Positions 1 through 64,000 of a stretch of DNA of 64,000 bases are shown here, in pieces (within the stretch, counting starts at the first letter, position 1; every line of letters begins with the position of its first letter). A program made the translations under genes and the position numbers. The notes under the pieces were generated by a model that was not told the DNA's origin, searched no databases, and was given only the letters and a program-made list of their open reading frames with translations. The stretch comes from a virus. Location: the IMG/VR virus record IMGVR_UViG_3300042878_001497, positions 96,001-160,000 of that record. The stretch is one strand, 5' to 3'.

Positions 1-803
1 AGGATGTTCTACTGCTTGATGGACAAGATTCACATTCCCTAATAGGAACAGTTGAAGTACTCCAAGCAACCGAGGTAAAAGTTTTATTTAAGAATACTTT
101 ACTCAAAGATCTCTCGCTATACGAACAGGGCTGGGTTAATGGAAGAACATACTGGGGTGCTGGAGATTACAAAGTACCTTTTATTAATCAAGTTAAGGAC
201 AGGATTAAGCTAAGCGGTACAAACTGGCTCTCTACAATCACCCCAACCTGGTATAATTACTCTTCAGACAAGCCTTACGATGTGTCGTGTATGTTTAGCT
301 GGGGGGATAATTTAAATTATGAGTATACAAATTTAACTTCTCCTTACTACGACACCCACCGCAAAGAGTTACTAGAGAAGTTAGAAGGTACTTCTTATAA
401 GGTTGCAAGGAGAGAAAAAGGAGTAAAAATTCCTCAAGAGCAATTCTACCAGAATATGTACAACTCTAAGATTGTAACAGCTCCTATCGGATATGGAGAG
501 ATGGCAGTACGGGATATTGAAGCAGCAAGCTTTGGAAGTATTCTTCTTAAACCTGATATGTCTCATCTAGATTCTTATCCGTTTATCTACCAGGATAATG
601 AAACCTATATTGCCTGTAAGTACGATTGGTCGGATGTAGAAGAAAAGATCGAACACATCTTCAGGAACTATAAAGAACTTCAACCCTACTTAGTAGAGAA
701 TATGCGAAGAGCTTACACTACTCAGTACTCTAATCAGAGCTTAGTAGAATATTTTTACAAACAGTTATCAACAGTAGAGGGGATAGGGTATGAGAATAAC
801 TAA
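1..803 (+). CDS. glycosyltransferase-like protein, 5'-truncated by the window
   Basis: Frame is open from base 3 to the stop at 803, so the track start at 282 is internal. C-terminal SKIVTAPIGYGE..RDIEAASFGSILLKP resembles a GT-B C-terminal domain. First gene of the glyco cluster. Confidence 0.6.
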   Translation, partial: DVLLLDGQDSHSLIGTVEVLQATEVKVLFKNTLLKDLSLYEQGWVNGRTYWGAGDYKVPFINQVKDRIKLSGTNWLSTITPTWYNYSSDKPYDVSCMFSWGDNLNYEYTNLTSPYYDTHRKELLEKLEGTSYKVARREKGVKIPQEQFYQNMYNSKIVTAPIGYGEMAVRDIEAASFGSILLKPDMSHLDSYPFIYQDNETYIACKYDWSDVEEKIEHIFRNYKELQPYLVENMRRAYTTQYSNQSLVEYFYKQLSTVEGIGYENN

Positions 804-1218
804 TATAGATACGCTGAGTGCGTACTTGGATAGGTTGATCACTGAAAATATTAAGCTATACTTCTTTGAGAAAGATAACCTAGATGAAAAAGCTAGCCAC
901 CAGAAGCTTTTAATTAAAGAAGTAAAAGGAAAAATAACCGAACTACTAGTTGACTCTCTAGAAAATAGGTCTTATATTTATTTAGAAGAGCATCGTACCT
1001 TTGACGAAAATTCTATTGTTGAACAGCTAGAGGAGCTTATCCGAAACGATATCAACATAGGAGAAGCCGATCGAGCTAGATTAGAAGAGACTAAAAAAAG
1101 CAAACCTAATCTTGAAAGAATGGTTGTTAACGAAAAAAGGCTTCGCAAAGCTAACGAAGGTAGAGCAGCCAACAAAAACAATATCGATAAAATATTTAAA
1201 CGCATAGCTGAAAAATGA
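790..1218 (+). CDS. helical hypothetical protein in the glyco cluster (possibly DUF4254-like)
   Basis: 142 aa, overlaps both neighbours, contains IDTLSAYLDRLITENIK. Confidence 0.45.
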   Translation: MRITNIDTLSAYLDRLITENIKLYFFEKDNLDEKASHQKLLIKEVKGKITELLVDSLENRSYIYLEEHRTFDENSIVEQLEELIRNDINIGEADRARLEETKKSKPNLERMVVNEKRLRKANEGRAANKNNIDKIFKRIAEK

Positions 1219-2213
1219 ACAAGACTGTTTTAATTACAGGTGTAGCTGGCCTACTAGGATCTAGACTAGCAGATTGGATTATAAAAAATAAACCCGGCTA
1301 CAGGGTAGTAGGTATTGACGATCTTAGCGGCGGATATAAAGAAAACGTTAACCCAGAAGTTGAGTTCTGGCAGATGGATTTAGTCAATCATCCTATCGAA
1401 AATTGCTTTGAAGTTCATAAACCAGACTACGTTTTTCACTTTGCAGCCTATGCCGCAGAAGGTCTCTCTCCTTTTATTCGGACTTACAATTACAAGAACA
1501 ATCTCGTAGCTACAGCTCGGATCGTTAATGAATGTATCAAGCACGATGTAGAGCGACTAGTATTCACTTCCACCATGGCAGTTTACGGCTTTGGGGAAGG
1601 AGGAATCTTCCACGAAGATATGAGACGAGCTCCTATCGATCCTTACGGAGTAGCTAAAGCAGCTTGTGAGCATGATATTGAAATTGCAAACGAACAGCAC
1701 GGACTTGACTACTGTATTATCAGACCTCATAACGTCTACGGTGCTAACCAAAACATCTGGGATAAGTACCGCAACGTTCTTGGAATCTGGATGTACTATC
1801 ATATGGAAGGTCAGCCGGTAACTATTTTTGGAGACGGTACTCAAAAGAGAGCATTTAGTTACATCGATGATTCTTTAGAGCCTCTATGGAATGCTGCAGT
1901 ACGCCCTGAAGCTTCCAAGCAGATTATTAACCTAGGAGGTATTCAAGAGTATTCTATCAACGAAGCAGCTGATATTCTAACTGAAGTTGTTGGAGGTGCT
2001 GAAAGAGTTTATTTAGAGAAACGCCACGAGGTACATTACGCTATCCCAACCTACGACAAGTCTATCGAGCTACTAGGATTCCAGCACAAAACAGATCTTA
2101 AAGAAGGTTTGACTAAGATGTGGGAATGGGCTCAGCACCAACCTAAACGAGAGAGATTTGTTTGGGAGAATTACGAAATAGAAAAAGGAATTTATTCGTT
2201 CTGGAAAAAATAA
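1215..2213 (+). CDS. NAD-dependent nucleotide-sugar epimerase/dehydratase (extended SDR)
   Basis: TGVAGLLG Rossmann motif, YGVAK catalytic motif, RPHNVYG, GDGTQKRAFSY. Confidence 0.92.
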   Translation: MNKTVLITGVAGLLGSRLADWIIKNKPGYRVVGIDDLSGGYKENVNPEVEFWQMDLVNHPIENCFEVHKPDYVFHFAAYAAEGLSPFIRTYNYKNNLVATARIVNECIKHDVERLVFTSTMAVYGFGEGGIFHEDMRRAPIDPYGVAKAACEHDIEIANEQHGLDYCIIRPHNVYGANQNIWDKYRNVLGIWMYYHMEGQPVTIFGDGTQKRAFSYIDDSLEPLWNAAVRPEASKQIINLGGIQEYSINEAADILTEVVGGAERVYLEKRHEVHYAIPTYDKSIELLGFQHKTDLKEGLTKMWEWAQHQPKRERFVWENYEIEKGIYSFWKK

Positions 2214-2215
2214 AC

Positions 2216-3100
2216 ATGAAGCGGATTGTTATAATTCCTTGCTTTGGTGAAGGGCACTTTACTGCCTTACAGATTGAAAATCTTGTAAACACTATAAAGC
2301 CTACTCACATTATTTACAATGAAGGACTATTCCCAAAAGGACCTGAAAATAAAGGAGGAGTAGATGAAAGCTTTCGTAAAGAGTTCTGTTTCGAGGATAC
2401 TAACCTAGCCTGGGATACGCAAGTAGTACAAGCAGCTGTAAAAGAAGCTCAAATAAAGTACCCCGAGATACAAATTACCTGGAATGCAGTAGACTACTCA
2501 GCCATAGATGCTAACGACTGCTACGTACATTCAGTTAGTAACTTTGAAGAATTAGGTGTAGTTGTACAAGAAGGAGATTTGATATTTCCTCTCGAAGGAG
2601 ATGTATTCTTTCACAAAAATGATACCGACTTACTAGAAGAACTTATCTCCAATTTAAATCCTGATGAAGGTCTTCAAGCTCCGTACTTAGACTTTATGGA
2701 GAATCAATACTACATAGAGGCAGAAAGTTTAGATCCTTCCCGCATTCATAAAAGAAGAATTGTTATTAAGTTTGGAACCTGGGAATACTACAGAGAGGTT
2801 GTAAAGAACTTCACAAGTCAGAAATACCCTCAACTAACAATCTTTCCAAGATACGTATTTCACTATGCCTGGTGGAGACCCGGTAAGTATAAAGATCTTA
2901 GATTTAGACAACTCATACGCCCAGAAGCTTACAGAAATGCTTTTAAGTCTGCATTAGAGCAGGCTAAGCATAACAACCAGGACAATATTATTATCAGGCC
3001 GGATAGATTAGAAGCTGATCCTCTACGTTATATAACTCGAATTAATATAGATCACCCGTTGGAGATCTATACTCATCCTAACTATATTAAAGCATTATGA
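2216..3100 (+). CDS. putative glycosyltransferase (GT-A-like)
   Basis: Likely start is the ATG at 2216, just after the upstream stop. IVIIPCFGE N-terminus, EGD motif, late HYAW, cluster context. Confidence 0.55.
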   Translation: MKRIVIIPCFGEGHFTALQIENLVNTIKPTHIIYNEGLFPKGPENKGGVDESFRKEFCFEDTNLAWDTQVVQAAVKEAQIKYPEIQITWNAVDYSAIDANDCYVHSVSNFEELGVVVQEGDLIFPLEGDVFFHKNDTDLLEELISNLNPDEGLQAPYLDFMENQYYIEAESLDPSRIHKRRIVIKFGTWEYYREVVKNFTSQKYPQLTIFPRYVFHYAWWRPGKYKDLRFRQLIRPEAYRNAFKSALEQAKHNNQDNIIIRPDRLEADPLRYITRINIDHPLEIYTHPNYIKAL

Positions 3101-3831
3101 CACTAGCAGTTATTTACAACCACAATCTTCCTGATCTAACCGATCAGCTTTTTGAATCTCTAGAAGCACATAGAGATGATTCTTATGACCTAATCATTAT
3201 AGATAACGGTTCTACACCGGAAGGTAAAAGCAAATACACTACTCACGAGACAGGACAGAATGTTTACTTTGGGGGAGCTTTAAACCTTGCTATGCAATTG
3301 TTTTTAGAGAACAAAGAATACGACAGTCTGCTTTCTCTCAATAACGATTTAATTCTACATGGAGGTAACTTTGTTAAATCTCTTCGCAAAGCTATGTTCG
3401 AAAAAGATTACAAAATTGTTTCTCCTTGTGTACTACAGCCTCAAAAGAACCAGTGCAAATGGAAGTATGTTCATTGCTGGTCTGCTACCGAAGTACGTGA
3501 TGTTAAGTGGGTAGACTTTCAAGCACCTTTAATGCATAGAGACTTAGTTGAGAAGATTAGTCAGTTTTCTAATCAGCTGATCTACGGCTGGGGACAGGAT
3601 GTATACTCAGGTATTGTTTGTGAACAGAACAACTGGAAAGTAGGAGTTGTTGACTGGTGTCCAGTCATACATTACTCTGCTCAGACCTACAAGCAGGAAA
3701 AGAGTGACTTATCTCTTAATGAATATTGCCGTAATGCTGAAGGAAATATGTTCAAGTTCTTTGAAGATAACGATTTAGTTCGTATATTCAATGAATACAG
3801 AACTCTCTCTGCAAACTACACATATGCGTAA
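3097..3831 (+). CDS. glycosyltransferase family 2
   Basis: IIIDNGS, FGGALN, LNNDL, GWGQD motifs. Confidence 0.85.
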   Translation: MTLAVIYNHNLPDLTDQLFESLEAHRDDSYDLIIIDNGSTPEGKSKYTTHETGQNVYFGGALNLAMQLFLENKEYDSLLSLNNDLILHGGNFVKSLRKAMFEKDYKIVSPCVLQPQKNQCKWKYVHCWSATEVRDVKWVDFQAPLMHRDLVEKISQFSNQLIYGWGQDVYSGIVCEQNNWKVGVVDWCPVIHYSAQTYKQEKSDLSLNEYCRNAEGNMFKFFEDNDLVRIFNEYRTLSANYTYA

Positions 3832-4561
3832 CGTTGTTTTTATCACAAACCTTAACACTAATTACGACACTGTTAACTATTCTCAGTTCTGCTTAGCTAC
3901 CTGGCAGCACTGGTGTAAGCGACACGATGTAGAACTTATCGTATTAGATCAACCTCTAGTAGATCCTACTGAGATGAAAGCTACCTGGCAGAGGTGGTAC
4001 GTCTTAGACATACTAGAGACAAATAATATTGAATACGATCAAGTAGCATTAGTGGATATTGATACGATGATACACTGGGATGCTCCTAATTTCTTTAATG
4101 AAACTAAGCACAACCTAGCAGCCTGTGTCGATAACGATAATGTAGGTTGGGTATGGCAGAGCTTGGAAGGCTACCAACACTTATTTCCAGAAGTAAAGCT
4201 GGATTGGGTCAACTATTACAACTGCGGATTTGTTGTAATAAACAAACAGCATAAAGAATTGTGCACTGCTATTACAGATTTCTGGCATAATAACGCAGAA
4301 ACGTTAACAAACCTGCAGACAACTTTGCGCAAAGGTACAGATCAAACACCTGTTAACTACCTTACACGGCAGTTAGACTACGATGTAACTCTACTTAATA
4401 AGAGATGGAATCTCACTCACTTAAATCGCAAAGAACTTCTTAACGATTTTATGTTTGTAGATTGCGGTTACGTATGGCATTTTAACGGCTTTGATAAAGA
4501 GCACCGTGTTCATTTTATGAGTCAGACCTGGAGCAAATACAGAGATCAATATGAAAACTAA
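3824..4561 (+). CDS. glycosyltransferase (GT8/GT34-like)
   Basis: DxD motif (VDIDT), YYNCGFVV, DQTPVN, WHFNG. Likely ATG at 3824. Confidence 0.8.
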   Translation: MRNVVFITNLNTNYDTVNYSQFCLATWQHWCKRHDVELIVLDQPLVDPTEMKATWQRWYVLDILETNNIEYDQVALVDIDTMIHWDAPNFFNETKHNLAACVDNDNVGWVWQSLEGYQHLFPEVKLDWVNYYNCGFVVINKQHKELCTAITDFWHNNAETLTNLQTTLRKGTDQTPVNYLTRQLDYDVTLLNKRWNLTHLNRKELLNDFMFVDCGYVWHFNGFDKEHRVHFMSQTWSKYRDQYEN

Positions 4562-5513
4562 ATTTGCAATTGGCTGTCTAGTACAATGGTACGAAATTGA
4601 AATGCTTCCAGAGTATATTGATACTCTTTTAGCAGCTGTTGACATATACGATAAAGACCAAGTACTTATCGATATTAAGCTCACCACTAACCAAGAACTA
4701 GAACAATTAGATAATCCAGACAGGTTAGCTTATATTCTATCTCAGTTTGAGAAGCAAGTGGAAAGACTTAATGAATACTCAGCAAATGTTTATATTGATG
4801 AAACTCTTATAACTATAGCAGATTATCGAAGAGAGTTTAATGCCAAGTACTGTACTATGGTTGATGTACTGGTGTGGGGTGAATCAGATATGTTAGTCCC
4901 AAAGCAGGCATTTGTAGTCACAGATCACCTACACCAGAATGTAAAACATACTCCTAAGTACATTGCAACATTCGGTATTTGTAAAATGTGGGATAAAAGC
5001 TGGGAACCACTAGAGCATCCAGAATTTACAAATAAACCTTTTATAGAAGGAGATACAGAAAATTGGTGGAGCATTCCTTATACTATGTCAGAAGAGGAAA
5101 TGAATAGCTTTAACAACATTGAAGAACTACAAGTATCTACTATTAGTCCGCACAAATTTAACGGATGCGGATTAGTAATATCTTCAGAAGTTATTAAAGC
5201 AGGAGTTAACATTCCTTCCTCTGTTTTCTTTATTCACGAAGATACAGCGTTCATGCACGTACTGCATCAGTTACTCCCTACTACTCCTCAATACCATTTT
5301 AGGAATTTGCTAGTAGTACACAATAGAAAACATCCTCAGAAGAGAAACTACATTGCCGGAGAGCAATCTTTTGAAAGCGTGGATATCGATAATAAGAGAA
5401 AATCTCATAACTGGTATAAATTAGCTAACGAATATTGCAGAACCAATACCAACAATTTATTCAACCCTAACTACAAGTCCTACACCTGGCAGGACGTTTT
5501 TAAAGATGCTTAA
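4551..5513 (+). CDS. putative glycosyltransferase (GT-A-like)
   Basis: WGESDM, HEDT and late HNRKH motifs; cluster context. Confidence 0.55.
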   Translation: MKTKFAIGCLVQWYEIEMLPEYIDTLLAAVDIYDKDQVLIDIKLTTNQELEQLDNPDRLAYILSQFEKQVERLNEYSANVYIDETLITIADYRREFNAKYCTMVDVLVWGESDMLVPKQAFVVTDHLHQNVKHTPKYIATFGICKMWDKSWEPLEHPEFTNKPFIEGDTENWWSIPYTMSEEEMNSFNNIEELQVSTISPHKFNGCGLVISSEVIKAGVNIPSSVFFIHEDTAFMHVLHQLLPTTPQYHFRNLLVVHNRKHPQKRNYIAGEQSFESVDIDNKRKSHNWYKLANEYCRTNTNNLFNPNYKSYTWQDVFKDA

Positions 5514-6252
5514 AATATACTACAGAATATCTGAGGCAGGTTATAATAAGATTAAACCACCTTATATTAATAATGAGAATTGCCTGCGAAACTTTGTAAA
5601 GCATTTCGATCCTAGCTCTATTACTGTAATTGCGGATAATATAGGAGAGGAGACTTTTGAAATGATCTGCAAGTATGTACCGGCTGAAAATATTCAAAGA
5701 CATTCTGTAGGTAATGGAGCAGGTACATTCAATCTTGCTTTAGATCAAGCCCTTCAGCTAGAAGATGACACTACAGTATACTTCGTAGAAAATGACTACC
5801 TGCATAGAGCAGGAGCTAGACAAGCTCTAGAAGAAATCTTTCAGACAGGAGTACAGTACATTACTCTTTACGATCATCCAGATAAGTACGTACTAGCAGA
5901 ACATGGAGGAAACAAACTATGTAAAGATGGTCCTGAGATTACTCGTGTATTTGTATCTCGCTACTCTCACTGGAAGGTTACTAATTCAACTACTATGACC
6001 TTTGCTGCTAAAGCAAAGACATTAAAAGCAGACGAAGACATCCTACGGAAGTATACAAACGGCATACATCCAGAGAGTGGAAAAGTTACAGGCCATCCTT
6101 ATGACTTCTCTATGTTTTTGGAATTAAACGCTCGCAAGCGTGTATTAATAAGCCCGATACCCGGGTACTCAACTCATGGAGAGACTTATTTTATGTCTCC
6201 TTTAATCAACTGGGAAAACGAAGTCGATGATTACCACGTGCATCTCCACTAA
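5506..6252 (+). CDS. putative glycosyltransferase
   Basis: VIADN, YFVENDYLH, PGYSTHGE; cluster context. Confidence 0.65.
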   Translation: MLKIYYRISEAGYNKIKPPYINNENCLRNFVKHFDPSSITVIADNIGEETFEMICKYVPAENIQRHSVGNGAGTFNLALDQALQLEDDTTVYFVENDYLHRAGARQALEEIFQTGVQYITLYDHPDKYVLAEHGGNKLCKDGPEITRVFVSRYSHWKVTNSTTMTFAAKAKTLKADEDILRKYTNGIHPESGKVTGHPYDFSMFLELNARKRVLISPIPGYSTHGETYFMSPLINWENEVDDYHVHLH

Positions 6253-7132
6253 CAACAACTTAAACTACCTTAAGCTAGCAGTTGCTTCTGTAAGAAAGAA
6301 TGCATACTATAAGGATCAACCTATTATTGTACATGCTGAAAATTGCACAGACGGTACAGACGAATGGTTGAAAGCTCAAGCAGGTGAGGTAGGTATTGAG
6401 TACTACATAGATCACAACACCAAACCTAAAGGTATTGGCGGTGGGATGAACTTCTGTGTAGACAAAGCTCAAACTGAATTCGTAAATATTATCCACTCAG
6501 ATATGTGGATCGGTCCTAATCAAGACCTAGAGTTATTAAAGCTATTTGAAAATAATAACAGCAGGCTGATCGCATCTTCGTTTAGAATTCAACCTAAAAT
6601 CTTCCCAGCTGATCCGGACTACAGACCCGGTACAGTTTTCTTCCCATCAGAAGTTTTTGGGGAGTACCATTACAACTTTAATACAGAGTTATTCGATCAG
6701 TTTGCCTCAGAGTTCTCCGAACTTAACAAAGGTACGGAAGTTCGAAAAGGAGGAGGAGCTGGCTTCTTCTGCCGCAAAGAAGACTTTACCCACATAGGAG
6801 GAAACGATCCTCTCTTTGCTCCCTCTAGTTGGGAGGATATGGACCTGTTTGTAAGAATGCAGCTAGAAGGCTTTGAATTCAGAATGGTAGCTACTTCGGT
6901 ACTATACCATTTTTCTGCTAGAGGAAGTCACTTTAAGGACGATAACCTAGCAGTTAAATCAGATAGACAGCAGCTAGCAGAGCAAGCAAACATCAACAAA
7001 TTTAACAGCAAGTGGGGCCGTCTTCCTGATCACGATGAACAGACATTTGTTAAACCTATTTATAATAGTGGAGTAAATCCTGTTATGTCTTTTACAGAAA
7101 ATCTAAAATATTTTGAAGGTTATGAAAGGTGA
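6227..7132 (+). CDS. glycosyltransferase family 2
   Basis: ENCTDGT, IHSDM, IGGNDPLF..WEDMD, YHFSARGS. Confidence 0.85.
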   Translation: MITTCISTNNNLNYLKLAVASVRKNAYYKDQPIIVHAENCTDGTDEWLKAQAGEVGIEYYIDHNTKPKGIGGGMNFCVDKAQTEFVNIIHSDMWIGPNQDLELLKLFENNNSRLIASSFRIQPKIFPADPDYRPGTVFFPSEVFGEYHYNFNTELFDQFASEFSELNKGTEVRKGGGAGFFCRKEDFTHIGGNDPLFAPSSWEDMDLFVRMQLEGFEFRMVATSVLYHFSARGSHFKDDNLAVKSDRQQLAEQANINKFNSKWGRLPDHDEQTFVKPIYNSGVNPVMSFTENLKYFEGYER

Positions 7133-8051
7133 AAAAATTTTTATCACCGGCGGAGCAGGGTACCTGGGCCGAAATCTTGTCGAGAGGTATTACACTGATA
7201 ATGAAATAACAGTGTACTCTAGAGACGAAGCAAAGCACTACTACCTTAAAAAAGAGTTCCCAAACATTAATTGCGTCGTAGGAGACGTTCGCAACTACGA
7301 CTTGCTTAGAAGAGCTTCCGCCGGACATACTATTGGGATTTTTGCTGCATCTTTAAAACAGATTGAAGCTGTAGATCAGAATGTAGAAGAAGGAGTACGA
7401 GTGATTGTAGATGGAGCTATTAATTCTAGAAGAGTAGCAGAAGAGAATAACTTTAAAGCAGCTTGCTTTATCTCTTCAGATAAATCTAGAGCAGCTACAA
7501 CCCTGTACGGTGCTATGAAGTTTGTAGCAGGAGAAGCTTTTATTGTAAACGCAGAGAAGTCTAACGTTAAGCTTTCAACTGCTATCTATGGTAACGTACT
7601 AAACTCAACCGGTTCGATTATTCCTTTGATGTGGGATGCAATTAAGAAAGGTTATAAACTTACTCTGTACTCTCCTGAGATGACTCGCTTTATGATCGAT
7701 ATCGAGCAAGCTATCGACCTTATAGAAGCAGGACTACAGGAAACTGGTTATAATGTTATACCTAATTTAAAGGCTTTTAAGGTAAGAGATCTATTTGAAA
7801 TTTATGCTGAAAAGTTTGGATTAGAATATAAACTCGGCACACCACGCATCTCAGAGAAGCTACATGAAATGATGGTATCTAAGGAGGAAAGACCTCGTAC
7901 GTTCTACAACAAGGACAACGATACTTACTACATGCACTACAAAGACATCTCAGACAGACAAGTAAGCTGGGAAGAATTTACAAGCGATCAAGTAGCAGTA
8001 AGTAAGCAGGAACTTGAAGATATTCTACAACACTATAATTACTTTCAATGA
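7122..8051 (+). CDS. UDP-GlcNAc 4,6-dehydratase (PseB/FnlA/CapD family)
   Basis: TGGAGYLG, YSRDEAK, GDVR, ISSDKS, YGAMK, YGNVLNSTGSIIP, MTRF, EKLHE. ATG at 7122. Confidence 0.88.
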   Translation: MKGEKIFITGGAGYLGRNLVERYYTDNEITVYSRDEAKHYYLKKEFPNINCVVGDVRNYDLLRRASAGHTIGIFAASLKQIEAVDQNVEEGVRVIVDGAINSRRVAEENNFKAACFISSDKSRAATTLYGAMKFVAGEAFIVNAEKSNVKLSTAIYGNVLNSTGSIIPLMWDAIKKGYKLTLYSPEMTRFMIDIEQAIDLIEAGLQETGYNVIPNLKAFKVRDLFEIYAEKFGLEYKLGTPRISEKLHEMMVSKEERPRTFYNKDNDTYYMHYKDISDRQVSWEEFTSDQVAVSKQELEDILQHYNYFQ

Positions 8052-8767
8052 ACGTTTTAGTGCTAGGGCATAAAGGCATGCTTGGACATATGGTTTCCGA
8101 GTACCTCTCTAATAATGGAGTTACAGTTACTGTTACTCCTTTCCGCTACTTAACTCCTGATTTTGCTGATGCAGTAACTTCCTTTAAAGGAGAGTATATT
8201 ATTAACTGTATTGGAGCTATTCCTCAACGGACTAAAGACTTTTCTATCAACGAAGATCTTCCTACCTGGTTAGATATTCTAGCAAATACTAGAGTTATAC
8301 ACCCTGGAACTGATTGTGAAGTAGACGAAGATGTTTACGGCGTATCTAAAAGAAAAGCTAGAGACTTTATTATTGAAAAAGGAACACGTACTAAGATACT
8401 CAAAACATCTATCATAGGACCTGAATTAGACTCTAAAGTTAGTTTACTTGAATGGTTTTTAAATAGCGAGAACTCAGTAGGAGGCTACACCAAAGCTATG
8501 TGGAGCGGCATTACAACTTTAGAATGGGCTAAACAATGTTATAAACTAATGCAGGATTGGGATAGCTACAAAGTAGAAAATACTATTGAAAGTACTTGCC
8601 TCTCTAAATTTGATTTACTATCTTTGATTAAAGAAGTATTTAGTAAAGATATTGAAATCGTACCAAACTCTTCAGTAGAAGTAAATAAATGCCTCGTAGG
8701 AGAGATAAAAACAAAATCAATTAAAGAGCAGCTCATTGAGCTAAAAGAATACTATTATGATAGTTGA
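8048..8767 (+). CDS. RmlD-like NDP-4-keto-6-deoxysugar reductase
   Basis: LGHKGMLG, IINCIG, YGVSK, TSIIGPE, WSGITTLE. Confidence 0.8.
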   Translation: MNVLVLGHKGMLGHMVSEYLSNNGVTVTVTPFRYLTPDFADAVTSFKGEYIINCIGAIPQRTKDFSINEDLPTWLDILANTRVIHPGTDCEVDEDVYGVSKRKARDFIIEKGTRTKILKTSIIGPELDSKVSLLEWFLNSENSVGGYTKAMWSGITTLEWAKQCYKLMQDWDSYKVENTIESTCLSKFDLLSLIKEVFSKDIEIVPNSSVEVNKCLVGEIKTKSIKEQLIELKEYYYDS

Positions 8768-9689
8768 CCTAAACCCAGAGTTTGGCTATGAACTTGTATG
8801 TGCAGCTCCTTATGCGTACTGGCTTAAAGAGCAAGGAGAGTATGTTAAGGTAATAACAAGCAAAGGAATGAAACCTTTCTACTGGTTTTGTGACGAAGTA
8901 GAAGAGAAGTATACAACTAGGTCTGTAGATAATTCCTCTAACGGAGTACAGAATCTACCTAACAGCTGGATACATCATAATGCTCTAGCTATTTTCGGGA
9001 AAGACTATAGCCTACTTACTGAAGAAGAACAGAAGCAAGCCAACGGATGGTTAGATTACTCTCAATGGGTAGCACCTCCTTATGCTGAGAAGTATTACAA
9101 GAAAGATACACCTGCTTTGAGTAACTATGTTATTATCTCAAATAGGTTTAACTTAGAACACGGGCAGACACCTATTGGGTACTTTGATATAGAGAGTCTG
9201 TATATAATGTTTAATCTTTTAACTGAGAAAGGTTATAACATTATCTATAAACGACCTCGTAATACAGAGTTTGCTACCGATCCTAATGAGCTACAGAATA
9301 GAGATATCTTAGCTAATGTAGAAGGTCAAGGAGTAATTACTGATTATCAGCTTACTGAATACTTTGAAAATGTATACCTATTCGATGATATTGTTAACCA
9401 GGTAGGAGGTACATACAATGAAGCTCAGTTAGCAATATACTCTAGTGCCGAAGGATTTATATCTATGGGTGGAGGCTCAAGCATACTTTGCAGCTACTTT
9501 AACAAACCTGTTATTATTTACGTTAACACTTCTAAAGATATTAGACCGGGTTATTTTGAAGGAGAATCTTACTTCAATAAATTATCTAAAGCAAAGGTAG
9601 TACCTGTAGTTGATACCTTAGACGAAATAGTTAAGAGAGGTTATCGAGATTACTCTAAGGTATTTGAATCTATTAAAGAAGTATTGTAA
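8757..9689 (+). CDS. putative glycosyltransferase/sugar-modifying protein
   Basis: EFGYEL N-terminus and QLAIYSSAEGFISMGGG GT-B-like C-terminus; cluster context. Confidence 0.5.
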   Translation: MIVDLNPEFGYELVCAAPYAYWLKEQGEYVKVITSKGMKPFYWFCDEVEEKYTTRSVDNSSNGVQNLPNSWIHHNALAIFGKDYSLLTEEEQKQANGWLDYSQWVAPPYAEKYYKKDTPALSNYVIISNRFNLEHGQTPIGYFDIESLYIMFNLLTEKGYNIIYKRPRNTEFATDPNELQNRDILANVEGQGVITDYQLTEYFENVYLFDDIVNQVGGTYNEAQLAIYSSAEGFISMGGGSSILCSYFNKPVIIYVNTSKDIRPGYFEGESYFNKLSKAKVVPVVDTLDEIVKRGYRDYSKVFESIKEVL

Positions 9690-10528
9690 TGAAAGTTTTA
9701 GTAACAGGAGGAGCAGGATTTGTTGGTACAAATTTAATCAAGAGACTTCTTGAAGAAGGTCATGAAGTAGTTTCTATTGATAATTACAGCACTGGCCTGG
9801 AGAGCAATCACCAAGACGGAGCAGAGTACCTGAACTATGATATCAGAAATATCACCAGCTACGATTGGATCAAGCCTGAGTTTGTTTTCCATATGGCTGC
9901 CATTGCTCGTATTCAACCTTCATTTGAAAAGCCTCAAGACTATTTTGAAGTTAATGCACTAGGTACAATGAGGTTAGTAGATTGGTGTGCTAAATCAGGA
10001 GTACCCGTTGTGTATGCAGGTTCATCTTCTAAGCATAGTGGAAGGTACAAAAATCCTTACACTTTTTCAAAAGATTTAGGAGAAGATATAATCAAACTAT
10101 ACCAGCAACACTACCAACTAAAAGCTTCAATTGCGAGGTTTTACAACGTTTACGGACCTAATCAATTAACAGAAGGAGGTTATACAACTTTAATTGGTAG
10201 ATGGATTAATAGTTGGTACAAGCAAGAGAAGTTCGTAATTTATGGCGATGGAGAACAACGCAGAGACTTCACACACGTCGATGATATTGTTGATGCTCTA
10301 ACACTAGTTATGTACAAGCAGACTTACGGATACGAATTTGAGCTGGGAAGAGGTAAAAATTACTCTGTAAACGAAGTACTACAAATGTTCCAACAGACTG
10401 CCGAGTATTTCCCAGCACGCCCAGGCGAAGCCTTAACTACCCTGAATACAGATAATACTGCTAGAGAAGTTCTAGGATGGAAACCTACCCGCAACCTTAC
10501 AGATTACCTAAAAGAAGTTATTAAATGA
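9689..10528 (+). CDS. NAD-dependent nucleotide-sugar epimerase/dehydratase
   Basis: TGGAGFVG, YTFSK, RFYNVYG, GDGEQRRDFTHVDD. Confidence 0.92.
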   Translation: MKVLVTGGAGFVGTNLIKRLLEEGHEVVSIDNYSTGLESNHQDGAEYLNYDIRNITSYDWIKPEFVFHMAAIARIQPSFEKPQDYFEVNALGTMRLVDWCAKSGVPVVYAGSSSKHSGRYKNPYTFSKDLGEDIIKLYQQHYQLKASIARFYNVYGPNQLTEGGYTTLIGRWINSWYKQEKFVIYGDGEQRRDFTHVDDIVDALTLVMYKQTYGYEFELGRGKNYSVNEVLQMFQQTAEYFPARPGEALTTLNTDNTAREVLGWKPTRNLTDYLKEVIK

Positions 10529-11703
10529 AAATTAGCTTAATACAGCCAAGCCGTAATAATCTTAAGTACCTTAAGTGGTCTTATGAATCAATTAGAAAAA
10601 ATCAAGGAGAGCACGAGATTGAAATTTGTGTAGCTGACGATGCTAGTACAGACGGAACGTGGGCATGGTGTGTAGAGACGGAGAAAAAAGATCCTAACTT
10701 TAAATGGATTCGTAACCAAGGTCCGGAAAGATTAGGGCATACTATTTTATACGACCGTTTAATTAATAATGTAGCAACTGCAGATGTAGCGATGATCTAC
10801 CATGCTGATATGTACTTATGTCCAGGTGCTATTTCTGCTATTGAGAAACATATTAAGCCAGGTGTAATTGTATCTCTAACTCGAATTGAGCCACCACTAC
10901 ACCCTCCAGGACCAGAAAAGGTTTTAGCTAACTTTGGTACTGAGCCTGAAGAGTTTAACGAAGAGGCTTTCTTAAACTGGTATAGTAAGCTAGAGGTGCA
11001 GCAAGCTACAGAAGGTGTTTTTGCTCCCTGGGCTTTCTACCGCAAAGACTTCCAGAAGATTGGAGGACACGACCCTTTATATGCTCCGCAATCAAAAGAA
11101 GACTCCGATATTTTTAACCGCTTTCACCTAGACGGAGTTAAATTTGTGCAGACTTGGGAAGGACACGTATACCATATGACCTGCAGAGGGTCTAGGTTTA
11201 ATCCTACCTTGACAACTCCAGGTAAAAATAGTAGCGAGTGGGAAGCTCAAAATATGAGATCTACTCGTAATTTTATTCGGAAGTGGGGACATTTTGTAAA
11301 ACATGATAGTATGATGAAACCAATTGTATCTCCTAAGTACGACATTGGTATTAAAGTCACAAATTGTACCAGTGAATTATTAGAGCTTCTTGAACCCTGG
11401 TGTTCAACAATTCTGATCGATGATGAGATGCAGGTACTAACTACTCACTACTTGGATAAAGAACAGCATAACACTCAATATAATCTTGCAGAGAAAATCA
11501 AAACAACTCCGTTCGATACCTTACAAAATGAAATCATACTAACTGTGGATAAAAATACTTTTACTGAATATGACTTTCAAGTACTGCAACAGTTACCGGA
11601 GATTATCCAAATGAATGGAAACCCAGGTACATATACCGTAAGTAGTATGTCTTTAGAAATTAGTAAGATGAACGAATATCAGAATAGTTTAATTAACTTA
11701 TAG
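10525..11703 (+). CDS. glycosyltransferase family 2
   Basis: VADDASTDGT, YHADM, IGGHDPLY..EDSD, YHMTCRGSR. Paralogous to 6227..7132. Confidence 0.88.
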   Translation: MKISLIQPSRNNLKYLKWSYESIRKNQGEHEIEICVADDASTDGTWAWCVETEKKDPNFKWIRNQGPERLGHTILYDRLINNVATADVAMIYHADMYLCPGAISAIEKHIKPGVIVSLTRIEPPLHPPGPEKVLANFGTEPEEFNEEAFLNWYSKLEVQQATEGVFAPWAFYRKDFQKIGGHDPLYAPQSKEDSDIFNRFHLDGVKFVQTWEGHVYHMTCRGSRFNPTLTTPGKNSSEWEAQNMRSTRNFIRKWGHFVKHDSMMKPIVSPKYDIGIKVTNCTSELLELLEPWCSTILIDDEMQVLTTHYLDKEQHNTQYNLAEKIKTTPFDTLQNEIILTVDKNTFTEYDFQVLQQLPEIIQMNGNPGTYTVSSMSLEISKMNEYQNSLINL

Positions 11704-11707
11704 ACAA

Positions 11708-11842
11708 ATGGGCAAGATTCATTTGCAAGATCTAGACCGCTACCAGGAAGAAGCACGTCCTTACCAGCCGATCAAGACAAATAAGAAGAAAAAAGTAGGT
11801 CCTATTTATAAAAAGGACGACGATCAGTTGGATCGAAACTAA
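11708..11842 (+). CDS. small hypothetical protein (44 aa, not in ORF track)
   Basis: Hand translation MGKIHLQDLDRYQEEARPYQPIKTNKKKKVGPIYKKDDDQLDRN; fills the gap after the upstream stop. Confidence 0.5.
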   Translation: MGKIHLQDLDRYQEEARPYQPIKTNKKKKVGPIYKKDDDQLDRN

Positions 11843-11859
11843 CTTCTTCTTATATTTAA
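11803..11859 (+). promoter_or_regulatory. tandem late-type (TATTTATA, 11803) and early-type (GTTG-N20-TATATTTAA, 11827) promoters
   Basis: Both recurring motifs lie upstream of ATG 11863. Confidence 0.65.
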
Positions 11860-11862
11860 AGC

Positions 11863-12204
11863 ATGAAAGAGCTACTCTTAAAAGAAATCCAAAACGTAAT
11901 TGCTGAAGCCACTAAAGTAAACTTTAAGGGTAAGCAGTTTGTACTTAAGGTGGGTGTTAACGAAGATCCAAACAAAAAAGGAATCAAAGTACAATTCATT
12001 CCTGCTGATATGTCTCCTATCAATCCTACCGAGCAGAATGAAATTGCAATGGCATTAGCTGAAAAGCTTGATACAGGTCTTAAGCAGTACGGTATGCAAG
12101 TAGAGAGAGACAGAGAGCTTAAAGACAAATCAATCGTAGGCTTCTTCATCTACATCGAATATGTAGATAAAATTATCCGTCAAGCATTAGGAACTGGAGC
12201 TTAA
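11863..12204 (+). CDS. hypothetical protein with LxE-type leader
   Basis: Begins MKELLLKEIQNVIAEA. Confidence 0.7.
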   Translation: MKELLLKEIQNVIAEATKVNFKGKQFVLKVGVNEDPNKKGIKVQFIPADMSPINPTEQNEIAMALAEKLDTGLKQYGMQVERDRELKDKSIVGFFIYIEYVDKIIRQALGTGA

Positions 12205-12218
12205 CCTAACTTACTTTT

Positions 12219-12374
12219 ATGAAAAGATTCTCTTTCTACAGTCGAACAGATAGTAGCCAGGAGGCTATTGGATCTACTTTTACATTTAACCGCCTTGCTG
12301 CTGCTAGGTACTTTGCAGAAAGAAAACATTTACCGCTTAAGAGCTTCTTAAGCCTATTTAAAGTCACTAGATGA
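12219..12374 (+). CDS. small hypothetical protein (51 aa, not in ORF track)
   Basis: MKRFSFYSRTDSSQEAIG...LFKVTR; stop overlaps the next ATG (ATGA). Confidence 0.6.
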   Translation: MKRFSFYSRTDSSQEAIGSTFTFNRLAAARYFAERKHLPLKSFLSLFKVTR

Positions 12375-12775
12375 ATCCTAAGGAAATACTTAGACGAATA
12401 CTAAAAGAACAGTTACCTTTGAAGTACCGAATAAAAGAGGTACCTCGAAATAAAGAAGCTATGCATAAAGAATTATTTATAGAAATACTTAAGCTGTTAA
12501 AAGAAATCGACGATCGAACAGACTTTGTAGCTTCCGAAATTGGAATGGATATTGCAGCTTACGAAGATAAGTTCTTTAGAGTTATCCACAACTTAATGAG
12601 AATGACCTTTAACAGGGAACAAGTTTTTCTAATCGAGCTGTACTTGAATGAAATCGACTACAACGAAAAAGAAGAATGGGATGGATGCATCTCAGTAACT
12701 GTTGGTAAAAAAGAGCAGAAGATTGCATTCCGCACCCCAGAAGATGTTTGGGAAGCTATTCAGAAATTTAAATAA
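12371..12775 (+). CDS. hypothetical protein
   Basis: 134 aa ORF in operon. Confidence 0.7.
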   Translation: MNPKEILRRILKEQLPLKYRIKEVPRNKEAMHKELFIEILKLLKEIDDRTDFVASEIGMDIAAYEDKFFRVIHNLMRMTFNREQVFLIELYLNEIDYNEKEEWDGCISVTVGKKEQKIAFRTPEDVWEAIQKFK

Positions 12776-12777
12776 AA

Positions 12778-12810
12778 GTTGGATCCTAACCAACTTCTTG
12801 CTATCTTTAG
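12778..12810 (+). promoter_or_regulatory. early-type promoter GTTG-N20-TATCTTTAG
   Basis: Exact motif and spacing, upstream of ATG 12827. Confidence 0.8.
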
Positions 12811-12826
12811 GTAAATAAATAAAAAC

Positions 12827-13219
12827 ATGGATAAAAGGTTCTGTACTGTGTGTGGGGATGAGATTAATCCCTTGCGTGTTAAGGCTCTGCCTGAAACTAA
12901 GACTTGTATTAATCACTCTACTGTAGGAGCGAAACGAGGTCGTATTCTCACTTTAGGAGAAGGAGATCATACTTACAATGAGATTGAAATTCTTGACGAA
13001 GAAACCTACCGCAAGGTAGTAGCTATAGAGTTAGGTGTGGATCGTCTAGCAGAAGAGATGCCTGAGATTCAAAACTACGATCAAACTCTGGTTGCTGATG
13101 ATACTCGTGCATTGAAAGAGAAAGCAGAGAAGTTTTTGGATGATGAAGAAGATGTAAAACTTCTAGAAGATCCAGATGAAGTAATTGAAGACTCAGAAGA
13201 AGAAGAGGAGGAAGAATAG
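12827..13219 (+). CDS. DksA/TraR-type zinc-finger protein with acidic tail
   Basis: CTVCGDEINPLRVKALPETKTCINH fits the DksA/TraR finger pattern; poly-Glu C-terminus. Confidence 0.75.
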   Translation: MDKRFCTVCGDEINPLRVKALPETKTCINHSTVGAKRGRILTLGEGDHTYNEIEILDEETYRKVVAIELGVDRLAEEMPEIQNYDQTLVADDTRALKEKAEKFLDDEEDVKLLEDPDEVIEDSEEEEEEE

Positions 13220-13866
13220 TGGAGGAAAGAAAGAGAGGGAGACCGAGTAAGATACTCCTCAGAGAGGATATCGAGCGTGCAATCCGGATGACTAAATCCA
13301 ATAAGGCTGCCGCTCGATACCTTCACTGCTCCTTTCCTCATTACAAAAAGTACGCCAACCTCTTCAAGGCAGAAGATGGAAGGACGCTTTTTGAGACACA
13401 TCTCAATCAAGCCGGTAAAGGAGTTCCCAAGTTTCTAACAGGAAGAGCTAAACAAGCTCCTTTGAAAGAGATCTTAGACGGAACGTTCCCAGTAGAACAT
13501 TTTAAGCCAGCTAAGATCAAGGCAGCTCTAATTTCAGAAGGGTACCTAGCCGAGCAGTGTAATAGATGTGACTTTGGAGAAGCTAGATTGCTTGACGGTA
13601 AAGTACCTCTCATTCTTACTTTCAAAGATAAGAATAAACATAACTACCATCGAGATAACATCGAGCTACTTTGTTATAACTGCTCCTTTCTCTATGCTGC
13701 TTCTCCTATTTCCGATGATCAGGTAGAACAGATGGAGGATTATGTAGAGCTGCAAGTAAAAGACTATGATTGGGAGATCGATCAAGCACATATCGATCAC
13801 CTAAAGGAGTTAGGACTGTGGGAAGATAATAAAAAACCTGGTGAGGAATTTATATCTCGGCAATGA
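13219..13866 (+). CDS. HNH-fold zinc-binding protein, possibly catalytically degenerate
   Basis: CNRC...LILTFKDKNKHNYHRDNIELLCYNC; N-terminal KRGRPSK and helical region. GTG start. Confidence 0.65.
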   Translation: MEERKRGRPSKILLREDIERAIRMTKSNKAAARYLHCSFPHYKKYANLFKAEDGRTLFETHLNQAGKGVPKFLTGRAKQAPLKEILDGTFPVEHFKPAKIKAALISEGYLAEQCNRCDFGEARLLDGKVPLILTFKDKNKHNYHRDNIELLCYNCSFLYAASPISDDQVEQMEDYVELQVKDYDWEIDQAHIDHLKELGLWEDNKKPGEEFISRQ

Positions 13867-14084
13867 AAGTACCTAAGAAGCGACAAAGACCTCAGCTAGA
13901 TTCAGAGAAGAATAAACAGTTCCTACTAAAGAAGCACGCTGATAAACTTCTTGAACAGGACCAAAAAAATAAAAAGCTGTCGGAAAAGTTGCTCAATCGA
14001 GACATCTTTACTATCTTTAGTGAAGAAGAAACAAATAAAGGTTATGAGCGAGAAGAGAGGACAGACGGAGAAGATCAGATTTGA
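13863..14084 (+). CDS. small basic hypothetical protein
   Basis: 73 aa, ATGA overlap with the upstream gene; contains an internal promoter. Confidence 0.5.
   Translation: MKVPKKRQRPQLDSEKNKQFLLKKHADKLLEQDQKNKKLSEKLLNRDIFTIFSEEETNKGYEREERTDGEDQI
13988..14020 (+). promoter_or_regulatory. early-type promoter GTTG-N20-TATCTTTAG
   Basis: Followed by an A-rich leader and GGTTATG at 14044. Confidence 0.8.
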
Positions 14085-14319
14085 CTTCAATACCGCAGGT
14101 GTATTAGAGATTCAACTTCATAACGAAACCTGGTACCGAGTTACTGCTGCTACTTTCCGTGCTTACGACGGACCTCGCCGCATTACCGAGCCTCAGTTTA
14201 CTGAACGAGGTAACCCCTGGGTACCTATGCATACCTATGTATACGAAGGACCGGTATATTACTACGGCTCTAATAAGCAAGCTACCAAGCAGAATAACTA
14301 TACTACCCGACAGCTATGA
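14044..14319 (+). CDS. hypothetical protein
   Basis: Start reassigned from 13951 to the GGTTATG at 14044 (MSEKRGQ...). Confidence 0.7.
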   Translation: MSEKRGQTEKIRFDFNTAGVLEIQLHNETWYRVTAATFRAYDGPRRITEPQFTERGNPWVPMHTYVYEGPVYYYGSNKQATKQNNYTTRQL

Positions 14320-14624
14320 AACAATTTGTATTTGAATCTCCGCAAGAGTTTGATGCTTTCTTTACCGGAGAGAATCTCAAAGTAACAGAAGCAATCACTG
14401 AGGGTATTCGACTGGCTGTGCAAGCTAAGAAGAGGCATGCCGACCTATTTGAAGTTAGCTTTGAAGGAGGAGATACTGCATTTGATATCAGCCTTCCGTC
14501 TATGGAGTGGCCTCAAGCATTATCTAAATGCCTGGAGATCTATGAGCAGAAAGAGATGTACGATGATGCAATCGATACCTATCAGTTAATCAAACAGATT
14601 TCAGATGCAAGAGATCTTATCTAA
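14316..14624 (+). CDS. hypothetical protein with C-terminal UVR-like helix pair
   Basis: C-terminal YEQKEMYDDAIDTYQLI. Confidence 0.6.
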   Translation: MKQFVFESPQEFDAFFTGENLKVTEAITEGIRLAVQAKKRHADLFEVSFEGGDTAFDISLPSMEWPQALSKCLEIYEQKEMYDDAIDTYQLIKQISDARDLI

Positions 14625-14838
14625 GACTCACTCAGACGGAACTACCATTAGGTACTTTATGTCTGAAAATGGAAGGGTTATAACATCTGAAACCTCTTAC
14701 AGTAAGGGTCATAAGAGTCTCTATGAAGAGTTAGAAGAGAAGAATAAAGGACTACCTAAGACCAAACACCAGTACATGACTGATGAAGGTAAGGTGGTAG
14801 GATATCTTACTGCAAAAAAGTTAGGAATTATTACTTAG
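14605..14838 (+). CDS. hypothetical protein
   Basis: 77 aa ORF ending just before the next promoter. Confidence 0.65.
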   Translation: MQEILSKTHSDGTTIRYFMSENGRVITSETSYSKGHKSLYEELEEKNKGLPKTKHQYMTDEGKVVGYLTAKKLGIIT

Positions 14839-14842
14839 AAGA

Positions 14843-14876
14843 GTTGGAACCAACGAAGTTAGTTCCTATCTTTAAG
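14843..14876 (+). promoter_or_regulatory. early-type promoter GTTG-N20-TATCTTTAAG
   Basis: Motif and spacing; GGTTATG at 14899. Confidence 0.8.
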
Positions 14877-14898
14877 TATAATTAAAAACAAAATGGTT

Positions 14899-15720
14899 AT
14901 GATGATTTCAAACAGCAATGCAGACCGCGTAATGACAATCGAAGAGTTGAAGAAGGTAGTTCCTTTTGCCTTCATCGACAAGCCTACTCGACAGGTATCA
15001 GACAAGTACGTTCACGTACCTACTAGCCGAGTAATTGAAGACTTAACGACGATGGGATGGGAGCCAGTTCAAGCTGCTCAACGCCGAGGTCGTGCAGGTA
15101 AGACTTCTATCTTCTCTAAGCACATGATTAAGTTTCAGAACCCTAACCTCCTTATCAAAGGTGCAGAAGGTGATGATGTATTTCCTCAGATCATTCTGAC
15201 TAACTCTCACGATGGTACTCAATCATTCAAGTTTATGATGGGGCTGTATCGTCTGGTGTGCAGCAATGGATTGGTAGTAGCTGATGAGCAGTTTGCTAAC
15301 TTTAAGATCCGCCACATGGGTTACTCGTTTGAGGATCTGCAGAAGCTTATTGAGACTGCAGTGCAGGAGCTACCTAAGAAGGTTGAGGTTATCAACAAGA
15401 TGAAAGAGGTTGTGATGACGGAAGAGCAGCAGAAAGACTTTGCTTTGAAGGCTTACCTACTACGTCGTGGTATCGAACTAACCGATGAGGTTAAAGTAGA
15501 AGATGAGGTGTTGGAAGGTATTCTTTCTAGCCGCCGTAAGCAAGACGAAGGAAATGATTTGTGGTTGACTTTCAACCGAGTACAGGAAGCTATCACCCAA
15601 GGAGGCTTCAAAGGAGCATTGAATGGAGCTAAGGTACGCCAGGTACGTAAGATTCGTTCATTCGAGAAAGACTTGAAGATCAATCAAGACCTATTCGAAC
15701 TTGCTCTGCAGTATGCGTAA
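14899..15720 (+). CDS. DUF932/DUF945-family protein
   Basis: SDKYVHVPT, KHMIKF, ILTNSHDGTQSF..GLYRLVCSNGLV, IRH, DLWLTFNRVQE. Confidence 0.85.
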   Translation: MMISNSNADRVMTIEELKKVVPFAFIDKPTRQVSDKYVHVPTSRVIEDLTTMGWEPVQAAQRRGRAGKTSIFSKHMIKFQNPNLLIKGAEGDDVFPQIILTNSHDGTQSFKFMMGLYRLVCSNGLVVADEQFANFKIRHMGYSFEDLQKLIETAVQELPKKVEVINKMKEVVMTEEQQKDFALKAYLLRRGIELTDEVKVEDEVLEGILSSRRKQDEGNDLWLTFNRVQEAITQGGFKGALNGAKVRQVRKIRSFEKDLKINQDLFELALQYA

Positions 15721-15735
15721 GATCAGAGATAAGAA

Positions 15736-15787
15736 AGCTACCCCACCTGTCCGTTTCGAAAGAGACGGGCAGCTGTGGGAGGTAGTT
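15736..15787 (+). other. long RNA hairpin with GAAA tetraloop
   Basis: AGCTACC-CCAC-CTGTCCGTTTC-GAAA-GAGACGGGCAG-CT-GTGG-GA-GGTAGTT, about 22 bp including G-U pairs. Confidence 0.7.
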
Positions 15788-15869
15788 CACAAGACTTCTC
15801 AAATGGCGTACGCTGTGAGGTTGTGTAAGAAAGGTTATGCGTTCGGTGTTGTTGAAAGATTCTATGAGC

Positions 15870-16313
15870 ATGTCTAAGATTAAAGCAATTATCGATCAGA
15901 AGTTTAAACTGGTAGGCACGATGGCTACCGGGATGAAGGGTGGTGAAGAAGGTAAGAGAGGTAGAAAGGTTAACCCAAGTAAAAGACTTATCTTTAACTT
16001 CAACCCAGACCTAGCCAAAGAAGAAGATGTAGTGTATATGATGTGCGATGGAGAAGAGATTCTTTACATCGGGTATACAGCTAACTCTCTACAGCAACGC
16101 TTTGAAGGATACGACAAAGGCCGCTTTGCAAAGATGGGCGGAACTAACAAGAAGATCTTTAAGAAGATGATTGAGAACGATCACATGCTTGAGATATATT
16201 CCACAAAGGGGGATAAATTATTCTGGCATGGTGTTATTCTCTCACTAAGCAGGAGCTTGGAATACGCTTTGATTAACAAATACAGTCCAAAGTGGAACAG
16301 CAGGGTCCGGTAA
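15870..16313 (+). CDS. GIY-YIG family endonuclease
   Basis: VVYMM..ILYIGYT..LQQRF..LEYALINKYSPKWN. Start uncertain (15864 or 15870). Confidence 0.75.
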   Translation: MSKIKAIIDQKFKLVGTMATGMKGGEEGKRGRKVNPSKRLIFNFNPDLAKEEDVVYMMCDGEEILYIGYTANSLQQRFEGYDKGRFAKMGGTNKKIFKKMIENDHMLEIYSTKGDKLFWHGVILSLSRSLEYALINKYSPKWNSRVR

Positions 16314-16418
16314 GCAGGGAGGCCGAGGGGCGAGCAGGGGGCGTTTCCCTCTCTCGCACCGAAGGTGCCACGCGCATTCTCATCAAAAGCCCGCAGGGCT
16401 TGTAATCAAAACTTAACA

Positions 16419-16673
16419 ATGGCGTACGGAAGTATTAAATGGGAACCTTGGGTAGTAGTGCTTAAGGATGAAAAGAAGAGGACAGTAGAGGTTGTAAGAT
16501 TTGACAACTTCGAAGATATGATGATATGGAAGAAGTCCGAAGAAGGGACGGCTGTCCATAACATGCAGTTCCTAACAGTTGTCTCAATGACCGAGCGGTA
16601 CTATCTTCAGTTATACTCCTACGAACAGGAGGTGTGGTGGAATGAAGTCGAACATCTAATCAGAAAGCTATGA
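16419..16673 (+). CDS. hypothetical protein
   Basis: Likely ATG at 16419 after an A-rich leader; the track's GTG at 16365 lies inside a GC hairpin. Confidence 0.65.
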   Translation: MAYGSIKWEPWVVVLKDEKKRTVEVVRFDNFEDMMIWKKSEEGTAVHNMQFLTVVSMTERYYLQLYSYEQEVWWNEVEHLIRKL

Positions 16674-16804
16674 CCAAGAGAATACCTCTAGACCAGGACC
16701 CGGCCTTTCGGGACCTAAATTGGGACCTTCCTTCAATCCAGGAATGGGATAATACATTACAAGACGGACTAGAGGATGAGGAGTGGAGTGATGATGAAGA
16801 GTGA
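16670..16804 (+). CDS. small acidic protein (44 aa, not in ORF track)
   Basis: MTKRIPLDQDPAFRDLNWDLPSIQEWDNTLQDGLEDEEWSDDEE; ATGA overlap. Confidence 0.55.
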   Translation: MTKRIPLDQDPAFRDLNWDLPSIQEWDNTLQDGLEDEEWSDDEE

Positions 16805-16893
16805 AGAAAGAGAAGAGAATGGCTATGAAGATGGAGTAGATATCTTCTCAGCATACAAAAGAAAAAAGACAACCTTCAGTGAATCTTTAGAAG

Positions 16894-17157
16894 ATGATGA
16901 ATAAGATAAAATCAACACATAAGGCAGAGTTACTCGGCTACCACTGGACAGAGGCATACTCTAAAACTAGGAATACAATCTGGACAAGTACTGGGGAGGA
17001 ACATCTGGAGGCATGTCTGAGGATGGTAGAAAATTATGAGAGACTTGTGCTAGACTTTGGTCCTACCTCCCTACAAGGACGTCAAATTGCTAAAGGGACT
17101 GTTAATGATCTCCTTTCTCTCATTAAGATAAAACGTAAGTTGATTAAGAAGGGATGA
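16894..17157 (+). CDS. hypothetical protein
   Basis: 87 aa ORF. Confidence 0.65.
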   Translation: MMNKIKSTHKAELLGYHWTEAYSKTRNTIWTSTGEEHLEACLRMVENYERLVLDFGPTSLQGRQIAKGTVNDLLSLIKIKRKLIKKG

Positions 17158-17364
17158 TGTTTAGAGGAAACCGTAGCGTATATAAAGATATTTGTATAGA
17201 GTGATATAGAGATATGGAGATATAAATTGTGTGTAGACTTAAAGCAGAGAGTGAAGTTAAAGTAAAGATTCAATAGCTAGTACCTGCCTACCCCTCTTGC
17301 AACTTTTTTCTCTATAGAATTTATTAAATTTTCAACCTTAAAGTAAAGCTTTAAGTATTCAGTA

Positions 17365-17558
17365 AACCGTAGAAAAAACCGTAACCCAGAAAACCGTATG
17401 CAGATAATCCTCCTTACAATCATCAGTGCCTTAACGTACAGAAAACCGTACCTACTAGGTAACCGTAGCCAGGAAACCGTCCCAGGTAACCGTAGGGAGA
17501 CAACCGTCCAGAAAACCGTAGGAGGAAACCGTAGGGAGGGAACCGTCCAGCCAACCGT
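17365..17558. repeat. array of 12 AACCGT hexamers (13th copy at 17169)
   Basis: Copies at 17365, 17377, 17392, 17444, 17461, 17475, 17488, 17502, 17514, 17527, 17541 and 17553; mostly 12-15 bp apart. Confidence 0.9.
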
Positions 17559-17630
17559 CCGTCTAGTGATCGATCTAGAGACTGGGACAGTTAAATCAAA
17601 GCTTGAAGTTAAAGCAGAGCTTTAAGTCGG

Positions 17631-17975
17631 ATGTACGTGGTGTATGCTCTGAGGCTGGATGACTATGTAGGTGTCCGCCTCTCTCCCTCTCAGGTTATTC
17701 TTAAGGTAGGAGTGTCGATGCATGATGCGGAGTACCGCCTAGACGCTAATGAGCGCTACGAAGGTAGAAATTCCTATCGAGCGCTTTTTAAAAAAATAGA
17801 AGTACTAGGGCAGAAAAAATTTAGGACCAAGGTAGAGGCTCTAGGGTATGAGCAAGCCCTACTGCAGGAGTTAGGCAGCAAGGACCTTAGTATACAGGAG
17901 CAGGTGAAGGGAGTAACTGAGTTGAGAGTTCTGACTCCAGACCGCCTGGCAGTAGTGCATCAGTGGATGAAATAA
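17631..17975 (+). CDS. GIY-YIG/T5orf172-like small nuclease
   Basis: YVVY...LKVGVS...R...EALGYEQALL...GVTE pattern. Confidence 0.55.
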   Translation: MYVVYALRLDDYVGVRLSPSQVILKVGVSMHDAEYRLDANERYEGRNSYRALFKKIEVLGQKKFRTKVEALGYEQALLQELGSKDLSIQEQVKGVTELRVLTPDRLAVVHQWMK

Positions 17976-18080
17976 CCTTCAAGCAAAGCTTTAAGTTAAA
18001 GTAAAGCTTTAAGTCTAGAGTATAAGGTACCGGCCCGTCTACTCTTCCGCCTCTCTTCCAAGGGCAGGCCCGTCAACCAT

Positions 18081-18114
18081 CCTAAATGTACGAAAAAAAA
18101 AGTTTGTGACCAAC
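18081..18114 (-). promoter_or_regulatory. leftward early-type promoter GTTG-N20-TACATTTAGG
   Basis: Reverse-complement match with exact 20-nt spacing, back-to-back with the promoter at 18124. No ORF downstream. Confidence 0.7.
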
Positions 18115-18180
18115 TAAAAAAAAGTTGGATTGAAAAAAGTTTGTGCCTATCTTTAGGTACAATTAAAAACAACAACTGTT

Positions 18181-18426
18181 ATGGCAAACATGAGCTACTG
18201 TCGATTTGAGAATACGTATAACGATCTTTTAGATTGTTTTGAGAATATCTGGAATGAAGCTGAAAACGAAAGAGATGAAAGGTATCGTGTTCGAATGATT
18301 CGTTTCCTTAAGGAGCAGCTTAATGAGATTGAGGAACTGAATGAAGAGTTAGATTTGAATGAAGAGTTAGATAAACCCGGAATGTTTATCGATGATAAAG
18401 AATGGGAAAAAGAAATGGGTCGATAG
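18181..18426 (+). CDS. small acidic early protein
   Basis: MANMSYCRFENTYNDLLDC...; own promoter. Confidence 0.8.
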   Translation: MANMSYCRFENTYNDLLDCFENIWNEAENERDERYRVRMIRFLKEQLNEIEELNEELDLNEELDKPGMFIDDKEWEKEMGR

Positions 18427-18480
18427 TTGACTATTTTAAATATAGTTCCTATCTTTAGTAAACAAATAAAAACAACGGTT

Positions 18481-18813
18481 ATGAAAAAAGAAAAGTTAAT
18501 ATTGAATGAGGAGATGGTTGGTACTTATATCAACCGGGTGCTATGGTCGGATATTATGCCCTTAGGTAGGATAGTATCTATCAAGAGTAAGACCAAGGTA
18601 CTAGTCCAGAGAGTGAAAGCAGGAGAGAATAAGGTCAAGATGGAGTTTGTGCCCGGAGGCTTTGCAGGTCATTGTGTCAACAACTACCAGCAGGACTATG
18701 ACTTCTACGATGAAGGGCAGCCCTTTGAGCTTTCTCTCAGTAGGAGCTCTATGAAGAGAAGCTTCTTGCAGTTTGCTAACTGCCCGATGAAGCATCACGA
18801 TTATAACTTCTAG
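18481..18813 (+). CDS. early hypothetical protein
   Basis: Start reassigned to ACGGTTATG at 18481. Confidence 0.8.
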   Translation: MKKEKLILNEEMVGTYINRVLWSDIMPLGRIVSIKSKTKVLVQRVKAGENKVKMEFVPGGFAGHCVNNYQQDYDFYDEGQPFELSLSRSSMKRSFLQFANCPMKHHDYNF

Positions 18814-18889
18814 GAAAAAAGTTTTGGGAGGGGGTTGGTTTATCCAACCTTCCTTCGTATATTTAGGTACAAACAAAAAAATAAAGGTT

Positions 18890-19042
18890 ATGAATGAAAA
18901 CATTAAAGAATTGGTGGTTGAATTTGCAGAAGCATTAGACGAATCAGTTGTAATAGCATTATTTGATGAGCTAAAAGCTGAGGATAAGCCTTTTGCAAAA
19001 GAGGCACTACTTCGGTATTTGTCAAAATATTTACCAATTTAG
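18890..19042 (+). CDS. small early protein (50 aa)
   Basis: Start reassigned to GGTTATG at 18890 (MNENIKELVVEF...). Confidence 0.75.
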   Translation: MNENIKELVVEFAEALDESVVIALFDELKAEDKPFAKEALLRYLSKYLPI

Positions 19043-19133
19043 GTAAGATAATTTCAAAAAAGTTTAGGAGGGGGTTGGTTTTACCGACCCTCTTTCTTAT
19101 CTTTAGGTATTAATAACAACAAACACAACAGTT

Positions 19134-19376
19134 ATGGAATTGAAATTGAAAGAAAGAGTTTTCGGATTTACTTGGAACTTCGAAACTGGTGAAGTAGGAG
19201 AAGTGTTTACTGAAGAGCTTACTTCAAAAGAGGTCCAGTTGATAGGTCGTGTCATGGGAGATGATGTATCATTGATTATATATAACTCAGATATCAGTTT
19301 AGTATTTGGTGATGATATCGAAAACCAAGATGAATTAGAGGAGATGGGATTAGCTGAAGTAATGGAATTTCTTTAG
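19134..19376 (+). CDS. small acidic early protein
   Basis: Own promoter; Glu/Asp-rich. Confidence 0.8.
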   Translation: MELKLKERVFGFTWNFETGEVGEVFTEELTSKEVQLIGRVMGDDVSLIIYNSDISLVFGDDIENQDELEEMGLAEVMEFL

Positions 19377-19437
19377 GAGGGGGTTGGTTTATCCAACCCT
19401 TCTTCGTATCTTTAGTAAACAAATAAAAAAAACGGTT

Positions 19438-19638
19438 ATGGAATTAGTAGAAGTAAAAAATCAGACTATCAATTATACTATCAAATTCGGTGGTAATATT
19501 TACAACCTCTTCTATTATGAAGATTTGATGTCTTATTCAGAGGAATTGACTGAAGTTTCAACTGGTTTGCCAGTCACAGATGATGATGAGTATGAAGCAG
19601 TGATGGAATTTTTTGCTGACAATCAGCCAAAGCTTTAA
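19438..19638 (+). CDS. small acidic early protein (66 aa)
   Basis: Start reassigned to ACGGTTATG at 19438. Confidence 0.75.
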   Translation: MELVEVKNQTINYTIKFGGNIYNLFYYEDLMSYSEELTEVSTGLPVTDDDEYEAVMEFFADNQPKL

Positions 19639-19700
19639 AAAAATAGTTGCTCAATTGAAATTTCGTTCTTATCTTTAGGTAAATAAAAACAACAACGGTT

Positions 19701-19811
19701 ATGGATGTACGTGATGTACTTGCTCAAAAGGAATTTGGAATGGATTATAATCAATTAGGTCCAAATGAGAAGGAGTGGGTGAATGATGAACTTGATAATT
19801 CCCTTAACTAA
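19701..19811 (+). CDS. 36 aa early peptide (not in ORF track)
   Basis: MDVRDVLAQKEFGMDYNQLGPNEKEWVNDELDNSLN, located exactly between two promoter units. Confidence 0.75.
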   Translation: MDVRDVLAQKEFGMDYNQLGPNEKEWVNDELDNSLN

Positions 19812-19869
19812 TAGTTGGTTGGTATTAGTCTAGTTACTATCTTTAGGTAAATAAAAACAACAAATGGTT

Positions 19870-20109
19870 ATGGGTTATCCTAGAAATTCAGTTAATCAAG
19901 TAGTAGAATATTTGAAAAAGCATAATTTTCAAACAGAATCTGAAATTCAAGAAAATGTTTGGGGTTATTTTAGAAATGAAACTAGGTTAGCAAATAAGAA
20001 ATTTGCTGACTTATTAAGAAGGGGTTTACGTAAAGGTTTATATTATAGAGTTAAACATAAAAAAAATAAAAGTCAATATGTTTATTTTATAGTTCCAGAA
20101 AATACCTAA
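19870..20109 (+). CDS. small basic early protein (possible winged helix)
   Basis: GGTTATG start at 19870; basic C-terminus. Confidence 0.7.
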   Translation: MGYPRNSVNQVVEYLKKHNFQTESEIQENVWGYFRNETRLANKKFADLLRRGLRKGLYYRVKHKKNKSQYVYFIVPENT

Positions 20110-20178
20110 TTATAAAGGGTCTAGTTTAACCCAGATCTTGTTCGTATATTTAGGTATAATAAGAAATAAATAAAGGTT

Positions 20179-20304
20179 ATGAAAAAGAATGATTTGATTG
20201 TAGTAATGCAGATAGCTATTTCGCTTTTAGATAAAGGTGAAGCAAATAAAGCTAATGGAGTTTTGAAAATAGCTCTAACGGAGGAATTTAGTTCTGGAAA
20301 ATAG
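20179..20304 (+). CDS. 41 aa early peptide (not in ORF track)
   Basis: MKKNDLIVVMQIAISLLDKGEANKANGVLKIALTEEFSSGK; TAG overlaps the next GTTG. Confidence 0.7.
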   Translation: MKKNDLIVVMQIAISLLDKGEANKANGVLKIALTEEFSSGK

Positions 20305-20358
20305 TTGGTTGGTATTAGTCTAGTTACTATCTTTAGATAAATAAAAACAACAACGGTT

Positions 20359-20835
20359 ATGAAAGTAAAAGAATTGAATGAAGGAATTTACAAGAAATTG
20401 GTTAATCTAGACTACAGCCGCAAAGAAAATTATTTGTATAAAACAAATGAAACTGAGTGGTGTGAGTTGGATGGTGAAATAAAAGATACAATTTTATCTT
20501 TTCCTATTCTCCAAATAGATTGGTATGCAGATCTAATGGATATTGAAGTCCTAGATGGTGACCAACAGTTTTACTTATTTGAAAGTGAAGGTAGAACGTT
20601 TCTAGTAGATACACAGGGTTATAATTACCCACGCTATATCATTGAGTTAAAAGGGTTCAATGGTGTAGATGACACATATGAACGAATGGATGGATTGGTT
20701 CGAATTGCTGATGTTGCGATTTTGAAATCTGTGGTTAAGAGTTTGGCTTTTGATTTGCAGGAAGAAGGATTTGATAGAGCAGATATCATCAACTTCATCG
20801 ATGCTCAAATCTACGGAGCACTTTTAGAAAAATAG
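20359..20835 (+). CDS. early hypothetical protein
   Basis: Own promoter; 158 aa; contains VDTQGYNYPRY. Confidence 0.8.
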   Translation: MKVKELNEGIYKKLVNLDYSRKENYLYKTNETEWCELDGEIKDTILSFPILQIDWYADLMDIEVLDGDQQFYLFESEGRTFLVDTQGYNYPRYIIELKGFNGVDDTYERMDGLVRIADVAILKSVVKSLAFDLQEEGFDRADIINFIDAQIYGALLEK

Positions 20836-20892
20836 TTGCCTCCTAAGAGTATAGTTCGTATCTTTAGGTATAATTAAAAACAAACAACGGTT

Positions 20893-21645
20893 ATGATGAA
20901 TGAAATTCAAGATCCCAATCAGCTTACTCTCGGTATTGAAAGCCAAGTATTGACTGTCGATCAGATAGAGCGAGTGGAAGCATTTAAAGAGCGATTGGAT
21001 AAGAGTAATAAGAATCTGAAAGCTTCTTTGCTCCGTAAGCAAGCTCTACTGTTAGAAAATGGCTTTGTCGAAGGTAAGGATTTTAGCTTCTCTATGGAGG
21101 AGGTAAATGAAAACGTAGATGTTAATGCTAATGGCTGGAATGATGCTGAATTAATCGTTACTGTGGATATTCTGCACGTCAAGGGGCAGTGTGCATTACT
21201 CTACGATCGATATGAAGTTACTTCTGATACGATTGTTCAGTCGACGGCTGGCTTTAGTATCGAGCAAAATAAAGTAGAGTGTTATACTATCAATAATAAT
21301 GGCCGGTGGGTTACCTTCCGTACGCTAAAAGAGAAGTTGGCTGATAAGAATTCTGCTGCTGAATGGGAGATGATATCTACTCGTAATAGGAAGTCAGTAC
21401 TCAGCTATACTGCTGAGAAGTATCAGAAGCTTGCTCCTGGGGCTGAAGTGGTGGTGGGTCGTGATGGTACGTCTAGAGGCCGTGATTACTACTCCTTCGA
21501 TACTGTGACTGTAAAGTTTGAGAATGGTAATCTGTTAGTTGTTAAGCCCGGATTTAAGAATGATGAGGAGTCAGTTTATCGCTTTATCGATGTAACGACT
21601 ACTGGTAAGAGTGCTGAAGAATTGGCTCAGTACCTCGGTCAATGA
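20893..21645 (+). CDS. early hypothetical protein
   Basis: Own promoter; 250 aa. Confidence 0.8.
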   Translation: MMNEIQDPNQLTLGIESQVLTVDQIERVEAFKERLDKSNKNLKASLLRKQALLLENGFVEGKDFSFSMEEVNENVDVNANGWNDAELIVTVDILHVKGQCALLYDRYEVTSDTIVQSTAGFSIEQNKVECYTINNNGRWVTFRTLKEKLADKNSAAEWEMISTRNRKSVLSYTAEKYQKLAPGAEVVVGRDGTSRGRDYYSFDTVTVKFENGNLLVVKPGFKNDEESVYRFIDVTTTGKSAEELAQYLGQ

Positions 21646-21809
21646 GGAGTAAGCTGATCAGAGTCTCTGAAGAGATTGCTAAGACGCTACGGAGGTGGGA
21701 TCCTAGTTCGCTAGGGTCCTACTCCATCGAGAGGAAGAAAGGTCCTAGGTACTTCACTGCAGTACAGGATTCGGACGGATGGGATATTATAACCTATTAC
21801 GTCGACTAA
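21642..21809 (+). CDS. 55 aa hypothetical protein (not in ORF track)
   Basis: MRSKLIRVSEEIAKTLRRWDP...IITYYVD; ATGA overlap. Confidence 0.55.
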   Translation: MRSKLIRVSEEIAKTLRRWDPSSLGSYSIERKKGPRYFTAVQDSDGWDIITYYVD

Positions 21810-21956
21810 GATATTTAGCCTCCTGGTTGGGCGCATATACACCAGGGTTGTTGTTTGTCTGGGTTGGGATCCTTCGGGATCTCTTCCTGGTTACAATAGT
21901 TGCCTTTAGAGAGTTTAGTTCGTATATTTAGGTATAATTAAAAACAAATAAAGGTT

Positions 21957-22139
21957 ATGTCAAACATCAAAGAAGAAGCGCTAATGGAAGTCGCTTATGC
22001 TTACGCTCATGCAGTAGGCATCCTCTCAGGCACTATGAATGTCCTGATCGATCATGTAGCTTCTTACACTGAAGAAGAGAAGATCGAGATGATGAAGAAA
22101 GCTTTGAAAGAGGCTGATGAAGCAATCGCTAATGCCTAA
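21957..22139 (+). CDS. small helical early protein
   Basis: Own promoter; 60 aa. Confidence 0.75.
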   Translation: MSNIKEEALMEVAYAYAHAVGILSGTMNVLIDHVASYTEEEKIEMMKKALKEADEAIANA

Positions 22140-22200
22140 ATAAGAGTTGGCCCTTCGGGGCCTTCTTCTTATCTTTAGTTAAATAAAAACAACAACGGTT

Positions 22201-22467
22201 ATGGTAAAAGAAATCACCTCAATGATGTCAGCACTCAAAGCAAAGGGTGTGAAGGTATGCGGCACAGCTTCAGAGTTCTACAGTGCTAAGACTCACATCG
22301 ACGGTATCTGGGTAGCAGCTGAGTACACCCCGGACCTATTCAACTACTGGTCTGAGGCTTGGGCTGATACGTTCGGTGTTAAGCCTTCACTCAACAAGCT
22401 GGTTGAGGAGTCGGGCTGGTACTTTGAGTGGCATGACGCCGGTACGATGATGGTGTGGAAGCAGTAA
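22201..22467 (+). CDS. early hypothetical protein
   Basis: Own promoter; contains GWYFEWHDAGT. Confidence 0.8.
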   Translation: MVKEITSMMSALKAKGVKVCGTASEFYSAKTHIDGIWVAAEYTPDLFNYWSEAWADTFGVKPSLNKLVEESGWYFEWHDAGTMMVWKQ

Positions 22468-22537
22468 CATAGAGTTGTCACCTGAGAGTATCCTTCATAT
22501 CTTTAGTAAACAGAATAACAACTAACAACAGCAAGAC

Positions 22538-22765
22538 ATGAACAAGAAAAAGTATCCTAAAGCCCAGCTTGACGCAGTCCTAGAAGGTGTATTGGTAGAA
22601 TCACTACAGCTCTGGCAGAATGCATTCATCCAGGAGTTAGACAAGATGAAGGCCGATGGTAAGATCCCGATGTTCCATCCTAACTGGACCGCTCAAATGC
22701 TGAGAGAGTTCGGACATCGGTTCAGGGTGCAGGAGCTAATCGATACCCCGGCAGTACAGGATTAA
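22538..22765 (+). CDS. early hypothetical protein
   Basis: Own promoter; 75 aa. Confidence 0.75.
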   Translation: MNKKKYPKAQLDAVLEGVLVESLQLWQNAFIQELDKMKADGKIPMFHPNWTAQMLREFGHRFRVQELIDTPAVQD

Positions 22766-22796
22766 GAGAGAGGGCCCTTAGGGGCTCTTTTTTTTT
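22766..22796 (+). terminator. intrinsic terminator closing the early array
   Basis: AGAGGGCCC-loop-GGGCTCTTT stem running into a T9 tract. Confidence 0.85.
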
Positions 22797-22993
22797 GACT
22801 GATGTCGTCAGGAGGTCAAGGTGAGAGCGGGGTGACGGCAAGGTGCTATAAACCTGCTAGTATATTTCACTATACGGTTTTCTCGACGGTTAGCTAGAGG
22901 TAACCCTAGTAATGCATCGCTGATCAAATTTTAAGGTATACTAATATATATTTATATATAGAAAGCAAGGGTACAAGCGCTTCAACGGGTTAA

Positions 22994-23272
22994 TTAATTA
23001 GATTTAGTTGAAGCTAGATCCTTCAACTCCTTTTTTGTTCTCTCTTCACATTTATCCACCCTACTGTCGATATGACGGTAGACTGCCTCCAGGTCCCGCC
23101 TTATGGCATTGTCCTGTTCGTTACTAAATTCGTATAACCTTTGTTCAGCTTTCTCAAAATCAGCTACTGCTTTGATAAGACTCTTAATTGTCACATAGTT
23201 CATAAACGTAACCGCAACTACTACCGAAGTAATAACAGCACCTACACCTAAAAGAAATGATATTGTTTCCAT
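22994..23272 (-). CDS. membrane-anchored coiled-coil protein; only credible minus-strand gene
   Basis: N-terminal hydrophobic helix FLLGVGAVITSVVVAVTF; own minus-strand promoter. Confidence 0.75.
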   Translation of the reverse strand: METISFLLGVGAVITSVVVAVTFMNYVTIKSLIKAVADFEKAEQRLYEFSNEQDNAIRRDLEAVYRHIDSRVDKCEERTKKELKDLASTKSN

Positions 23273-23320
23273 ATTATATATTTTATATATGTCAAAGCAC
23301 TTGTAGCACCCTTACTACGG

Positions 23321-23453
23321 TTTTAATATAAGAACTTTTGGTAGAAAAACCAACTATGTCCGGGGAAATTTTCCGGAAAAATTTTTATATATGTAGTTGT
23401 CTATATAATTATATCTTTATATATTTAATAATATAGGAGGAATCCTATTTATA
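23321..23453. promoter_or_regulatory. divergent promoters around a palindrome
   Basis: Minus-strand GTTG-N20-TATATTAAA (23354-23322), TTTTCCGGAAAA palindrome (23369-23380), plus-strand GTTG-N20-TATATTTAA (23396) and TATTTATA (23446). Confidence 0.7.
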
Positions 23454-23462
23454 TAAAAAACT

Positions 23463-23846
23463 ATGAAGCTTATCTCTGCTCTTCTTTCGGAATCTAAAAG
23501 CGGTATCTTTGACGGTAAAACTTACCTTGATGATGCTACTTCGGCTATGGAGTTTGAGAAAGGGTACGAGGCCTTAGCTAGATTTGTTCATCCTAGACTA
23601 GTTATCAAAAAAGGCCACGATCCCGATCTAAAAATGGATTTAACCATAGCTTATGAAGAGCCTTCGGATTTACACTTTAGGTATATCGAGACTACGGGAG
23701 AATTTTTCTACGATGAAAAAATCTTCAAAGCAATCCTTCAGACCCCGGCCGTAAGAGAGAAACTAGGTAAGCTTTGGAATATCTCCCCGGACCCGGTAGA
23801 GGTATTTCGCCGCTACGGTGCTGTTACAACTAAACTATCAGCGTGA
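23463..23846 (+). CDS. hypothetical protein with MKLxxLLxE leader
   Basis: Begins MKLISALLSES; late motif upstream. Confidence 0.75.
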   Translation: MKLISALLSESKSGIFDGKTYLDDATSAMEFEKGYEALARFVHPRLVIKKGHDPDLKMDLTIAYEEPSDLHFRYIETTGEFFYDEKIFKAILQTPAVREKLGKLWNISPDPVEVFRRYGAVTTKLSA

Positions 23847-24271
23847 AAGCTCTACCACCTGCCTTTCTATCGATCTTCGATTACGATGATCAGGATGACC
23901 TTAGTAAGGAGGGGTTTACTAAGGCGGTGATCGATTACACCCAGCATCCGTACATCATTTTCGGTACCGTGATCAAATGCGTTGAGAACTTCTTTATCAT
24001 TAATGAGATGTACCGTAAAAAATACGGAGAGAGATATCAATCAATTGAGCAGACCGTGCGAAAGACTTACTTTGATAGAGTATTCACTTACCTAGAAAGA
24101 TTCGATGAGAGTAGATATGAGCATATAGTAGAGGCTAGAAAATTTACTCCTCAGGAAATTGCCTTTGCTATGGAGGAGTTAAGAGATCACTATGAGGGTA
24201 TTGAAGAGTATGAAAGATGTGCACGAATCCAAAAGATTTATAATATTTTAGCAGTAGAAGTTGCTTCTTAA
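23843..24271 (+). CDS. hypothetical protein with C-terminal UVR-like motif
   Basis: YEGIEEYERCARIQKI; GTG start. Confidence 0.65.
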   Translation: MKALPPAFLSIFDYDDQDDLSKEGFTKAVIDYTQHPYIIFGTVIKCVENFFIINEMYRKKYGERYQSIEQTVRKTYFDRVFTYLERFDESRYEHIVEARKFTPQEIAFAMEELRDHYEGIEEYERCARIQKIYNILAVEVAS

Positions 24272-24314
24272 GCATTTACTTACTATCTTTAAGTATCAAT
24301 AAAAAATAAAGGTT

Positions 24315-24518
24315 ATGCTTAGTACGATCATTTACTACATCATTGTAGGAGTTACTTTTAACTTCCTATGGGATTTTGTTGTCTCAAAGACTCGAAAAGA
24401 GGAAAACCGTTTCACTATGTTAGAGCGTATTATCGTGACTATTATCTGGCCGATAACTATACTCTTCTTTATCTTTATTTTAGCTAGGAATCTATTTTTC
24501 GGTAACGATCAAGAGTAA
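24315..24518 (+). CDS. small two-helix membrane protein
   Basis: Two hydrophobic segments; early promoter GTTG(24260)-N20-TATCTTTAAG and GGTTATG start. Confidence 0.75.
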   Translation: MLSTIIYYIIVGVTFNFLWDFVVSKTRKEENRFTMLERIIVTIIWPITILFFIFILARNLFFGNDQE

Positions 24519-24521
24519 GTT

Positions 24522-25151
24522 ATGTCTTTAAAGAAACTATCCTTCGAAGAGGCTTTAGAACTTGAATCTGAGTCTCTCATTACCATCTACGATTTCTACC
24601 CAGATACCTCTGAGCTAGACTATCACCCCAAGGCTAAGGAATGGTTTCAGAACTACGCCGATATGCGCTTTAAGTTTCGTCAGCATAATCCTGCCGATGT
24701 CTCTAATATGCTTAACTGTGACTACCGTATTGAGGTCCCTATGGCTTATGAGCCTGAAACCAATACCCATTCCTGGAAGTACTTATTTGCTAAGCTGACT
24801 CAAGATCTTAATAAGTTCAAGCAGTATCATTCTAGAGGAAGTTATATCTACATCCTCACCAACGAGGCTTACCCGGGATTTGTCAAGATTGGTAAAGCGG
24901 TTAATCCCTTGCGGAGAGTTGAACAGATTAACGGTGCTGGTGTTGTTTCGGAATGGAAGCTTCGGTATTCACTCCCGGTAGAGAATGATTATCTGTTAGA
25001 GCATTCCGTTCACGAGTATTTAGTTAACCACCGCCGGACTACCGATCAAGGATCTTCCCGTGAATTCTTTGAGGTTACGCTAGACCGTGCTATTGAAGTT
25101 ATTGAACTGTTAGGTGCACAAATGAAGATCGGAGATGCTTTCTATTACTAG
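24522..25151 (+). CDS. T5orf172/MUG113 (GIY-YIG-like) domain protein
   Basis: YIYILTNEAYPGFVKIGKAVNPLRRVEQIN...LEHSVHEYL...REFF. Confidence 0.8.
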   Translation: MSLKKLSFEEALELESESLITIYDFYPDTSELDYHPKAKEWFQNYADMRFKFRQHNPADVSNMLNCDYRIEVPMAYEPETNTHSWKYLFAKLTQDLNKFKQYHSRGSYIYILTNEAYPGFVKIGKAVNPLRRVEQINGAGVVSEWKLRYSLPVENDYLLEHSVHEYLVNHRRTTDQGSSREFFEVTLDRAIEVIELLGAQMKIGDAFYY

Positions 25152-25208
25152 ATTTGCGGGGCGGCTTCGTGCGCGGCGCGGCGCGTGTGAAAACTTTTTT
25201 ATAAAACA

Positions 25209-25240
25209 GTTGTTTCGCATTGATTTATTTCGTATATTTG
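25209..25240 (+). promoter_or_regulatory. host-type promoter GTTG-N20-TATATTTG
   Basis: Perfect TAnnTTTG -7 element of the Bacteroidota consensus. Confidence 0.75.
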
Positions 25241-25332
25241 AAACGAAGGGGAGGAAAAAAAGGGGAGAGTAAAAATATTATATAGATAATATTAGTATAT
25301 TATATATAAAGATTAATAATTATTAAGTACTT

Positions 25333-25515
25333 ATGAAAAACAAAAATTTATATCAAGAAAAAATTAATCGTCTTGAATCACAAATCAAGAAGATTGAACA
25401 CAGTGTTGCAACTCTAAATAGAGATCAAGCTTATGTAGAGTTAGATAAAGCTCGAGAGATCCTTCGAGATATGCAAACTATGATTAACCGAGAAGAGGAA
25501 TACTTTAAAGCTTAA
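25333..25515 (+). CDS. small coiled-coil protein
   Basis: 60 aa ORF. Confidence 0.65.
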   Translation: MKNKNLYQEKINRLESQIKKIEHSVATLNRDQAYVELDKAREILRDMQTMINREEEYFKA

Positions 25516-25517
25516 CT

Positions 25518-26255
25518 ATGCAGCTCACACCCGAACAAGTAGAAGCTAATTGGAATCGTCATCTTCAATACGTTGAAGATTATATTACCGGAGAACGTAA
25601 GGAAAAGCTTAAAGCTACTTACGAATCTCTTGCTGAACACATGGTTCTTGCTCCTGCCTCCTCAAAAACATGGTACCACAATGCATTTCCGGGAGGATAT
25701 GTAGAGCATGTTAATAGAGTAGTAGAGCTTGCACTCCGTACTATGAAATTCTGGGCAGTATCCGGTGCAAATATTGATTTTACCGAGGAAGAACTTGTTT
25801 TTGCTGCTTTAAACCATGATCTAGGTAAGATCGGTGACGGAGAACAGGACGGTTACCTACCTCAAACCGATAATTGGAGGAGAGACAAGCTAAAAGAGGA
25901 GTATTCTATTAATACTTCCCTAGATTTTATGCTTATTCAAGATAGATCCCTTTATCTCCTTCAGAAATACGGTATTTCCATGTCTCAGAAAGAGTATTTA
26001 GGTATCAGACTCCATGATGGCATCTTCGATGATGCAAATAAGGCGTATTTCTTCAATCATAACCCAGATTCTAGGTTCAAAACCAATATAGTCTTTGTCC
26101 TACACCAGGCTGACTTCATGGCTTCTAAGATTGAGTATGATCGCTGGTTAGGAAACGGAGGTAAAAGCACTCCAAACGTAAGTAAAACAGGTACCTCTAC
26201 CGGTAAAACTGTTAAATCTTCAGAAAATTTAAGTAATTTATTAAAAAACATCTAA
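25518..26255 (+). CDS. HD-domain phosphohydrolase (YhaM-like HD domain)
   Basis: PAS..YHNAFPGGYVEH, LNHDLGKIG, LHDG, LHQAD. Confidence 0.88.
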   Translation: MQLTPEQVEANWNRHLQYVEDYITGERKEKLKATYESLAEHMVLAPASSKTWYHNAFPGGYVEHVNRVVELALRTMKFWAVSGANIDFTEEELVFAALNHDLGKIGDGEQDGYLPQTDNWRRDKLKEEYSINTSLDFMLIQDRSLYLLQKYGISMSQKEYLGIRLHDGIFDDANKAYFFNHNPDSRFKTNIVFVLHQADFMASKIEYDRWLGNGGKSTPNVSKTGTSTGKTVKSSENLSNLLKNI

Positions 26256-26257
26256 AA

Positions 26258-26527
26258 ATGTTGGTTCTATCCATTTTTCTAGCTATATTAGCATCAGTCC
26301 TCGGGTTTTCTACATGGAATCTCCTAAGAAAACTAGAGAAGTTAGAGGACACCGTTCAAGATCAACAAAGATACGTTGAGAATATCTCCAATATTATTGA
26401 GGATTCAAACAAAAGGTTACGTGAAATCGACGACAAAGGGCACTTCAGTGCAGATGATGAAGTCGGTTTCTTCTTTGAAAACCTAAAAGAAATACAGAGT
26501 GCTCTCGATGGTTACAGACTAAGATAA
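26258..26527 (+). CDS. membrane-anchored hypothetical protein
   Basis: N-terminal transmembrane helix followed by coiled coil. Confidence 0.7.
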   Translation: MLVLSIFLAILASVLGFSTWNLLRKLEKLEDTVQDQQRYVENISNIIEDSNKRLREIDDKGHFSADDEVGFFFENLKEIQSALDGYRLR

Positions 26528-26530
26528 CCT

Positions 26531-27232
26531 ATGGGAAGAAAGAAGAGTAATACAAACTATTTTACACAAGATACCGAGAATGCAATAGTAGCTTACAACA
26601 ACTCAACCGATACAACCTTCAGACAGAAGATTTTTACGGATGAAATCTACTACCCTTTCTACAAGCTCGTAGAAAACATCATTCACACCTTTAGATTCTA
26701 CTACACCGACGTTGATGACCTCGAAGATTTAAAACACGAGGTCATTTCCCTGTTAATAGAGGAGAAGATTCATATGTTTGACCCTACTAGAGGTGCAAAA
26801 GCCTACTCGTACTTCGGTACAATTGTGAAAAGGCACTTAATCAACTACAATAATAAGAACTACAAGCGCCTCAAATCATTAGCTCCTGTCGAAGACTTTA
26901 ACGGAACCTATGATTTAGATACATCTGAAGTACGTCCGTACGCGTTTACATTACGTCAAATCTTCGATATCTATATAGAACGTACTTATAGCAAACTAGA
27001 CGCCCTTTTCCCTAAAGAATCAGATAAGAAGGTAGCTGATGCTATTTTAACGCTTTTTGAAAAACGTTACGATCTCGACATTTTTAAGAAGAAAGCGTTA
27101 TACATCTATATACGAGAGATTACCGGTACTGAAACTCCGTACCTTACTAAAGTTATCAACGTATTGAAAGAAGAGTTCTATACTTTATATAATGGATTAG
27201 AGCAGGAAGGTTTAATTGACCTAAAAAACTAA
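26531..27232 (+). CDS. phage sigma factor, gp55-like (late transcription)
   Basis: Sigma region-2-like DLEDLKHE...FDPTRGAKAYSYFGTIVKRHLI; directly precedes the late genes. Confidence 0.75.
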   Translation: MGRKKSNTNYFTQDTENAIVAYNNSTDTTFRQKIFTDEIYYPFYKLVENIIHTFRFYYTDVDDLEDLKHEVISLLIEEKIHMFDPTRGAKAYSYFGTIVKRHLINYNNKNYKRLKSLAPVEDFNGTYDLDTSEVRPYAFTLRQIFDIYIERTYSKLDALFPKESDKKVADAILTLFEKRYDLDIFKKKALYIYIREITGTETPYLTKVINVLKEEFYTLYNGLEQEGLIDLKN

Positions 27233-27238
27233 CCTTTC

Positions 27239-27246
27239 TATTTATA
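27239..27246 (+). promoter_or_regulatory. late-type promoter TATTTATA (representative copy)
   Basis: TATTTAT(A/T) recurs upstream of starts at 11803, 23446, 27239, 29859, 32526, 38763, 44119, 49032, 50187, 51715, 56832, 58738 and 61993. Confidence 0.8.
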
Positions 27247-27256
27247 AAGAAAGAGT

Positions 27257-27595
27257 ATGGCACTGGATAAGGAGCTATTTAACGGCAAGACTGTTTCTAA
27301 CGTACTAGAGGAGATTTATAACAACTCTAAGAAAAAAGATAAACAGATCAATGCTCTCATCGGAGAGCTTAAGCCTCTTATTGAAAATATCGGGGACGCT
27401 ACCCTAGTAGTCCCCATGATCGCTAACTACCTAGAGATCGGAGTTAAGAACGATGAGATGCTCGTAAAAATGCTCACCATCGTCCAGAGAATGGATAATG
27501 CTAGGACATCTGGTGATACAGCAGGATTTGAACTAGGAGCAGAAGAACTAGCCCAGATCCTAGAACAAGCCAATGCATTAGGAGAGCAAAAATAA
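27257..27595 (+). CDS. late hypothetical helical protein
   Basis: First gene after the late motif. Confidence 0.7.
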   Translation: MALDKELFNGKTVSNVLEEIYNNSKKKDKQINALIGELKPLIENIGDATLVVPMIANYLEIGVKNDEMLVKMLTIVQRMDNARTSGDTAGFELGAEELAQILEQANALGEQK

Positions 27596-28656
27596 TGGCA
27601 TACGAATACGGCCCGTCTAAAAAAGACAGGAAATATGGTAGTTCCTTAAAGCAGGTCTACGATATATTCCTTGCTAAGGTAATCTCCACAGATCTTTCAA
27701 CAGTAGATCCTGAGAGTACTTTTAAGATTAAGTACACTAAGGACCTAGATAACCCAGTATCGAGAGATAGTACAGCATATAGTACAGCGCTTCCATATAG
27801 TAGCGCTTATAAAAAACCACCCCTACCGGGAGAGGTAGTTTTAGTCATACGTACACAGATAAAGAGTCAAGGTAAAACTTCTACACCTCTAGAAAACTCT
27901 TACTACTTAGAACCTCTTAACTTATGGAAACATCCTCAACACGGGCAGACTCCTATAGGTAATGAAGATAATGTAACGACTGTCAAGGATTTTACAGAGA
28001 GGAGCGATATTAACCCGCTTACTCCTTACGCTGGGGATGTTCTATTTGAAGGAAGGCAAGGGCAGAGTCTTAGATTTTCACAAAGTATTCCTAATAAGAC
28101 TCCCTGGAATGGTCCTTTAGGAGAACCTATTATGGTTCTGAGTAATGGTCAAGTTACAGTTAATAATGGATTTGAATACATAAAAGAAGATGTAAATGAA
28201 GATTACGCTTCTTTATATCTAACTTCTACTCAAAAACTCCCACTAACCCCAGGTAACAAGCTTACCCAACCACTAAACGAGTACGACCAGCCTCAAGCTA
28301 TCTTAACTAGCGGCAGAGTAGTACTTAACGCTCGAGACAACAACCTGATCTTATCTACTCCCGCTGCTTTAGAAGCTTCAGGAAGAGTTGTAAACATCAA
28401 AGCAGAAGACACTATAACTAGTGAAGCTCCTCAAATCAAACTAGGAGAACAGGCAGATCAAAAAGCAATATTAGGAGATAGAATGTTAGCAGATCTATCA
28501 GCGGTTTTAATTGAACTTACTAAGGTAACTGCTGCACTCGGATCACTAGGTATAGCTCCCCTTACAGCACCTGCCGCTTCATTTACCGAGCGAGCAACAA
28601 GGTTCATATTAGAGGTAGAGCAAATGAAATCAAACAAAGTACTTATCCAGAAATGA
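27595..28656 (+). CDS. baseplate hub/spike protein (gp5/gpV-like)
   Basis: OB-fold-like PLPGEVVLV, GDVLFEGRQGQSLRF, beta-repeat C-terminus; upstream of gp25- and gp6-like genes. Confidence 0.65.
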   Translation: MAYEYGPSKKDRKYGSSLKQVYDIFLAKVISTDLSTVDPESTFKIKYTKDLDNPVSRDSTAYSTALPYSSAYKKPPLPGEVVLVIRTQIKSQGKTSTPLENSYYLEPLNLWKHPQHGQTPIGNEDNVTTVKDFTERSDINPLTPYAGDVLFEGRQGQSLRFSQSIPNKTPWNGPLGEPIMVLSNGQVTVNNGFEYIKEDVNEDYASLYLTSTQKLPLTPGNKLTQPLNEYDQPQAILTSGRVVLNARDNNLILSTPAALEASGRVVNIKAEDTITSEAPQIKLGEQADQKAILGDRMLADLSAVLIELTKVTAALGSLGIAPLTAPAASFTERATRFILEVEQMKSNKVLIQK

Positions 28657-29855
28657 GCGAGTTTGATCTACAGCCCTGCGACGGCAGGCATCTCATACAA
28701 AAGCTTAGCGATGAGCTTTTAAAAGCCTTAGCTCAAGCCAAGCAAAAATCCTGTGATGAACTAGCCCAGATCTTGACTGAATTCGGAATAGAAGATGTTA
28801 AGCCATGTGATCTTGTAAGCGAGAGATTTCTCAGACTGATTGCAAATAATCAAACCGACGAAGCAATCAACTTACTACTTTCTGGACTAAACCTACCCCC
28901 ACACACTCTTAAACTATTGATTCAAGGGTTTGATAAACTTACCCCGCAAGAGCAGGCAGATGTAGTACTATATATAGAAGCTTCTGGAGTCTCTTTACCT
29001 CCTTACACTGCTAAAATTATACAAGCTGAAGGAGGAATCAAAACTGGGTTAAATAAACTTTCAGAACAAGAGAGGAAAGAGTTCAACCAATGGTTCCAAG
29101 ATAGAGGGACAGCCTACACTCTAAGCTTTCTGACCCCCATCATACTCTCTCAGGTTACTCAAAAGATTCAATGTCCAACCGGTCAAACACTTCAAACACT
29201 AATTAACGTAGTTAGAACCATTAAGAAGTTTGTAAACAGTCTTGCAACAAAGCTACAAACTCTTACACAGGTTGTAAATCTAACTTCATCTGCTATCAAT
29301 GCAATAAGCTTAACCCTTACTGCATTAGAAGAAGCTGCTAAAGCTTCTGAAGCAAGTACTTTTGCTTCCGCCGCTACCCCAAGCGGTGCATCCGGAGTGT
29401 TCGCCCTACTTACTGCTAGAGTTTATAGACTAGCAGATCGCATCAGGCCTGATATTCAAGGTCCCAGTAACCGCTACGGAGAGAAAGGATTAGACGGGAT
29501 AGCCTGTCAAGCAGCTAAAACAGTTACATATATTACAATTCAAGTAAACACCGTTCAAGCTATTATCACAATCATTGATACGCTACTACAATCCTGCAGT
29601 AAAGATCAAATAGACACAGGTAACTTTATACCAGTACAACTTTCACAGAGCGGGGAAAATAACCTAGGTACATATCAAGGTTACAGGATTGAAGTTCGTA
29701 TTGACCCAAACTCACCACCAGTCGCTCCTAGGCGTTACGCAGTAGCTATTGACTCTATTGGAGCAGTCGTGCTAGAAGGTAACAAGTCCTTCTCTAGCTC
29801 TAACGAACTTCTTATAGAAGAGCTTAAGCTAGCCATTGATCGACTAGTTAATTAA
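28653..29855 (+). CDS. virion-associated hypothetical protein
   Basis: 400 aa helical protein in the baseplate operon. Confidence 0.6.
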   Translation: MSEFDLQPCDGRHLIQKLSDELLKALAQAKQKSCDELAQILTEFGIEDVKPCDLVSERFLRLIANNQTDEAINLLLSGLNLPPHTLKLLIQGFDKLTPQEQADVVLYIEASGVSLPPYTAKIIQAEGGIKTGLNKLSEQERKEFNQWFQDRGTAYTLSFLTPIILSQVTQKIQCPTGQTLQTLINVVRTIKKFVNSLATKLQTLTQVVNLTSSAINAISLTLTALEEAAKASEASTFASAATPSGASGVFALLTARVYRLADRIRPDIQGPSNRYGEKGLDGIACQAAKTVTYITIQVNTVQAIITIIDTLLQSCSKDQIDTGNFIPVQLSQSGENNLGTYQGYRIEVRIDPNSPPVAPRRYAVAIDSIGAVVLEGNKSFSSSNELLIEELKLAIDRLVN

Positions 29856-29869
29856 ATCTATTTATTATT

Positions 29870-30295
29870 ATGAAAGCTAGTGAATTTAAAAGTCTAATTA
29901 AAGAAGCTGTAAGAGAAGCTATCAGAGAAGAACTTTCTGAAATGAAAGCTCCCGCTCCTATGCAGACTGAAGCTACAGCACCTGCACCTAAGCCATTACA
30001 ATTCTCAGGAGGAAATCCTCTTATGGAAGCCCTTAATATGACTAGCCGTTCTATGACTTCGGAAGATTACCGCAGCATGGGAACAGCAACAGCTAATATG
30101 GCTGAAATGTTTGATAGAGGCGCATTCACGCCCAGGCAGGCCTTCAAACCAGTCTCTGAAGATCCTAGAGCAGTAGCTCAAGCTGTAGCCGCCGCCCCAA
30201 AAGTAGGGCTAGATCTATCCCAGTTGAGCTTTGTTAATAAAGCAGCAGCAATTGTAAAGCAAGCAAATAAGAAGAGAGATCCATATGGCGTATAA
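29870..30295 (+). CDS. late hypothetical protein with LxE leader
   Basis: Begins MKASEFKSLIKEAVREAIREELSE. Confidence 0.7.
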   Translation: MKASEFKSLIKEAVREAIREELSEMKAPAPMQTEATAPAPKPLQFSGGNPLMEALNMTSRSMTSEDYRSMGTATANMAEMFDRGAFTPRQAFKPVSEDPRAVAQAVAAAPKVGLDLSQLSFVNKAAAIVKQANKKRDPYGV

Positions 30296-30695
30296 CGTAC
30301 AGAGAATTAACCCATTAGACCTTCAGCCTAGAAAAGCTGTAGGGGTTGCTTTACCTTTCCAAGGTAGAGCTGTTTTTAATTCTACGTATACTACCAAAGA
30401 CGCTACTAAAGCTAATCTTATCAATTTCTTTCTCACCGGACAGAATGAAAGAGTTTTCAATGTAGATTTTGGAGCAGGTCTTCGAAATTTTGTATTTGAA
30501 GCTATTACCCAAGATAGCGTTGAAGAGATCACAGAACGTATAGAGACCTCACTAAAACTATACTTTCCACAAGTTCAGGTTAAGACTTTAAAACTTACAC
30601 CAGAACCGGACCAAAACTTAATCTCTTTTGAATTAAAATACTCTGTTAGAGAAACCAACATTACAGATGAGATTGTAATTAACTTTGAGCAATAA
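30285..30695 (+). CDS. baseplate wedge protein, gp25-like
   Basis: NLINFFLTGQNERVFNVDFGAGLRNFVFE. Confidence 0.85.
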   Translation: MAYNVQRINPLDLQPRKAVGVALPFQGRAVFNSTYTTKDATKANLINFFLTGQNERVFNVDFGAGLRNFVFEAITQDSVEEITERIETSLKLYFPQVQVKTLKLTPEPDQNLISFELKYSVRETNITDEIVINFEQ

Positions 30696-32524
30696 TGGCA
30701 CAGGAAAGAGATATAAAATATGTAGGAAAGTCTTTTAGCGATTTTCGTCAACAGTTAGTAGACTACGCTAAAAACTACTTCCCAGACACCTACAACGACT
30801 TTTCTCCAACATCACCAGGTATGATGTTTATGGAGATGGCAGCTTACGTAGGAGATGTACTCTCATTCTACCAAGACGTACAGCTTCAAGAAACCTTCCT
30901 ACAGTACGCTAAAGAACCAGGTAATCTGTATACATTAGCTTACATGATGGGTTACCGTCCTAAAATAAGCGCAGCTGCAACGGTAGACTTAGACATCTAC
31001 CAAAGAGTACCTTCCAAGCTAGTAAGTGGACAATGGATACCAGATTACGATTACGCAGTCACTATTAGTGAAAATTCACAACTACAGTCTACTACTAATC
31101 CTCCTGTAAAGTTTCTTATAGATAATAAGATTAATTTTACCTTCTCAAGCTCTTACGATCCTACAGATGTATCAGTTTATGCAGATGACGGGGTTAAACC
31201 CACCTTATTTCTATTAAAGAAAAAAACTAAAGCTATTTCTGCCGAGGTAAAAACTACCACAATCACAGTAACAGCTCCGGAAAAATTTAGAACTGTTGTA
31301 GTAGAGGATACCGATATACTAGGTGTATTAGATATTACAGATGCAAGTAGTAATAGGTGGTACGAAGTACCTTACCTGGCACAAGACAGTATCTTTTTAG
31401 ATCAGTCAAATAATGCAGCAGATTCTAGCTTAGTACCCTATACCCTACAGCTTCAAAAAGTACCTAGAAGATTCGTATCAAGATTTAACTCAGCAGGTAA
31501 TTTAGAAATTCAATTTGGAGCAGGAACAGTAGGAGGATCCGATACTGTATTCACACCAGATCCTACTAATGTAGGTTTAGGAGATCAAATTATAGGGGTA
31601 TCTAAAATAGATAAGGCCTACGACCCTTCAAATTTTATGTTTACAGGAACATATGGTCTAGCTCCTGCTAACACAGTATTGACGATCCGCTACCTAGCCG
31701 GCGGCGGAGTTGAAGCAAACGTACCCTCCGATACCGTAACTACTATCCTATCATCCACTAGAACTGCTACTTTAGCAGGGTATGAAAACACAGTAGCATT
31801 CAATAATCCCGCTGCAGCAGTTGGAGGAAAAGATGGAGATACTTCTGACGAGTTACGTGAAAATAGTTTAAAAGCTTATGCAGAACAGCTGAGAGCTGTA
31901 ACAAAAGAAGACTACATAATTCGTACCCTATCACTACCTTCTAAGTTTGGATCTGTAGCAAAAGCGTATATAGTTCAAGATCAGCTAAGCTCTACTAAGT
32001 CAACTACAGATAATATAGTAGACAGTAACCCCTTATCCTTATCTCTATATGTACTAGCTTACGATAATAATAAGAAACTTACTACAGCTTCTAATACTCT
32101 CCGAAATAATCTAAAAACATATCTCTCCCAGTACAGGTTATTAACAGATGCTATCAATATCAAAGATGCATTTGTAGTTAATATTGGGGTAAAGTATGAT
32201 ATTTTGGTATTACCTAACTACACAGGTAGAGATGTTCTTCTAGCATGCACTCAAGTATTAAAAGAATACTTCTCAGTAGAAAAGTGGTCAATTAACCAGC
32301 CTATAAATCTATCTACCCTGTATACCCTACTTGATAGAGTTAAAGGAGTTCAAACAGTTCAAAATATTGAAGTAGAAAACAAAGTAGGAGGAGCATACTC
32401 ACAGTATGCCTACGATGTGAAAGGAGCTACTAAGAATAATATTGTATACCCTTCCTACGATCCTTGTATCTTTGAAGTAAAATTCCCAGACACAGACATT
32501 ACCGGTCGCGTAACTTCATTGTAA
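30695..32524 (+). CDS. baseplate wedge protein, gp6/J-like
   Basis: YNDFSPTSPGMMFMEMAAYVGDVLSFY, GGKDGDT..ELR, RAVTKEDY. Confidence 0.88.
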   Translation: MAQERDIKYVGKSFSDFRQQLVDYAKNYFPDTYNDFSPTSPGMMFMEMAAYVGDVLSFYQDVQLQETFLQYAKEPGNLYTLAYMMGYRPKISAAATVDLDIYQRVPSKLVSGQWIPDYDYAVTISENSQLQSTTNPPVKFLIDNKINFTFSSSYDPTDVSVYADDGVKPTLFLLKKKTKAISAEVKTTTITVTAPEKFRTVVVEDTDILGVLDITDASSNRWYEVPYLAQDSIFLDQSNNAADSSLVPYTLQLQKVPRRFVSRFNSAGNLEIQFGAGTVGGSDTVFTPDPTNVGLGDQIIGVSKIDKAYDPSNFMFTGTYGLAPANTVLTIRYLAGGGVEANVPSDTVTTILSSTRTATLAGYENTVAFNNPAAAVGGKDGDTSDELRENSLKAYAEQLRAVTKEDYIIRTLSLPSKFGSVAKAYIVQDQLSSTKSTTDNIVDSNPLSLSLYVLAYDNNKKLTTASNTLRNNLKTYLSQYRLLTDAINIKDAFVVNIGVKYDILVLPNYTGRDVLLACTQVLKEYFSVEKWSINQPINLSTLYTLLDRVKGVQTVQNIEVENKVGGAYSQYAYDVKGATKNNIVYPSYDPCIFEVKFPDTDITGRVTSL

Positions 32525-32540
32525 ATATTTATTATAAAAG

Positions 32541-33680
32541 ATGGCAATCTACAGAATTTTTCCTGAGAAGGACGCAACCTTATACTCTAGGTATGAAGCT
32601 TCTAATACCGGATTAGACGAAATCCTTGAGATTAGTTCATTCTACTTAGGAAGTAGTAGCTTTGCTAACAGAACCGTAATTCAGTTTAACAACTCAGAAA
32701 TTGAGGATGTTATAGAGAGTAAAATATCCCCGACTGTTATTGCAGGAGGACAGATGGAGTTTTCTGCATCTATTAAACTATACTTAGCAGAAGGAGAGGA
32801 AGTACCTACCGGATACGCTATTGAAGCTTCCCCTCTGTATGATTCTTGGGATACAGGAACTGGAAAATACGGAGACAACCCAATTAATAAAACAGGAGTA
32901 AGCTGGTTTTACACAAAACCAGGGACACGTTGGACTAACCCTACCCCCGCTAATACAGCAGCTTATTATAATTCTGGAAGCGTAGCTATTGGAGGTGTTT
33001 GGTACACCGGCTCTTACGGAATTAATCTAGTACACTTCCAATCACATTCCACAGTATCTACTCACGATATTGATCTAGATGTAACACCTTCTGTAAAACT
33101 ACATTATTCACAGTCCCAAGGGTTAACAGGTATTACTAACAACGGATTCATTTTAAAGTTAAACAGTGTTAATGAATTTCAAACAGGGAGTCTCACCTTC
33201 TTAAAGTACTTCTCTAGTAACACTCATACCATTTACCCTCCGTGTCTGGAGTTTAAGTGGAATGATTTTGTAACAAGTAGTTTGGTTGCAACTCGAGCGG
33301 TAACAGACCCTACCTGTATTGTAGGTATTAAAAACGCTAAAGACCGTTACACTGATGAAGGTAAGTACCGCTTCCGCTTAAACGTAAGACCTAAATACCC
33401 AGCCAGAACTTTTGTAACCTCTTCAAACTACATCACTCAACACTACTTACCCACAACATCGTACTGGGGACTTAGAGATGAGAATACAGAAGAAATGGTT
33501 GTAGATTTTGATACAACTTACACAAAGATTAGTAGTGATAACACTAGCAACTACTTCGATGTGTATATGAACGGTTTACAGCCCGAAAGACATTATAGAC
33601 TTCTAATTAAAACTACCATCGACGGATCAACATCAGTACTTGACAACGGAGTAACTTTTAAAGTCGTAAGAAATGGCTGA
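32541..33680 (+). CDS. virion structural protein
   Basis: Beta-rich; late motif upstream; baseplate context. Confidence 0.65.
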   Translation: MAIYRIFPEKDATLYSRYEASNTGLDEILEISSFYLGSSSFANRTVIQFNNSEIEDVIESKISPTVIAGGQMEFSASIKLYLAEGEEVPTGYAIEASPLYDSWDTGTGKYGDNPINKTGVSWFYTKPGTRWTNPTPANTAAYYNSGSVAIGGVWYTGSYGINLVHFQSHSTVSTHDIDLDVTPSVKLHYSQSQGLTGITNNGFILKLNSVNEFQTGSLTFLKYFSSNTHTIYPPCLEFKWNDFVTSSLVATRAVTDPTCIVGIKNAKDRYTDEGKYRFRLNVRPKYPARTFVTSSNYITQHYLPTTSYWGLRDENTEEMVVDFDTTYTKISSDNTSNYFDVYMNGLQPERHYRLLIKTTIDGSTSVLDNGVTFKVVRNG

Positions 33681-34014
33681 AGAAGTTAAATTACAAAAAA
33701 CGGTTTACGACCCGGTTAATTTTAGAAGAGTTGTAGATACTTCCTTCAAAACATTTGCACAACCAGTACCTGCTGTTGATACAGATACCGTAGAGGAGCT
33801 TTTTAGACTATACAATAAACTGTACTTACGTATACCGGTAGAAGGGGATACAAACTCCCACCAGTACCTAGTGACTGAAAGCTCCAAACTCTACTCACAG
33901 CAAGTACAATCAGTAGATGTACAACCTCTCCTTGACGAGATTACACAGCTCAGACAACAGCTCCTTTCAGCAAATCAGGAAATATTAGCACTTTCAGTAC
34001 AACAGGGTAAATAA
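33673..34014 (+). CDS. virion-associated hypothetical protein
   Basis: 113 aa with C-terminal coiled coil. Confidence 0.65.
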   Translation: MAEEVKLQKTVYDPVNFRRVVDTSFKTFAQPVPAVDTDTVEELFRLYNKLYLRIPVEGDTNSHQYLVTESSKLYSQQVQSVDVQPLLDEITQLRQQLLSANQEILALSVQQGK

Positions 34015-37000
34015 TGGCTACAGTTCAATACAACGTAATTCCAGCTAACACTGCAGATCTAGGAGTTGAAACTTATTCAACTTCTGATACTACATTAGTG
34101 AATTCTTTCGCAATCAACTCTAACTACAATGTTGATGAGCATTTTATAGAACTACACGCTTATTCTGCAGCAGGTGAATTACTGACTTCAGTCTACAATT
34201 ACCAAAATGAAAAACAACTTCTAAACTCAGCAGGAGCTGGTCAGGACGGCGCTAGCACATTATACATTGATCCGGTTTTAGATGCAAATAGTTTAGGATA
34301 CACTCAAGGTGGAGTATCACTCCTATATCATTTTTTAAGACCTATCCTGCCAAGCTCTTTATACATCTCTGATATATCACCAGACAGAACAGAGCTTAGA
34401 ACTAGAGGAGTAGAAGTATCTCCTGCATTACTGCAGATATTAACCGACTACAAAACTCAGCTACAAGCTAACTCATACTTCACAGAGTTTCGGTTAAATT
34501 TCAAAAATAACGATCTGTTTATTGGAGTTAATCTTGATATAGAGACAGACGGTAGCGTACTTGTTAAACTATACGAACCGCTTCCTGCCAACATACTATT
34601 AAAGAACACTTTCGAACTGGTAGAACTAGTAGCAGACAGTATATCTTATCAGGTAGAGGCTACGTTTACTCCAGAACCAGAACAACCAGTATTTTTAAAA
34701 GGACCGAATTTTACATTAGAGGATAGAGAACAAAACGTACTCAACACCGGCTACCTTAACTACAATGAGCTTTTCTCGTATCCCGTTACAGGAAGCTACC
34801 ATAAGTTACTACTTCAAGCCAGTCAAAGCGGGATACAGGTCAGTATAGATTATTCAGACTACAGCAACTTCATACACTTCTCATCAGCCCAAGAGAGGTT
34901 AGAGAACTTTAATTACAAAATAGGTCTAGTACAGTACTACGAGAGTAAATCTATCTCTATCAAGAGTACACTATCAGTAAACGCTTCTGCTGCAGTGAGT
35001 GAAAGCAGTACATATTATGATAATTTAGTAAGCGGTATTATTGGAAAGTTTGACGGATATGAACAGTATCTTTACTTTGAGAGTACAAGCTTTGCTTGGC
35101 CTAAATCAAACAACCTACCTCCTTACATAAATCTTACCGGATCAAGCGCTACGGTAACTAACTGGTACACTACTCAATTTGCATCAGCCTCTCTATACGA
35201 CGAACTGAATCAGAGCAACTTAGTGTATACTGTTCCGGAATTTATCCGCCAGGATGATGCTAACGCACCGTATTCGGTATTTTTAAACATGATCGGTCAG
35301 CATTTTGACAACATCTGGATTTATGCTAAAGCTGTTACCGATAAGTATGATGCTGATAATAGACTTGACTACGGAATCTCTAAAGATCTAGTCGGGGAAG
35401 CCCTTAGAAGCTTTGGAGTAAAGTTATACTCCTCAAACTTCTCAGTAGCCTCCCTTTCATCCTTACTGCTAGGAGAGTGGTACGATAGCGGATCTGAACA
35501 AATTACATCATTTGTAACTGCTTCAAACTCCCCTACCCCTGATAAAGATATCATCCAGGAAACTTACAAGAGACTGTACCATAACCTTCCTTACCTTATT
35601 AAGACAAAGGGAACCGAGCGCGGTTTAAGGGCGCTTATTAACTGCTTTGGCATACCTAGCGGGTCTTTAGAAATTAAAGAATTCGGTGGAGTTGGTAGAT
35701 CTTCTCCTATTTACTTTGCAGCTGAAACAGGCTCTGTAGATAAAATCAGAATAAGTAATACAGGAAGCATTGTACCGGGAAATACGCTCTCTCAGTATAC
35801 TTCTATTCAAAACCCTGCAGGAGAATATACAGAAGATATTCATACACTAGAAGTAGGCTTCTCACCTACCTATTACGTAGATAAGTACATAGTCGACAAC
35901 ATCACCAGCAGCTTCAATATAGATAACTACATTGGAGACCCTAGAACAGCTCACGATTCTAGATACACAACCCTACAGCCCTTCATCTCTTCAAGCCTTG
36001 GCAATTTATCAAGATACGATATGTTTGACTTTGTCAGACTTATTAAGTTCTTTGATAACCAGGTCTTCAAGATGGTAAAAGATTTTGTACCTGTAAGAGC
36101 AAGTGCAACAACAGGTATTATTATCAAGCCTCACCTGCTAGAAAGAGGTAAGATAAAACAACCTACTCTATCCCTTACCCAGCCGGAATACTCTGCTTCT
36201 ATTAACACAGCTTTCTTAGAAGCCCAGGATGGAGGAGTGATTAATGAACTCTCTACAACTAATACAGTTGAAATAAAAACTCCTGCAGGAACTGTTACAG
36301 AAACTAAAACTACCGGAGTTGAGAAATATAACGGAGAACTAGGAGGTTCTTTTATAGACGTAGTAACAGGAGAGCTTAATGATGAAAATCCATTCAAGCA
36401 TGAAGTACACCCGGAACTTAACTACTCATTAACAGAGTACCTATCAACCCTTACCCCGGCGCCAGGATTTGATGAAGTAACAGCAAACGATTTTCTAACC
36501 CAGGTTATATCAGTAGGAAATATGCACTTTTTCTGGGAGTATAATTCCAAAGGAGGGTATAACTACCTTAGATATATTCGCTTTAGGAACACACTAACAG
36601 GGGGGGTAGACATATACACCTCTGTATTAGAGCTGGAAAAAATAAAGATAGCGGGAGTTGAATATCCTTTCTTAAATAAAACAGTAACTACGTCCACAAC
36701 CGTACTAACACTAGGAGACCCAGGATCAGGCCTAGGACTTAGCCCCGCCGCATACCCAACTACTCCCACAACAGTACAGGTAATTTTACAGCCATATTTA
36801 CCATCTACTTTTGAAAACTCTGATTATAATCCTCTACTAAACAACGCTACTGCAATTGCAAATTCTGCAAAATTACGTAAGGTTGATTATTCAAATGGAG
36901 TTATGGTTCCAAGTAATATTCAAGCTTTGAGAGACAATACAGCAGATATAGCTGACGTACAGGAGTACCTTTACAACAGTGCAGGCATTGTTAGCGGCAG

Positions 37001-38741
37001 ATATACAGGTAAACAGCTTTTTGCAGAACAGGTTAACGTATTCAACAGAGCAACTGATAAATCCTACGGAAGCACTCCAGTAATAGAGCAGACAGTGCCG
37101 TATTTTGGAACTTTCAGTCAAATGTCAGCAACTCAAGACCTACTTAATGCTGTTGAGATGACTATTCCTTATGTGACGTTTCAAAACGGCGACATTTATT
37201 CTTCTAATACTAATCCCGATACTGCTAAAGATATGCAATTTATCTTTACAGAGAATAAAAATGCTACCATACTTTTTAAAACTAACACATCAGGTTCTAG
37301 AAAGGTGCTTGCACTTAACGGAGAGTATAGAATTAAAAAAGGAGGAAAGAGAGTTGAACCTATCCTAGTTACTCAAAGTGGATCGTTTAATTCTACCGGA
37401 AAACTAGTAACAACTTCAGGATCTTATTTTAATACGATATTCTTTGGCGAAGATACCGGCGTTGGAGAATACAGGCTGCAAGGAGTAGCTTCAGGATCTA
37501 CCGACCGAGCTACACAGATTACGAATAGCTCAACCCTAATCGTGTACTTTGCAACTGCCAGCAGCGGTAACACCCTCGCTAGATGGGATGTACCTGATCG
37601 TGCGTATAGTCTCCCATCTATACAAGCTAACACAAGTATAAAGTACGATACTGATGTATATCTTGAATTCGATAGAGATGGCTCAAAATGGTCAGACAGT
37701 ATTTCTGTAGACGTAGTGTTAGAATACTACGACGGAAGTACTTGGACGACTCTAGATACTAAAACTATTAAACCAACCTGGAATAGGTCTGGAGTCAAAC
37801 ACGAACAGCCTGATGGTATTGATATCGTAGGACACGTAGAATCTGGAACCGCCGGCGTAGTTTACGTGTACGTAAAAGCTACTATGTCTACTGGGTTTAT
37901 ACCTTTCGGTTCAAGCTTAACTACTCAAAAAATAAGAGTAAAAGTTGTAAATAATACAACCGGGAACGACGATGTGTACCTTCTAGACTATATTGATGTA
38001 TACAAAGCAGGAGGGTGGCCTGCAATAAAGGCTAGAGAGAATATATACAGAGGAACAAATTATAGTGCGTTTGGATCTTTCGGTCCCGCTATCACTACTG
38101 TTGTACACGGACCTAAATTTCAAACACCCCCAGATTACAGAAAACTTAAATCAAACTTTGCAGTAGATCAGGAAGTTAAACCACAAGGATCGGTTATTTT
38201 TCCAACTAGTCAAGCTGTTGTACCTTTTGCTCCGTCTGAATACCACCCTACCTCTAGTGTAGGTACTAGTATTACAAGCGCTGCCTTCAATCCCTACATA
38301 TGGGTATCTTCCAGTCTCACTGAAAATTTCGGAGCTTTTCAAACCTCTGACAACCATGAAAGCTTAGGGTTCAAAGAATTTATAACTCCGTTTACAATTC
38401 AACTAGGAGATGAATTAAGAGCAGAAGGTAACGAGAATAAAGTTTATACAGTTATTGACATCTGGGAGAAAGGGGACAGTCGAATAAACAATAGTCATTT
38501 ATTTGCAGCTAGACCAGATAAAGGAATGGTAATAAAAGTAGCTCCCCCTGTTCCACGCGGCACTTTACTTTCTAACATCTTAATTAGAAGGTACGTAGAT
38601 GACCCAACAAAAGTACTCCTATATACTTCAAACCCAAAAACAGTCGATGAGTTTGGAACTATTACCCCGCAATACATCTCCCAGGATCTTCAAGCAAACT
38701 TTGAAAGTTATGCGGACAAAGCCTTCACATTAATACAGTAA
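34014..38741 (+). CDS. large baseplate/tail protein (1575 aa, gp7-like segment)
   Basis: FLNMIGQHFDNIW...LPYLIKTKGTERGLRALINCFG wedge-like signature; Ser/Thr-rich beta C-terminal half. Confidence 0.7.
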   Translation: MATVQYNVIPANTADLGVETYSTSDTTLVNSFAINSNYNVDEHFIELHAYSAAGELLTSVYNYQNEKQLLNSAGAGQDGASTLYIDPVLDANSLGYTQGGVSLLYHFLRPILPSSLYISDISPDRTELRTRGVEVSPALLQILTDYKTQLQANSYFTEFRLNFKNNDLFIGVNLDIETDGSVLVKLYEPLPANILLKNTFELVELVADSISYQVEATFTPEPEQPVFLKGPNFTLEDREQNVLNTGYLNYNELFSYPVTGSYHKLLLQASQSGIQVSIDYSDYSNFIHFSSAQERLENFNYKIGLVQYYESKSISIKSTLSVNASAAVSESSTYYDNLVSGIIGKFDGYEQYLYFESTSFAWPKSNNLPPYINLTGSSATVTNWYTTQFASASLYDELNQSNLVYTVPEFIRQDDANAPYSVFLNMIGQHFDNIWIYAKAVTDKYDADNRLDYGISKDLVGEALRSFGVKLYSSNFSVASLSSLLLGEWYDSGSEQITSFVTASNSPTPDKDIIQETYKRLYHNLPYLIKTKGTERGLRALINCFGIPSGSLEIKEFGGVGRSSPIYFAAETGSVDKIRISNTGSIVPGNTLSQYTSIQNPAGEYTEDIHTLEVGFSPTYYVDKYIVDNITSSFNIDNYIGDPRTAHDSRYTTLQPFISSSLGNLSRYDMFDFVRLIKFFDNQVFKMVKDFVPVRASATTGIIIKPHLLERGKIKQPTLSLTQPEYSASINTAFLEAQDGGVINELSTTNTVEIKTPAGTVTETKTTGVEKYNGELGGSFIDVVTGELNDENPFKHEVHPELNYSLTEYLSTLTPAPGFDEVTANDFLTQVISVGNMHFFWEYNSKGGYNYLRYIRFRNTLTGGVDIYTSVLELEKIKIAGVEYPFLNKTVTTSTTVLTLGDPGSGLGLSPAAYPTTPTTVQVILQPYLPSTFENSDYNPLLNNATAIANSAKLRKVDYSNGVMVPSNIQALRDNTADIADVQEYLYNSAGIVSGRYTGKQLFAEQVNVFNRATDKSYGSTPVIEQTVPYFGTFSQMSATQDLLNAVEMTIPYVTFQNGDIYSSNTNPDTAKDMQFIFTENKNATILFKTNTSGSRKVLALNGEYRIKKGGKRVEPILVTQSGSFNSTGKLVTTSGSYFNTIFFGEDTGVGEYRLQGVASGSTDRATQITNSSTLIVYFATASSGNTLARWDVPDRAYSLPSIQANTSIKYDTDVYLEFDRDGSKWSDSISVDVVLEYYDGSTWTTLDTKTIKPTWNRSGVKHEQPDGIDIVGHVESGTAGVVYVYVKATMSTGFIPFGSSLTTQKIRVKVVNNTTGNDDVYLLDYIDVYKAGGWPAIKARENIYRGTNYSAFGSFGPAITTVVHGPKFQTPPDYRKLKSNFAVDQEVKPQGSVIFPTSQAVVPFAPSEYHPTSSVGTSITSAAFNPYIWVSSSLTENFGAFQTSDNHESLGFKEFITPFTIQLGDELRAEGNENKVYTVIDIWEKGDSRINNSHLFAARPDKGMVIKVAPPVPRGTLLSNILIRRYVDDPTKVLLYTSNPKTVDEFGTITPQYISQDLQANFESYADKAFTLIQ

Positions 38742-38788
38742 TCTAAAACCTCCCTTAGGCTCTATTTATAATTAAAATCTAACAAGAA

Positions 38789-39442
38789 ATGGGATATTTA
38801 AATAACTCAGTAGTAACAGTTGATGCGATCCTTACCAAAAAAGGTAGAGAGCTTCTAGCAAGAGGCGACGGATCTTTCCGCATCACTCAATTCGCTCTAT
38901 CTGACGATGAAATCGACTACACACTTTACAATACTTCTCACCCTTCAGGCTCTGCCTACTATGGAGAAGCTATTGAAGCTATGCCGCTACTTGAAGCATT
39001 CCCAGACGAGACTCAAATTATGAAGTACAAGCTTACTACTCTTCCTAGAGGTACAGCTCGTCTTCCAATCCTAGCTACCAAGTCTGTAGTAACATTAAAG
39101 CAAGGTCAATCAGAGGCTATCACCCCTCAGACCCTTAACTACCTCGGTAACAATCAGACTTTTGAAACAAGCGGATATACGTTTACAATTGCTGATGCAA
39201 GAGTTGCTTCTGCATTCCAAGGAGTAGGAATCAACACAGAAGAAGCAAATAGACTAAATAACACTACAACTCTTGGAACAAATGTATCTAAGACTGTAAT
39301 TGGAACTAGCCTGAACATCACAGCTACAAACGTAAACACTCTATTTGGAACCAATACCCAGCTACAAACCACTCTAACCATTATCGGCAGAGATTCAGGA
39401 GCTAGAGTGACCATTCCTGTAACAATTACAAAAGTAAATTAA
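38789..39442 (+). CDS. virion structural protein (baseplate/tail-fibre attachment)
   Basis: DAILTKKGRELLA..FRITQFALSDDEIDY; late motif upstream. Confidence 0.7.
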   Translation: MGYLNNSVVTVDAILTKKGRELLARGDGSFRITQFALSDDEIDYTLYNTSHPSGSAYYGEAIEAMPLLEAFPDETQIMKYKLTTLPRGTARLPILATKSVVTLKQGQSEAITPQTLNYLGNNQTFETSGYTFTIADARVASAFQGVGINTEEANRLNNTTTLGTNVSKTVIGTSLNITATNVNTLFGTNTQLQTTLTIIGRDSGARVTIPVTITKVN

Positions 39443-39448
39443 TAGCAT

Positions 39449-40465
39449 ATGTCATTTAAAAGATTTGACGCCGAAGACTTAGTAATCGCTTCCGAAGCTG
39501 TATCAGCCCCGGTTTGGTCAACAGGAGATCCCATACTTTCAACTCTCTTTACATCCTCTACTCAACCTAATCTAGAGTCAGGTAAGTTTTACTACGATGT
39601 ATACCAGACAGGTTCAACTTTAGAAAACGCAGCAGTACAGTTTTCAATTGCTTACGGCGATTTAGACGGTTCAGGATCTGCTCCTTATAACCCTTCTGTT
39701 GTAGGTAAATCACCTTCTTCTACAATCTACGGACAGTATAGAACATTAGTGTTAGGAGACGAAGAAACCTCATTTAGCTTTGGTGGAGTAAATCAAGAAT
39801 ATTTTTACGCTATTGCTATTGATAGAGACAGATTCAAAGAATCTCTACTGCCAGCTTCTTTTAATTTAACTTTAAAGAATACGAGCAATAAAACTTTAAA
39901 GCTAACAGACAATAGCGCGGCAGTTACTACAGTAAGTTACAATGATGCAGGTAGAGTCTACCAAGTGGTCAGTGGATCTAACGGCACTCCCTACACCGGA
40001 GTTAATGCAAATGGATATACAGGTACTTCAGGATCTTACGGACTATTCCTTCCAGACGTCGGAGTGATCCTACTAAACGGAGCAGCACTTGATATCAGCG
40101 GTACTGCGGAAGGCGTAGCACTTGGTACTACTAGAGGAACTACAAATGCAGGTAATCCTGGAAAGCTTTTCCAACTAATTAACTCAGGTAGCTCATTCCA
40201 ACTTAATTACAAAGAAACAGTAACTTCTCAGTTTGTTTTTGCTAGAGTAAGAAACAGCGAGTTCAACTACTCTACTAACCCTTCTTACATTACAGGATCC
40301 GGGGATCTTAGAATTAGCAGTATGTTAGATACTCCGCAGAGCTACATCACAACAGTAGGTATGTATAATGATAATAACGAGCTTGTAGCAGTAGCTAAAC
40401 TATCAAGACCTCTACTAAAAGACTTTACTAAAGAAGCTCTTATCAGAATCAAGCTTGATTTCTAA
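39449..40465 (+). CDS. virion structural protein
   Basis: C-terminal YITTVGMYNDNNELVAVAKLSRP. Confidence 0.7.
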   Translation: MSFKRFDAEDLVIASEAVSAPVWSTGDPILSTLFTSSTQPNLESGKFYYDVYQTGSTLENAAVQFSIAYGDLDGSGSAPYNPSVVGKSPSSTIYGQYRTLVLGDEETSFSFGGVNQEYFYAIAIDRDRFKESLLPASFNLTLKNTSNKTLKLTDNSAAVTTVSYNDAGRVYQVVSGSNGTPYTGVNANGYTGTSGSYGLFLPDVGVILLNGAALDISGTAEGVALGTTRGTTNAGNPGKLFQLINSGSSFQLNYKETVTSQFVFARVRNSEFNYSTNPSYITGSGDLRISSMLDTPQSYITTVGMYNDNNELVAVAKLSRPLLKDFTKEALIRIKLDF

Positions 40466-40469
40466 ATGA

Positions 40470-41363
40470 ATGAGTGCATTTATAAAGCTAAACAAACAGG
40501 ATGCATTCGTAACTCCTTATACCGCGTATAAGAGCTGGTCTATTAGTAGCGCTAGTCTGCAAGACTACAGCATCGAAACTTTTACAGCTGAAGCTACAGG
40601 ATCATATACGGGTATCTTTAGCCCGATTTTATCAGATACTAGCGGTCAATCTAACTCGGAATACAACACCCTAATACACAGGTCCCTAAAACATCTATAT
40701 TACTCCGGTGTTTTTACAGGAGCAGAAACTAGTAGCTCTTTTGAAGACTACAAACAAACTGATATACAGCCTAGTATGTCTCGAGCTATTTCTAACGATC
40801 TACTAGTTGTTAGTATTCCTCGTAACATTGTAGGGTCTGCAATCAAACCCGGTACCTTTTCACTAGGAACTGAAGCAGCAATCTCTGCTTACGTTTCAGG
40901 AGGTTACGTTAGTCCTGGCTATGTAGTAGGATCAACCTCAGGAAGCTTTATTATATACGATGACGGAGAAGGTAAACTACTAGTAAGCGGTAGTGTTGCA
41001 AAAATTGGAGATATAATCTACCCTCACGGTCTTGCAATACTAACCGATTCAGCCTCAATCTCTTCGATACAGTCTCTACCGAGCTACAGTATGCATTGGC
41101 AATCTACCTACGAAGTATATACCCATAACTACAAATGCAGAGTAAGAGAACAGGACTTTAATTACTCTCAGAATCCTTCAATTAAATCAGGAAGCAACGG
41201 AGACATTTATGACTTTGCTACCGGAAGTTATTTCCAACCTTATGTAACAACAGTTGGATTATACAATGATTCTAACGAACTTATAGCAGTAGGAAAGTTA
41301 GGTCAACCTATACCTAAGTCAAGGTATAACGATATGACTTTCGTCATTACATTAGACATTTAA
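40470..41363 (+). CDS. virion structural protein, paralogue of 39449..40465
   Basis: C-terminal YVTTVGLYNDSNELIAVGKLGQP. Confidence 0.7.
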   Translation: MSAFIKLNKQDAFVTPYTAYKSWSISSASLQDYSIETFTAEATGSYTGIFSPILSDTSGQSNSEYNTLIHRSLKHLYYSGVFTGAETSSSFEDYKQTDIQPSMSRAISNDLLVVSIPRNIVGSAIKPGTFSLGTEAAISAYVSGGYVSPGYVVGSTSGSFIIYDDGEGKLLVSGSVAKIGDIIYPHGLAILTDSASISSIQSLPSYSMHWQSTYEVYTHNYKCRVREQDFNYSQNPSIKSGSNGDIYDFATGSYFQPYVTTVGLYNDSNELIAVGKLGQPIPKSRYNDMTFVITLDI

Positions 41364-41367
41364 AACT

Positions 41368-41820
41368 ATGACTGAACCTACCTGGACTTATAAGGGTAGG
41401 GGTATCACTGAGATTTCTGACATGCCGGAAGGCACTTACGGATTTATCTATCAGATTACTCACACCCCTACCAACAAAAAATACCTCGGCAAAAAAGTCG
41501 TATACTTTACCCGCAAGGTAAAACTTACTAAAAAAGAGATTGCCGAACAGACTGGTCCTGGCCGCAAGCCAACTACCAAGCTCGTTACCAAAGAAAGTGA
41601 TTGGGATAGTTACTATGGATCAAATAAAGAGTTTCTAACCCTAACTAGAACCTACCCTAAAGAAGAATTCCAGAAAGAAATCCTAGAGTTTGTATCTTCC
41701 AAAAAGATGCTTACTTACTTTGAGTGTAAATATTTATTTAAATACGATGCTATTGAGAATAATCCTTTATACTACAATGATAACATCCTAGGTAAATTCT
41801 ACAGGAAAGATTTTCTATGA
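41368..41820 (+). CDS. GIY-YIG (Seg-like) nuclease-domain protein
   Basis: GFIYQITH...KYLGKK...YYGS...E...YYNDNI. Confidence 0.75.
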   Translation: MTEPTWTYKGRGITEISDMPEGTYGFIYQITHTPTNKKYLGKKVVYFTRKVKLTKKEIAEQTGPGRKPTTKLVTKESDWDSYYGSNKEFLTLTRTYPKEEFQKEILEFVSSKKMLTYFECKYLFKYDAIENNPLYYNDNILGKFYRKDFL

Positions 41821-42356
41821 AACTAATACAAGCCCTTCTTACTGAGAGCACTTACTCTAAAATCAAAGATGCTTTTAAGAAAGCCGGAGTTACCTATGTA
41901 GGGGGAGGATCTCATGGGGTTGTTTATAATGCACCCAATCCTGTGCCGGAATTCGGATACGAACCTAAAGAAGGCTACCTAGTAAAAATTACTCAGGATG
42001 ACATCGAAATGCAGGCTATGCTCAAGGCTCAAGGTAAGAGCTTTAAATACCTGGCAAACGTTGGCAAGGCAGTGGAGATGGAAAAAGGAGGCTGGTACCA
42101 GGTTGAGAACTTAGAACCACTACCGCAAGAATACTCTCAGGAAATTAAAAAGAACGTTCGTATATTAGATGAGTTCTTTATGGAAGGAGATAAGAGCATA
42201 CTTTCAAATCTATCCCCGTACCTACAGAAGGTCTTTATCGGTGCAAGACAGGAAATGATTCAAGCCGGAGTCGACCCTGAAGATGTTGATATGTACGGAG
42301 ATGATAACAACGTAATGGCAACCGCCGACGGTCAGATAAAATTAATCGACTATTAA
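41817..42356 (+). CDS. minimal protein-kinase-fold enzyme with MKLxxLLxE leader
   Basis: Gly-rich loop YVGGGSHGVVY, VKIT lysine, helix-C-like Glu, DMYGDDNNVM, KLIDY. Confidence 0.7.
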   Translation: MKLIQALLTESTYSKIKDAFKKAGVTYVGGGSHGVVYNAPNPVPEFGYEPKEGYLVKITQDDIEMQAMLKAQGKSFKYLANVGKAVEMEKGGWYQVENLEPLPQEYSQEIKKNVRILDEFFMEGDKSILSNLSPYLQKVFIGARQEMIQAGVDPEDVDMYGDDNNVMATADGQIKLIDY

Positions 42357-42389
42357 GTTGGTTCGGAACGGTTTCGTTCTTATATTAAG
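42357..42389 (+). promoter_or_regulatory. early-type promoter GTTG-N20-TATATTAAG
   Basis: Upstream of the primase gene. Confidence 0.7.
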
Positions 42390-42413
42390 GTTATAACTAG
42401 TTAATACCTCCTA

Positions 42414-43337
42414 ATGGAGAACCCTGTTTTATTAAACGCAGTTGAAAACGTACTCGGAAAGTCTCATAAGAGAGCTCGGGATAACTATGCTTTTAGCTGT
42501 CCGTTTTGTAATCATCGCAAACCTAAGCTAGAGGTTAAACTCTCGACCAACGAGAAGGGGGAAAATCCATGGGAGTGCTGGGTGTGCAATACCCGAGGTC
42601 GTACCATTAAATCGCTTCTAAGACAGATGAAGCTTTCAAGAGAGGAAGCTAATGAAGTGCTTAAGTACGTTAGAAAAGGAGAGACAGCTGACTACGAGGT
42701 AACGTTTGTAGAACTTCCTAAAGAATTTCAAGCACTAGCTACTGCCTCTCAGACCTCAGTAATTGCAAATAAGATCAGAAACTACCTCTACAGGAGAGGT
42801 TTGACAGAGAACGATTTTATTAAGTATAACATAGGCTACTGCACAACAGGAGAATATGCCGGTAGAATTATCGTACCTTCATACGATGATAATAATCAGC
42901 TAAACTTCTTTGTTGGTAGAACATTTGAAAATAGTTATTTTAAATATAAGAATCCTTCTGCATCCAAGGATATAGTAGGGTTTGAAAATATGATTAACTG
43001 GGACCAGCCCGTCATCTTGGTTGAAGGAGTCTTCGATGCCATGGCTGTTAAACGTAATGCCGTTCCAATCTTAGGTAAATCTTTATCTAAGAGTTTATTA
43101 ATGAAATTAGTGTCTAACAAGGTTCAAGACATTTATATAGCGTTGGATAAAGATGCTTTAAAAAGTGCGCTACGATACTCTGAGCAATTCCTTGCTATGG
43201 GTAAAAGAGTGTTCCTTGTTGACATGGTCGATAAAGATCCTTCCGAAATGGGTTTTACTAATTTCACCCACCATATCCAACAATCCCAGGAGCTAACCTT
43301 CAGCGACCTCCTAAGATACAAATTAGCATTCGTATGA
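42414..43337 (+). CDS. DNA primase (zinc finger + TOPRIM)
   Basis: CPFC..WECWVC; RIIVP; LVEGVFDA; IALDKDA; KDPSE. Confidence 0.9.
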   Translation: MENPVLLNAVENVLGKSHKRARDNYAFSCPFCNHRKPKLEVKLSTNEKGENPWECWVCNTRGRTIKSLLRQMKLSREEANEVLKYVRKGETADYEVTFVELPKEFQALATASQTSVIANKIRNYLYRRGLTENDFIKYNIGYCTTGEYAGRIIVPSYDDNNQLNFFVGRTFENSYFKYKNPSASKDIVGFENMINWDQPVILVEGVFDAMAVKRNAVPILGKSLSKSLLMKLVSNKVQDIYIALDKDALKSALRYSEQFLAMGKRVFLVDMVDKDPSEMGFTNFTHHIQQSQELTFSDLLRYKLAFV

Positions 43338-44116
43338 TTTATCCAGGTTCCAATTTTCTTTTAGAGCATAAGCAAAAACGCATTAAGTTCGACGGAGAGC
43401 TAAAGCAGATCACTTTACCGGACCGCCGGGTTTATAAAAGAAGCGAAGGCCTTTATTACCCCTCCGTTACTACGATCCTGCAGTACATGCCTAAGAATAA
43501 GTTCTTTGAGCAGTGGATTAAGGACGTAGGTCATAACGCCGATCTCATTATGAGAAGGGCAGGTGAAGAGGGGACGGCAGTCCACAACGCAGCCGAAGAG
43601 CTGATCAAAGGCGGGGAAGTCCAATGGATGGATGACTACGGCAAGGCTAAGTACTCGCTGCTGGTATGGCAGATGATCAATAAGTTCGTTGAAGCTTGGA
43701 AGGCTATGGCTCCTGAAGTCATCGCTACAGAAGAGTTTACCTTCTCGGACGTCCATAAGTACGCCGGTACTGCTGACATCATCGCTAAGATCGGTGATGA
43801 GGTTTGGCTGTTAGATATCAAGACCTCTAACTCTTTGCATAAGTCTCACGAGTTACAGCTGTCGGCCTATGCCAAGGCCTGGGAGGAGATGTACGGTCAG
43901 AAAATCGACCGGACAGGTATCATCTGGCTAAAATCAACCAAGAGAACTACCTCTAGCAAAGACGGAGCATTCCAAGGTAAGGGCTGGGAGCTTAAAGTAG
44001 TTGATAACATCGATGAAAACTTCGAACTGTTTCAACTCATTTACAAATTATACCTTTTAGAGCATCCTGCTGACGAACCATCCTTTCAGACATATCCTCT
44101 ATCGGTAAAGTTGTAA
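43334..44116 (+). CDS. PD-(D/E)xK exonuclease
   Basis: YPSVTTIL, GTAVH, YAGTAD, LDIKTS, QLSAYA. Confidence 0.85.
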   Translation: MIYPGSNFLLEHKQKRIKFDGELKQITLPDRRVYKRSEGLYYPSVTTILQYMPKNKFFEQWIKDVGHNADLIMRRAGEEGTAVHNAAEELIKGGEVQWMDDYGKAKYSLLVWQMINKFVEAWKAMAPEVIATEEFTFSDVHKYAGTADIIAKIGDEVWLLDIKTSNSLHKSHELQLSAYAKAWEEMYGQKIDRTGIIWLKSTKRTTSSKDGAFQGKGWELKVVDNIDENFELFQLIYKLYLLEHPADEPSFQTYPLSVKL

Positions 44117-44142
44117 GCTATTTATAAAGAGCCTATCTTTAG
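44110..44142 (+). promoter_or_regulatory. nested promoters: late TATTTATA inside the spacer of an early GTTG-N20-TATCTTTAG
   Basis: GTTG at 44110, TATTTATA at 44119, TATCTTTAG at 44134. Confidence 0.75.
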
Positions 44143-44160
44143 GGTGATAAATAGCACAAA

Positions 44161-45072
44161 ATGGGAGGAAACGTATTCGGAACCACAGACAAGATTAAGA
44201 GGGAGGACATCAAGCCTACCCTCTTAAACTTTTTAAAAGAATTCAAGAGATTATTTCCTCAAGCAGAACCTCACTTCCGTCAAATGCAGACCCTAGGATC
44301 TGTAGGTAAGAAGGAGGTTTCTGGAGATATCGATTTAGCGATTTCCGATAAAAGCTTTGATAAGATTCAGGACTGGGGTCTAGATCAGCAGCACGTCCAG
44401 GAGCTTTTCGAACTCTTCAAAAAGAGATCAAGAACAGCCTCGGAAGAGCAGCTTATGAAAAGAGCTGTGATTGTTGCTATTGCTGAAAAGATCCAAGATG
44501 CTGATACCGACCTTGCTGTCGACGTAAAAGGTTCAGCTTCGGGTGCATTATTCCTGCAAGCTCCTCAATACAACGAAGCAGGAGAGCAGCTAGATAGCAA
44601 CGTTCAAATCGATATAAATGTCGGGGATGTTGACTGGCTTAAATTTGCTTACTACTCTAGCGTTTATTCTGGAAATGTGAAAGGATTGCACCGTACCCAG
44701 TTACTGGTTGCCCTATTTGCAAATAAAGGATATATCTTCTCTCACAACTACGGAGTTAAGAATAGAGACACCCAGGAAATAGAAGCTAAATCTCCAACTG
44801 AAGCTATCGAGCTTTTAAACAAGCTCTACAAAGCAGACTTTACTTCCGAGATTCTAGAGAACTACTTCAGTGTTATGGAGGCTCTCAAAAACAATCTAAG
44901 TGAGCAGGATCTAAATAAGGTCTACGATATCTACCTCAAGATTCTTGACAGCACTAGAGCCGACATTCCGGAAGATTTACAGGACTACTGGATTGCAAAT
45001 CAGGAGAGACTGCAGCTCAAAGGTAAGTTCCTTCCAGACGATTCTAATTTAGTAAAATATAAAGTACAATGA
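44161..45072 (+). CDS. Pol-beta superfamily nucleotidyltransferase
   Basis: LGSVGKKEVSGDIDL (GS..DxD) and third Asp in VQIDI. Confidence 0.8.
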   Translation: MGGNVFGTTDKIKREDIKPTLLNFLKEFKRLFPQAEPHFRQMQTLGSVGKKEVSGDIDLAISDKSFDKIQDWGLDQQHVQELFELFKKRSRTASEEQLMKRAVIVAIAEKIQDADTDLAVDVKGSASGALFLQAPQYNEAGEQLDSNVQIDINVGDVDWLKFAYYSSVYSGNVKGLHRTQLLVALFANKGYIFSHNYGVKNRDTQEIEAKSPTEAIELLNKLYKADFTSEILENYFSVMEALKNNLSEQDLNKVYDIYLKILDSTRADIPEDLQDYWIANQERLQLKGKFLPDDSNLVKYKVQ

Positions 45073-47924
45073 GCGGTGTAGCCGGAGGAAATAGAATTAA
45101 AAAGCAAGACGTCCAAGATACGTTTAATGATTTTGAGAATAAAGTTCTCAAGAAAATCCCTGGTTACAAAGCTGCAAGTCTATCTGGAAGCGTTAAAGCT
45201 GGCACTAAAGCCGACTTCGGAGACTTAGACGTTATTAGTACCTTTGAATACGGTGATAAGAAGCTTGCCAAGCAAGCAATCATCGACACGGTATCTAAGA
45301 TGCCAGACTCTCTAATTATGCCCTTCCAAAGCGATCGGTATAAAGGTAAGAAATTTTATAACTCCGGAGAGATTATCTCGGTACTCTACCCAATCAAAGG
45401 AGCACCGGGCGAAACTATTCAAGTTGATGTTATGGTTTCTCTTTCTGAAACCGAACACCAGTTTAAGAACTCGTTTTTAGACCTACCTGCCGAAGTGCAG
45501 GGTCTAATCTTAGGACTAGTTAAGACTGCATTAGTAGAGCAGAAGCCGGCCGAAGTATTCGCCCGTATGGGAATTAAAAATCTACCCCCCTTAGAAGCAA
45601 ATCAGGAATACGAATTTAACCTTTCTAGCGTAAATCTAACTCTCAGAAAAGTAACCCTAGACAACTTTAAAGAAGTAGCTAGAGAGGAAATCTGGAAATC
45701 AAATAACTGGTCTGACGTACAGAACCTATTAAAGGATTTTGATCTTAATCAGCCCTTTGAAAAGCTTTTAGACCAGATAACAAGATCGCTTACCAATCCT
45801 AGAAGTAAGAACCGCGTAGCAGGAATCTTCCGCTCGATGGTATCGGTTAAATCCGGTGAAGTAGGTACTCCTAAAGGAGATAATAAAGAGAAGGCTTTGT
45901 CACAAGTTGCTCAAACTCTAACAGAAGGAGAAGAAAGCACCATCGGACTTTACGGAGGTGGATTCAAACCCCCTCACCGCGGTCACTTCCACATCGCTAA
46001 AGAGCTAGCCAAGGACGTAGATTCAATTAAGATCTACATCGGTGGTACAATCAGAAAAGGAGAAATAATTACAGCTCAGCAGTCAAAAGATATCTGGGGG
46101 ATCTATGCCAAGTATTTAGGTGTGCCCACTGAAATTGAAATAGCACCGGTCACCCCTATCCTTTCAATCTACCAGGAAATCGAAGCTAACAAAAAACAAG
46201 ACTACTTAGTAGGTTCCTCTACTGACCCGGCAGATCTAGCTAAGTTTAAAGCTCTACAGCTCAATAAGGATAATCTCTACGATAGAGCAAAATTAAAAAT
46301 TGTGTCAACGATCAACGAAGAAAAGCTATCTGCTACTACAATTAGAACAGATATGGACTACCTAAAAGCAGGTCAATGGATGCCTGAAGAACTTTCAGCA
46401 GACGATAAAAAAACAGTACTAGGAATCCTAAAAGCAACCCCAGAGTACAAAATGGCAGAAGCCATCGACGATGTATTCAACAGCTTCCTAGGAGAAGGTA
46501 CAAAAGAAAAAGCAGAAAAGAAAGAAGAAGAAACTTCTGAAGTAACCATGGGAACTCCCATGGCACCGATTGCCGTAGTACCTTCTGAGATTCGTCAGAA
46601 AATGCAAAACCTTACCGCATACTTCCAGAAGCTTGCCCCGGACGATGTGATCGTAGACTTTAACGGTCAATCGATCGTTATTACCCCGATGTACTACAAC
46701 AAAGCTCTACCGATGGGACCAGCTGACTACACTCCCGAGCAGAAACCTATCGACGAATACCAGGATACTGCAGCAGCTATCAACTACGTACCTTATATCG
46801 CTGGTATTCTAGAGCATATGATTAAGAAGGGTATGACGGTATTACCGCTGCCGGAGATCAAAACTAGAGAAGATGAAGAAAACGCTGCTAACGTTTTTGG
46901 TAGGACTGCTTACTACGATCCTACTAAGAAAGAAGTCGTGCTGTATGTAACAGGACGTCACCCTAAAGATGTACTGCGTTCATTCTGCCATGAGATGATT
47001 CATCACATGCAGAACCTAGAAGATCGTCTACCAGCTTTTACTACTACCAACACCCAGGAAGATTCTACATTAAATGATATTGAAAAGGAAGCTCATTTCC
47101 TTGGTAGCATGCTCATGAGAGAGTACGAAGATTCGATTAAGAAGGAAGATAGCCTGGAAGAAGGTACCAAATACCGTTCAATCGTTGCTGACGTTAGAAG
47201 AGCTGTTAACGATGCTCTTAATGTCTTAATTAGTGGTAAAAAGCTAAAAGGATATAACGTTAAGACCAAAAGAGAGCCTACTAAAAAGGATTTAGAGTTT
47301 GCTGAAAAATACGGAATGTCTCCTTTAGGAGCTATGCTTTACAACGAATATCAATCAGCATACCTGGGAGAGTTTACAAGCAAAAGCGAGAAAGGAACTA
47401 AGACAGAAGACGGCAAGCCGGTAAATGTAGGGGTAAGTTTAAAATTTGCTCAAACCGACCAAGTAGCACCGGGCAAATTCCACATCGACGGTGAAGCCGG
47501 TTCCGATGAAGGAGAAATCGATATCATACTAGCTTTTAATCCGGCTGACGGGACTAATATGCTTCAACAAATCCAACCAATCTTAACCGATCTTATTCGT
47601 CACGAAACCGAACACCTAACCCAATCCGGGGTAGAAGTTCGCCCGGATAAGTGGATGAGAAAGGACGAAGCTAGAAGAAGAGCTATTCGTCAGAACCCGG
47701 AGATATGGTACAAGTATTACATGCTTCCTAAAGAAGTAGATGCTAACATCCAGGGCTTGCATACAAAGTCAAAGTACGAGAAGAAAGACTTCCAGTCAAC
47801 CGTTGACCAGTACCTAGAAGACCTAGTACAGGGTGAAATTATAACAGTTGCAAATAAGCAAAAAATTTACGATCTTTGGAAGAGCAGAATTCCCCAAATC
47901 GGAGGTATTCCAAACTTAAAATAA
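45069..47924 (+). CDS. multidomain protein: Pol-beta NTase + HxGH nucleotidyltransferase + two HExxH zincin-like domains
   Basis: SGSVKAGTKADFGDLDV/IQVDV; GGGFKPPHRGH..LSATTIR; HEMIH..EKEA; HETEH..EVDA. Confidence 0.8.
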   Translation: MSGVAGGNRIKKQDVQDTFNDFENKVLKKIPGYKAASLSGSVKAGTKADFGDLDVISTFEYGDKKLAKQAIIDTVSKMPDSLIMPFQSDRYKGKKFYNSGEIISVLYPIKGAPGETIQVDVMVSLSETEHQFKNSFLDLPAEVQGLILGLVKTALVEQKPAEVFARMGIKNLPPLEANQEYEFNLSSVNLTLRKVTLDNFKEVAREEIWKSNNWSDVQNLLKDFDLNQPFEKLLDQITRSLTNPRSKNRVAGIFRSMVSVKSGEVGTPKGDNKEKALSQVAQTLTEGEESTIGLYGGGFKPPHRGHFHIAKELAKDVDSIKIYIGGTIRKGEIITAQQSKDIWGIYAKYLGVPTEIEIAPVTPILSIYQEIEANKKQDYLVGSSTDPADLAKFKALQLNKDNLYDRAKLKIVSTINEEKLSATTIRTDMDYLKAGQWMPEELSADDKKTVLGILKATPEYKMAEAIDDVFNSFLGEGTKEKAEKKEEETSEVTMGTPMAPIAVVPSEIRQKMQNLTAYFQKLAPDDVIVDFNGQSIVITPMYYNKALPMGPADYTPEQKPIDEYQDTAAAINYVPYIAGILEHMIKKGMTVLPLPEIKTREDEENAANVFGRTAYYDPTKKEVVLYVTGRHPKDVLRSFCHEMIHHMQNLEDRLPAFTTTNTQEDSTLNDIEKEAHFLGSMLMREYEDSIKKEDSLEEGTKYRSIVADVRRAVNDALNVLISGKKLKGYNVKTKREPTKKDLEFAEKYGMSPLGAMLYNEYQSAYLGEFTSKSEKGTKTEDGKPVNVGVSLKFAQTDQVAPGKFHIDGEAGSDEGEIDIILAFNPADGTNMLQQIQPILTDLIRHETEHLTQSGVEVRPDKWMRKDEARRRAIRQNPEIWYKYYMLPKEVDANIQGLHTKSKYEKKDFQSTVDQYLEDLVQGEIITVANKQKIYDLWKSRIPQIGGIPNLK

Positions 47925-47925
47925 A

Positions 47926-48486
47926 ATGGGCAAGTTAGCTGACTTACTACTTACTGAAGAGGAGCAAAATCCAAAACCAAAAGGCAAACTATTCTGTGAT
48001 ATGGATGGCGTGCTTACGGATTTTGTAGGCCGCTTTGACCATTACTTCGGTATGCATCCAAACGAGTACAAGGAGAAAAAAGGTGACGGAGGCTTCTGGA
48101 GCGTCATTGCACCTATCGGTCAGATCTTTTGGGAAGGAATGGAATGGACCCCGCACGGCCTACAGCTATGGGAACACATTAGAGATTTTAACCCAACTCT
48201 CTTAACTGCCCCCTCTGAAGAACAGTCTTCAAGAGACGGTAAGGTAGAATGGGCAAATAGGGAATTAGAACCTATTCCTCCGATCATCTTCCGTCCGGCT
48301 AAAGAAAAGCATCTAGAGTGTACAGGACCCGATGATATCCTAATCGACGATAGGGAAGATACCATTCAGAGATGGATAGATGCAGGAGGTGTAGGAATCT
48401 ACCATCCAGAAAACGGAGACCCATCCAACGTTATTATAAGATTAGAAAAGTTAGGTTATGTCAAGCCATCTGAAGAAAGAATTTGA
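47926..48486 (+). CDS. HAD phosphatase, 5'(3')-nucleotidase (NT5C)-like
   Basis: FCDMDGVLTDF, LLTAP, KVEW, ILIDDR; leader MGKLADLLLTE. Confidence 0.85.
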   Translation: MGKLADLLLTEEEQNPKPKGKLFCDMDGVLTDFVGRFDHYFGMHPNEYKEKKGDGGFWSVIAPIGQIFWEGMEWTPHGLQLWEHIRDFNPTLLTAPSEEQSSRDGKVEWANRELEPIPPIIFRPAKEKHLECTGPDDILIDDREDTIQRWIDAGGVGIYHPENGDPSNVIIRLEKLGYVKPSEERI

Positions 48487-49030
48487 TGAAAGGGCTGTAA
48501 ATCGGGCCCGAAACATTATTTCTAAAAACTTTACATCCCGTACCATGGTTGGTTCCGGGTACGAGAAAGCGAAAGAAAAGCATAGCGAAGGTGACGTCTG
48601 GGAAGAAGATGGTAGAGCATGGACCATTAAAAACGGTCTTAAACAAAATGTTACCAAGTTAGATGCTGCTAAAAAGCTAACTCAAATACCGTTAACTTGT
48701 CCTTCCTGCGGTGGTTCAATGAATCATCACCTAGCCAAGAAGATGTACAAAATCCATGGCTTCTGCTTTGACTGTACCGTTGATATGGAAGCCGGTCTAC
48801 GTAGAGCCGGCCTCTACAAGGAGTATGAAAAGCAGATGATGCAGGGCAACATGCAGGCCTGGGCACAAGGACTTGAGCAATGGGTTCAAGAGCAGATTAA
48901 CGAATCTATGACTTTTGTAACCGAAGACGGAACGATAGAAGATTGGAATAATAATTCTGCCAAGCAGAAAGCCGAAATTACGAAGAACGTCAACGAGTAC
49001 CTACAGCACCTTAAGAAGCACCTGGAGTAA
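48458..49030 (+). CDS. zinc-finger hypothetical protein
   Basis: EGDVWEEDGRAWTIKNG; CPSC...CFDC. Confidence 0.7.
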   Translation: MSSHLKKEFDERAVNRARNIISKNFTSRTMVGSGYEKAKEKHSEGDVWEEDGRAWTIKNGLKQNVTKLDAAKKLTQIPLTCPSCGGSMNHHLAKKMYKIHGFCFDCTVDMEAGLRRAGLYKEYEKQMMQGNMQAWAQGLEQWVQEQINESMTFVTEDGTIEDWNNNSAKQKAEITKNVNEYLQHLKKHLE

Positions 49031-49050
49031 CTATTTATAAAGAAACTCCA

Positions 49051-49980
49051 ATGCTTTTAACTGAGTCAAAAGTTACTGCGGTATTAACAGAAGGTCTTCG
49101 CTACCATTTGCAGACCGGTACTCCCTTATACGAGAACATCTACCGTCCAGGATCAGAACAATACTTTACTACCATCCGTCAGGCACGTCTTCTTATGAAT
49201 GAAGGTCTACTACGGTGCCTCTGCCTAGAAGATATGGAACTTCTATTTGAAACCGAGGTAGGAGAGTACGCAGAGTTTGAAGGCAAGCAAGTACCTTTAG
49301 ATTTCCCAATGATTGGAGAAATTAGCTTTATAATTCCGGATGCAGAAGCAACCTGGCAGCAAGCCTCTACCAATCCTCAGATCCAGAAGATGGGTGAGGA
49401 GCAGTGGAAGAAGCTTTCCGACATCTCAAAAGCAGCCGGAGGATTTGGATATACAGCCAAATACACAGACATCGATCCAGTGATGGCTGATCTATCAGGA
49501 GAAGAAACAGTTACTTTTTCAGACGACGATCAAATCCAGATGCCAGTAGTGCTTAAGTACCAGGAAGCCGGTCAAGTAAAATACGAAATCGTAGTAGGAG
49601 AAGATATCCTACATAGCCTCATTTCTTCAGGCAAGGATACAGACCCGGACATCTGGGTAGTTGATATCACAAGCGAGGCTCTAGCAGAGGCTAAGTACCG
49701 TGGATCAGAAGTAGCTCTAAACAAACCCAAAAGAGGAGGACCTAAGAAATTCTACGTTTATACTCGTAACCCTAAGACAGGAAAGATCATCAAAGTCAAC
49801 TTCGGAGGTACTACAGGACTGACTGCCAAGATCAACAATCCTGAAGCACGCCGGAACTTCGCCAGCCGTCATAACTGCGCTACTAAAAACGACAAAACCA
49901 AGCCCGGGTACTGGTCTTGCAGACTACCAAGGTACGCCAAGCTTATCGGACTCAAATCAAGCTTTGGAGGATTCTGGTGA
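49051..49980 (+). CDS. late multi-segment protein with basic C-terminal domain
   Basis: Begins MLLTES; acidic middle; LAEA followed by basic KKFYVY..VNFG..RRNFASRHNC..YWSC. Confidence 0.7.
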   Translation: MLLTESKVTAVLTEGLRYHLQTGTPLYENIYRPGSEQYFTTIRQARLLMNEGLLRCLCLEDMELLFETEVGEYAEFEGKQVPLDFPMIGEISFIIPDAEATWQQASTNPQIQKMGEEQWKKLSDISKAAGGFGYTAKYTDIDPVMADLSGEETVTFSDDDQIQMPVVLKYQEAGQVKYEIVVGEDILHSLISSGKDTDPDIWVVDITSEALAEAKYRGSEVALNKPKRGGPKKFYVYTRNPKTGKIIKVNFGGTTGLTAKINNPEARRNFASRHNCATKNDKTKPGYWSCRLPRYAKLIGLKSSFGGFW

Positions 49981-50281
49981 TCGTCCGTACATCGATCTAG
50001 AAAGCGGAATCGATGAGAATGGCGAACATTACGTCATTCGAAAGTTTGATAGCGATATCGATATTCAAGAGCTGTACTGGCATAGAGACGATGAGGATCG
50101 CGAGATTCATATACTGGAATGCGGTTATGAATGGCACATACAATTTGACGATCAACTCCCGATCCTGCTCTGGCCGGGAGATAAGCTATTTATACAAAGG
50201 CACGATTGGCATCGTGTCATTAAAGGTTCCGGTCATTTACTTATAAAAATTTTTAAACATGGCAAAGAAAAAGCAAACTGA
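49964..50281 (+). CDS. cupin-like small protein
   Basis: WHRDDEDR...PGDKLFI...WHRVIKG; TTG start uncertain. Confidence 0.6.
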   Translation: MEDSGDRPYIDLESGIDENGEHYVIRKFDSDIDIQELYWHRDDEDREIHILECGYEWHIQFDDQLPILLWPGDKLFIQRHDWHRVIKGSGHLLIKIFKHGKEKAN

Positions 50282-50558
50282 TAACGAGATTATCGACGAA
50301 GTAGTAGCTGAAGTAACTCCAGAAGAGACTCTGGTAGTTGAAGAAGTAGCAGTAGTTGAAGAGCCAGTAGTTATCGAAGCACCAGTAGCAACCCCTGCTC
50401 CTAAAGCAGAGAAGAAAGCTGAGACATTAGCTCCAGGAGAATACTACCAGGGAAAAAAGATTGAGAAATACGTCTCTAACCTAGGAAAGAAGGCCGTTGC
50501 AATCATCGACGGAAAAAGAGTTAAAGTCCTTAAAGCAGACGTAGTCAAAGTCAAGTAA
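50259..50558 (+). CDS. low-complexity hypothetical protein
   Basis: Glu/Val/Pro/Ala-rich linker with a basic C-terminus. Confidence 0.65.
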   Translation: MAKKKQTDNEIIDEVVAEVTPEETLVVEEVAVVEEPVVIEAPVATPAPKAEKKAETLAPGEYYQGKKIEKYVSNLGKKAVAIIDGKRVKVLKADVVKVK

Positions 50559-50701
50559 TGGCTAAGATCAAGTCTCAAGCGGTCTCAACATTCCAGGACA
50601 GGCCGAAGGTCAGCAGACCGGGGGTACATTCTAAGACTAAGACTTCAGTTCTAAAAACTAGCAAGAACTACACCAAGAAGTACCGTGGCCAAGGTAAGTA
50701 A
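50558..50701 (+). CDS. 47 aa basic peptide ending KKYRGQGK (not in ORF track)
   Basis: Hand translation MAKIKSQAVSTFQDRPKVSRPGVHSKTKTSVLKTSKNYTKKYRGQGK; TAATG overlap. Confidence 0.7.
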   Translation: MAKIKSQAVSTFQDRPKVSRPGVHSKTKTSVLKTSKNYTKKYRGQGK

Positions 50702-50708
50702 ATCTGCT

Positions 50709-50882
50709 ATGCACGCTTTTATGCGAGAGCTACTCCTAGAGGTAATCAAGGAGAAGCCCGGACTATGGGCTAATATCCGTGCACAAAAAGCTAGAGGAGA
50801 GAAACCTTCTCACCCAAACAGTAAAGCTTTCAAAGATGCTGTTAAGGCTGGAAGAGAGATTCTTAAAAAAGAAAAGAAATGA
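50709..50882 (+). CDS. small basic late protein
   Basis: Likely ATG at 50709; MRELLLEVIKE followed by GLWANIRA. Confidence 0.6.
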   Translation: MHAFMRELLLEVIKEKPGLWANIRAQKARGEKPSHPNSKAFKDAVKAGREILKKEKK

Positions 50883-51100
50883 AACTAATAGACCTCCTCT
50901 TAGAAGAGAACAACCCGGAAGATAAAGTTACTTTTGATATTCCCTTATTCATCAGACTTCTAGAGTACGCCAGAGAAGACGCCCAGGCAGACGTAGATCT
51001 ACACTTTATGGCCGATAACGCTATCAGACTCTCTGTAGAGGGTGAAACTCTAACAATGGATCATTACGATCAAATCGTTAAGCAAGATGAAGCTAAGTAA
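50879..51100 (+). CDS. small protein with MKLxxLLxE leader
   Basis: MKLIDLLLEEN...DIPLFIRLLEYAREDA. Confidence 0.75.
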   Translation: MKLIDLLLEENNPEDKVTFDIPLFIRLLEYAREDAQADVDLHFMADNAIRLSVEGETLTMDHYDQIVKQDEAK

Positions 51101-51500
51101 ACTCATCAGCGAAGCAGAGGTTAAATGTCCTCCTGCCACCCAAAACATCGATCTCAATCTTGAGAACAGACAGAAAGCCATTGACGAATACGGATACGGC
51201 CCTGCTGACCCTTCCCAGAAGAACGAAAAATTCTGGAAGAAGAAAATGGATATGTGGCAGGTCGATACGGCTGAAGAGCTTAAGAATATGGTGTGCGGTA
51301 CTTGTGCTGCCTTCGATATTACTTCTAAGACTTTAGACTGTATCGCTAAGGGCATCGGATCAGACATGGGTTCGGAAGATCCTTACGATGTTATTGATGC
51401 CGGTCAGCTTGGTTACTGCCGCTTTTTAAAGTTCAAGTGTGCAGCTGCTAGAACCTGTGACGCCTGGGTGATCGGAGGCCCGATCAAAGATAAGGAGTAA
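51087..51500 (+). CDS. Cys-rich protein with MKLxxLIxE leader
   Basis: MKLSKLISEA; CGTC..GYC..KC..TC. Confidence 0.75.
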   Translation: MKLSKLISEAEVKCPPATQNIDLNLENRQKAIDEYGYGPADPSQKNEKFWKKKMDMWQVDTAEELKNMVCGTCAAFDITSKTLDCIAKGIGSDMGSEDPYDVIDAGQLGYCRFLKFKCAAARTCDAWVIGGPIKDKE

Positions 51501-51712
51501 TGAAAAAATCTGAATTCCAGAACTTGATTCAAGAGCTAGCAGCAGAAGTGCTAACAGAAGGAATTCACGATCCTATGAATCCTGGCATTCTCAAAAAGAG
51601 GTTAGGTAAGCTTTCATGCTCTAAAGTAAGAGCGGCTAGAGGAAAACTTAAAGATAAAGGTACTACATATGCTAAAGCCCTGCAGAGGTACCTTAACTAT
51701 CACTGTCAGTGA
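51500..51712 (+). CDS. small basic protein with LxE leader
   Basis: Begins MKKSEFQNLIQELAAEVLTEG. Confidence 0.75.
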   Translation: MKKSEFQNLIQELAAEVLTEGIHDPMNPGILKKRLGKLSCSKVRAARGKLKDKGTTYAKALQRYLNYHCQ

Positions 51713-51738
51713 TCTATTTATAAAGAAAAAACCTTGCC

Positions 51739-51963
51739 ATGTCTAAAGTAACTTTCAACGGAGGCTATTACCTAACAGGTACTTCACCAGTATCAGGTAG
51801 CTGGAGAGCAATTACCTCAGTATCTTCAAGCACTGTGATCGAATCTGCTGTATTTGCAGACGGTAGTACAGTTGCAAACCTACCTCTACCAGCTGGTCTT
51901 AACCTAGAAGTAAAGATCAGACAAATTAAACTTTCAACCGGAGGAGCTTTTTTAGCTAAGTAA
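51739..51963 (+). CDS. small beta-rich late protein (possible virion decoration)
   Basis: 74 aa; own late motif at 51715. Confidence 0.6.
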   Translation: MSKVTFNGGYYLTGTSPVSGSWRAITSVSSSTVIESAVFADGSTVANLPLPAGLNLEVKIRQIKLSTGGAFLAK

Positions 51964-51964
51964 T

Positions 51965-52849
51965 ATGAAGCTACAGGAAAGTATTATGAGCGATTTGGAT
52001 GCTCTTGCAAGAGAGTATTCAGATGTAGAGGAGTACATCCTAGCAGCTTTTTCAGATAAGTACTTTAATCTTAAGAAAGATAAAGACACCATTGAGTTTT
52101 TAAGGATTATTTTTGATAATGCACACAAGGACCTAGACATGGCTCCTATGCAAGTAACCGAGAAAAAAGCTACATACTGCGGCAGATGCGGACACACTCA
52201 CGTTAAAGGAACTCCTTGCCCAAGACCTTTTAAAGAAGGGTTATCACCTTACGGCGATGATGCATACTTCGTAGTACCAAACAAAGGAAAGATGAAAAAA
52301 GAAGATATTTTAAAAGCTATTAAAGAAGTACTAGCTGAAAATACAGTACAAGTCAGCAAAATAACCGGCCGTACTGGAGAAACAGAAGTGGATGTGGTAA
52401 CACCTAAGCAGAAGGCAGAGTTAGAAAAAGCTGGTGCAAGAGTCACCCCAATGGAGGAAGACCTAGATCTAGGACACCAGGATGACGAACCGCATATGAT
52501 CAAATCAGAGCTTTACAAGATTGCTAAATACGCTCTTGAGCTCTACAAAATGGTTGATCAGTTTGAAGGTAAAGGAGAAGTAGATTTTCCGGCCTGGTGG
52601 CAGTCTAAAGTCACAAAAGCATCTTCGATGGTTAGCAGTGCCAAGCACTACCTTGAGTTCGAACTAGCTGAACCGGCAATGGATCAGGCAGTAGTAGGCG
52701 ATGAAATGCCTGTTACAGAAAAACTAGACCCAGTCGGCCACGAAGATGAGGATGTTGATAATGACGGTAAGAAGAATACCAAAACCGACAAGTACATCAA
52801 AAACAGAAGAGTAAAGATCGGTCAAGCAATCGCAAGTCATAAGAAGTAA
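51965..52849 (+). CDS. mosaic late protein with several LxE-type sites
   Basis: MKLQES; VTEKK; CGRCGHTH..CP; internal MKKEDILKAIKEVLAEN; DLGHQDDEPHM; LDPVGHEDEDVDNDG. Confidence 0.7.
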   Translation: MKLQESIMSDLDALAREYSDVEEYILAAFSDKYFNLKKDKDTIEFLRIIFDNAHKDLDMAPMQVTEKKATYCGRCGHTHVKGTPCPRPFKEGLSPYGDDAYFVVPNKGKMKKEDILKAIKEVLAENTVQVSKITGRTGETEVDVVTPKQKAELEKAGARVTPMEEDLDLGHQDDEPHMIKSELYKIAKYALELYKMVDQFEGKGEVDFPAWWQSKVTKASSMVSSAKHYLEFELAEPAMDQAVVGDEMPVTEKLDPVGHEDEDVDNDGKKNTKTDKYIKNRRVKIGQAIASHKK

Positions 52850-53412
52850 TGAAGCTACAGGATCTAAGACATATCATCGAGGAAGCCTATCTTGAGGTGC
52901 TAATTGAAGCAGCTGAAGAACCAGCTACCGGTCCTAAGAGAGATCAAACGGACCCGACACTAGATATTCTTCAAAAATTTCCTACCTTACAGAAGACGTT
53001 AACACATTTGTTAACTTCCCAATATATGGAATTTGTAGAAAAGGTAGGATGGATGTCACCCAAACCTTCTACGTTTAAGGTCGAATTTAAATCCGGACAG
53101 GATATGACCTTAAAGTGGATGGGTAAAAACTTTGAAGCCAATATTGAAGGCAAGCGCTACTACCTAGCCAACCTTCCGGAATTCCAGCAGGCATTAGACA
53201 AGATCGGAATGATGCTCGCACACGGTCCTATTCAGACAGGAATGGATGCATTAGGAGGAGAAGAAGGAGCCGGAGGCGATGTATTCGCCGGAGCCGGAGC
53301 ACCTGAACCCGCAGCCGGAGCAGAAACAGGAGCTGAAGCCGGTGCTGGAGCAGGAGCAGAAACACCCGCTACACCAGCCGCAGGAGAAGAAGACGTATTT
53401 GCAGGACTATAA
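52849..53412 (+). CDS. late hypothetical protein with LxE leader
   Basis: MKLQDLRHIIEEAYLEVLIEA; Ala/Gly/Glu-rich tail. Confidence 0.7.
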   Translation: MKLQDLRHIIEEAYLEVLIEAAEEPATGPKRDQTDPTLDILQKFPTLQKTLTHLLTSQYMEFVEKVGWMSPKPSTFKVEFKSGQDMTLKWMGKNFEANIEGKRYYLANLPEFQQALDKIGMMLAHGPIQTGMDALGGEEGAGGDVFAGAGAPEPAAGAETGAEAGAGAGAETPATPAAGEEDVFAGL

Positions 53413-54572
53413 TGAATCTAATAGATAAGGTTATTGAGGAATGGGCTTGGAGATGCCCTAAAGGATACCCACAGTTGGACTCTAAGGAAGATCTTCGTAT
53501 CTTTGAAGGATTATTCAATATAAACCTTACCGAAGCATCTGTGAAGTCTAATACGCTCGCCGCCAAGCAAGTACTCTTACAAAAATATCCCGAGACTTTC
53601 TCGGCAATGGCTGATTCTGCCCCCCACCGTATAGGTAACAGAGGTAAGATATCTGCTGCGGATTTTACTGCTATCATCGAAAAAGAATTTGGCACCGCCC
53701 CAGAATATTTCGCTCCAAACACATCTCAGAACAATAAACAAATTAAACCAGACGGTAGCCGAACATTCCCATTATTCCGATTTAAAACAGAGAAAGGAGA
53801 TGTTGCTCTAATTCTAGCCGGCGGTCCTAAAGAAGAGACCTCTGAAAGACAGGAGCACGGAGTGATCAACACTATTAATTCTATTGAAGGAATTAAGACA
53901 ATTAAAGATCAAAACGGACACACTATCGAAGGTGTAGTTCGGGCAGAAAAAATGTCACCAGTGCCGGGATACAGGCATGAACCTTACTCTGATATTAAAC
54001 TTGTAATTCAAGGTACCGAAGATCCTTTCTTAATCTCAGCTAAAGGGCTTACCTCTCCTACCATTGCAGGAGGAGGCCTACAGGGAGCTATGAAACTATC
54101 CCCTAAAGTACAAGAGTTTATAAAACAGTTCTACGAAGATGCATACCAGTATTACAAAAAGATCTTTGAAGAGCATTCCGAACTGACTCCCGAATATAAC
54201 CTCTACAAAACAAGCTACTTTAAAGACGTTAACAGAAAAGTTCCTGAAGATATTGTACTAGAGATCGTAAAAGGTACCCCAGCAGTAGGAGGAGAAGTAG
54301 ACGCATACTACATCGGAGATATGAACGTACAGCCTCAGGTAGAAGGAAACGTAATTACTTTTAATGGTAATATTAAACCAGTAGAAGAGTTTGCAAAGCA
54401 GGATTTATATCTTCATATTAGAAAAAGAGATGGAGATTACTACTTTGTAGATAATATGCAGACAGTCAACGGAGTAACCATGCCGAGAATCTTCGCTAGC
54501 AAACCTAACGGAACTACAGCTAGCTCTAGATTAGGATCACACACCTCCCTACGTGGAACAGTAATTATTTAA
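53412..54572 (+). CDS. putative PD-(D/E)xK restriction-fold nuclease with N-terminal leader
   Basis: MNLIDKVIEEWAWRCPKGYP..LTEA, then ERQE..PYSDIKL..LISAKG. Confidence 0.5.
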   Translation: MNLIDKVIEEWAWRCPKGYPQLDSKEDLRIFEGLFNINLTEASVKSNTLAAKQVLLQKYPETFSAMADSAPHRIGNRGKISAADFTAIIEKEFGTAPEYFAPNTSQNNKQIKPDGSRTFPLFRFKTEKGDVALILAGGPKEETSERQEHGVINTINSIEGIKTIKDQNGHTIEGVVRAEKMSPVPGYRHEPYSDIKLVIQGTEDPFLISAKGLTSPTIAGGGLQGAMKLSPKVQEFIKQFYEDAYQYYKKIFEEHSELTPEYNLYKTSYFKDVNRKVPEDIVLEIVKGTPAVGGEVDAYYIGDMNVQPQVEGNVITFNGNIKPVEEFAKQDLYLHIRKRDGDYYFVDNMQTVNGVTMPRIFASKPNGTTASSRLGSHTSLRGTVII

Positions 54573-54575
54573 GCC

Positions 54576-54920
54576 ATGCAAAAATTACAATCAATAGTTA
54601 CTCTTATAGCAATCGCAATTGCTATATTAGCAATGACCGGAGTTTTAAATCCGTACAAGAAAAAATACCTGACCGAACTAAAGGCTCAAGAAGAAGCTAG
54701 CCAAGCCAAAGTAGATACTCTGCAATCAGAGATCTTTATGCTGGAAGTAGAAAATGCAATCTTAGAAGAGAGAACAGATTCTGTGCTAGTAGTTCTAGGA
54801 ACTTCAGAAACCAAACGTAAACAAGAAAGAGATGCACACAATCGTAAAATGGCTGAGCTTGGTAAGCTTTCTAATGCTGAGCTTGCCCGCTACTTCGCAG
54901 AGCGTTACAATCGTAAATAA
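54576..54920 (+). CDS. membrane-anchored coiled-coil protein (i-spanin-like)
   Basis: N-terminal transmembrane helix and coiled coil; overlaps the next gene by 89 nt. Confidence 0.5.
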   Translation: MQKLQSIVTLIAIAIAILAMTGVLNPYKKKYLTELKAQEEASQAKVDTLQSEIFMLEVENAILEERTDSVLVVLGTSETKRKQERDAHNRKMAELGKLSNAELARYFAERYNRK

Positions 54921-55251
54921 CGACACCCTAATCTGCCTGCCAGATTCAATTGCTAGAAAAGTTATCGCTGATCTAGAGGAAGGAGACTTATGTCAAAGAG
55001 AGCTTCTAAGCTACAAAAAAGACGTTGAAAGCTACCTTACTCTAATCGGTATTAAAGAAGAAGAAATTACAAACTTTAAAACTATTGTGACTAAGAAAGA
55101 CGGCATTATTACCGAACTTAATGTACAATTAGGAATTAAAGAAAAAGAAATCGCAGTACTAAAGACCGGCAAAGCCGCTAACTACTGGAAAGGGTTATTC
55201 ACCGGACTAGGAGCAGGTGCAGGCCTAGTACTGGTATTAACATTGTTATGA
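54832..55251 (+). CDS. secreted/membrane coiled-coil protein (spanin-partner-like)
   Basis: Signal-peptide-like N-terminus, coiled coil, C-terminal transmembrane helix. Confidence 0.45.
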   Translation: MHTIVKWLSLVSFLMLSLPATSQSVTIVNNDTLICLPDSIARKVIADLEEGDLCQRELLSYKKDVESYLTLIGIKEEEITNFKTIVTKKDGIITELNVQLGIKEKEIAVLKTGKAANYWKGLFTGLGAGAGLVLVLTLL

Positions 55252-56828
55252 GTGAACAACCAGTAAATGTCAAACAGCTAGTAATTCAAGAATACGCAAA
55301 GTGTGCCCAAGACCCGGCATACTTCATGCGTAAATATTGTTATATTCAGCACCCTACCCGAGGTAGAATCCTATTCAATCTCTACCCATTCCAGGATAAG
55401 GTTTTACACCTTTTTAGAGATAATCAGTTCCTGATTACGCTAAAATCTAGACAGCTTGGTATCTCAACCCTAGCATCAGGGTATGCTCTGTGGTTGATGC
55501 TGTTTCACAAAGACAAGAACGTCCTTGCGCTTGCAACCACCCAATCTACTGCTAGAAATCTAGTAACTAAAGTACAGTTTATGTACGATCAGCTACCAAG
55601 CTGGCTGAGACTAAAATCAGTAGAAAAGAACAAACTATCCCTACGTCTCACCAACGGGTCAAGGATCTCAGCTAAATCATCTAATTCAGATGCTGCTCGA
55701 TCGGAAGCTGTATCTCTGCTTTTAATTGATGAAGCTGCATTCATTGAGAACATCGACGAGACGTTCGCAGCAGCCCAACAAACCCTAGCAACAGGAGGTC
55801 AGTGTATGGCACTATCTACTCCTAACGGTGTAGGTAACTGGTTCCATCAAACCTGGGTAAAAGCAGAAACAAGAGAGAATTCTTTTATACCTGTTAAGCT
55901 ACCTTGGACCGTTCACCCGGAAAGAACCCAAGCCTGGAGAGATCAGCAGGATGCTGACCTAGGGCCTAGAATGGCAGCACAGGAATGTGACTGTGACTTC
56001 CTTGCATCCGGTGAGACAGTATTTGAGCCTGAATATCTTTCATTCTACGAACAGACTTACCAGAAGGACCCTAGCGAAAAAAGAGGAGTTGATAGCAACT
56101 TATGGATCTGGGAATATCCCGACTATACAAAGTCATACATGGTTGTGGCTGACGTAGCAAGAGGGGACGGAGCCGACTACTCTACCTTCCATATCATGGA
56201 CGTTGAAGGGGCTACGCAAATCGGAGAGTATAGAAGCAAGGTATCTCCTAGGGATTTCGGTAACATTTTAGTAGGAATAGCCTCAGAATACAACAACGCC
56301 CTACTAGTAGTAGAAAATGCTTCAATGGGATGGGCTACAATCGAGCAGATCCTAGAAAGAGAATATCCAAACCTTTATTATTCATCCAGATCAGACCAGG
56401 ATACGGTTGAGAGTTATATGACAAAGTATGAGCGGGGTAATCTAGTACCTGGCTTTACCATGTCTATGAAGACTCGTCCCCTGGTTATCGCCAAGATGAT
56501 GGAATATATCCGAGATAAATCAGTAACCATTCAGTCAAAAAGGTTGCTGGAAGAGATGAGAGTATTTGTTTGGAAGAATGGAAAGGCTCAAGCACAGAAT
56601 GGCTACAACGATGATCTTATTATAGCTTTCGCTACCTCATTATACGTTAGAGATACAGCTCTAAGACTAAGACAACAGGGTATGGACCTGGCTAGAGCAC
56701 AGCTATCTTCGTTTTCTAGTCTAAATAATCGTCAGGCTCCCGTGTATAATGTTGGAAATATGCAAAATAACCCGTATATTATGGATACTCCGTACGGAAA
56801 AGAGGACATCTCTTGGTTACTCCGCTAG
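55248..56828 (+). CDS. terminase large subunit (gp17-like)
   Basis: KSRQLGIST Walker A, LLIDEAAF Walker B, LSTPNG, ADVARG, NDDL. Confidence 0.96.
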   Translation: MSEQPVNVKQLVIQEYAKCAQDPAYFMRKYCYIQHPTRGRILFNLYPFQDKVLHLFRDNQFLITLKSRQLGISTLASGYALWLMLFHKDKNVLALATTQSTARNLVTKVQFMYDQLPSWLRLKSVEKNKLSLRLTNGSRISAKSSNSDAARSEAVSLLLIDEAAFIENIDETFAAAQQTLATGGQCMALSTPNGVGNWFHQTWVKAETRENSFIPVKLPWTVHPERTQAWRDQQDADLGPRMAAQECDCDFLASGETVFEPEYLSFYEQTYQKDPSEKRGVDSNLWIWEYPDYTKSYMVVADVARGDGADYSTFHIMDVEGATQIGEYRSKVSPRDFGNILVGIASEYNNALLVVENASMGWATIEQILEREYPNLYYSSRSDQDTVESYMTKYERGNLVPGFTMSMKTRPLVIAKMMEYIRDKSVTIQSKRLLEEMRVFVWKNGKAQAQNGYNDDLIIAFATSLYVRDTALRLRQQGMDLARAQLSSFSSLNNRQAPVYNVGNMQNNPYIMDTPYGKEDISWLLR

Positions 56829-56855
56829 GACTATTTATATTTAAACTGCTTTTAC

Positions 56856-58733
56856 ATGGCTGATACTTCATTATTTAGTAGATTACAGAGACTTTTCTCT
56901 ACCGACGTAGTTATTCGCAACGTTGGCGGTAATCAGCTCAAGATAGCAGACGTAAACCACATTCAGAGCACCGGTCGATACGAGACTAACTCGTTGGTTG
57001 ACCGTTTCTCTCGTCTTTACATCTACAATAATAAGAACATTTTTAATCCGAACCTTAACTACCAGACGTTAAGGATTCAACTTTACTCGGATTACGAAGC
57101 AATGGACTCTGATCCAATCATCGCTTCAGCACTTGATATCCTAGCCGACGAAGCTACCCTGAGAAATGATATGGGGGATGTACTTACAGTTAAGACATCG
57201 GACGAGAACATTAAGAAGATCTTAAATAACTTATTTTACGACGTACTTAATATCGAGTTCAATCTTTGGTCTTGGACTCGTAATATGTGTAAGTATGGTG
57301 ATTTCTTCCTTAAGCTAGAGATTGCAGAAACATTCGGTGTTTACAACGTACTGCCGTATACAGTCTACAGTATGGTACGCCATGAGAGTCAGGATCCTAA
57401 CGCTCCTGCTAAGGTAACCTTTACCATCGACCCAGATGGAATCGCTTCATCTACCGATCCTAACTACATTCCTAGACATAAGGATAAAGTAATTCAGCTA
57501 GATAACTACGAAGTAGCACACTTCCGTCTTTTATCTGATACTAACTTCCTTCCTTACGGACGTTCTTACCTAGAGCCTGCTAGAAAAGTATACAAGCAGT
57601 TGATACTAATGGAAGATGCGATGCTGATTCACCGCATCATGAGAGCTCCTGAGAAGAGAACTTTCTATGTCAACGTTGGTAACGTACCACCAAACGAGGT
57701 TGAGCAGTTCATGCAGAAGACTATCAACCAGATGAAGAAAACTCCTTATGTAGATCCTCAAACCGGTCAATACAACCTGCGTTTCAATATGCAGAACATG
57801 ATCGAGGACTTCTACATCCCTGTTCGTGGAGGAGATACTTCAACTAGAATCGAAACAACTAAAGGACTTGAGTACGACGGCACCAACGACGTCGCTTACT
57901 TAAGAGATAAAATGTTTGCTGCCCTTAAAGTACCTAAAGCGTACTTTGGATACGAAGGAGATCTTCAAGGTAAAGCAACTCTAGCTGCAGAAGATATTCG
58001 TTTTGCAAGAACAATCGAAAGAATCCAGCGCATCATCGAATCAGAGCTTACTAAGATTGCTCTTATTCACTTATACACCCAGGGCTACAAGGGTGAAAGC
58101 TTAACAAACTTTGAACTTAAGCTTACAACTCCTTCTATCATTTACGAACAGGAGAAAGTTGCCCTTCTAAAAGAGAAGATCGACCTAGCAAGCCAGATGA
58201 TGGACAGTAAGTTATTCTCTTCTGACTACATCTACGAAAACATCTTTAACCTATCTGAAGATCAGTACAACGAAATGCGCGATCTTATCAGAGAAGATAG
58301 TAAGAGAACCTTCCGTGCAACTCAAATTGAGAACGAAGGCAATGACCCAGCTAAATCAGGTATATCTTACGGAACTCCTCACGACCTTGCTTCGATGTAC
58401 GGTAGAAGAGGATCAGATTCACAAAAAGTACCTGTTGGTTACGATGAACTAGTAGGTGAGCCTAACCCGGAAGGTCGCCCTAGAACCAATATCTCTATCT
58501 ACGGAACTCAAGAAGATCCGTTAGGCAGAGACAGACTTGGACAACATGATATGAAAGGAGGCTACGAATCTCAGAATGACAAACTGAAGGAAGGCAGTCT
58601 CGCTACTAGAGCAGTGTTCTATCAAAATCAGGATCTATTCAAAGAGCGTAAAAAGCTAATCTTTGAACAGGACCATACTGCAGAATCCAGCACACTACTG
58701 GATGAAAGCAATATTAAGGATTTAGATAAGTAA
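56856..58733 (+). CDS. portal protein (gp20-like)
   Basis: YGRSYLE, LMEDAMLIHRIMRAPEKRTFYVNVGN, EDFYIPVRG, ALKVPK. Confidence 0.95.
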   Translation: MADTSLFSRLQRLFSTDVVIRNVGGNQLKIADVNHIQSTGRYETNSLVDRFSRLYIYNNKNIFNPNLNYQTLRIQLYSDYEAMDSDPIIASALDILADEATLRNDMGDVLTVKTSDENIKKILNNLFYDVLNIEFNLWSWTRNMCKYGDFFLKLEIAETFGVYNVLPYTVYSMVRHESQDPNAPAKVTFTIDPDGIASSTDPNYIPRHKDKVIQLDNYEVAHFRLLSDTNFLPYGRSYLEPARKVYKQLILMEDAMLIHRIMRAPEKRTFYVNVGNVPPNEVEQFMQKTINQMKKTPYVDPQTGQYNLRFNMQNMIEDFYIPVRGGDTSTRIETTKGLEYDGTNDVAYLRDKMFAALKVPKAYFGYEGDLQGKATLAAEDIRFARTIERIQRIIESELTKIALIHLYTQGYKGESLTNFELKLTTPSIIYEQEKVALLKEKIDLASQMMDSKLFSSDYIYENIFNLSEDQYNEMRDLIREDSKRTFRATQIENEGNDPAKSGISYGTPHDLASMYGRRGSDSQKVPVGYDELVGEPNPEGRPRTNISIYGTQEDPLGRDRLGQHDMKGGYESQNDKLKEGSLATRAVFYQNQDLFKERKKLIFEQDHTAESSTLLDESNIKDLDK

Positions 58734-58764
58734 CATATATTTATATTAGTAGAATTACATACTC

Positions 58765-59619
58765 ATGAAAATTAAGCATTCAAAGTATAAAAACACTGGC
58801 CTTATTTTTGAGCTATTGGTAAAGCAGATCGCTGCCGATACTCTATCGAGGAAAGACTCCCCGGCAGTGAAGGTACTCAAGAAGTTCTACACAGGAAAGA
58901 CATCGCTAGTTAGAGAATTTAAACTCTACGAATACATCCTTAAGAACAAAGGAGTATCCCAGCCCAAAGCCGACACCATCGTCTCCACTATCATCGAGAT
59001 CTCTAACAAGTTAGATAGAACTGCTATCAAGAAGCAGAAGTACGATCTTATCAAAGAGATTAAAGAGTCTTACGACCTAGAGGAGTTCTTCTCTATGAAG
59101 GTCCGGGACTATAAGCCGTTAGCTGCTCTGTACTGCTTGATGGAGACTCAAAGCTCTGAAGATCTCGCTGATCCTAAGTTCATCGTCGATAACAGAGTTA
59201 CTATTCTAGAGCACTTGACTGCTAAGAAGCAAAATGAGGTTGACGTAAAAGATGCACTAATTGAAGAGTACGCAAAATACGATAAGGACTTAAGACTCCT
59301 TACCTACAGAATTCTACTTGAGAAGTTTAACGGCGAGTACGAAAACTTCCTACCTGAGCAGAAAGCAATCCTTAGAGAGTTTATCACAGCTTCTGAATCT
59401 CAGGTTAAGTTAAGAAATATGATCAACGAAGAATTAGAGAAGATCTCTAAAGAAGTTGAAACTTTGAAGGCTAAAGTAAACGACGAGATTGTAAAAATCA
59501 AGCTTGACGAAGTACATAAGATTATCAAACCTTTAGATAAGAAGACTCGTATCGACGATAATCATATTGTTAATTTGTTGCAATACTACGAATTAGTAAA
59601 TGAGTTAAAGTCAATATGA
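58765..59619 (+). CDS. head-module hypothetical protein
   Basis: Between portal and protease; late motif upstream. Confidence 0.7.
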   Translation: MKIKHSKYKNTGLIFELLVKQIAADTLSRKDSPAVKVLKKFYTGKTSLVREFKLYEYILKNKGVSQPKADTIVSTIIEISNKLDRTAIKKQKYDLIKEIKESYDLEEFFSMKVRDYKPLAALYCLMETQSSEDLADPKFIVDNRVTILEHLTAKKQNEVDVKDALIEEYAKYDKDLRLLTYRILLEKFNGEYENFLPEQKAILREFITASESQVKLRNMINEELEKISKEVETLKAKVNDEIVKIKLDEVHKIIKPLDKKTRIDDNHIVNLLQYYELVNELKSI

Positions 59620-59834
59620 AAAAGAGCGAATTCATCGAAGTACTAAGAGAGCTCATTCAACAGGAGCTCAACGAGGTGAACGTAACAGGAGCTATTGCAC
59701 CTATCACAACTCCTTTCGCTTTTTCAAAAGGAAAAAAAGACAACAGAGCCGTTAAGACAATGAAGGGCTTTGGTTACACTAAAGCAGAAAGACCAAAGAG
59801 ACCCTCACACACTAAAATGTTTGATTTCAAATGA
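59616..59834 (+). CDS. small head-module protein with LxE leader
   Basis: Begins MKKSEFIEVLRELIQQELNEV. Confidence 0.7.
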   Translation: MKKSEFIEVLRELIQQELNEVNVTGAIAPITTPFAFSKGKKDNRAVKTMKGFGYTKAERPKRPSHTKMFDFK

Positions 59835-60691
59835 GAACACTACAGGAAAAATATAATGCTGTTCTAGAAGGAAACTTCTCAAAAGAGCAATTTAGGAGAG
59901 ATGCAGTTATGCAGCTTCCTAACGTTGTTTCTAAGTTTAACAGCTTTGAAGATATGACAGCCATCCTCAAGAACAGAGGTATGATTGCTGAAGCTAAAAA
60001 AGAAGAAGTAACAGCCTACAAAAAGCCAGAAGTAGATCCTATCGATTTAATTGCCCCGGACCTTTTAGATGACGGCATCAGAGCTGAACTAGAAGCTAAG
60101 GGCATCGAAGGAACTCCTTCTGAAGAAGAGTACACAAAAGCAAAAGAGAAAGCAGCTAAGAATCTAGCAAAAGATCCTCTTCATTATAAGAATGCCCAGA
60201 CCATGCCTGAGATGGGTGAGAAAATGGAGAAAGCAAAGCTTCAAGAAGGTGACACTCAAAATACTTTCTTAAGAGACCGTGAAAGACTAAGAGATGAACT
60301 TTCAGACAAGGAAGTAGCTGCTGCAGTAGCAGATGAGCCTAACAATGTAGGTAAAGCATTCAGAGATATGGTAATGCAAGAGCCTGAGACGTATGTGAAA
60401 ATGTCTAAAGACGAGCTTATTGCTGCTTTCAAAGACTACAAAGAGAACTACTACATCGATCAAGAAGCTCAAGAGCGAATGGATGCTATTGCAGGTCAGC
60501 CTGACTTCCAAGAAGGAGCAGAAGACGTTAATGTAGATGATTTTGAAGCTAACAGAACCAATACTAGAGATTTCGCTTCAAGCCATCCAAAAAAGAAAGA
60601 CGACGGCACTTACGACATCAAAGACATAATGAAAGAAGCCCAGCTCAAAGAAGCAGTAAAGGCTTTAATTAAGAAGACTCTAGAATCATAA
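59831..60691 (+). CDS. head-module (core/internal) protein
   Basis: Many L/I-x-E sites (LQEK, IAEA, LQEG, LKEA); AAKNLAKDPLHY. Confidence 0.65.
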   Translation: MRTLQEKYNAVLEGNFSKEQFRRDAVMQLPNVVSKFNSFEDMTAILKNRGMIAEAKKEEVTAYKKPEVDPIDLIAPDLLDDGIRAELEAKGIEGTPSEEEYTKAKEKAAKNLAKDPLHYKNAQTMPEMGEKMEKAKLQEGDTQNTFLRDRERLRDELSDKEVAAAVADEPNNVGKAFRDMVMQEPETYVKMSKDELIAAFKDYKENYYIDQEAQERMDAIAGQPDFQEGAEDVNVDDFEANRTNTRDFASSHPKKKDDGTYDIKDIMKEAQLKEAVKALIKKTLES

Positions 60692-60693
60692 TC

Positions 60694-61272
60694 ATGGCAA
60701 ATCTCTTAATTGAATATACCCCCTTCCGTCCTACGATCACCGAGTCCGTCAAAAGACCCGGTATCTTTGAGGTGACAGGTGTTATGCAGAGAGCCGGAAA
60801 GAAGAACCAAAACGGAAGAATCTACGAAAGAGCTATCCTCGATAGAGAGGTTAAGAAGTACATGGAAGCTTTCGTTAAAGTAGGTAACGCATACGGTGAA
60901 CTAGATCACCCAGAATCTCCAATTGTATCACTAAAGAATGCTTCACACGTTGTGAAGGATTTATGGTGGGATGGAGATGATCTAATGGGTAAGGTTGAGC
61001 TACTCAACACCCCGGCCGGTAACATCGTAAAAGAAATCATCAAAGGCGGACACACAATCGGTATCTCTTCTAGAGGTACAGGTTCAGTCCAGCCAATTGG
61101 TGAGAACACCCTAATGGTTAAAGACGATTTTGAATTGGTGTGCTGGGATTTCGTATCGAATCCTTCTACACACGGAGCATTTCTAAACCCCGTCTCTTTA
61201 AATGAAACAAAGCAAGTTGTAGACCGCTACAGCAAGCTTCATAACATTATCGGAGACATTTTAAGAGCATAA
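60694..61272 (+). CDS. prohead protease (gp21-like)
   Basis: NQNGRIY, GELDHP, GISSRGTGS, WDFVSNPSTHGA. Confidence 0.95.
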   Translation: MANLLIEYTPFRPTITESVKRPGIFEVTGVMQRAGKKNQNGRIYERAILDREVKKYMEAFVKVGNAYGELDHPESPIVSLKNASHVVKDLWWDGDDLMGKVELLNTPAGNIVKEIIKGGHTIGISSRGTGSVQPIGENTLMVKDDFELVCWDFVSNPSTHGAFLNPVSLNETKQVVDRYSKLHNIIGDILRA

Positions 61273-61295
61273 AACTAAAAAAAAAGTAAAAGAAG

Positions 61296-61592
61296 ATGGA
61301 AAACTTTGATTTAAAAAAATTCTTAGTAGAGAATAAGCTTACTGATAATTCTAAGGAATTATTAGAATATGATATTAAATCGACCGGTGAGGAAGAAATT
61401 ATCTACGAAGTAGAGGTACTTGATGAAGACGGTAAAATAAAGTCCTATACTAAACTTAGCGCCGAGAAGTTTGACCTGTACATAAAAAATAGCCCCCTAC
61501 CAGTAACAATCAAATTCAAAAACAGAACAGTAAGAGCTGTTACGAAAATCACAGGAGTCACTGACGATATGGGTCGTCCGATGAACCTATAG
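61296..61592 (+). CDS. late protein with MENFDLKKFLVE leader
   Basis: 98 aa; LVE and LLE sites near the N-terminus. Confidence 0.7.
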   Translation: MENFDLKKFLVENKLTDNSKELLEYDIKSTGEEEIIYEVEVLDEDGKIKSYTKLSAEKFDLYIKNSPLPVTIKFKNRTVRAVTKITGVTDDMGRPMNL

Positions 61593-61625
61593 TAAACCCA
61601 AACCCTAATTTTAATTATATTTGTT

Positions 61626-61799
61626 ATGACATCACAAGAGTTATTCGAAAAAATTGATGCCCTGTACCAGGAATTCGTTTCTAATCACAACAAAGAGACT
61701 AAGGCCGCTAAAGCAAGAGCCCGTAAGAATCTAGGAGAGATTAAAAAACTTGTTACCGAATACAGAAAAGTTTCAACTGCTGAAAGTAAGGCAAAGTAA
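61626..61799 (+). CDS. histone H1-like (Hc1-type) small basic protein (57 aa, not in ORF track)
   Basis: MTSQELFEKID...KAAKARARKNLGEIKKLVTEYRKVS. Confidence 0.7.
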   Translation: MTSQELFEKIDALYQEFVSNHNKETKAAKARARKNLGEIKKLVTEYRKVSTAESKAK

Positions 61800-61921
61800 T
61801 GGCAAAGTCAGCCAAGAGAAGACAAGCCGCTTTCAAGCCCTTAAGTAGAAAATCTCAGGTTAAATTCAAAAAAAGAATGCAGACCAATAACGAGATCTTA
61901 AGCAAGTTAGAAGCTAAATAA
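61799..61921 (+). CDS. 40 aa basic peptide (not in ORF track)
   Basis: MAKSAKRRQAAFKPLSRKSQVKFKKRMQTNNEILSKLEAK; TAATG overlap. Confidence 0.55.
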   Translation: MAKSAKRRQAAFKPLSRKSQVKFKKRMQTNNEILSKLEAK

Positions 61922-61946
61922 AACTCCCTCGGGCGCTACCTTGGGC

Positions 61947-61980
61947 ACCTCGGTCGAAAGGCCGGGGTTTTTTTGTTTTT
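61947..61980 (+). terminator. intrinsic terminator
   Basis: ACCTCGGTC-GAAA-GGCCGGGGT followed by a T tract. Confidence 0.85.
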
Positions 61981-62094
61981 GTAACTCATATGTATTTATA
62001 TACGAATATATCGTCACAGATACGATATCGAATGTAAACAAACTACATTACACCCCCACAAATTTAATGGGTGTACAAATCCAAAGTTAACAAC

Positions 62095-63450
62095 ATGGCT
62101 AACAAAGATTTATTTAAGCAGGCTATTGCCGATGCTAAGTCTATTCGTGAAGCTGCCATTGCTAATGCTAAACTTGCTTTGGAAGAGTCTCTAACTCCTC
62201 AATTGAAAGAGCTTCTAGCTCAACGTCTCGCTGAGATGGAAGAAGAGGAAGCACCTGCCGCTGTAATTTCTGAAGAAGAAGTAACAGAGGAAGTAGCTGA
62301 AGAGTCTCTTGAAGAAGCAATCGGACCAGACGGCCTACGGGCTGTTGCCGAAGCAGAAGAAGAAGGCGCTGAAGAAGAAGGCGAAGAAGAAGGTGAAGAA
62401 GCTGGCGAAGAAGCCGAGGGTGACTCTGAAGAATCAGAGGACGAGGCAGAAGAAGAGGTTGGTGAGATGAGCGTTGATGACCTTAAGGACTTAATCCGCG
62501 ACGTACTTATGCAAGTAATGGGCGACAAGGAAGCAGGACAAGAGGACGAACTAGAGGCTGGTGCTGAGGAAATGGGTGCTGAAGATATGACCGCTGTAAC
62601 TGATACAGAGATCAATATCGACGAACTTATGGCCGAGCTAGCTCTTATCAATGACCCAGAAGGACCTACAGCACACGGTAACATTCCGGAGGCTAAGAAA
62701 GAAGCAGATCCACTTGCTGAAGCTGCAGTAAACGAATTAATGGGCTACCTAAAAGCCGAAGTTAAGCAGACTGTAGGTGCTTTTGCTGAACGCAAAGGTA
62801 TGACTCTACAAGAGGTGATGACGGAGATGGCTAAGTACGGTGCATCCGTTGATATGAAAGAAGTTGCTAAGATGCTTGAAGCTGCTCACGGATTAGGTGA
62901 GGCTGCTTGCAACAGAGTAATGGAAAGACTTATCACAACTCCTGTAGCTACTGCTCCCGCAATGGAAGAAAGCGCTGAGGATGTAATTGAAAAAATTAAA
63001 AGTATGGGCAAAGACGCTGCTAAAGCAGTCGTTAAAGCAGTTACTGATTTTATTGACTACACACCACTTGATCCAAGAAACCGATACGAAAGCGCTGACA
63101 TACAGGAAGCTCTATCTACCATCGAAACTCTCCGTAACGAATTAAACGAGACTAACTTGCTTAACGCTAAGTTACTCTACGTAAACAAAGTGTTCAAGGC
63201 TAACAACTTGACTGAAGGTCAGAAAGCAAACGTAATCGCTACTTTCGATAAGGCTGAAACAGTTAAGGAAGTTAAGCTAGTATACGAAACAGTTAGTAAC
63301 AACGTTACTGCTGGAGGTAAGAAAGAAGTAGTGAAGGAAGCCAAGGGCTTTGCTTCAGCTGCTGCAGGAATCTCTACCAAGCCAGAAGTAATCACTGAAA
63401 CTAATGCGGCTGTACTGCGTATGCAAAAACTTGCAGGTATTATTAAATAA
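62095..63450 (+). CDS. prohead scaffold/core protein (gp22-like)
   Basis: Acidic coiled coil between protease and capsid genes; many LxE sites; ends MQKLAGI. ATG at 62095 preferred over GTG at 62071. Confidence 0.85.
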   Translation: MANKDLFKQAIADAKSIREAAIANAKLALEESLTPQLKELLAQRLAEMEEEEAPAAVISEEEVTEEVAEESLEEAIGPDGLRAVAEAEEEGAEEEGEEEGEEAGEEAEGDSEESEDEAEEEVGEMSVDDLKDLIRDVLMQVMGDKEAGQEDELEAGAEEMGAEDMTAVTDTEINIDELMAELALINDPEGPTAHGNIPEAKKEADPLAEAAVNELMGYLKAEVKQTVGAFAERKGMTLQEVMTEMAKYGASVDMKEVAKMLEAAHGLGEAACNRVMERLITTPVATAPAMEESAEDVIEKIKSMGKDAAKAVVKAVTDFIDYTPLDPRNRYESADIQEALSTIETLRNELNETNLLNAKLLYVNKVFKANNLTEGQKANVIATFDKAETVKEVKLVYETVSNNVTAGGKKEVVKEAKGFASAAAGISTKPEVITETNAAVLRMQKLAGIIK

Positions 63451-63467
63451 AAACCCAAATTTCAAAC

Positions 63468-64000
63468 ATGGAATTAAATTCTCTTTTAAACGAATCAGCA
63501 CAGGGCTTCAAGTCTCTGCAAGCTGATGCTGCTAGACTCGCTGACAAGTGGTCTGCAACTGGTCTTCTTGAGGGTCTTGGCAACGAGATCGACAAGAACA
63601 ATATGTCTATGATCCTTGAGAACCAGGCAAAACAAATCATCAAGGAATCCAACGCTACCAATGCTAACGGCGGAGCCGAGCAGTGGGCTGGTGTTGCTCT
63701 ACCGCTTGTAAGAAAGGTATTCGCTCAGATCGCTGCTAAAGATTTCGTATCTGTACAGCCTATGAACCTTCCTTCAGGTCTTGTATTCTATCTTGACTTC
63801 AAGTACGGTACTACTGCTAACGGAAGAACTGACGGTGACAATATGTACGGTAACGTATCTACTGCTAACAACAAGATGTCTGTAGACGAGGAAGTTTCTG
63901 GCGGCCTTTACGGTGCTGGTCAATTCGGCTACACTATCAACTCAGCTTCTTTAGCTATCACTCAATCTACTGGTGCTGCTACTTCAGCTTCTATCGGATA
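63468..64000 (+). CDS. major capsid protein (gp23-like), 3'-truncated by the window (not in ORF track)
   Basis: MELNSLLNES...KWSATGLLEGL...MILENQAKQ...LPLVRKVF...VSVQPMNLPSGLVFYLDFKYG. Confidence 0.93.
   Translation, partial: MELNSLLNESAQGFKSLQADAARLADKWSATGLLEGLGNEIDKNNMSMILENQAKQIIKESNATNANGGAEQWAGVALPLVRKVFAQIAAKDFVSVQPMNLPSGLVFYLDFKYGTTANGRTDGDNMYGNVSTANNKMSVDEEVSGGLYGAGQFGYTINSASLAITQSTGAATSASIG

Follow-up and report, generated by a model that had tools for sequence, protein, structure and literature searches.

Late proteins of the phage studied here begin with N-terminal leaders that are non-random, in excess in the late genes only, conserved at P1 and P3 and portable. The 64,000 nucleotides that we analysed (the window) represent the late region of an uncultured phage from a lake, a relative of Flavobacterium phage vB_FspM_immuto (the immuto phages); coordinates refer to this window, and all genes and sites located below lie on its plus strand. 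The leaders are short (8-25 residues) and amphipathic, their last residues read hydrophobic-(L/I)-x-Glu, and they are attached to bodies that include a kinase, a HAD 5'-nucleotidase, small Cys-rich and basic proteins and modular multi-domain proteins. We consider it probable, at roughly 0.62, that the leaders of the head-core proteins and of some ten unrelated late proteins serve T4-like capsid loading, cleavage and retention with the DNA.

Enrichment of the motif in late genes

The initial annotation listed 16 leader-bearing proteins, and all 16 N-termini, as well as the start MELNSLLNE of the capsid protein, were found at the coordinates given below; no leader is present on the glycosylation genes (1-11.7 kb), most of which had been said to lack it. 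It had also proposed a comparison with shuffled and early-gene controls, and this comparison confirmed the excess of the motif, for late genes only. Within the first 13 residues of the late genes (window position 23400 onwards) the pattern Phi-[LI]-x-E was observed 17 times versus 4.6 +/- 1.9 times when residues 2-13 were permuted within each protein, and none of the 1000 shuffles reached 17. The earlier genes showed no excess in the same shuffle test (3 observed vs 3.1 expected), and the motif frequency differs between late and early genes (Fisher p = 0.005). Therefore, about 4-5 of the late matches are expected by chance, and the realistic number of listed proteins above chance is about 12 and not 16.

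In the phage record that was analysed (102 kb, 63% complete, 139 proteins) [LIVMF][LIVMF]xE is present in the first 13 residues of 25 of the 139 proteins, compared with 5.1% for internal windows of that length (binomial p = 3e-8 for the excess at N-termini), and across 80 related IMG/VR loci the motif is found in 28% of N-termini vs 8.1% of internal windows. Although the search pattern permitted L, I, V, M and F, L or I occupies P3 in 88% of the N-terminal motifs vs 54% of the internal ones (one representative per family; Fisher p = 2.6e-10). The P1 Glu is almost invariant inside families and the neighbouring polar positions are variable. When T4 was scanned with the same pattern, 18 N-termini matched, which is no genome-wide excess (15.9 expected), and only about half of them belong to known substrates; therefore confident calls on single genes are impossible. 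The weak or ambiguous members of the list are those at 11863, 51965, 53412 and 59831, and look-alike leaders also occur in the early region of immuto (24569, 25061 and 1803).

The sequence TATTTATA is present in 14 copies, on the plus strand only, vs 5.9 expected on both strands. Eleven promoter-like sites of this kind lie between 23446 and 62000, each in a short gap just before a start codon (23446, 27239, 38763, 44119, 49032, 50187, 51715, 56832, 58738, 61993 and others), and the portal gene, a scaffold-like gene (site 61993) and the genes at 23463 and 49051 are preceded by such a site. The leader genes do lie in units downstream of it, and structural genes belong to the same units.

Leader classes and their portability

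The idea of one portable tag holds as far as portability is concerned, but the tag is not single: there are at least two leader classes, in addition to N-terminal domains that are conserved and just happen to contain L-x-E. The class I leader has 24 residues with two sites (MENFDLKKFLVENKLT.NS..L.E) and heads 41 unrelated body families in the relatives, and the class II leader heads 19; a cluster of signal peptides, which separated out in the same analysis of N-termini and bodies, served as a control of the method. Leaders on unrelated bodies agree, by identity or similarity, in up to 24 residues, and conservation drops sharply directly after the second L-x-E of class I. Among homologs the leaders are retained, lost or exchanged, and gene fission and fusion occur at them. 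Class I copies are found also internally and at C-termini in relatives, with ALQE before them, and in fused relatives [LI]xE is absent at some junctions. These comparisons support an N-terminal leader that is portable across unrelated bodies and ends in what reads as a prohead-protease motif of the T4 type.

The head module and its protease

The protease of T4 type that had been claimed at 60694 is borne out, and a T4-like head module is encoded in the same genome. The gene (60694-61272) belongs to the T4 gp21 family (PF03420 Peptidase_S77, 107.9 bits with a cut-off of 27; phrog_207), and its product aligns to the T4 gp21 structure 5JBL (E = 1e-18), retains the equivalents of the catalytic His85 and Ser140 of T4 gp21 and has LNE-171 aligned with T4 ITE-187. 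Its own N-terminus reads MANLLIE/Y (slashes mark predicted cut sites) and is followed at about residue 17 by a conserved TITE/S site; this [IL]-x-E/S site is conserved in 34 relatives. The major capsid protein (63468-64000, running off the window; phrog_138) is 33% identical to T4 gp23. The leader attributed to it is present, but it supplies only one, the first, of the four sites that a T4-like propeptide of about 60 residues contains (LNE-9, LLE-35, ILE-51 and IKE-60), all of the form (L/I/V)-x-E and all kept in 22 relatives. Its N-terminal segments KW..LLE/G and I(L/F)E/NQ are similar to the T4 gp23 propeptide, a likeness judged by eye, as BLAST aligns the C-terminal half only.

A scaffold-like protein (62095-63450) rich in [LI]xE (15 sites in 451 aa vs 1.2 per 100 aa genome-wide, P = 5e-4) is encoded between the protease and the capsid protein, which is the position of T4 gp22. 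The candidate prohead core protein (58765-59619), which has no N-terminal leader and is conserved in 64 loci, has a density of these sites close to that of T4 gp22 (15 in 284 aa, or 5.3 per 100 aa, P = 3e-6; T4 gp22 has 5.95 per 100 aa). The 72-aa protein in the position of T4 gp67 (59616-59834) carries the class II leader MKKSEFIEVLRE/LIQQELNE/. Among its 63 distinct relatives the two Glu columns hold E in 60 and 59 cases and almost never Asp, the polar columns beside them are free to vary, and most members have Val at P3 of the first site; its MKKSEF is shared with the cargo genes at 51500 and 29870. In the T4 gp68 position the 286-aa protein (59831-60691) opens with MRTLQE/, which is ambiguous as a leader: it begins a conserved N-domain of about 60 residues, so conservation runs past the Glu, and the body that follows is variable (286-1042 aa in relatives). 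The hypervariable slot between protease and scaffold is occupied by a 98-aa protein (61296-61592) with the class I leader MENFDLKKFLVE/NKLTDNSKELLE/, a leader that heads body families of 72-611 aa. Judged by these sequences, the head appears to follow the T4 plan: its parts are a portal, small core proteins, a scaffold and a capsid protein that resembles gp23 and has a propeptide, and the prohead protease is of the S77 family.

Leader-bearing cargo candidates

The proposed diversity of the cargo stands for the kinase and the phosphatase, but the "nuclease-like" member depends on a weak Atlas lead alone. The product of the gene at 41817-42356, a mini protein kinase with the leader MKLIQALLTE/, gave an AlphaFold2 model with a pLDDT of 90.7, in which residues 1-8 fall below 50 and lie outside the confident fold. 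Every top Foldseek match of this model is a protein kinase, and the G-loop, K57, E64, D158, N165 and D178 are conserved; the model thus supports a protein kinase fold. Homologs at 36-41% identity have MKLIQALL(T/S)E nearly letter for letter, and other homologs have no leader or a different one. The HAD 5'(3')-deoxyribonucleotidase (47926-48486; phrog_2643, E = 2e-23) bears MGKLADLLLTE/ and a variable linker ahead of the HAD domain, which begins at residue 19; its immuto ortholog retains LADLLLEE and has a different linker. A 5'-nucleotidase is an unexpected passenger for a capsid.

Several further candidates are encoded between 49051 and 54572. The 309-aa protein at 49051-49980 (MLLTE/SKVTAVLTE/) has TATTTATA 11 nt upstream and a C-terminal domain that matches phrog_7595, and its leader is kept in four close homologs. 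The leader of the basic peptide of about 57 aa at 50709-50882 is present, but the start codon is putative: the ORF actually reads MHAFMRELLLE, so that AFMRELLLE/VIKE/ precedes PGLWANIRAQKARGEKPSH, and the N-terminus of relatives is longer. In L062_2524 this module follows another leader as part of a fusion. The body of the 73-aa protein at 50879-51100 (MKLIDLLLE/E) is an internal module of larger leader-bearing relatives (L075_2761 and L062_2524). The Cys-rich 137-aa protein at 51087-51500 begins with MKLSKLISE/, and a leader is present in 6 of 6 family members, longer or different in the relatives. The basic 70-aa protein at 51500-51712 (MKKSEFQNLIQE/LAAEVLTE/) corresponds to the last 67 residues of an immuto protein of 252 aa, which bears a leader of its own. 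The 294-aa two-module protein at 51965-52849 has a weak MKLQE/ start and an internal leader-like KEDILKAIKE/VLAE/ at residues of about 112-125; from residue 112 on it aligns with the N-terminus of a separate ORF (L009_4217), the module order is permuted and both modules are contained in immuto gp079.

The 187-aa protein at 52849-53412 has a 20-residue leader, MKLQDLRHIIEE/AYLEVLIE/, with the motif in 28 of 35 relatives, followed by an acidic linker that varies by 0-150 aa, then by a conserved domain of 85 aa and finally by a Gly/Glu tail. E12, E16, L18 and E20 of this leader are nearly invariant, and it aligns to residues 676-695 inside immuto gp079. The 386-aa protein at 53412-54572 (MNLIDKVIEE/WAWRC.KGYP), to which the weak restriction-endonuclease lead applies, has a conserved N-domain of about 40 residues and variable bodies; it is ambiguous as a cleaved leader because conservation extends past the Glu into EWAWRC.KGYP. 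Outside this cluster, a 127-aa orphan at 23463-23846 (MKLISALLSE/) has TATTTATA 10 nt upstream, and no homolog of it was found in immuto or the related loci. Just upstream of the baseplate genes, the 141-aa protein at 29870-30295 starts with MKASEFKSLIKE/AVRE/AIRE/ELSE/, and its immuto ortholog retains MKLDLLKKLIKE/AVKE/AVRE/. The 113-aa protein at 11863-12204 (MKELLLKE/) lies outside the late block and is a weak candidate; its leader sequence is not conserved, because the immuto ortholog begins MSLINE/IKQILSE.

Discussion

In T4 the capsid-targeting sequence (CTS) MKTYQEFIAE is enough to have a protein packaged, and gp21 cuts it (PMC8442874; PMC9026906). T4 gp67, gp68, gp21, gp22, gp24, Alt and IPI-III begin with the same kind of leader, and gp21 removes the CTS of IPI-III and the short propeptides of Alt, gp24, gp67 and gp68. 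The immuto-related lineage is very distant from T4-like phages (the portal is about 25% identical, and 35% to that of RM378), yet it has a homologous S77 protease, N-terminal leaders of 5-20 residues ending in (L/I)-x-Glu, matching sites on the capsid protein and the protease, and leaders common to unrelated mature parts, in late genes and with a hypervariable repertoire; the class II leaders (MKKSEF..LI.E) recall MKTYQEFIAE in outline. Unlike T4, this phage has two or more leader classes, among them a class of 24 residues with two sites, about 12 candidate tagged genes in 40 kb vs about 10 in the whole of T4, tagged enzymes (kinase and nucleotidase) and leaders that are also internal and C-terminal. 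In the giant phages phiKZ, 201phi2-1 and SPN3US, proteases related to gp21 cut the propeptides of head and ejection proteins at (S/A/G)-x-E; processing after Glu affects many proteins of the head interior, and diverged paralogs have conserved N-termini (PMC5694885). A T4-related protease, processing after Glu (predicted here) and redundant sites are common to them and to this phage; however, their propeptides mostly exceed 100 residues and have a small P3 (S/A/G), whereas the leaders described here are short with L/I at P3, as in T4.

One would argue that the leaders are genuine, but that the tagged proteins are core, scaffold or assembly factors that are later degraded or expelled, with no injected enzyme payload. 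Many tagged proteins are indeed small, acidic or low in complexity, their genes adjoin head genes, several contain further internal [LI]xE sites, and T4 gp67, gp68 and gp22 act as such factors (PMC5694885). However, few internal sites are present in the kinase and the HAD nucleotidase, both of them compact enzymes, the 385 small families near the head module are hypervariable and shuffled and resemble host-interaction genes more than parts for assembly, and the IPs and Alt of T4 are CTS-type cargo that survives and gets injected. We regard this explanation as unlikely. It is quite improbable that the tag is read by a different shared partner (such as a modifying enzyme, a chaperone or a non-capsid complex), L-x-E being incidental to an amphipathic helix. 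GroEL/GroES is encoded in the lineage, immuto has tagged genes beyond the late block and class I motifs occur at C-termini too, but the same motif is on the capsid protein, the protease and the gp67-like protein, the P3 bias and the near-invariance of the P1 Glu fit the protease rule, an ALQE site precedes the internal class I copies, and no radical-SAM gene turned up in the 102-kb record (63% complete). An origin of the pattern in composition, in constraints on translation start (A-rich codons giving K/E/I/N) or in a general tendency to begin with a helix is hardly credible and was already disfavoured by the shuffle test, the P3 bias and the leaders on unrelated bodies: MK is a frequent start, about half of all N-termini match the loose [LIVMF]xE and T4 lacks a genome-wide excess, but here the excess is lost on shuffling within N-termini (0/1000), is missing from early genes of the same genome and comes with a P3 biased to L/I and up to 24 leader residues common to unrelated bodies.

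Capsid loading of the T4 kind is the reading that we prefer. From sequence and homology we infer that the leader ends would be cut at these sites by the protease encoded at 60694. A dozen or so unrelated late proteins carry tags with its cut site and are therefore probably loaded into the capsid; by analogy with T4, targeting to the capsid is the probable function of the leaders, and injection of the cargo into the host is the least certain part. The leader helix would bind the assembling scaffold core, by which the protein would be incorporated in the prohead; the protease would then cut after Glu, often at two or three redundant sites, the leader peptides would exit, and the mature proteins would remain with the DNA and probably enter the host along with it. 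On balance, we read the system as a variant of the capsid-targeting-sequence system of T4 that has expanded into several classes.

Results

Every gene in the window lies on the + strand. The window belongs to an IMG/VR record of 102 kb that is rated 63% complete, and its portal shares 73% identity with that of Flavobacterium phage vB_FspM_immuto_2-6A (immuto below), 54% with that of Microcystis phage Mel-JY01, 35% with that of Rhodothermus phage RM378 and about 25% with the portals of classical T4-like phages. Only the first three are close at the protein level, and a megablast search with the head region returned no match among cultured phages; in IMG/VR the portal has more than 590 relatives, an aquatic and abundant lineage of Bacteroidota phages. 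The head module, with genes named by their start in the window, comprises the large terminase (55248), the portal (56856), an [LI]xE-rich protein of 284 aa (58765), a gp67-like protein of 72 aa (59616), a protein of 286 aa (59831), the prohead protease (60694; PF03420 Peptidase_S77, 107.9 bits), a protein of 98 aa (61296), an [LI]xE-rich scaffold-like protein (62095) and the gp23-like capsid protein (63468; phrog_138), all on the + strand. Their order, from the portal through small proteins, protease and scaffold-like protein to the capsid protein, is that of T4 gp20-67-68-21-22-23. Directly 5' of the terminase gene, 54832-55251 encodes a protein of 139 aa whose start, MHTIVKWLSLVSFLMLSLPATSQ, is like that of a signal peptide or lipoprotein; it is conserved in 8 loci.

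The initial annotation had proposed that about 16 unrelated ORFs share a short N-terminal leader ending in hydrophobic-x-Glu, and each of the N-termini that it listed is present in the window. A loose hydrophobic-x-Glu pattern ([LIVMF]xE) in the first 16 residues is uninformative, since it matches about half of all N-termini, and this permissive pattern was therefore replaced by stricter ones. Two hydrophobic residues followed by x-Glu occur within the first 13 residues of 25/139 proteins, compared with 5.1% of internal windows (p = 3e-8). When residues 2-13 were permuted within each protein, which keeps the N-terminal composition, the late genes were found to carry Phi-[LI]-x-E 17 times against an expectation of 4.6 ± 1.9, a count reached by none of 1000 shuffles, and the genes before 23400 carried it 3 times against 3.1 expected. 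Shuffled and early-gene controls, as proposed in the initial annotation, place the excess in the late genes and reveal none in the early ones. The effect is real and amounts to about 12 genes above chance, not to 16, and composition or chance as the source of the pattern is effectively excluded. In related loci retrieved around the portal (80 in all), the motif rate is 28% at N-termini and 8.1% in internal windows.

The same pattern was calibrated on T4, where it matches 18/269 ORFs. The matches include IPI, IPII, IPIII, gp68, gp21 (the T4 prohead protease), gp22, gp24 and Alt together with equally many non-substrates, and the T4 genome as a whole has no excess of the motif. Therefore, the motif alone cannot call one gene. 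An excess such as that in the window is unusual and suggests that more proteins are tagged here than in T4. The 274-aa T4 ORF at 76061-76885 (loci L087-L095) begins MAIFQIINE↓S, with the arrow here and below marking the presumed cut after Glu (P1), and fits the gp21 motif; it may be gene 2 (DNA-end protector). The studied record itself also holds, past the end of the window (window-equivalent 69121-69435), a protein of 104 aa that is encoded after the head-completion gene and begins MITLEQLLSE↓; it is likely a further member, as the leader is found in 14 of 15 relatives.

The sequence TATTTATA, which recalls the T4 late promoter TATAAATA, occurs at 14 sites from 7057 to 61993, on the + strand only, mostly 10-45 nt 5' of a start codon, in the short gaps that precede structural genes and the leader genes 23463 and 49051. 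From 23463 onward, every leader gene belongs to a unit headed by TATTTATA, in line with the initial annotation, and this element is a candidate for the late promoter of the lineage.

N-terminal 14-mers were clustered with one representative per body family, the bodies being compared without their first 15 residues. The largest cluster, class I (M(x)NF[DN]L[KR]KFL[VT]E↓NKLT.NS..L.E↓), precedes 41 different bodies of 72-611 aa and has 61296 as its member in the window; its column identity is 50-100% in the core NFDL..FL.EN and drops to about 5-10% past the second L-x-E. In one family, conservation falls exactly past LLKE. Class II (MK(K/L)S(E/Q)(L/F)..(L/I)(I/V).E or MKLI.LL.E) covers 19 bodies and includes 29870, 47926, 50879, 51500 and the gp67-like 59616. 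As class II spans both cargo genes and 59616, the leaders of the cargo repeat the start of a head-core protein (MKKSEF...). In a comparison with the T4 capsid targeting sequence (CTS) MKTYQEFIAE, MKKSEFQNLIQE and MKKSEFIEVLRE showed the common outline MK..(E/Q)F..(I/L).E, over a length of 10-12 residues that is too short for statistics. Signal peptides clustered apart, which serves as a control of the method. At a 16-mer similarity score of at least 40, 568 N-terminal pairs were found between families, compared with 64 and 14 internal ones; part of this excess is supplied by the conserved N-terminal domains of the 53412 and 59831 families, and both were therefore rated ambiguous. Whole records hold 0-5 class I copies each, and immuto is the only cultured phage in which this leader was found. 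A database search with this leader for longer proteins gave 17 matches, none with a Pfam domain.

That the leader is a portable tag on unrelated proteins, as suggested initially, is borne out by the 41 and 19 body families of classes I and II and by the gain, loss and swap of leaders. Homologs of 41817 at 36-41% identity keep MKLIQALL(T/S)E, others start at the body, and one has a different leader, MEYIRKIVREIIKE; the immuto nucleotidase retains LADLLL(T/E)E with a changed linker. The leader of 52849 aligns inside the 841-aa immuto protein gp079 (residues 676-695), which also holds both modules of 51965, and 51500 equals the last third of an immuto protein of 252 aa. Inside 51965, the leader-like segment KEDILKAIKE↓VLAE↓ is placed where a separate ORF begins in the related locus L009, with the module order permuted, and in one relative the 50879 and 50709 modules are fused behind a single leader. 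Class I is also found at the very C-terminus (ending in EALQEGFDLRKFLAENRK) of L036_7449, L043_962, L044_3189 and L046_133, and internally, each time directly after A-L-Q-E, in L083_6731 (residue 426), L025_7180, L040_4418 and L084_7033; one internal copy still has the Met of a once-separate ORF.

Several neighboring features were seen alongside. The 951-aa multi-domain protein at 45069-47924 has no N-terminal leader and carries TLTE↓G directly before an HxGH nucleotidyltransferase domain (weak PF01467 match, residue 294); a 'cytidylyltransferase-like' protein of Mel-JY01 instead starts MGKLINILLSE. The pair may reflect a further leader-borne split or fusion of genes; BLAST gave no link between them. 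The basic motif PGLWANI(R/N)AK(K/R).(R/K)GEKPSH.NSKA of 50709-50882 is conserved and recurs either alone, in a small ORF, or as one module within larger tagged proteins (L062_2524; L063_598). A repeated acidic LDPVG(K/H)ED.D(V/I)(D/N)NDGK....DKY(I/L)KNRR in 51965-52849 (residues ~250-285) and in immuto gp079 (34006-36531 of its locus, L001) looks like a calcium-binding loop and matches phrog_4359 and phrog_38880, PHROGs with no function assigned. The ORF at 41368-41820 encodes a SegE-type GIY-YIG endonuclease (PF19835, E = 1e-25), and the label 'NAD synthetase' of its immuto ortholog gp100 looks like a misannotation.

Among the tagged proteins, 41817 is predicted to have a protein kinase-like fold. 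In its AF2 model (pLDDT 90.7) residues 1-8 are unplaced, and the top 50 Foldseek matches in the PDB are all kinases (E ~ 3e-5, TM 0.37-0.48). The conserved kinase signature (G31, G34, K57, E64, D158, N165, D178) covers the G-loop, beta3 Lys, alphaC Glu, catalytic Asp/Asn and DFG-like Asp; compared with canonical kinases the protein is truncated. The Atlas search gave a T7-kinase lead. Residues 19-164 of 47926 match phrog_2643 (E = 2.3e-23) with the DxDG motif present as CDMDGV, and Pfam gave no match at 0.01; the protein is a HAD 5'(3')-deoxyribonucleotidase. Of the kinds of cargo named initially, the tagged proteins include the kinase-like protein (41817), the phosphatase (47926), a Cys-rich protein (51087, + strand) and basic peptides (50709 and 51500, + strand). 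For the 'nuclease-like' 53412, a weak Atlas lead to restriction enzymes (0.87-0.89) was set aside. The protein 52849 begins with the leader, continues with an acidic linker whose length varies and a domain of 85 aa, and ends in a Gly/Glu tail; functional candidates for it were set aside at a mean AF2 pLDDT of 60 and a middling best Z of 6.5 (frataxin-like, Mediator chains). Ten leader proteins searched against Pfam gave nothing at E <= 0.01, and the nucleotidase is the only leader protein to which PHROGs gives a name.

Like gp21 substrates, the 17 late proteins counted above start with a short propeptide-like stretch that ends in (L/I)-x-Glu, and five independent lines say that this leader is tied to the prohead protease. 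The protease 60694 aligns with the T4 gp21 structure 5JBL (E = 1e-18) with the catalytic His and Ser conserved (ELDHP for T4 ELNH(85)P, GISSRG for GVS(140)SRG) and with LNE-171 at the place of T4 ITE-187. Its own N-terminus reads MANLLIE with a conserved [IL]-x-E↓S near residue 17, and this N-terminal site resembles LIE-9 of gp21 (discussed in PMC9026906). In the capsid protein, residues 1-60 are similar to the propeptide of gp23, a likeness judged by eye (KW..LLE↓G and I(L/F)E↓NQ match T4), as the BLAST alignment covers the C-terminal half only. The fourth site of this propeptide sits just before the mature part, and 22 relatives keep all four; the capsid start MELNSLLNE, pointed out initially, thus does carry the motif but is merely the first of four sites. 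The proteins 58765 and 62095 each contain 15 copies of [LI]xE (P = 3e-6 and 5e-4), a density that equals that of T4 gp22, which gp21 shreds. With one representative for each body family and a pattern allowing L, I, V, M or F, P3 (two residues before the Glu) is L/I in 88% of N-terminal motifs vs 54% of internal ones (Fisher p = 2.6e-10). The P1 Glu hardly varies within families: in the gp67-like one it is kept in 60/63 and 59/63 cases and is almost never Asp, and at the polar positions adjoining it K, E, Q, S and R replace one another. In T4, Asp in place of the P1 Glu blocks processing (PMC9026906).

Discussion

Our data are best read as a T4-type capsid-targeting and maturation system of a distant lineage, with several leader classes and a large shuffled cargo. 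We strongly infer that the leaders are cleaved after Glu. By analogy with T4, the leader would direct its protein to the capsid, and injection of the cargo into the host is the least certain part of the reading. Both of these steps are known from T4 only, where a leader suffices for capsid entry (PMC9026906) and cargo is ejected with the DNA (PMC3012670). That T4-like phages in general load diverse proteins by way of the CTS was already proposed in work on T4 (PMC9026906), and thus our finding is not a new principle. A search for published virion proteomics of immuto found no paper. A pairing of tag and enzyme of the RB43 type was also considered and is not supported, as no radical-SAM gene was found in the record, which is 63% complete.

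The T4-type reading can be taken further, at roughly two chances in five, to a plug-and-play capsid cargo, in which several interchangeable leaders would allow hundreds of shuffled effector modules to be loaded, cut apart and injected, and a 24-residue tag with protease sites on either side would serve in N-terminal, internal and C-terminal positions. The modules would be kinases, nucleotidases, small basic and Cys-rich proteins and polyproteins. If this is true, the tag alone would reveal the injected effector repertoire of uncultured phages from sequence.

If the leaders act as in T4, they would single out the proteins of an uncultured phage that are carried in the capsid and are the first to arrive in the host. 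A set of hypothetical proteins would then become a list of candidate early-acting effectors. In this phage, which also replaces its guanine, the list would include a protein kinase and a nucleotidase. The cultured relative immuto 2-6A, which grows on Flavobacterium sp. LMO8, allows direct testing, and the short leaders could be used as packaging tags to engineer such phages. The T4 capsid-targeting principle would then extend to a distant and environmentally common lineage whose repertoire is larger and more modular.

Follow-up and report, generated by a model that had tools for sequence, protein, structure and literature searches.

What does a dense array of a short repeat do in a phage's only large gene-free control region, when the repeat is the reverse complement of a hexamer that stands directly in front of early genes? 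This question is raised by a locus in the window, that is, the whole 64,000-nt stretch of DNA analyzed here, which is the minus strand of a 102,159-bp contig (positions 14551–78550). The array lies just upstream of the early-gene cassettes. An earlier note on this DNA had offered three answers: a minus-strand RNA acting as a sponge for a leader-binding protein, a plus-strand multivalent antisense RNA directed against early start regions, or DNA iterons of a transcription-primed origin with a coincidental 6-nt match to the leader.

Organization of the array in the window

The claimed 12 copies of AACCGT in 194 bp were found again in a recount on the plus strand, with variable spacing (starts at 17365, 17377, 17392, 17444, 17461, 17475, 17488, 17502, 17514, 17527, 17541, and 17553), and there is no minus-strand copy in the array region. 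Including one further copy at 17169, the region has 13 copies, compared with 19 plus-strand copies on the whole 102,159-bp contig. Successive copies in the array are 12–17 bp apart, apart from a single gap of 52 bp. The region is organized as follows:

17169–17174, plus strand: solitary iteron GAGGAAACCGTAG, remnant of iteron cluster 1
17177–17360: spacer that separates the two iteron clusters, AT-rich and easily melted
17365–17397, plus strand: iteron sub-cluster of 3 copies
17444–17558, plus strand: main iteron cluster of 9 copies, 12–17 bp apart, with the unit AGnAAACCGTA and a GC content of about 57%
17561–17582: palindrome GTCTAGTGATCGATCTAGAGAC, bordering the array on the right
17591–17628: pair of 18-bp TTAAAG-N5-CTTTAA palindromes
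17978–18015: pair of 18-bp palindromes within the 3′ portion of the predicted leftward transcript

The spacing of 12–17 bp is looser than that of classical initiator arrays. The extended repeat unit is AGnAAACCGTA in the lineage of the window and TAGAnACCCGTT in the sister clade; both units have AG at positions −4/−3, and the cores of the two clades differ by one base. The spacer contains additional TTAAAG-N5-CTTTAA palindromes (17239–17276 and 17336–17357) as well as a conserved block, TTTTTTCTCTATAG (about 17304–17320), that was found in all clades. The calculated duplex stability of 60-bp segments is low in the spacer, with dG values of −65.8 at 17170 and −65.5 at 17310 (whole-window mean −75.7, sd 4.6; weakest 1% at −64.7). 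In the palindromes, the arms are conserved in sequence and the loops vary. Because the arms are fixed in sequence and the loops are free, the palindromes point to a protein site and not to a covarying hairpin.

Conservation of the array in related phages

The closest named relative of the window is Flavobacterium phage vB_FspM_immuto (below, immuto), with about 80% identity in short pieces only. Nearly all ORFs of the window are on the plus strand, and immuto has a one-strand genome too; the DUF932 and HNH genes upstream of the array are syntenic between the two. Immuto encodes a T4 gp20-like portal and a large terminase of the gp17 type, with 26–33% identity to the terminases of T4-like phages. 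It also has a DnaB-type helicase, a primase, a recombinase, and polymerases of its own. The contig of the window, at 63% completeness, contains no terminase gene. T4-like phages package DNA by the headful mechanism and have no fixed genome ends; because the immuto terminase is of the T4 type, the same is predicted here. The phages of this family, which is widespread, are aquatic, Flavobacterium-type myophages with a T4-type terminase. A paper on Baltic Flavobacterium phages makes no mention of immuto or of genome ends.

At the position of the array, immuto has two clusters of ACCCGT(T) repeats; after them come TTAAAG-N5-CTTTAA palindromes, then a 50-nt element nearly identical to that of the window, and a leftward promoter of the early type. 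We collected relatives with a 19-mer from this 50-nt element, which adjoins the leftward promoter. The 19-mer was found at 24 loci in viral contigs and at 97 loci in metagenomes, with the same array upstream. Altogether, about 120 related phage contigs with a syntenic array were obtained, from lakes, estuaries, and the sea. Upstream of the element, the relatives have arrays of either ACCCGT or AACCGT, the core differing between clades and the orientation being constant. The repeats are spaced at 11–13 bp or, in places with decayed copies, at 23–25 bp and about 35 bp. Usually, two clusters are separated by 200–380 bp of AT-rich DNA, and cluster 1 comprises 3–7 copies in the ACCCGT-type relatives at the place where the window has the solitary iteron. 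For closer pairs of loci, the conservation of the cores was 0.81–0.94 versus 0.52–0.81 for the spacers, values that carry an aligner caveat; for the window and the relative L005, the respective values were 0.94 and 0.81. No ORF conserved across the arrays was found among the relatives. The array is real, conserved, and non-coding.

In the divergent relative L022, copies of CCCGCCGTC occupy the place of the usual array. A generic scan of viral contigs for AACCGT-N5-9 triplets returned mostly unrelated matches and was uninformative.

Close relatives differ in copy number and spacing by gains and losses of whole units, and the region is hyperplastic, with gene cassettes being exchanged between the palindromes. 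Such changes would suit a minisatellite that is selectively neutral and lies in non-coding, recombination-prone DNA. The chance that the array is nothing else is slim, as at least 59 distinct loci, from both clades, have it at the same place and in the same orientation, with cores conserved above the spacers. It is a genuine and conserved array of DNA iterons; arrays of this general kind are known, and the phage family is an unstudied one.

The array does not covary with the early-gene leaders

The hexamer that is complementary to the repeat belongs to a block of early genes:

18125–24320, plus strand: about 15 rightward promoter-leader cassettes of early genes

The cassettes have the form TTG-N19-TATCTTTAG(G)TAAAtAAAAACAACAACGGTTATG, and the pattern TTG-N18-20-TA..TTTAG occurs 15 times on the plus strand and twice on the minus strand, compared with 0.34 expected per strand. 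ACGGTT indeed directly precedes the ATG of the six early genes for which this had been described (18481, 19438, 19701, 20359, 20893, and 22201), and the other cassettes have the leaders AAGGTT, ATGGTT, ACAGTT, or ACTGTT. The statement that most leaders read (G)GTTATG also holds, with 12 of the about 15 cassettes ending in GTTATG. Composite promoter/stem-loop (PeSL) early cassettes have been described for T4-like phages (PMC2839356, PMC4122927). The cassettes of the window are similar: a separate promoter-leader unit serves every tiny early gene, the units closely resemble one another, and a stem-loop is often found between the two promoter boxes. They differ in having a Bacteroidota-type promoter (TTG … TAnnTTTAG) in place of a sigma-70 promoter. 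The comparison bears on the leader side and not on the array: because each early gene has a PeSL-like unit of its own, the leader hexamer is repeated many times.

The idea of an RNA sponge is suggested by CsrB and RsmZ, which likewise contain many copies of a short motif within a short stretch. Covariation of the array and leader hexamers in related phages had been proposed as a check on this idea. We counted the leaders in all distinct loci with at least two recognizable cassettes:

ACCCGT arrays: 29 loci, 188 leaders, of which 0 are ACGGGT and 1 is ACGGTT
AACCGT arrays without ACGGTT leaders: 14 loci, 72 leaders, of which 0 are ACGGTT and 49 are AAGGTT
AACCGT arrays with ACGGTT leaders: 16 loci, 120 leaders, of which 56 are ACGGTT

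The covariation was absent. All loci with ACGGTT leaders belong to one clade (support 100/100 in the tree of the P0001 protein), with none outside, and therefore the association between this leader and the array represents a single event. In addition, the match between leader and array stops at 6 nt. A candidate case of covariation in L022, which has AAGGTT leaders and five copies of AACCTTCC, was dropped since these copies are dispersed and not arranged as an array; in other phages with AAGGTT leaders, AACCTTCC occurs in 0–1 copies.

Folding of the array RNA, which had been recommended as well, gave structures no better than those of 200 shuffled sequences for either strand (z = +1.52 for the minus strand and +1.02 for the plus strand). 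The predicted duplexes between ACGGUU leaders and the array have energies of −10 to −18 kcal/mol, which overlap those of the other leaders (−8.5 to −17), and the real leader duplexes are near those formed with shuffled arrays (−9.2 ± 1.7, best −14.5). The minus-strand sponge RNA thus lacks covariation, has a fold equal to shuffles, and forms duplexes equal to the controls, and the plus-strand antisense RNA fares no better, with no covariation and no fold or duplex signal. In CsrB and RsmZ, by contrast, the motifs are located in hairpin loops of a well-folded RNA, and the motif matches the binding site in the targets across species, whereas the array motif does not follow the leader. The sponge and antisense interpretations are attractive, but they are not supported by these comparisons and are apparently wrong. 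A Csr-like sponge in a phage is thereby removed by a direct comparative test.

The reverse-complement match appears, from the distribution of the leaders, to be a late, lineage-specific coincidence. The common leader AAGGTT matches the complement of the iteron at 5 of 6 bases; if AAGGTT was the ancestral leader, one clade could then have fixed the ACGGTT variant. The ACGGTT leader would be a part of mutually recombining PeSL-like cassettes, so that the match would have arisen without a function, and the resemblance to recombining PeSL cassettes would account for the spread of one leader variant.

A coupling between array and leaders that is confined to the subclade of the window has also been considered. 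At the RNA level, a transcript of the array would titrate a leader-binding factor or pair with ACGGUU leaders; at the DNA level, the iteron protein would bind AACCGT/ACGGTT also at +15 to +20 of the early units and shut them off. ACGGTT leaders are indeed confined to phages with AACCGT arrays (56 of 120 leaders, 16 loci), the clade with these leaders has the largest arrays (mostly 12–16 copies, versus 5–12 elsewhere), and the leftward promoter and the array of the window are not separated by any terminator that we could find. Nevertheless, such a coupling is very unlikely, because the evidence comes down to one phylogenetic event, 43 other loci keep the array without a matching leader, the match is limited to 6 nt, and there is no structural or duplex signal. 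Furthermore, only 6 of 15 cassettes have the site, and orthologous cassettes differ, the first early gene having ACTGTT in the window and ACGGTT in L005. If coupling did exist, the shut-off of early genes would be tied to the state of the origin or junction region, and the growth of the array to 12–16 copies in this clade would be a part of it.

The leftward promoter and a structured small RNA

On the right side of the control region, a promoter directed toward the array had been noticed that has no ORF behind it. Its boxes and their spacing are as in the rightward early promoters, which confirms the assignment. The following elements are located on the minus strand:

18082–18113, minus strand: leftward early-type promoter TTGGTC-N17-TACATTTAG of the small RNA, conserved in all relatives
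18018–18077, minus strand: conserved, structured 5′ domain of the small RNA

No conserved ORF follows the promoter; the short ATG frames differ among the relatives (alignment A2), and therefore a micro-ORF in the leftward RNA was rejected. The 5′ domain comprises an outer helix (18070–18066 pairing with 18036–18032) and a hairpin (18065–18062 pairing with 18052–18049). Across the 68 distinct sequences of alignment A2, pairing in the hairpin reaches 97%, both sides are changed in 57 cells, and one of its pairs occurs as GU in 26 cases, CG in 25, and AU in 14. The covariation score of the hairpin was reached by none of 500 shuffles, and its wobble (G-U) pairs exist only when the minus strand is read. 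The immuto version of the RNA folds with a z-score of −2.95. The small RNA is structured. A purine-rich segment 3′ of the hairpin, GGAAGAGUAGACGGGCCGGUAC (18048–18027), was first seen to be identical between the window and the distant immuto, and it is constant in every sequence collected, although 19 of its 22 nt are the search pattern itself.

An Rfam search with the leftward RNA yielded no match at the gathering score or at E ≤ 5. Among 185,579 prokaryote genomes, the 19-mer was present in a single one, in a MAG contig of 3.3 kb, and thus there is no sign that the small RNA copies a host sequence. The leftward promoter is therefore predicted to drive a separate, conserved, structured small RNA, which is the most novel solid result of this study. 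Altogether, the anatomy of the control region is now defined, with oriented iterons of two specificities, palindromes that are fixed in sequence, and a new covarying small RNA.

The leftward RNA continues into the palindromes. At 15 of 33 ACCCGT-type loci, a terminator consisting of a GC-rich hairpin and a U-run (strict criterion) precedes the array, and the RNA would stop there 130–190 nt from its start; in the window, no terminator was found between the promoter and the array. Because a terminator precedes the array in about half of the ACCCGT-type relatives, the RNA and the iterons may be unrelated; that the two are linked is what we infer here. A leftward primer RNA would start a replication fork head-on to all transcription, which counts against an origin at the array.

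Neighboring genes and a possible transcription boundary

Two small genes adjoin the array in the window:

16894–17157, plus strand: P0001, 87-aa protein, gene directly upstream of the array
17631–17975, plus strand: P0003, 114-aa T5orf172/GIY-YIG-like protein, gene between the palindrome pairs

Neither protein has a sequence match in Pfam, PHROG, or PDB. The AF2 model of P0001 is a three-helix bundle (pLDDT 84.5), which has no significant match in the PDB and none to a DNA-binding fold. Homologues of P0001 occur at the same position in 36 of the 43 AACCGT-type loci and in 0 of the 37 ACCCGT-type loci, and P0001 is a candidate for an array-associated protein. For P0003 (AF2 model with pLDDT 86.4), the best fold matches are the GIY-YIG domains of Slx1, HIGLE, and BH0048 (E 0.03–0.4), and atlas feature matches to T5orf172 clusters have values of 0.93 and 0.91. 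P0003 is found at the equivalent place in at least 19 AACCGT-type loci; in L005, the slot is filled with four extra iterons, an early promoter, and a membrane-protein gene. In the ACCCGT loci, a very basic protein of 45–56 aa is encoded in 36 of 37 cases. All of these genes track the clade, and therefore the small neighboring genes cannot identify the protein that reads the iterons. Once this protein and the role of the small RNA are identified, it would become clear how a T4-related, one-strand phage of Bacteroidota initiates replication or matures its DNA.

The array falls exactly where the rightward gene train has ended and the first early promoters follow. Cluster 2 ends 14–119 bp before an early-type promoter in most relatives, and cluster 1 begins right after a terminator. 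These positions would fit a transcription boundary or operator, at which iterons coated by a regulator insulate the early block against read-through from the long upstream gene train, or switch the adjacent early-type promoter. We regard this as unlikely, because the distance between array and promoter is not conserved, and because in the window and at least 19 relatives that promoter is absent and the T5orf172-like gene is there, yet the array is kept. Moreover, a roadblock needs no two clusters around an AT-rich spacer.

The array as a possible replication origin or genome junction

Our best explanation, held tentatively, is that the array consists of protein-binding DNA iterons of a replication origin; protein binding and the origin role are both what we infer from the comparison of sequences. 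The AACCGT array, which is the version that this lineage has of a conserved iteron array with one orientation and a period of about 12 bp, would act as double-stranded DNA. The iterons would be the landing sites of a clade-specific, sequence-specific phage protein, for which the small neighboring genes are only candidates. The origin would comprise the iterons, the AT-rich spacer flanked by them, and the nearby ORF-less early promoter. The protein bound to the iterons may organize or open the DNA, the leftward promoter would produce the structured, purine-rich RNA, and the early transcript may help in priming, as at the origins of T4 and T7. From the origin proposal of the earlier note, the DNA iterons and the coincidental nature of the 6-nt match were retained, and transcription priming at an origin appears plausible.

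Several features argue for this explanation. The direct repeats form clusters with one orientation, and the two clusters surround a spacer of low duplex stability, which is near the weakest 1–2% of the window; as AT-rich intergenic DNA is common, the adjoining AT-rich region in itself is weak evidence for an origin. A conserved early-type promoter nearby is predicted to give an untranslated purine-rich RNA with a covarying hairpin, clade-specific small genes adjoin the array, and immuto has T4-type replication genes together with a headful-type terminase. T4 origins use transcripts from early or middle promoters, and oriE includes evenly spaced 12-nt repeats, which, however, have never been tied to origin function (PMC3016281). 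In the T4 stretch that we examined, the sole tandem repeat found was a coding repeat with a period of 24 in gene 5, which may not be the oriE array, and thus oriE is a weak analogue.

Clustered direct repeats beside an AT-rich, easily melted stretch are shared with the plasmids RK2 and R6K, the origin of phage lambda, and T4 origins. With the T4 origins (promoter plus unwinding element at oriF/oriG, repeats plus early promoter at oriE), the locus has in common an untranslated early-promoter RNA nearby, and the shift of the iteron sequence between clades is like that in pairs of initiators and iterons. In contrast to iteron-type origins, the array shows no sign change of the GC skew, DnaA boxes are absent between 16.8 and 18.2 kb, and no recognizable initiator was found in the window, with neither a Rep-like nor an O-like gene. 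In addition, the contiguous repeat unit of about 12 bp differs from the 17–22 bp of iteron-type origins.

Nearly as likely as an origin, although doubtful when taken by itself, is an array at a genome junction or for packaging, of the type of SRL/SRR in T7 (or similar to P1 pac). In this case, the two clusters would flank the site at which the concatemer is recognized or cut, or a terminal repeat, and the iteron-binding protein would be the small terminase or a maturation protein. The early genes would adjoin the array because that end enters the cell first, and they do form one block immediately downstream of it. The left end of T7 has 12 copies of CCTAAAG with a 13-bp period and one orientation, beside the 160-bp terminal repeat, with the leftward, ORF-less host promoter A0 within the array and the early promoters just downstream; SRR is a second array of the same orientation across the terminal repeat. 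The locus in the window thus shares with T7 the period, the copy number, the orientation, the two clusters, the leftward promoter, and the one-strand genome. Furthermore, the terminal repeat of phiEco32 contains ACGGGG/ACGGGT repeats.

With about 12 copies, a 6–7-bp core, a 12–13-bp period, and arrays that bracket a few hundred bp, SRL/SRR is the closest architecture found, but it is located at genome ends and not at an origin. The core sequence is different. In T7, the arrays directly adjoin a terminal repeat that has been proven, and the phage has a terminase of its own type, whereas the terminase of the family described here is of the T4 gp17 type. A0 is within the T7 array, whereas the leftward promoter of the window is 520 bp away and is predicted to make a conserved structured RNA. 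To our knowledge, the function of SRL/SRR is itself unknown, and an understanding of the array described here might illuminate these unexplained T7 arrays of the same design.

Two results speak against a junction. First, the immuto terminase belongs to the T4 gp17 family and not to a fixed-end type, and its gene is 52 kb away from the array. Second, when contig ends were mapped (20 IMG/VR records, 97 metagenome contigs), they were enriched near the palindromes but scattered over the repeats, with no pile-up at a single coordinate in the spacer, and neither a terminus nor a terminal repeat was identified. This scatter is consistent with assembly breaks induced by repeats, and a contig that is 93% complete passes straight through the region. 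Any probability beyond that of the alternatives discussed above falls to an explanation that we have not thought of.

A candidate RNA family beside the array

The features to which the analysis refers in and around the array of 12 AACCGT iterons (17365-17558, plus strand) are as follows.

13219-13866 and 15837-16313: genes for endonucleases of the HNH and GIY-YIG types, upstream of the array at a distance of a few kb
16894-17157: gene for an 87-aa three-helix-bundle protein whose C-terminal helix (LLSLIKIKRK) is basic
17239-17276, 17336-17357, 17591-17628 and 17978-18015: 18-bp palindromes, TTAAAG-N5-CTTTAA
17304-17320: block TTTTTT(T)CTATA(A/G)
17631-17975: gene for a 114-aa T5orf172/GIY-YIG-like protein
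18018-18113, minus strand: conserved early-type promoter and the ORF-less small RNA that it drives
18181-18426: first early gene (phrog_8760), encoding 81 aa with MANMSYCRFENT at the N-terminus

Compensatory variation is strong in the hairpin of the small RNA, as seen across 68 distinct sequences. The RNA had no match in Rfam and its occurrence is limited to the phage family of the window, which makes it a candidate for a new RNA family.

Palindromes, conserved block and exchangeable genes

The palindromes have fixed arms and free loops, vary from 0 to 4 copies per relative, and bracket both the array and swappable gene cassettes. From this arrangement, they are probably sites of a dimeric protein or cassette borders. 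Within the AACCGT clade, the T5orf172/GIY-YIG-like gene is vertically inherited; in the related locus L005, its place between palindromes is taken by four iterons together with a promoter and the gene for a membrane protein. The gene for the 87-aa protein is found directly upstream of AACCGT arrays only, and almost always there. In 36 of the 37 ACCCGT-type loci, a gene for a very basic protein of 45-56 aa (MKTIQVTLQERWAAS..KSKK.Y.RK.KH; L001:6295-6441 and 35 other loci), for which no family match was found, lies between the array and the small RNA.

The TTTTTT(T)CTATA(A/G) block (about 5770-5783 in L001), located immediately left of the right-hand of the two iteron clusters that flank an AT-rich spacer, is kept across all clades, including the divergent relative L022. 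In L022, the A[AC]CCGT array is replaced by five scattered copies of AACCTTCC and three to four of CCCGCCGTC, at -1080 to -336 from the conserved small-RNA sequence in oriented coordinates.

Early cassettes and genome surroundings

In the early promoter-leader cassettes (18125-24320), a stem-loop often separates the two promoter boxes; TTGGCCCTTCGGGGCC at 22147 is one such case. The cassettes resemble the gene-shuffling promoter-early stem-loop (PeSL) cassettes of T4-like phages. The DNA-level conservation of the first early gene with Flavobacterium phage vB_FspM_immuto, the nearest named relative, is among the best.

With a CheckV completeness of 63%, the record is incomplete, and it lacks a terminase gene; the assembly breaks within a long tandem repeat of collagen-like sequence (GGTACTGCTACTCAAGGTATTCAAGGTGTACAAGGTACAACA), where the contig ends about 78 kb right of the window start. 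Several homing-type nuclease genes crowd the part of the genome upstream of the array.

Follow-up and report, generated by a model that had tools for sequence, protein, structure and literature searches.

A prohead-protease-type motif at the module boundaries of a multi-enzyme polyprotein in a T4-like Bacteroidota phage: a candidate capsid-loaded effector set

The prohead protease gp21 of phage T4 cuts after L/I-x-E, and a 10-residue CTS directs the T4 internal proteins into the head (PMC9026906). For the "polyvalent proteins", autoproteolysis by embedded metallopeptidases (MPTase domains) has been proposed (Iyer et al. 2017, PMC5512222). Here we describe a locus from a T4-like Bacteroidota phage, situated in a 64,000-nucleotide stretch of DNA that was analysed as a whole (the window), whose organising principle, as read from the sequence, appears to be a polyprotein with prohead-protease sites at each module boundary and CTS-like leaders on stand-alone modules. 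The family survey covered more than 4,000 clusters (50% identity); as far as sampled, the family occurs only in T4-like phages of 155-190 kb.

The core of the locus consists of three plus-strand ORFs that adjoin one another or share 4 nt, namely P0001 (44161-45072, 303 aa), P0002 (45069-47924, 951 aa) and P0003 (47926-48486, 186 aa). Translation bore out the initial annotation in its account of three abutting genes, with coordinates and all motifs confirmed, and in its domain calls of two Pol-beta NTases, an HxGH transferase, HExxH domains and a HAD phosphatase. The features of the locus, beginning with two motifs in the 44-nt spacer ahead of P0001, are as follows.

44119-44126, plus strand: TATTTATA motif, candidate late-type promoter element
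44134-44153, plus strand: TATCTTTAG ... ATAAATA element, candidate early or host-type promoter
44161-45072, plus strand: P0001, predicted stand-alone PolX-like nucleotidyltransferase, 303 aa, predicted mature N-terminus GGNVF...
45069-45926, plus strand: P0002 aa 1-286, predicted minimal family-X-polymerase-like domain (palm + thumb), LTE|G site at its end (45918-45926)
45927-46496, plus strand: P0002 aa 287-476, predicted HIGH-type (NMNAT/PPAT-like) nucleotidyltransferase, LGE|G site at its end (46488-46496)
46497-47162, plus strand: P0002 aa 477-698, acidic linker and zincin domain 1, HEMIH at 46989-47003, LEE|G at its end (47154-47162)
47163-47924, plus strand: P0002 aa 699-951, second HExxH domain, HETEH at 47601-47615
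47926-48486, plus strand: P0003, NT5C-like HAD 5'(3')-deoxynucleotidase, with an 11-residue CTS-like leader (47926-47958) that ends in LTE
48458-49030, plus strand: P0004, conserved protein of 190 aa with a CxxC...CxxC zinc ribbon, next downstream of P0003

A P0004-like ORF was found in 68 of the retrieved related loci, and profile and family searches with P0004 gave no family match.

Both nucleotidyltransferases are predicted to be minimal family-X-polymerase-like enzymes, composed of a palm and a thumb and of the size of ASFV PolX. The translations contain GS...GDID (aa 46-58) and QID (D151) in P0001 and GS...GDLD (aa 40-54) and QVD (D120) in P0002; in the family alignments, G46-S47, D56/D58 and D151 of P0001 are invariant, as are G40, D52, D54 and D120 of P0002, in which S41 is present and not listed as invariant. 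The fold comparison was made with the P0002 N domain, whose predicted model has a pLDDT of 92.6. Its best 50 Foldseek matches are all PolX (E 5e-8 to 3e-6), and VIA aligned it with PolX members across 162-180 residues at Z 11.1-11.9 (Pol beta, Z 11.9; ASFV PolX, Z 11.1, 162/176 residues at 2.9 Å), whereas with CD-NTase, TUTase and poly(A) polymerase the palm alone aligned (~105-110 residues). A likeness of the two NTases to the CCA-repair or CBASS enzymes that the initial annotation named is not supported; tRNA CCA enzymes are absent among the structural matches listed for this domain. P0001 is tied to PolX solely through hhalign, which paired it with the N-domain family at E 1.4e-4 (probability 53%) with the catalytic motifs in register. 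Neither P0001 nor P0002 gives a match to Pfam DNA_pol_B_palm (PF14792); more remote homologues of the N domain score 25.5-25.7 bits, the cut-off being 25, and the model matches 7/46 N-domain family members at E<=1e-3. An 8-kDa dRP-lyase domain and helix-hairpin-helix fingers are absent, the P0002 palm beginning at residue 1. In relatives, the P0001-like module forms one polypeptide with the N domain, which follows it, or is joined straight onto the HIGH domain, and module and N domain occur together in 19/19 loci.

The HIGH domain is predicted to form a complete NMNAT/PPAT-type fold. It carries the motifs HRGH (303-306) and SATTIR (421-426), H306, T423 and R426 are invariant in the family alignment, and VIA matched it to NadM (Z 13.5), PPAT (Z 13.5; 152/159, 3.1 Å) and archaeal NMNAT (Z 12.7). 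In profile searches it falls under the Pfam CTP_transf_like cut-off (18.4 vs 21) and below every NCBIfam equivalog or subfamily cut-off (11-25 bits vs 103-341, with the first ~35 residues matched). On one reading, which we regard as quite unlikely, the locus, packaged or not, would be an NAD+ salvage or rebuilding module against NAD+-depleting defences, in which the HIGH domain is an NMNAT that in most relatives pairs with a P-loop kinase, as in NadR (kinase plus NMNAT), while NMN and NR are interconverted by the nucleotidase. Consistent with such a module, NadM, archaeal NMNAT and NadR are among the top structural matches (Z 11.5-13.5), the HIGH domain is immediately preceded by a Zeta/AAA_33-type kinase in 53/73 loci, and the homologue in vB_FspM_immuto (immuto), a cultured relative in which the locus corresponds to genes 182-184, is labelled NMNAT in GenBank. 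PPAT fits equally well (Z 13.5), however, all NMNAT/NadD/NadR equivalog models lie far under their cut-offs (15-25 bits vs 100-340), and this explanation leaves no role for the two zincins, nor for the pair of PolX-like enzymes found in place of the kinase in the source phage. NAD+ rebuilding, which the initial annotation had offered as an example, also finds its usual partner missing: of the Nampt + NMNAT pair of NARP2-type NAD+ reconstitution, Nampt/NAPRTase (PF04095) occurs in just 1/7 family-carrying genomes that are at least 90% complete, being absent from the other 6/7, and was not found on the source contig (63% complete). Nothing specific was found in favour of its further examples, RNA end repair and signal interference. 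A gene annotated nearby in immuto as 'NAD synthetase' is actually a SegE GIY-YIG domain.

The two zincin-motif domains, with HEMIH at 641-645 and HETEH at 845-849 of P0002, vary least across the family. Zincin 1, in which RHPKDV...HEMIHH, E672 and E674 are invariant in the family alignment, combines HExxH with a downstream third ligand (E672) on a zincin fold, and its model is predicted to be Wss1/SPRTN/IrrE/ArdC-like (VIA: Wss1 Z 8.3, PprI/IrrE 8.0, SPRTN 7.4, ArdC 6.7), nearly all rows of the comparison being zincins; Pfam SprT-like and Peptidase_M78 do not match it. In the second HExxH domain, RHExEHLT and KE(889)vDA are invariant, and in the model a beta-sheet precedes the helix that bears HExxH. 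Structure searches with the two-domain model gave no significant fold match for this second domain because zincin 1 fills the match lists.

P0003 carries the HAD motif I DMDGV at aa 25-29 and matches PHROG 2643, 5'-3' deoxyribonucleotidase, at E 2.3e-23; against Pfam NT5C it scores 14.7 with a cut-off of 24.8, and fused relatives reach E 1e-5. In at least 22 representatives NT5C is attached to the C-terminal side of zincin 2 in a single protein. Where it stands alone, [LIM]xE lies ahead of the HAD core in 42/43 distinct N-termini, within a leader conserved as M-G-x-L-x-D-L-L-L-x-E.

In a feature that the initial annotation passed over, P0002 contains exactly three LxEG sites (aa 284-286, 474-476 and 696-698), against 0.41 expected by chance, and they coincide with its three domain junctions. 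Among representatives of less than 50% identity, the junction windows contain [LIM]xE in 47/47, 47/52 and 41/42 cases, whereas composition-preserving shuffles of the three windows do so in ~52%, 54% and 44%; this amounts to 135/141 junctions across the family against ~71 expected, an enrichment whose significance is overstated by these counts because the family members are related. At the junction between zincin 1 and zincin 2, the alignment column reads [LM] in 40/46, x, E in 44/46 and G in 44/46, and the conservation of E-G-[RK]-Y at the start of zincin 2 could be partly structural. In fused relatives, conserved mature N-termini come straight after [LI]xE in 10/10 cases (GGN[VIL]F in 6/6, SGxAGG in 4/4), and in stand-alone genes these same N-termini come after the start Met. 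The alternative upstream kinase bears a leader, M-I-[SK]-L-x-x-L-[IL]-x-E, immediately ahead of its P-loop, and in one fused relative a leader of 9 residues ends in LTE, with GGH right after. P0001 and P0002 of the source phage have no N-terminal CTS-like leader, an in-frame stop lying 3 codons upstream of the P0001 ATG. In the window, N-terminal [LIVMF][LI]xE occurs in 19/128 ORFs vs 7.0 +/- 2.4 in shuffles, and these ORFs cluster at 47.9-54.6 kb, adjoining the head genes, two of which bear directly on the argument.

60694-61272, plus strand: T4 gp21-type prohead protease (Peptidase_S77; PF03420 E 2.8e-32, above cut-off), the proposed processing enzyme
63468-63998, plus strand: gp23-type major capsid protein (PF07068 E 6.7e-82), 5' part in the window

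The gp21 homologue contains LIE in its own N-terminus, the N-terminal region of the capsid protein contains LNE|S, LLE|G and IKE|S sites, the scaffold proteins of the source phage also contain L/I-x-E sites, and S77 is present in 7/7 family-carrying genomes that are at least 90% complete. Because a gp21-type motif stands at each module boundary, the locus is most likely, at a confidence slightly above even, a capsid-loaded, protease-matured polyvalent effector set, an enzyme kit that would be cut at these sites and injected with the DNA.

The same junctions could in principle be cut, before or after delivery, by the embedded zincins of a self-processing polyvalent protein instead of by the prohead protease, and the standing of the zincin domains as the most constant in the family, with both HExxH motifs and downstream Glu residues invariant, would suit such a role. 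We consider this improbable: the junction motif has the specificity of gp21, and it is also found in capsid, scaffold and protease N-termini, which would be unexpected zincin targets. To our knowledge, zincins do not typically cut behind Glu where P1' is a small residue.

Capsid loading also has to be weighed against the genomic setting. The operon directly follows a primase and a PD-(D/E)XK exonuclease in conserved synteny. Of the two upstream motifs, TATTTATA has 14 copies in the window, all on the plus strand, against 6.2 in shuffles; 12/14 lie outside ORFs of at least 120 aa, and 8 lie 9-70 nt ahead of such an ORF, the head genes at 56856, 58765 and 62071 among them; that the P0001-P0003 operon has this motif in common with head genes speaks in favour of capsid loading. 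Exact copies of TATCTTTAG are concentrated at 12-23 kb, the small-ORF region, and the composite element with ATAAATA also precedes ORFs at 12827 and 20359. The initial annotation had seen both early and late promoter motifs here; two recurrent motifs are indeed present, and early or late timing is a presumption. Since the operon stands behind a primase and an exonuclease and carries an early-region motif, a function inside the cell, in the metabolism of DNA or nucleotides, has to be considered, although we judge it unlikely: the proteins would be unpackaged replication or nucleotide-metabolism enzymes, with LxE-rich linkers that are incidental or otherwise used, the PolX-like pair gap-filling or repairing phage DNA and the HIGH transferase and NT5C tuning nucleotide and cofactor pools. 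Among phage genes for nucleotide pools, those for NT5C enzymes are classic (PHROG 2643), and the lack of leaders on P0001 and P0002 agrees with such a role. It leaves unexplained, however, LxE|G at all three P0002 junctions, [LI]xE placed exactly ahead of the conserved mature N-termini in all ten cases among fused relatives, and the ~10-residue leaders ending in LxE on stand-alone NT5C and kinase genes.

For the favoured capsid-loaded set, we infer packaging, cleavage and ejection of the locus proteins along the following route. The 951-aa polyprotein would enter the prohead, where the gp21-type protease would cut behind its three L-x-E sites and free four separate enzymes: the minimal PolX-like nucleotidyltransferase, the NMNAT/PPAT-like adenylyltransferase and a pair of zincin-type metalloenzymes. 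P0003 would be brought into the head by a targeting peptide of its own, the 11-residue N-terminal leader, and lose it to the same protease; P0001 is presumed to be part of the cargo set because relatives carry it as a fused module. Once matured, the enzymes would be ejected with the DNA and act at the earliest stage of infection, like T4 Alt, IPI and the "polyvalent proteins" of other phages. These findings are compatible with a part in host takeover or counter-defence. As to candidate substrates, chemistry at the ends or gaps of phage or host DNA is ranked first and nucleotide-cofactor chemistry, e.g. on NAD+, second; the grounds given for the DNA ranking are the PolX-like pair, the SprT/Wss1-like protease and the 5'(3')-phosphatase.

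Like ASFV Pol X (PDB 5hr9), the P0002 N domain appears to consist of palm and thumb without 8-kDa or fingers domains and has the complete GS...DxD...D catalytic set; unlike it, the phage domain, at ~13% identity, adds a ~55-residue helical region and a conserved GGN N-terminus, and the phage has two divergent, always co-occurring paralogues with putative activity on DNA. The HIGH domain resembles NadM, archaeal NMNAT and PPAT in its full predicted fold (Z 12.7-13.5) and (H/T)xGH and SxTxxR motifs, but is always fused to a zincin, as is seen in no characterised NMNAT or PPAT. Zincin 1 shares a compact fold with Wss1, SPRTN, IrrE (PprI) and ArdC, all of which work in a DNA context, and has a Glu 27 residues past HExxH as in IrrE, although its Z-scores are just 6.7-8.3 and no DNA-binding domain was identified.

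At the level of the whole system, the locus resembles the polyvalent proteins (Iyer et al. 2017, PMC5512222) in uniting many unrelated enzymatic domains per polypeptide with embedded zincin-like peptidases, in its predicted delivery with DNA, and in that some relatives carry ART-PolyVal, GNAT or ParB-like modules (by Pfam, ART-PolyVal in 2/46 relatives and GNAT in 1/46). P0002 matches no hallmark polyvalent Pfam model (MPTase-PolyVal, ART-PolyVal, LPD families) at E<=1, and an Atlas lead to LPD23 has a low score (0.88). In contrast to the polyvalent proteins, the NTases here are PolX-like and not minimal NTox45-like, and the boundaries bear a defined prohead-protease motif where theirs rest on presumed autoproteolysis. 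T4 head cargo is single-domain, whereas the present locus encodes a multi-enzyme polyprotein with a site at each junction and presumptive packaging, and none of PolX-like enzymes, HIGH transferases, zincins or NT5C is known as T4 head cargo. Yet the locus is like the T4 internal head proteins and Alt in that its genome encodes a gp21-type protease, L/I-x-E sites occupy exposed positions, stand-alone modules start with a leader of ~10 residues that ends in the cleavage site, and the genes lie near the head genes and have an upstream motif in common with them.

Three abutting or overlapping genes on the + strand, the strand that carries all genes of the stretch, encode the proteins considered here; the genes and every motif listed for them in the initial annotation are present in the translations.

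Features of the locus and its surroundings (window positions)
44161-45072, + strand: P0001, putative stand-alone PolX-like nucleotidyltransferase (NTase), 303 aa ORF, abuts or overlaps the next gene
45069-47924, + strand: P0002, putative polyprotein, 951 aa ORF, abuts or overlaps its neighbours
47926-48486, + strand: P0003, NT5C-like HAD phosphatase, 186 aa ORF, abuts or overlaps P0002
60694-61272, + strand: Peptidase_S77 (gp21) prohead protease, E 2.8e-32
38763, 44119, 49032, 56832, 58738 and 61993, + strand: examples of TATTTATA sites

The best-supported reading of this operon, to which we give a modest balance of probability, is that it encodes a head-targeted polyprotein set, which the prohead protease would mature and which would enter the cell along with the DNA. 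The folds, catalytic residues, motif positions and their conservation, the gene fusions and the protease gene are observed here; packaging, cleavage, ejection and all substrates are inferred. The phage is, judged from its sequence, T4-like, and a gp23 capsid protein gene lies just 3' of the protease gene (E 6.7e-82). The window belongs to a 102-kb IMG/VR viral contig, estimated to be 63% complete; of its relatives, only the Flavobacterium myophages vB_FspM_immuto have been brought into culture (identity 43% for P0002 and 67% for P0001; host in culture, Flavobacterium sp. LMO8). Synteny in immuto is identical, with SegE-like, hypothetical, primase and PD-(D/E)XK exonuclease genes followed by the locus genes, and its P0002 homologue is annotated as NMNAT. 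In immuto DNA, G is fully replaced by fdPreQ1 (PMC10516641); as to a 7-deazaguanine link, a search of our 63%-complete contig for Pfam TGT, QueC and GTP cyclohydrolase I detected none of the three, which counts neither for nor against it. Elsewhere, window positions 1-11703 hold about 14 back-to-back ORFs; several open with a Rossmann motif (GxxGxxG right after the start) like that of NAD-dependent epimerases/dehydratases, which suggests a phage gene cluster for sugar-nucleotide or glycan biosynthesis. In the related phage contig L002 a glutamine-synthetase-like protein (Gln-synt_N and Gln-synt_C; L002:10209-11210) is encoded a few genes 3' of the locus.

The spacer upstream of P0001 holds two motifs, TATTTATA (44119) and TATCTTTAG...ATAAATA. 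All 14 copies of TATTTATA in the window are on the + (coding) strand; 12 fall outside the ORFs that reach 120 aa, and 8 come 9-70 nt before one of these ORFs, head genes among them. The motif is the T4 late promoter TATAAATA in reverse complement, and for this phage group it is a late-promoter candidate. The other motif, TATCTTTAG, is similar to the Bacteroidota -7 element TAnnTTTG and is a candidate for an early promoter; its exact copies gather where ORFs are small (12 of the 14 on the + strand lie within 12800-22510). The presence of two recurrent motifs fits the proposal that this promoter carries both early and late motifs, with the timing of each presumptive.

When P0001 and P0002 were searched against Pfam, PHROGs, NCBIfam and PDB sequences, nothing but the HxGH motif exceeded threshold. 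Diverse homologues were aligned, and P0002 was modelled with AlphaFold in two parts (aa 1-480, pLDDT 92.6; aa 488-951, pLDDT 86.1). For the N-terminal (N) domain of P0002 (aa 1-286), the best 50 Foldseek rows are all family X DNA polymerases (E 5e-8 to 3e-6). VIA-align matched it to the palm and thumb of Pol beta (Z 11.9), to TdT (11.9) and to ASFV Pol X (Z 11.1; 162/176 residues at 2.9 A), and to TUTases, poly(A) polymerase and one CD-NTase through the palm alone (about 105-110 residues, Z about 9). In Pfam searches, distant homologues attain the cut-off of DNA_pol_B_palm, and G40, D52, D54 and D120 are invariant in the family alignment. The PolX-only Foldseek rows, the palm-thumb match and the invariant residues argue that the modelled N domain is a minimal PolX-like enzyme and not a CCA- or CBASS-type NTase. 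Of the Pol-beta NTases named in the initial annotation, a CBASS cyclase was rejected, together with a TUTase or poly(A)-polymerase identity, on the palm-only matches (CD-NTase included), and a CCA-adding enzyme on the PolX-only match lists alone, CCA enzymes not being among the matches listed. P0001 appears to be paralogous to the N domain though divergent from it, a link made by profile comparison alone (hhalign E 1.4e-4, catalytic motifs in register); BLASTP of P0001 against P0002 found no significant pairwise similarity. P0001-like and N domains were found together in 19/19 loci; complex prediction for the two families returned 'no answer' (score 0.00), which counts neither for nor against binding.

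The H domain (aa 287-476) is predicted to adopt a complete HIGH-type fold, with matches in VIA-align to NadM (Z 13.5), PPAT (Z 13.5), archaeal NMNAT (Z 12.7) and NadR (Z 11.5) and with conserved (H/T)xGH and SATxxR motifs; every equivalog model fell far under its cut-off. The core of zincin 1 (about aa 563-694; invariant HEMIHH and E672) matches Wss1 (Z 8.3), PprI/IrrE (8.0), SPRTN (7.4), BepA and ArdC (6.7), nearly all rows being zincins. Zincin 2 (aa 699-951) has HETEH and E889 as invariant residues and is modelled with a sheet and, after it, a helix; fold searches gave it no match, and an Atlas feature search gave LPD23 and SprT-like proteins at 0.88, as leads only. For the zincin half as a whole, profile search against the PDB yielded a weak M48 HExxH match alone, Foldseek nothing at E<=1e-3, and ESM Atlas fold search only clusters of its own family; BLASTP of zincin 1 against zincin 2 for internal duplication found no significant pairwise similarity. 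P0003 is assigned as an NT5C-type HAD phosphatase by its match to PHROG 2643 (E 2e-23). Folds and profile matches uphold the originally described pair of NTases, HxGH transferase and NT5C-like phosphatase, and of the two zincins the first is matched by zincin folds and the second is known by its invariant residues.

The case for proteolytic maturation comes from the domain junctions. P0002 contains exactly three L-x-E-G sites (0.41 by chance), LTE|G at 284-286, LGE|G at 474-476 and LEE|G at 696-698, and these are its three domain junctions; the cleavage motif of T4 gp21 is L/I-x-E (PMC9026906). By profile search the family numbers 4,350 clusters (50% identity), and its domains are heavily shuffled. 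Among representatives, short junction windows contain [LIM]xE in 47/47 (N|H), 47/52 (H|Z1) and 41/42 (Z1|Z2) cases, roughly twice the counts in composition-preserving shuffles of those windows, and the Z1|Z2 column reads [LM] in 40/46, any residue, E in 44/46 and G in 44/46. The strongest indication lies in the conserved N-termini of the PolX-like modules: stand-alone genes have them right behind the start Met (M|GGNVF..., M|SGxAGG...), and in fusions GGNVF and SGxAGG are immediately preceded by [LI]xE in 6/6 and 4/4 cases (for example ...INE|GGNVF and ...LNE|SGSAGGN), as a precise cut after Glu predicts. Peptidase_S77 is encoded in 7/7 family-carrying genomes that are at least 90% complete.

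P0001-like domains are fused 5' of the N domain or straight to H-Z1, P0003-like domains are fused into the polyprotein in many relatives, and P0004 (190 aa, with a zinc ribbon) is conserved on the 3' side of the locus in 68 loci. In 53/73 related loci the place of both PolX-like modules, immediately 5' of the HIGH domain, is taken by a Zeta_toxin/AAA_33 P-loop kinase gene; the PolX-like pair is present in 19, neither in 1 and both in 0, so that kinase and pair are strictly mutually exclusive. The example below had no matches among PDB sequences.

L002:5119-6084: Zeta_toxin/AAA_33 kinase with a leader like a capsid targeting sequence (CTS), also in 52 other related loci

The PolX-like fold, the Wss1/SPRTN/IrrE/ArdC-like zincin and the 5'(3')-phosphatase, as modelled, point to DNA-directed chemistry. 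Cofactor chemistry is the alternative. By analogy, the kinase, HIGH transferase and HAD phosphatase that most relatives combine recall the activation of cofactors or NDP-sugars in two steps, of which NadR, RibF, CoA synthase and HldE/GmhB are examples. NAD+ rebuilding in the NARP2 sense, an example offered in the initial annotation, is weakened because Nampt is missing from 6/7 complete family-carrying genomes and present in just one. The neighbouring 'NAD synthetase' gene (immuto gene 171; PHROG 447 name; window 41368-41820) has a SegE-type GIY-YIG endonuclease domain (PF19835, E 1e-25); its NAD annotation looks wrong, and it was therefore dropped as NAD context.

Head targeting is suggested by leaders. 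Stand-alone NT5C genes 3' of family members have a short extension before the HAD core, consensus M-G-x-L-x-D-L-L-L-x-E, whose site is held in 42/43 distinct N-termini, and in the fusions that have NT5C behind zincin 2 (at least 22 representatives) the two are joined by ...LSLP[LVI]FE| in 21/22. The kinases begin M-I-[SK]-L-x-x-L-[IL]-x-E, immediately ahead of the P-loop strand. Both leaders are as long as, and placed like, the 10-residue CTS of T4 internal proteins, or nearly so, and like it they end in the cleavage site (PMC9026906). Genome-wide, N-terminal [LIVMF][LI]xE occurs in 19/128 ORFs against 7.0 +/- 2.4 in shuffles, in a set that includes the capsid protein and the protease itself and that clusters at 47.9-54.6 kb, between the operon and the head genes. 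CTS-like starts ending in [LI]xE begin a run of ORFs at 47926, 49051, 50879, 51087, 51500, 52849 and 53412 (window 47926-54572), and 10-residue leaders ending in LSE and LTE begin ORFs 23463-23846 and 41817-42356; these ORFs, which lack family assignment, are candidate internal head proteins. Against head targeting stand the lack of a leader on P0001 and P0002 in this phage and the position of the operon beside replication genes.

A broader proposal, which we advance tentatively and consider less likely than not, is that aquatic T4-like phages load their capsids with the polyprotein, that the protease matures it, and that on ejection a ready-made kit for DNA-end and nucleotide chemistry would reach the cell. 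The kit would comprise the always-paired minimal PolX-like polymerases (or the P-loop kinase), the HIGH adenylyltransferase, two DNA-context zincins and the 5'(3')-phosphatase. If true, this would be the first family-X-type polymerase inside a phage head, and a very large, wholly unannotated family ('NMNAT' if annotated at all) would become interpretable as injected cargo. The L-x-E junction rule and the M-x-x-L-x-x-L-L-x-E leader would then allow the proteins that T4-like Bacteroidota phages inject to be predicted from sequence only, and the injected proteome of T4-like phages to be listed generally by motif.

A literature search, with coverage short of all journals, found no paper on this protein family. 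Head-packaged effectors and polyvalent proteins are already known kinds; to our knowledge, PolX-like enzymes, HIGH transferases, Zeta-like kinases and NT5C are not known as head cargo. What seems new is a polyprotein that has prohead-protease motifs as its module boundaries, the kinds of enzyme involved and how large the unannotated family is. Between its zincin 2 and its zincin 1, the family representative P0288 has a ParB/Srx-like insert (DGNHRH; about aa 640-700) and a second HAD-like module. Among the modules of other relatives are ART-PolyVal, GNAT, DUF6934 and a ParB-like DGNHRH module, all typical of polyvalent proteins (Iyer et al., PMC5512222).
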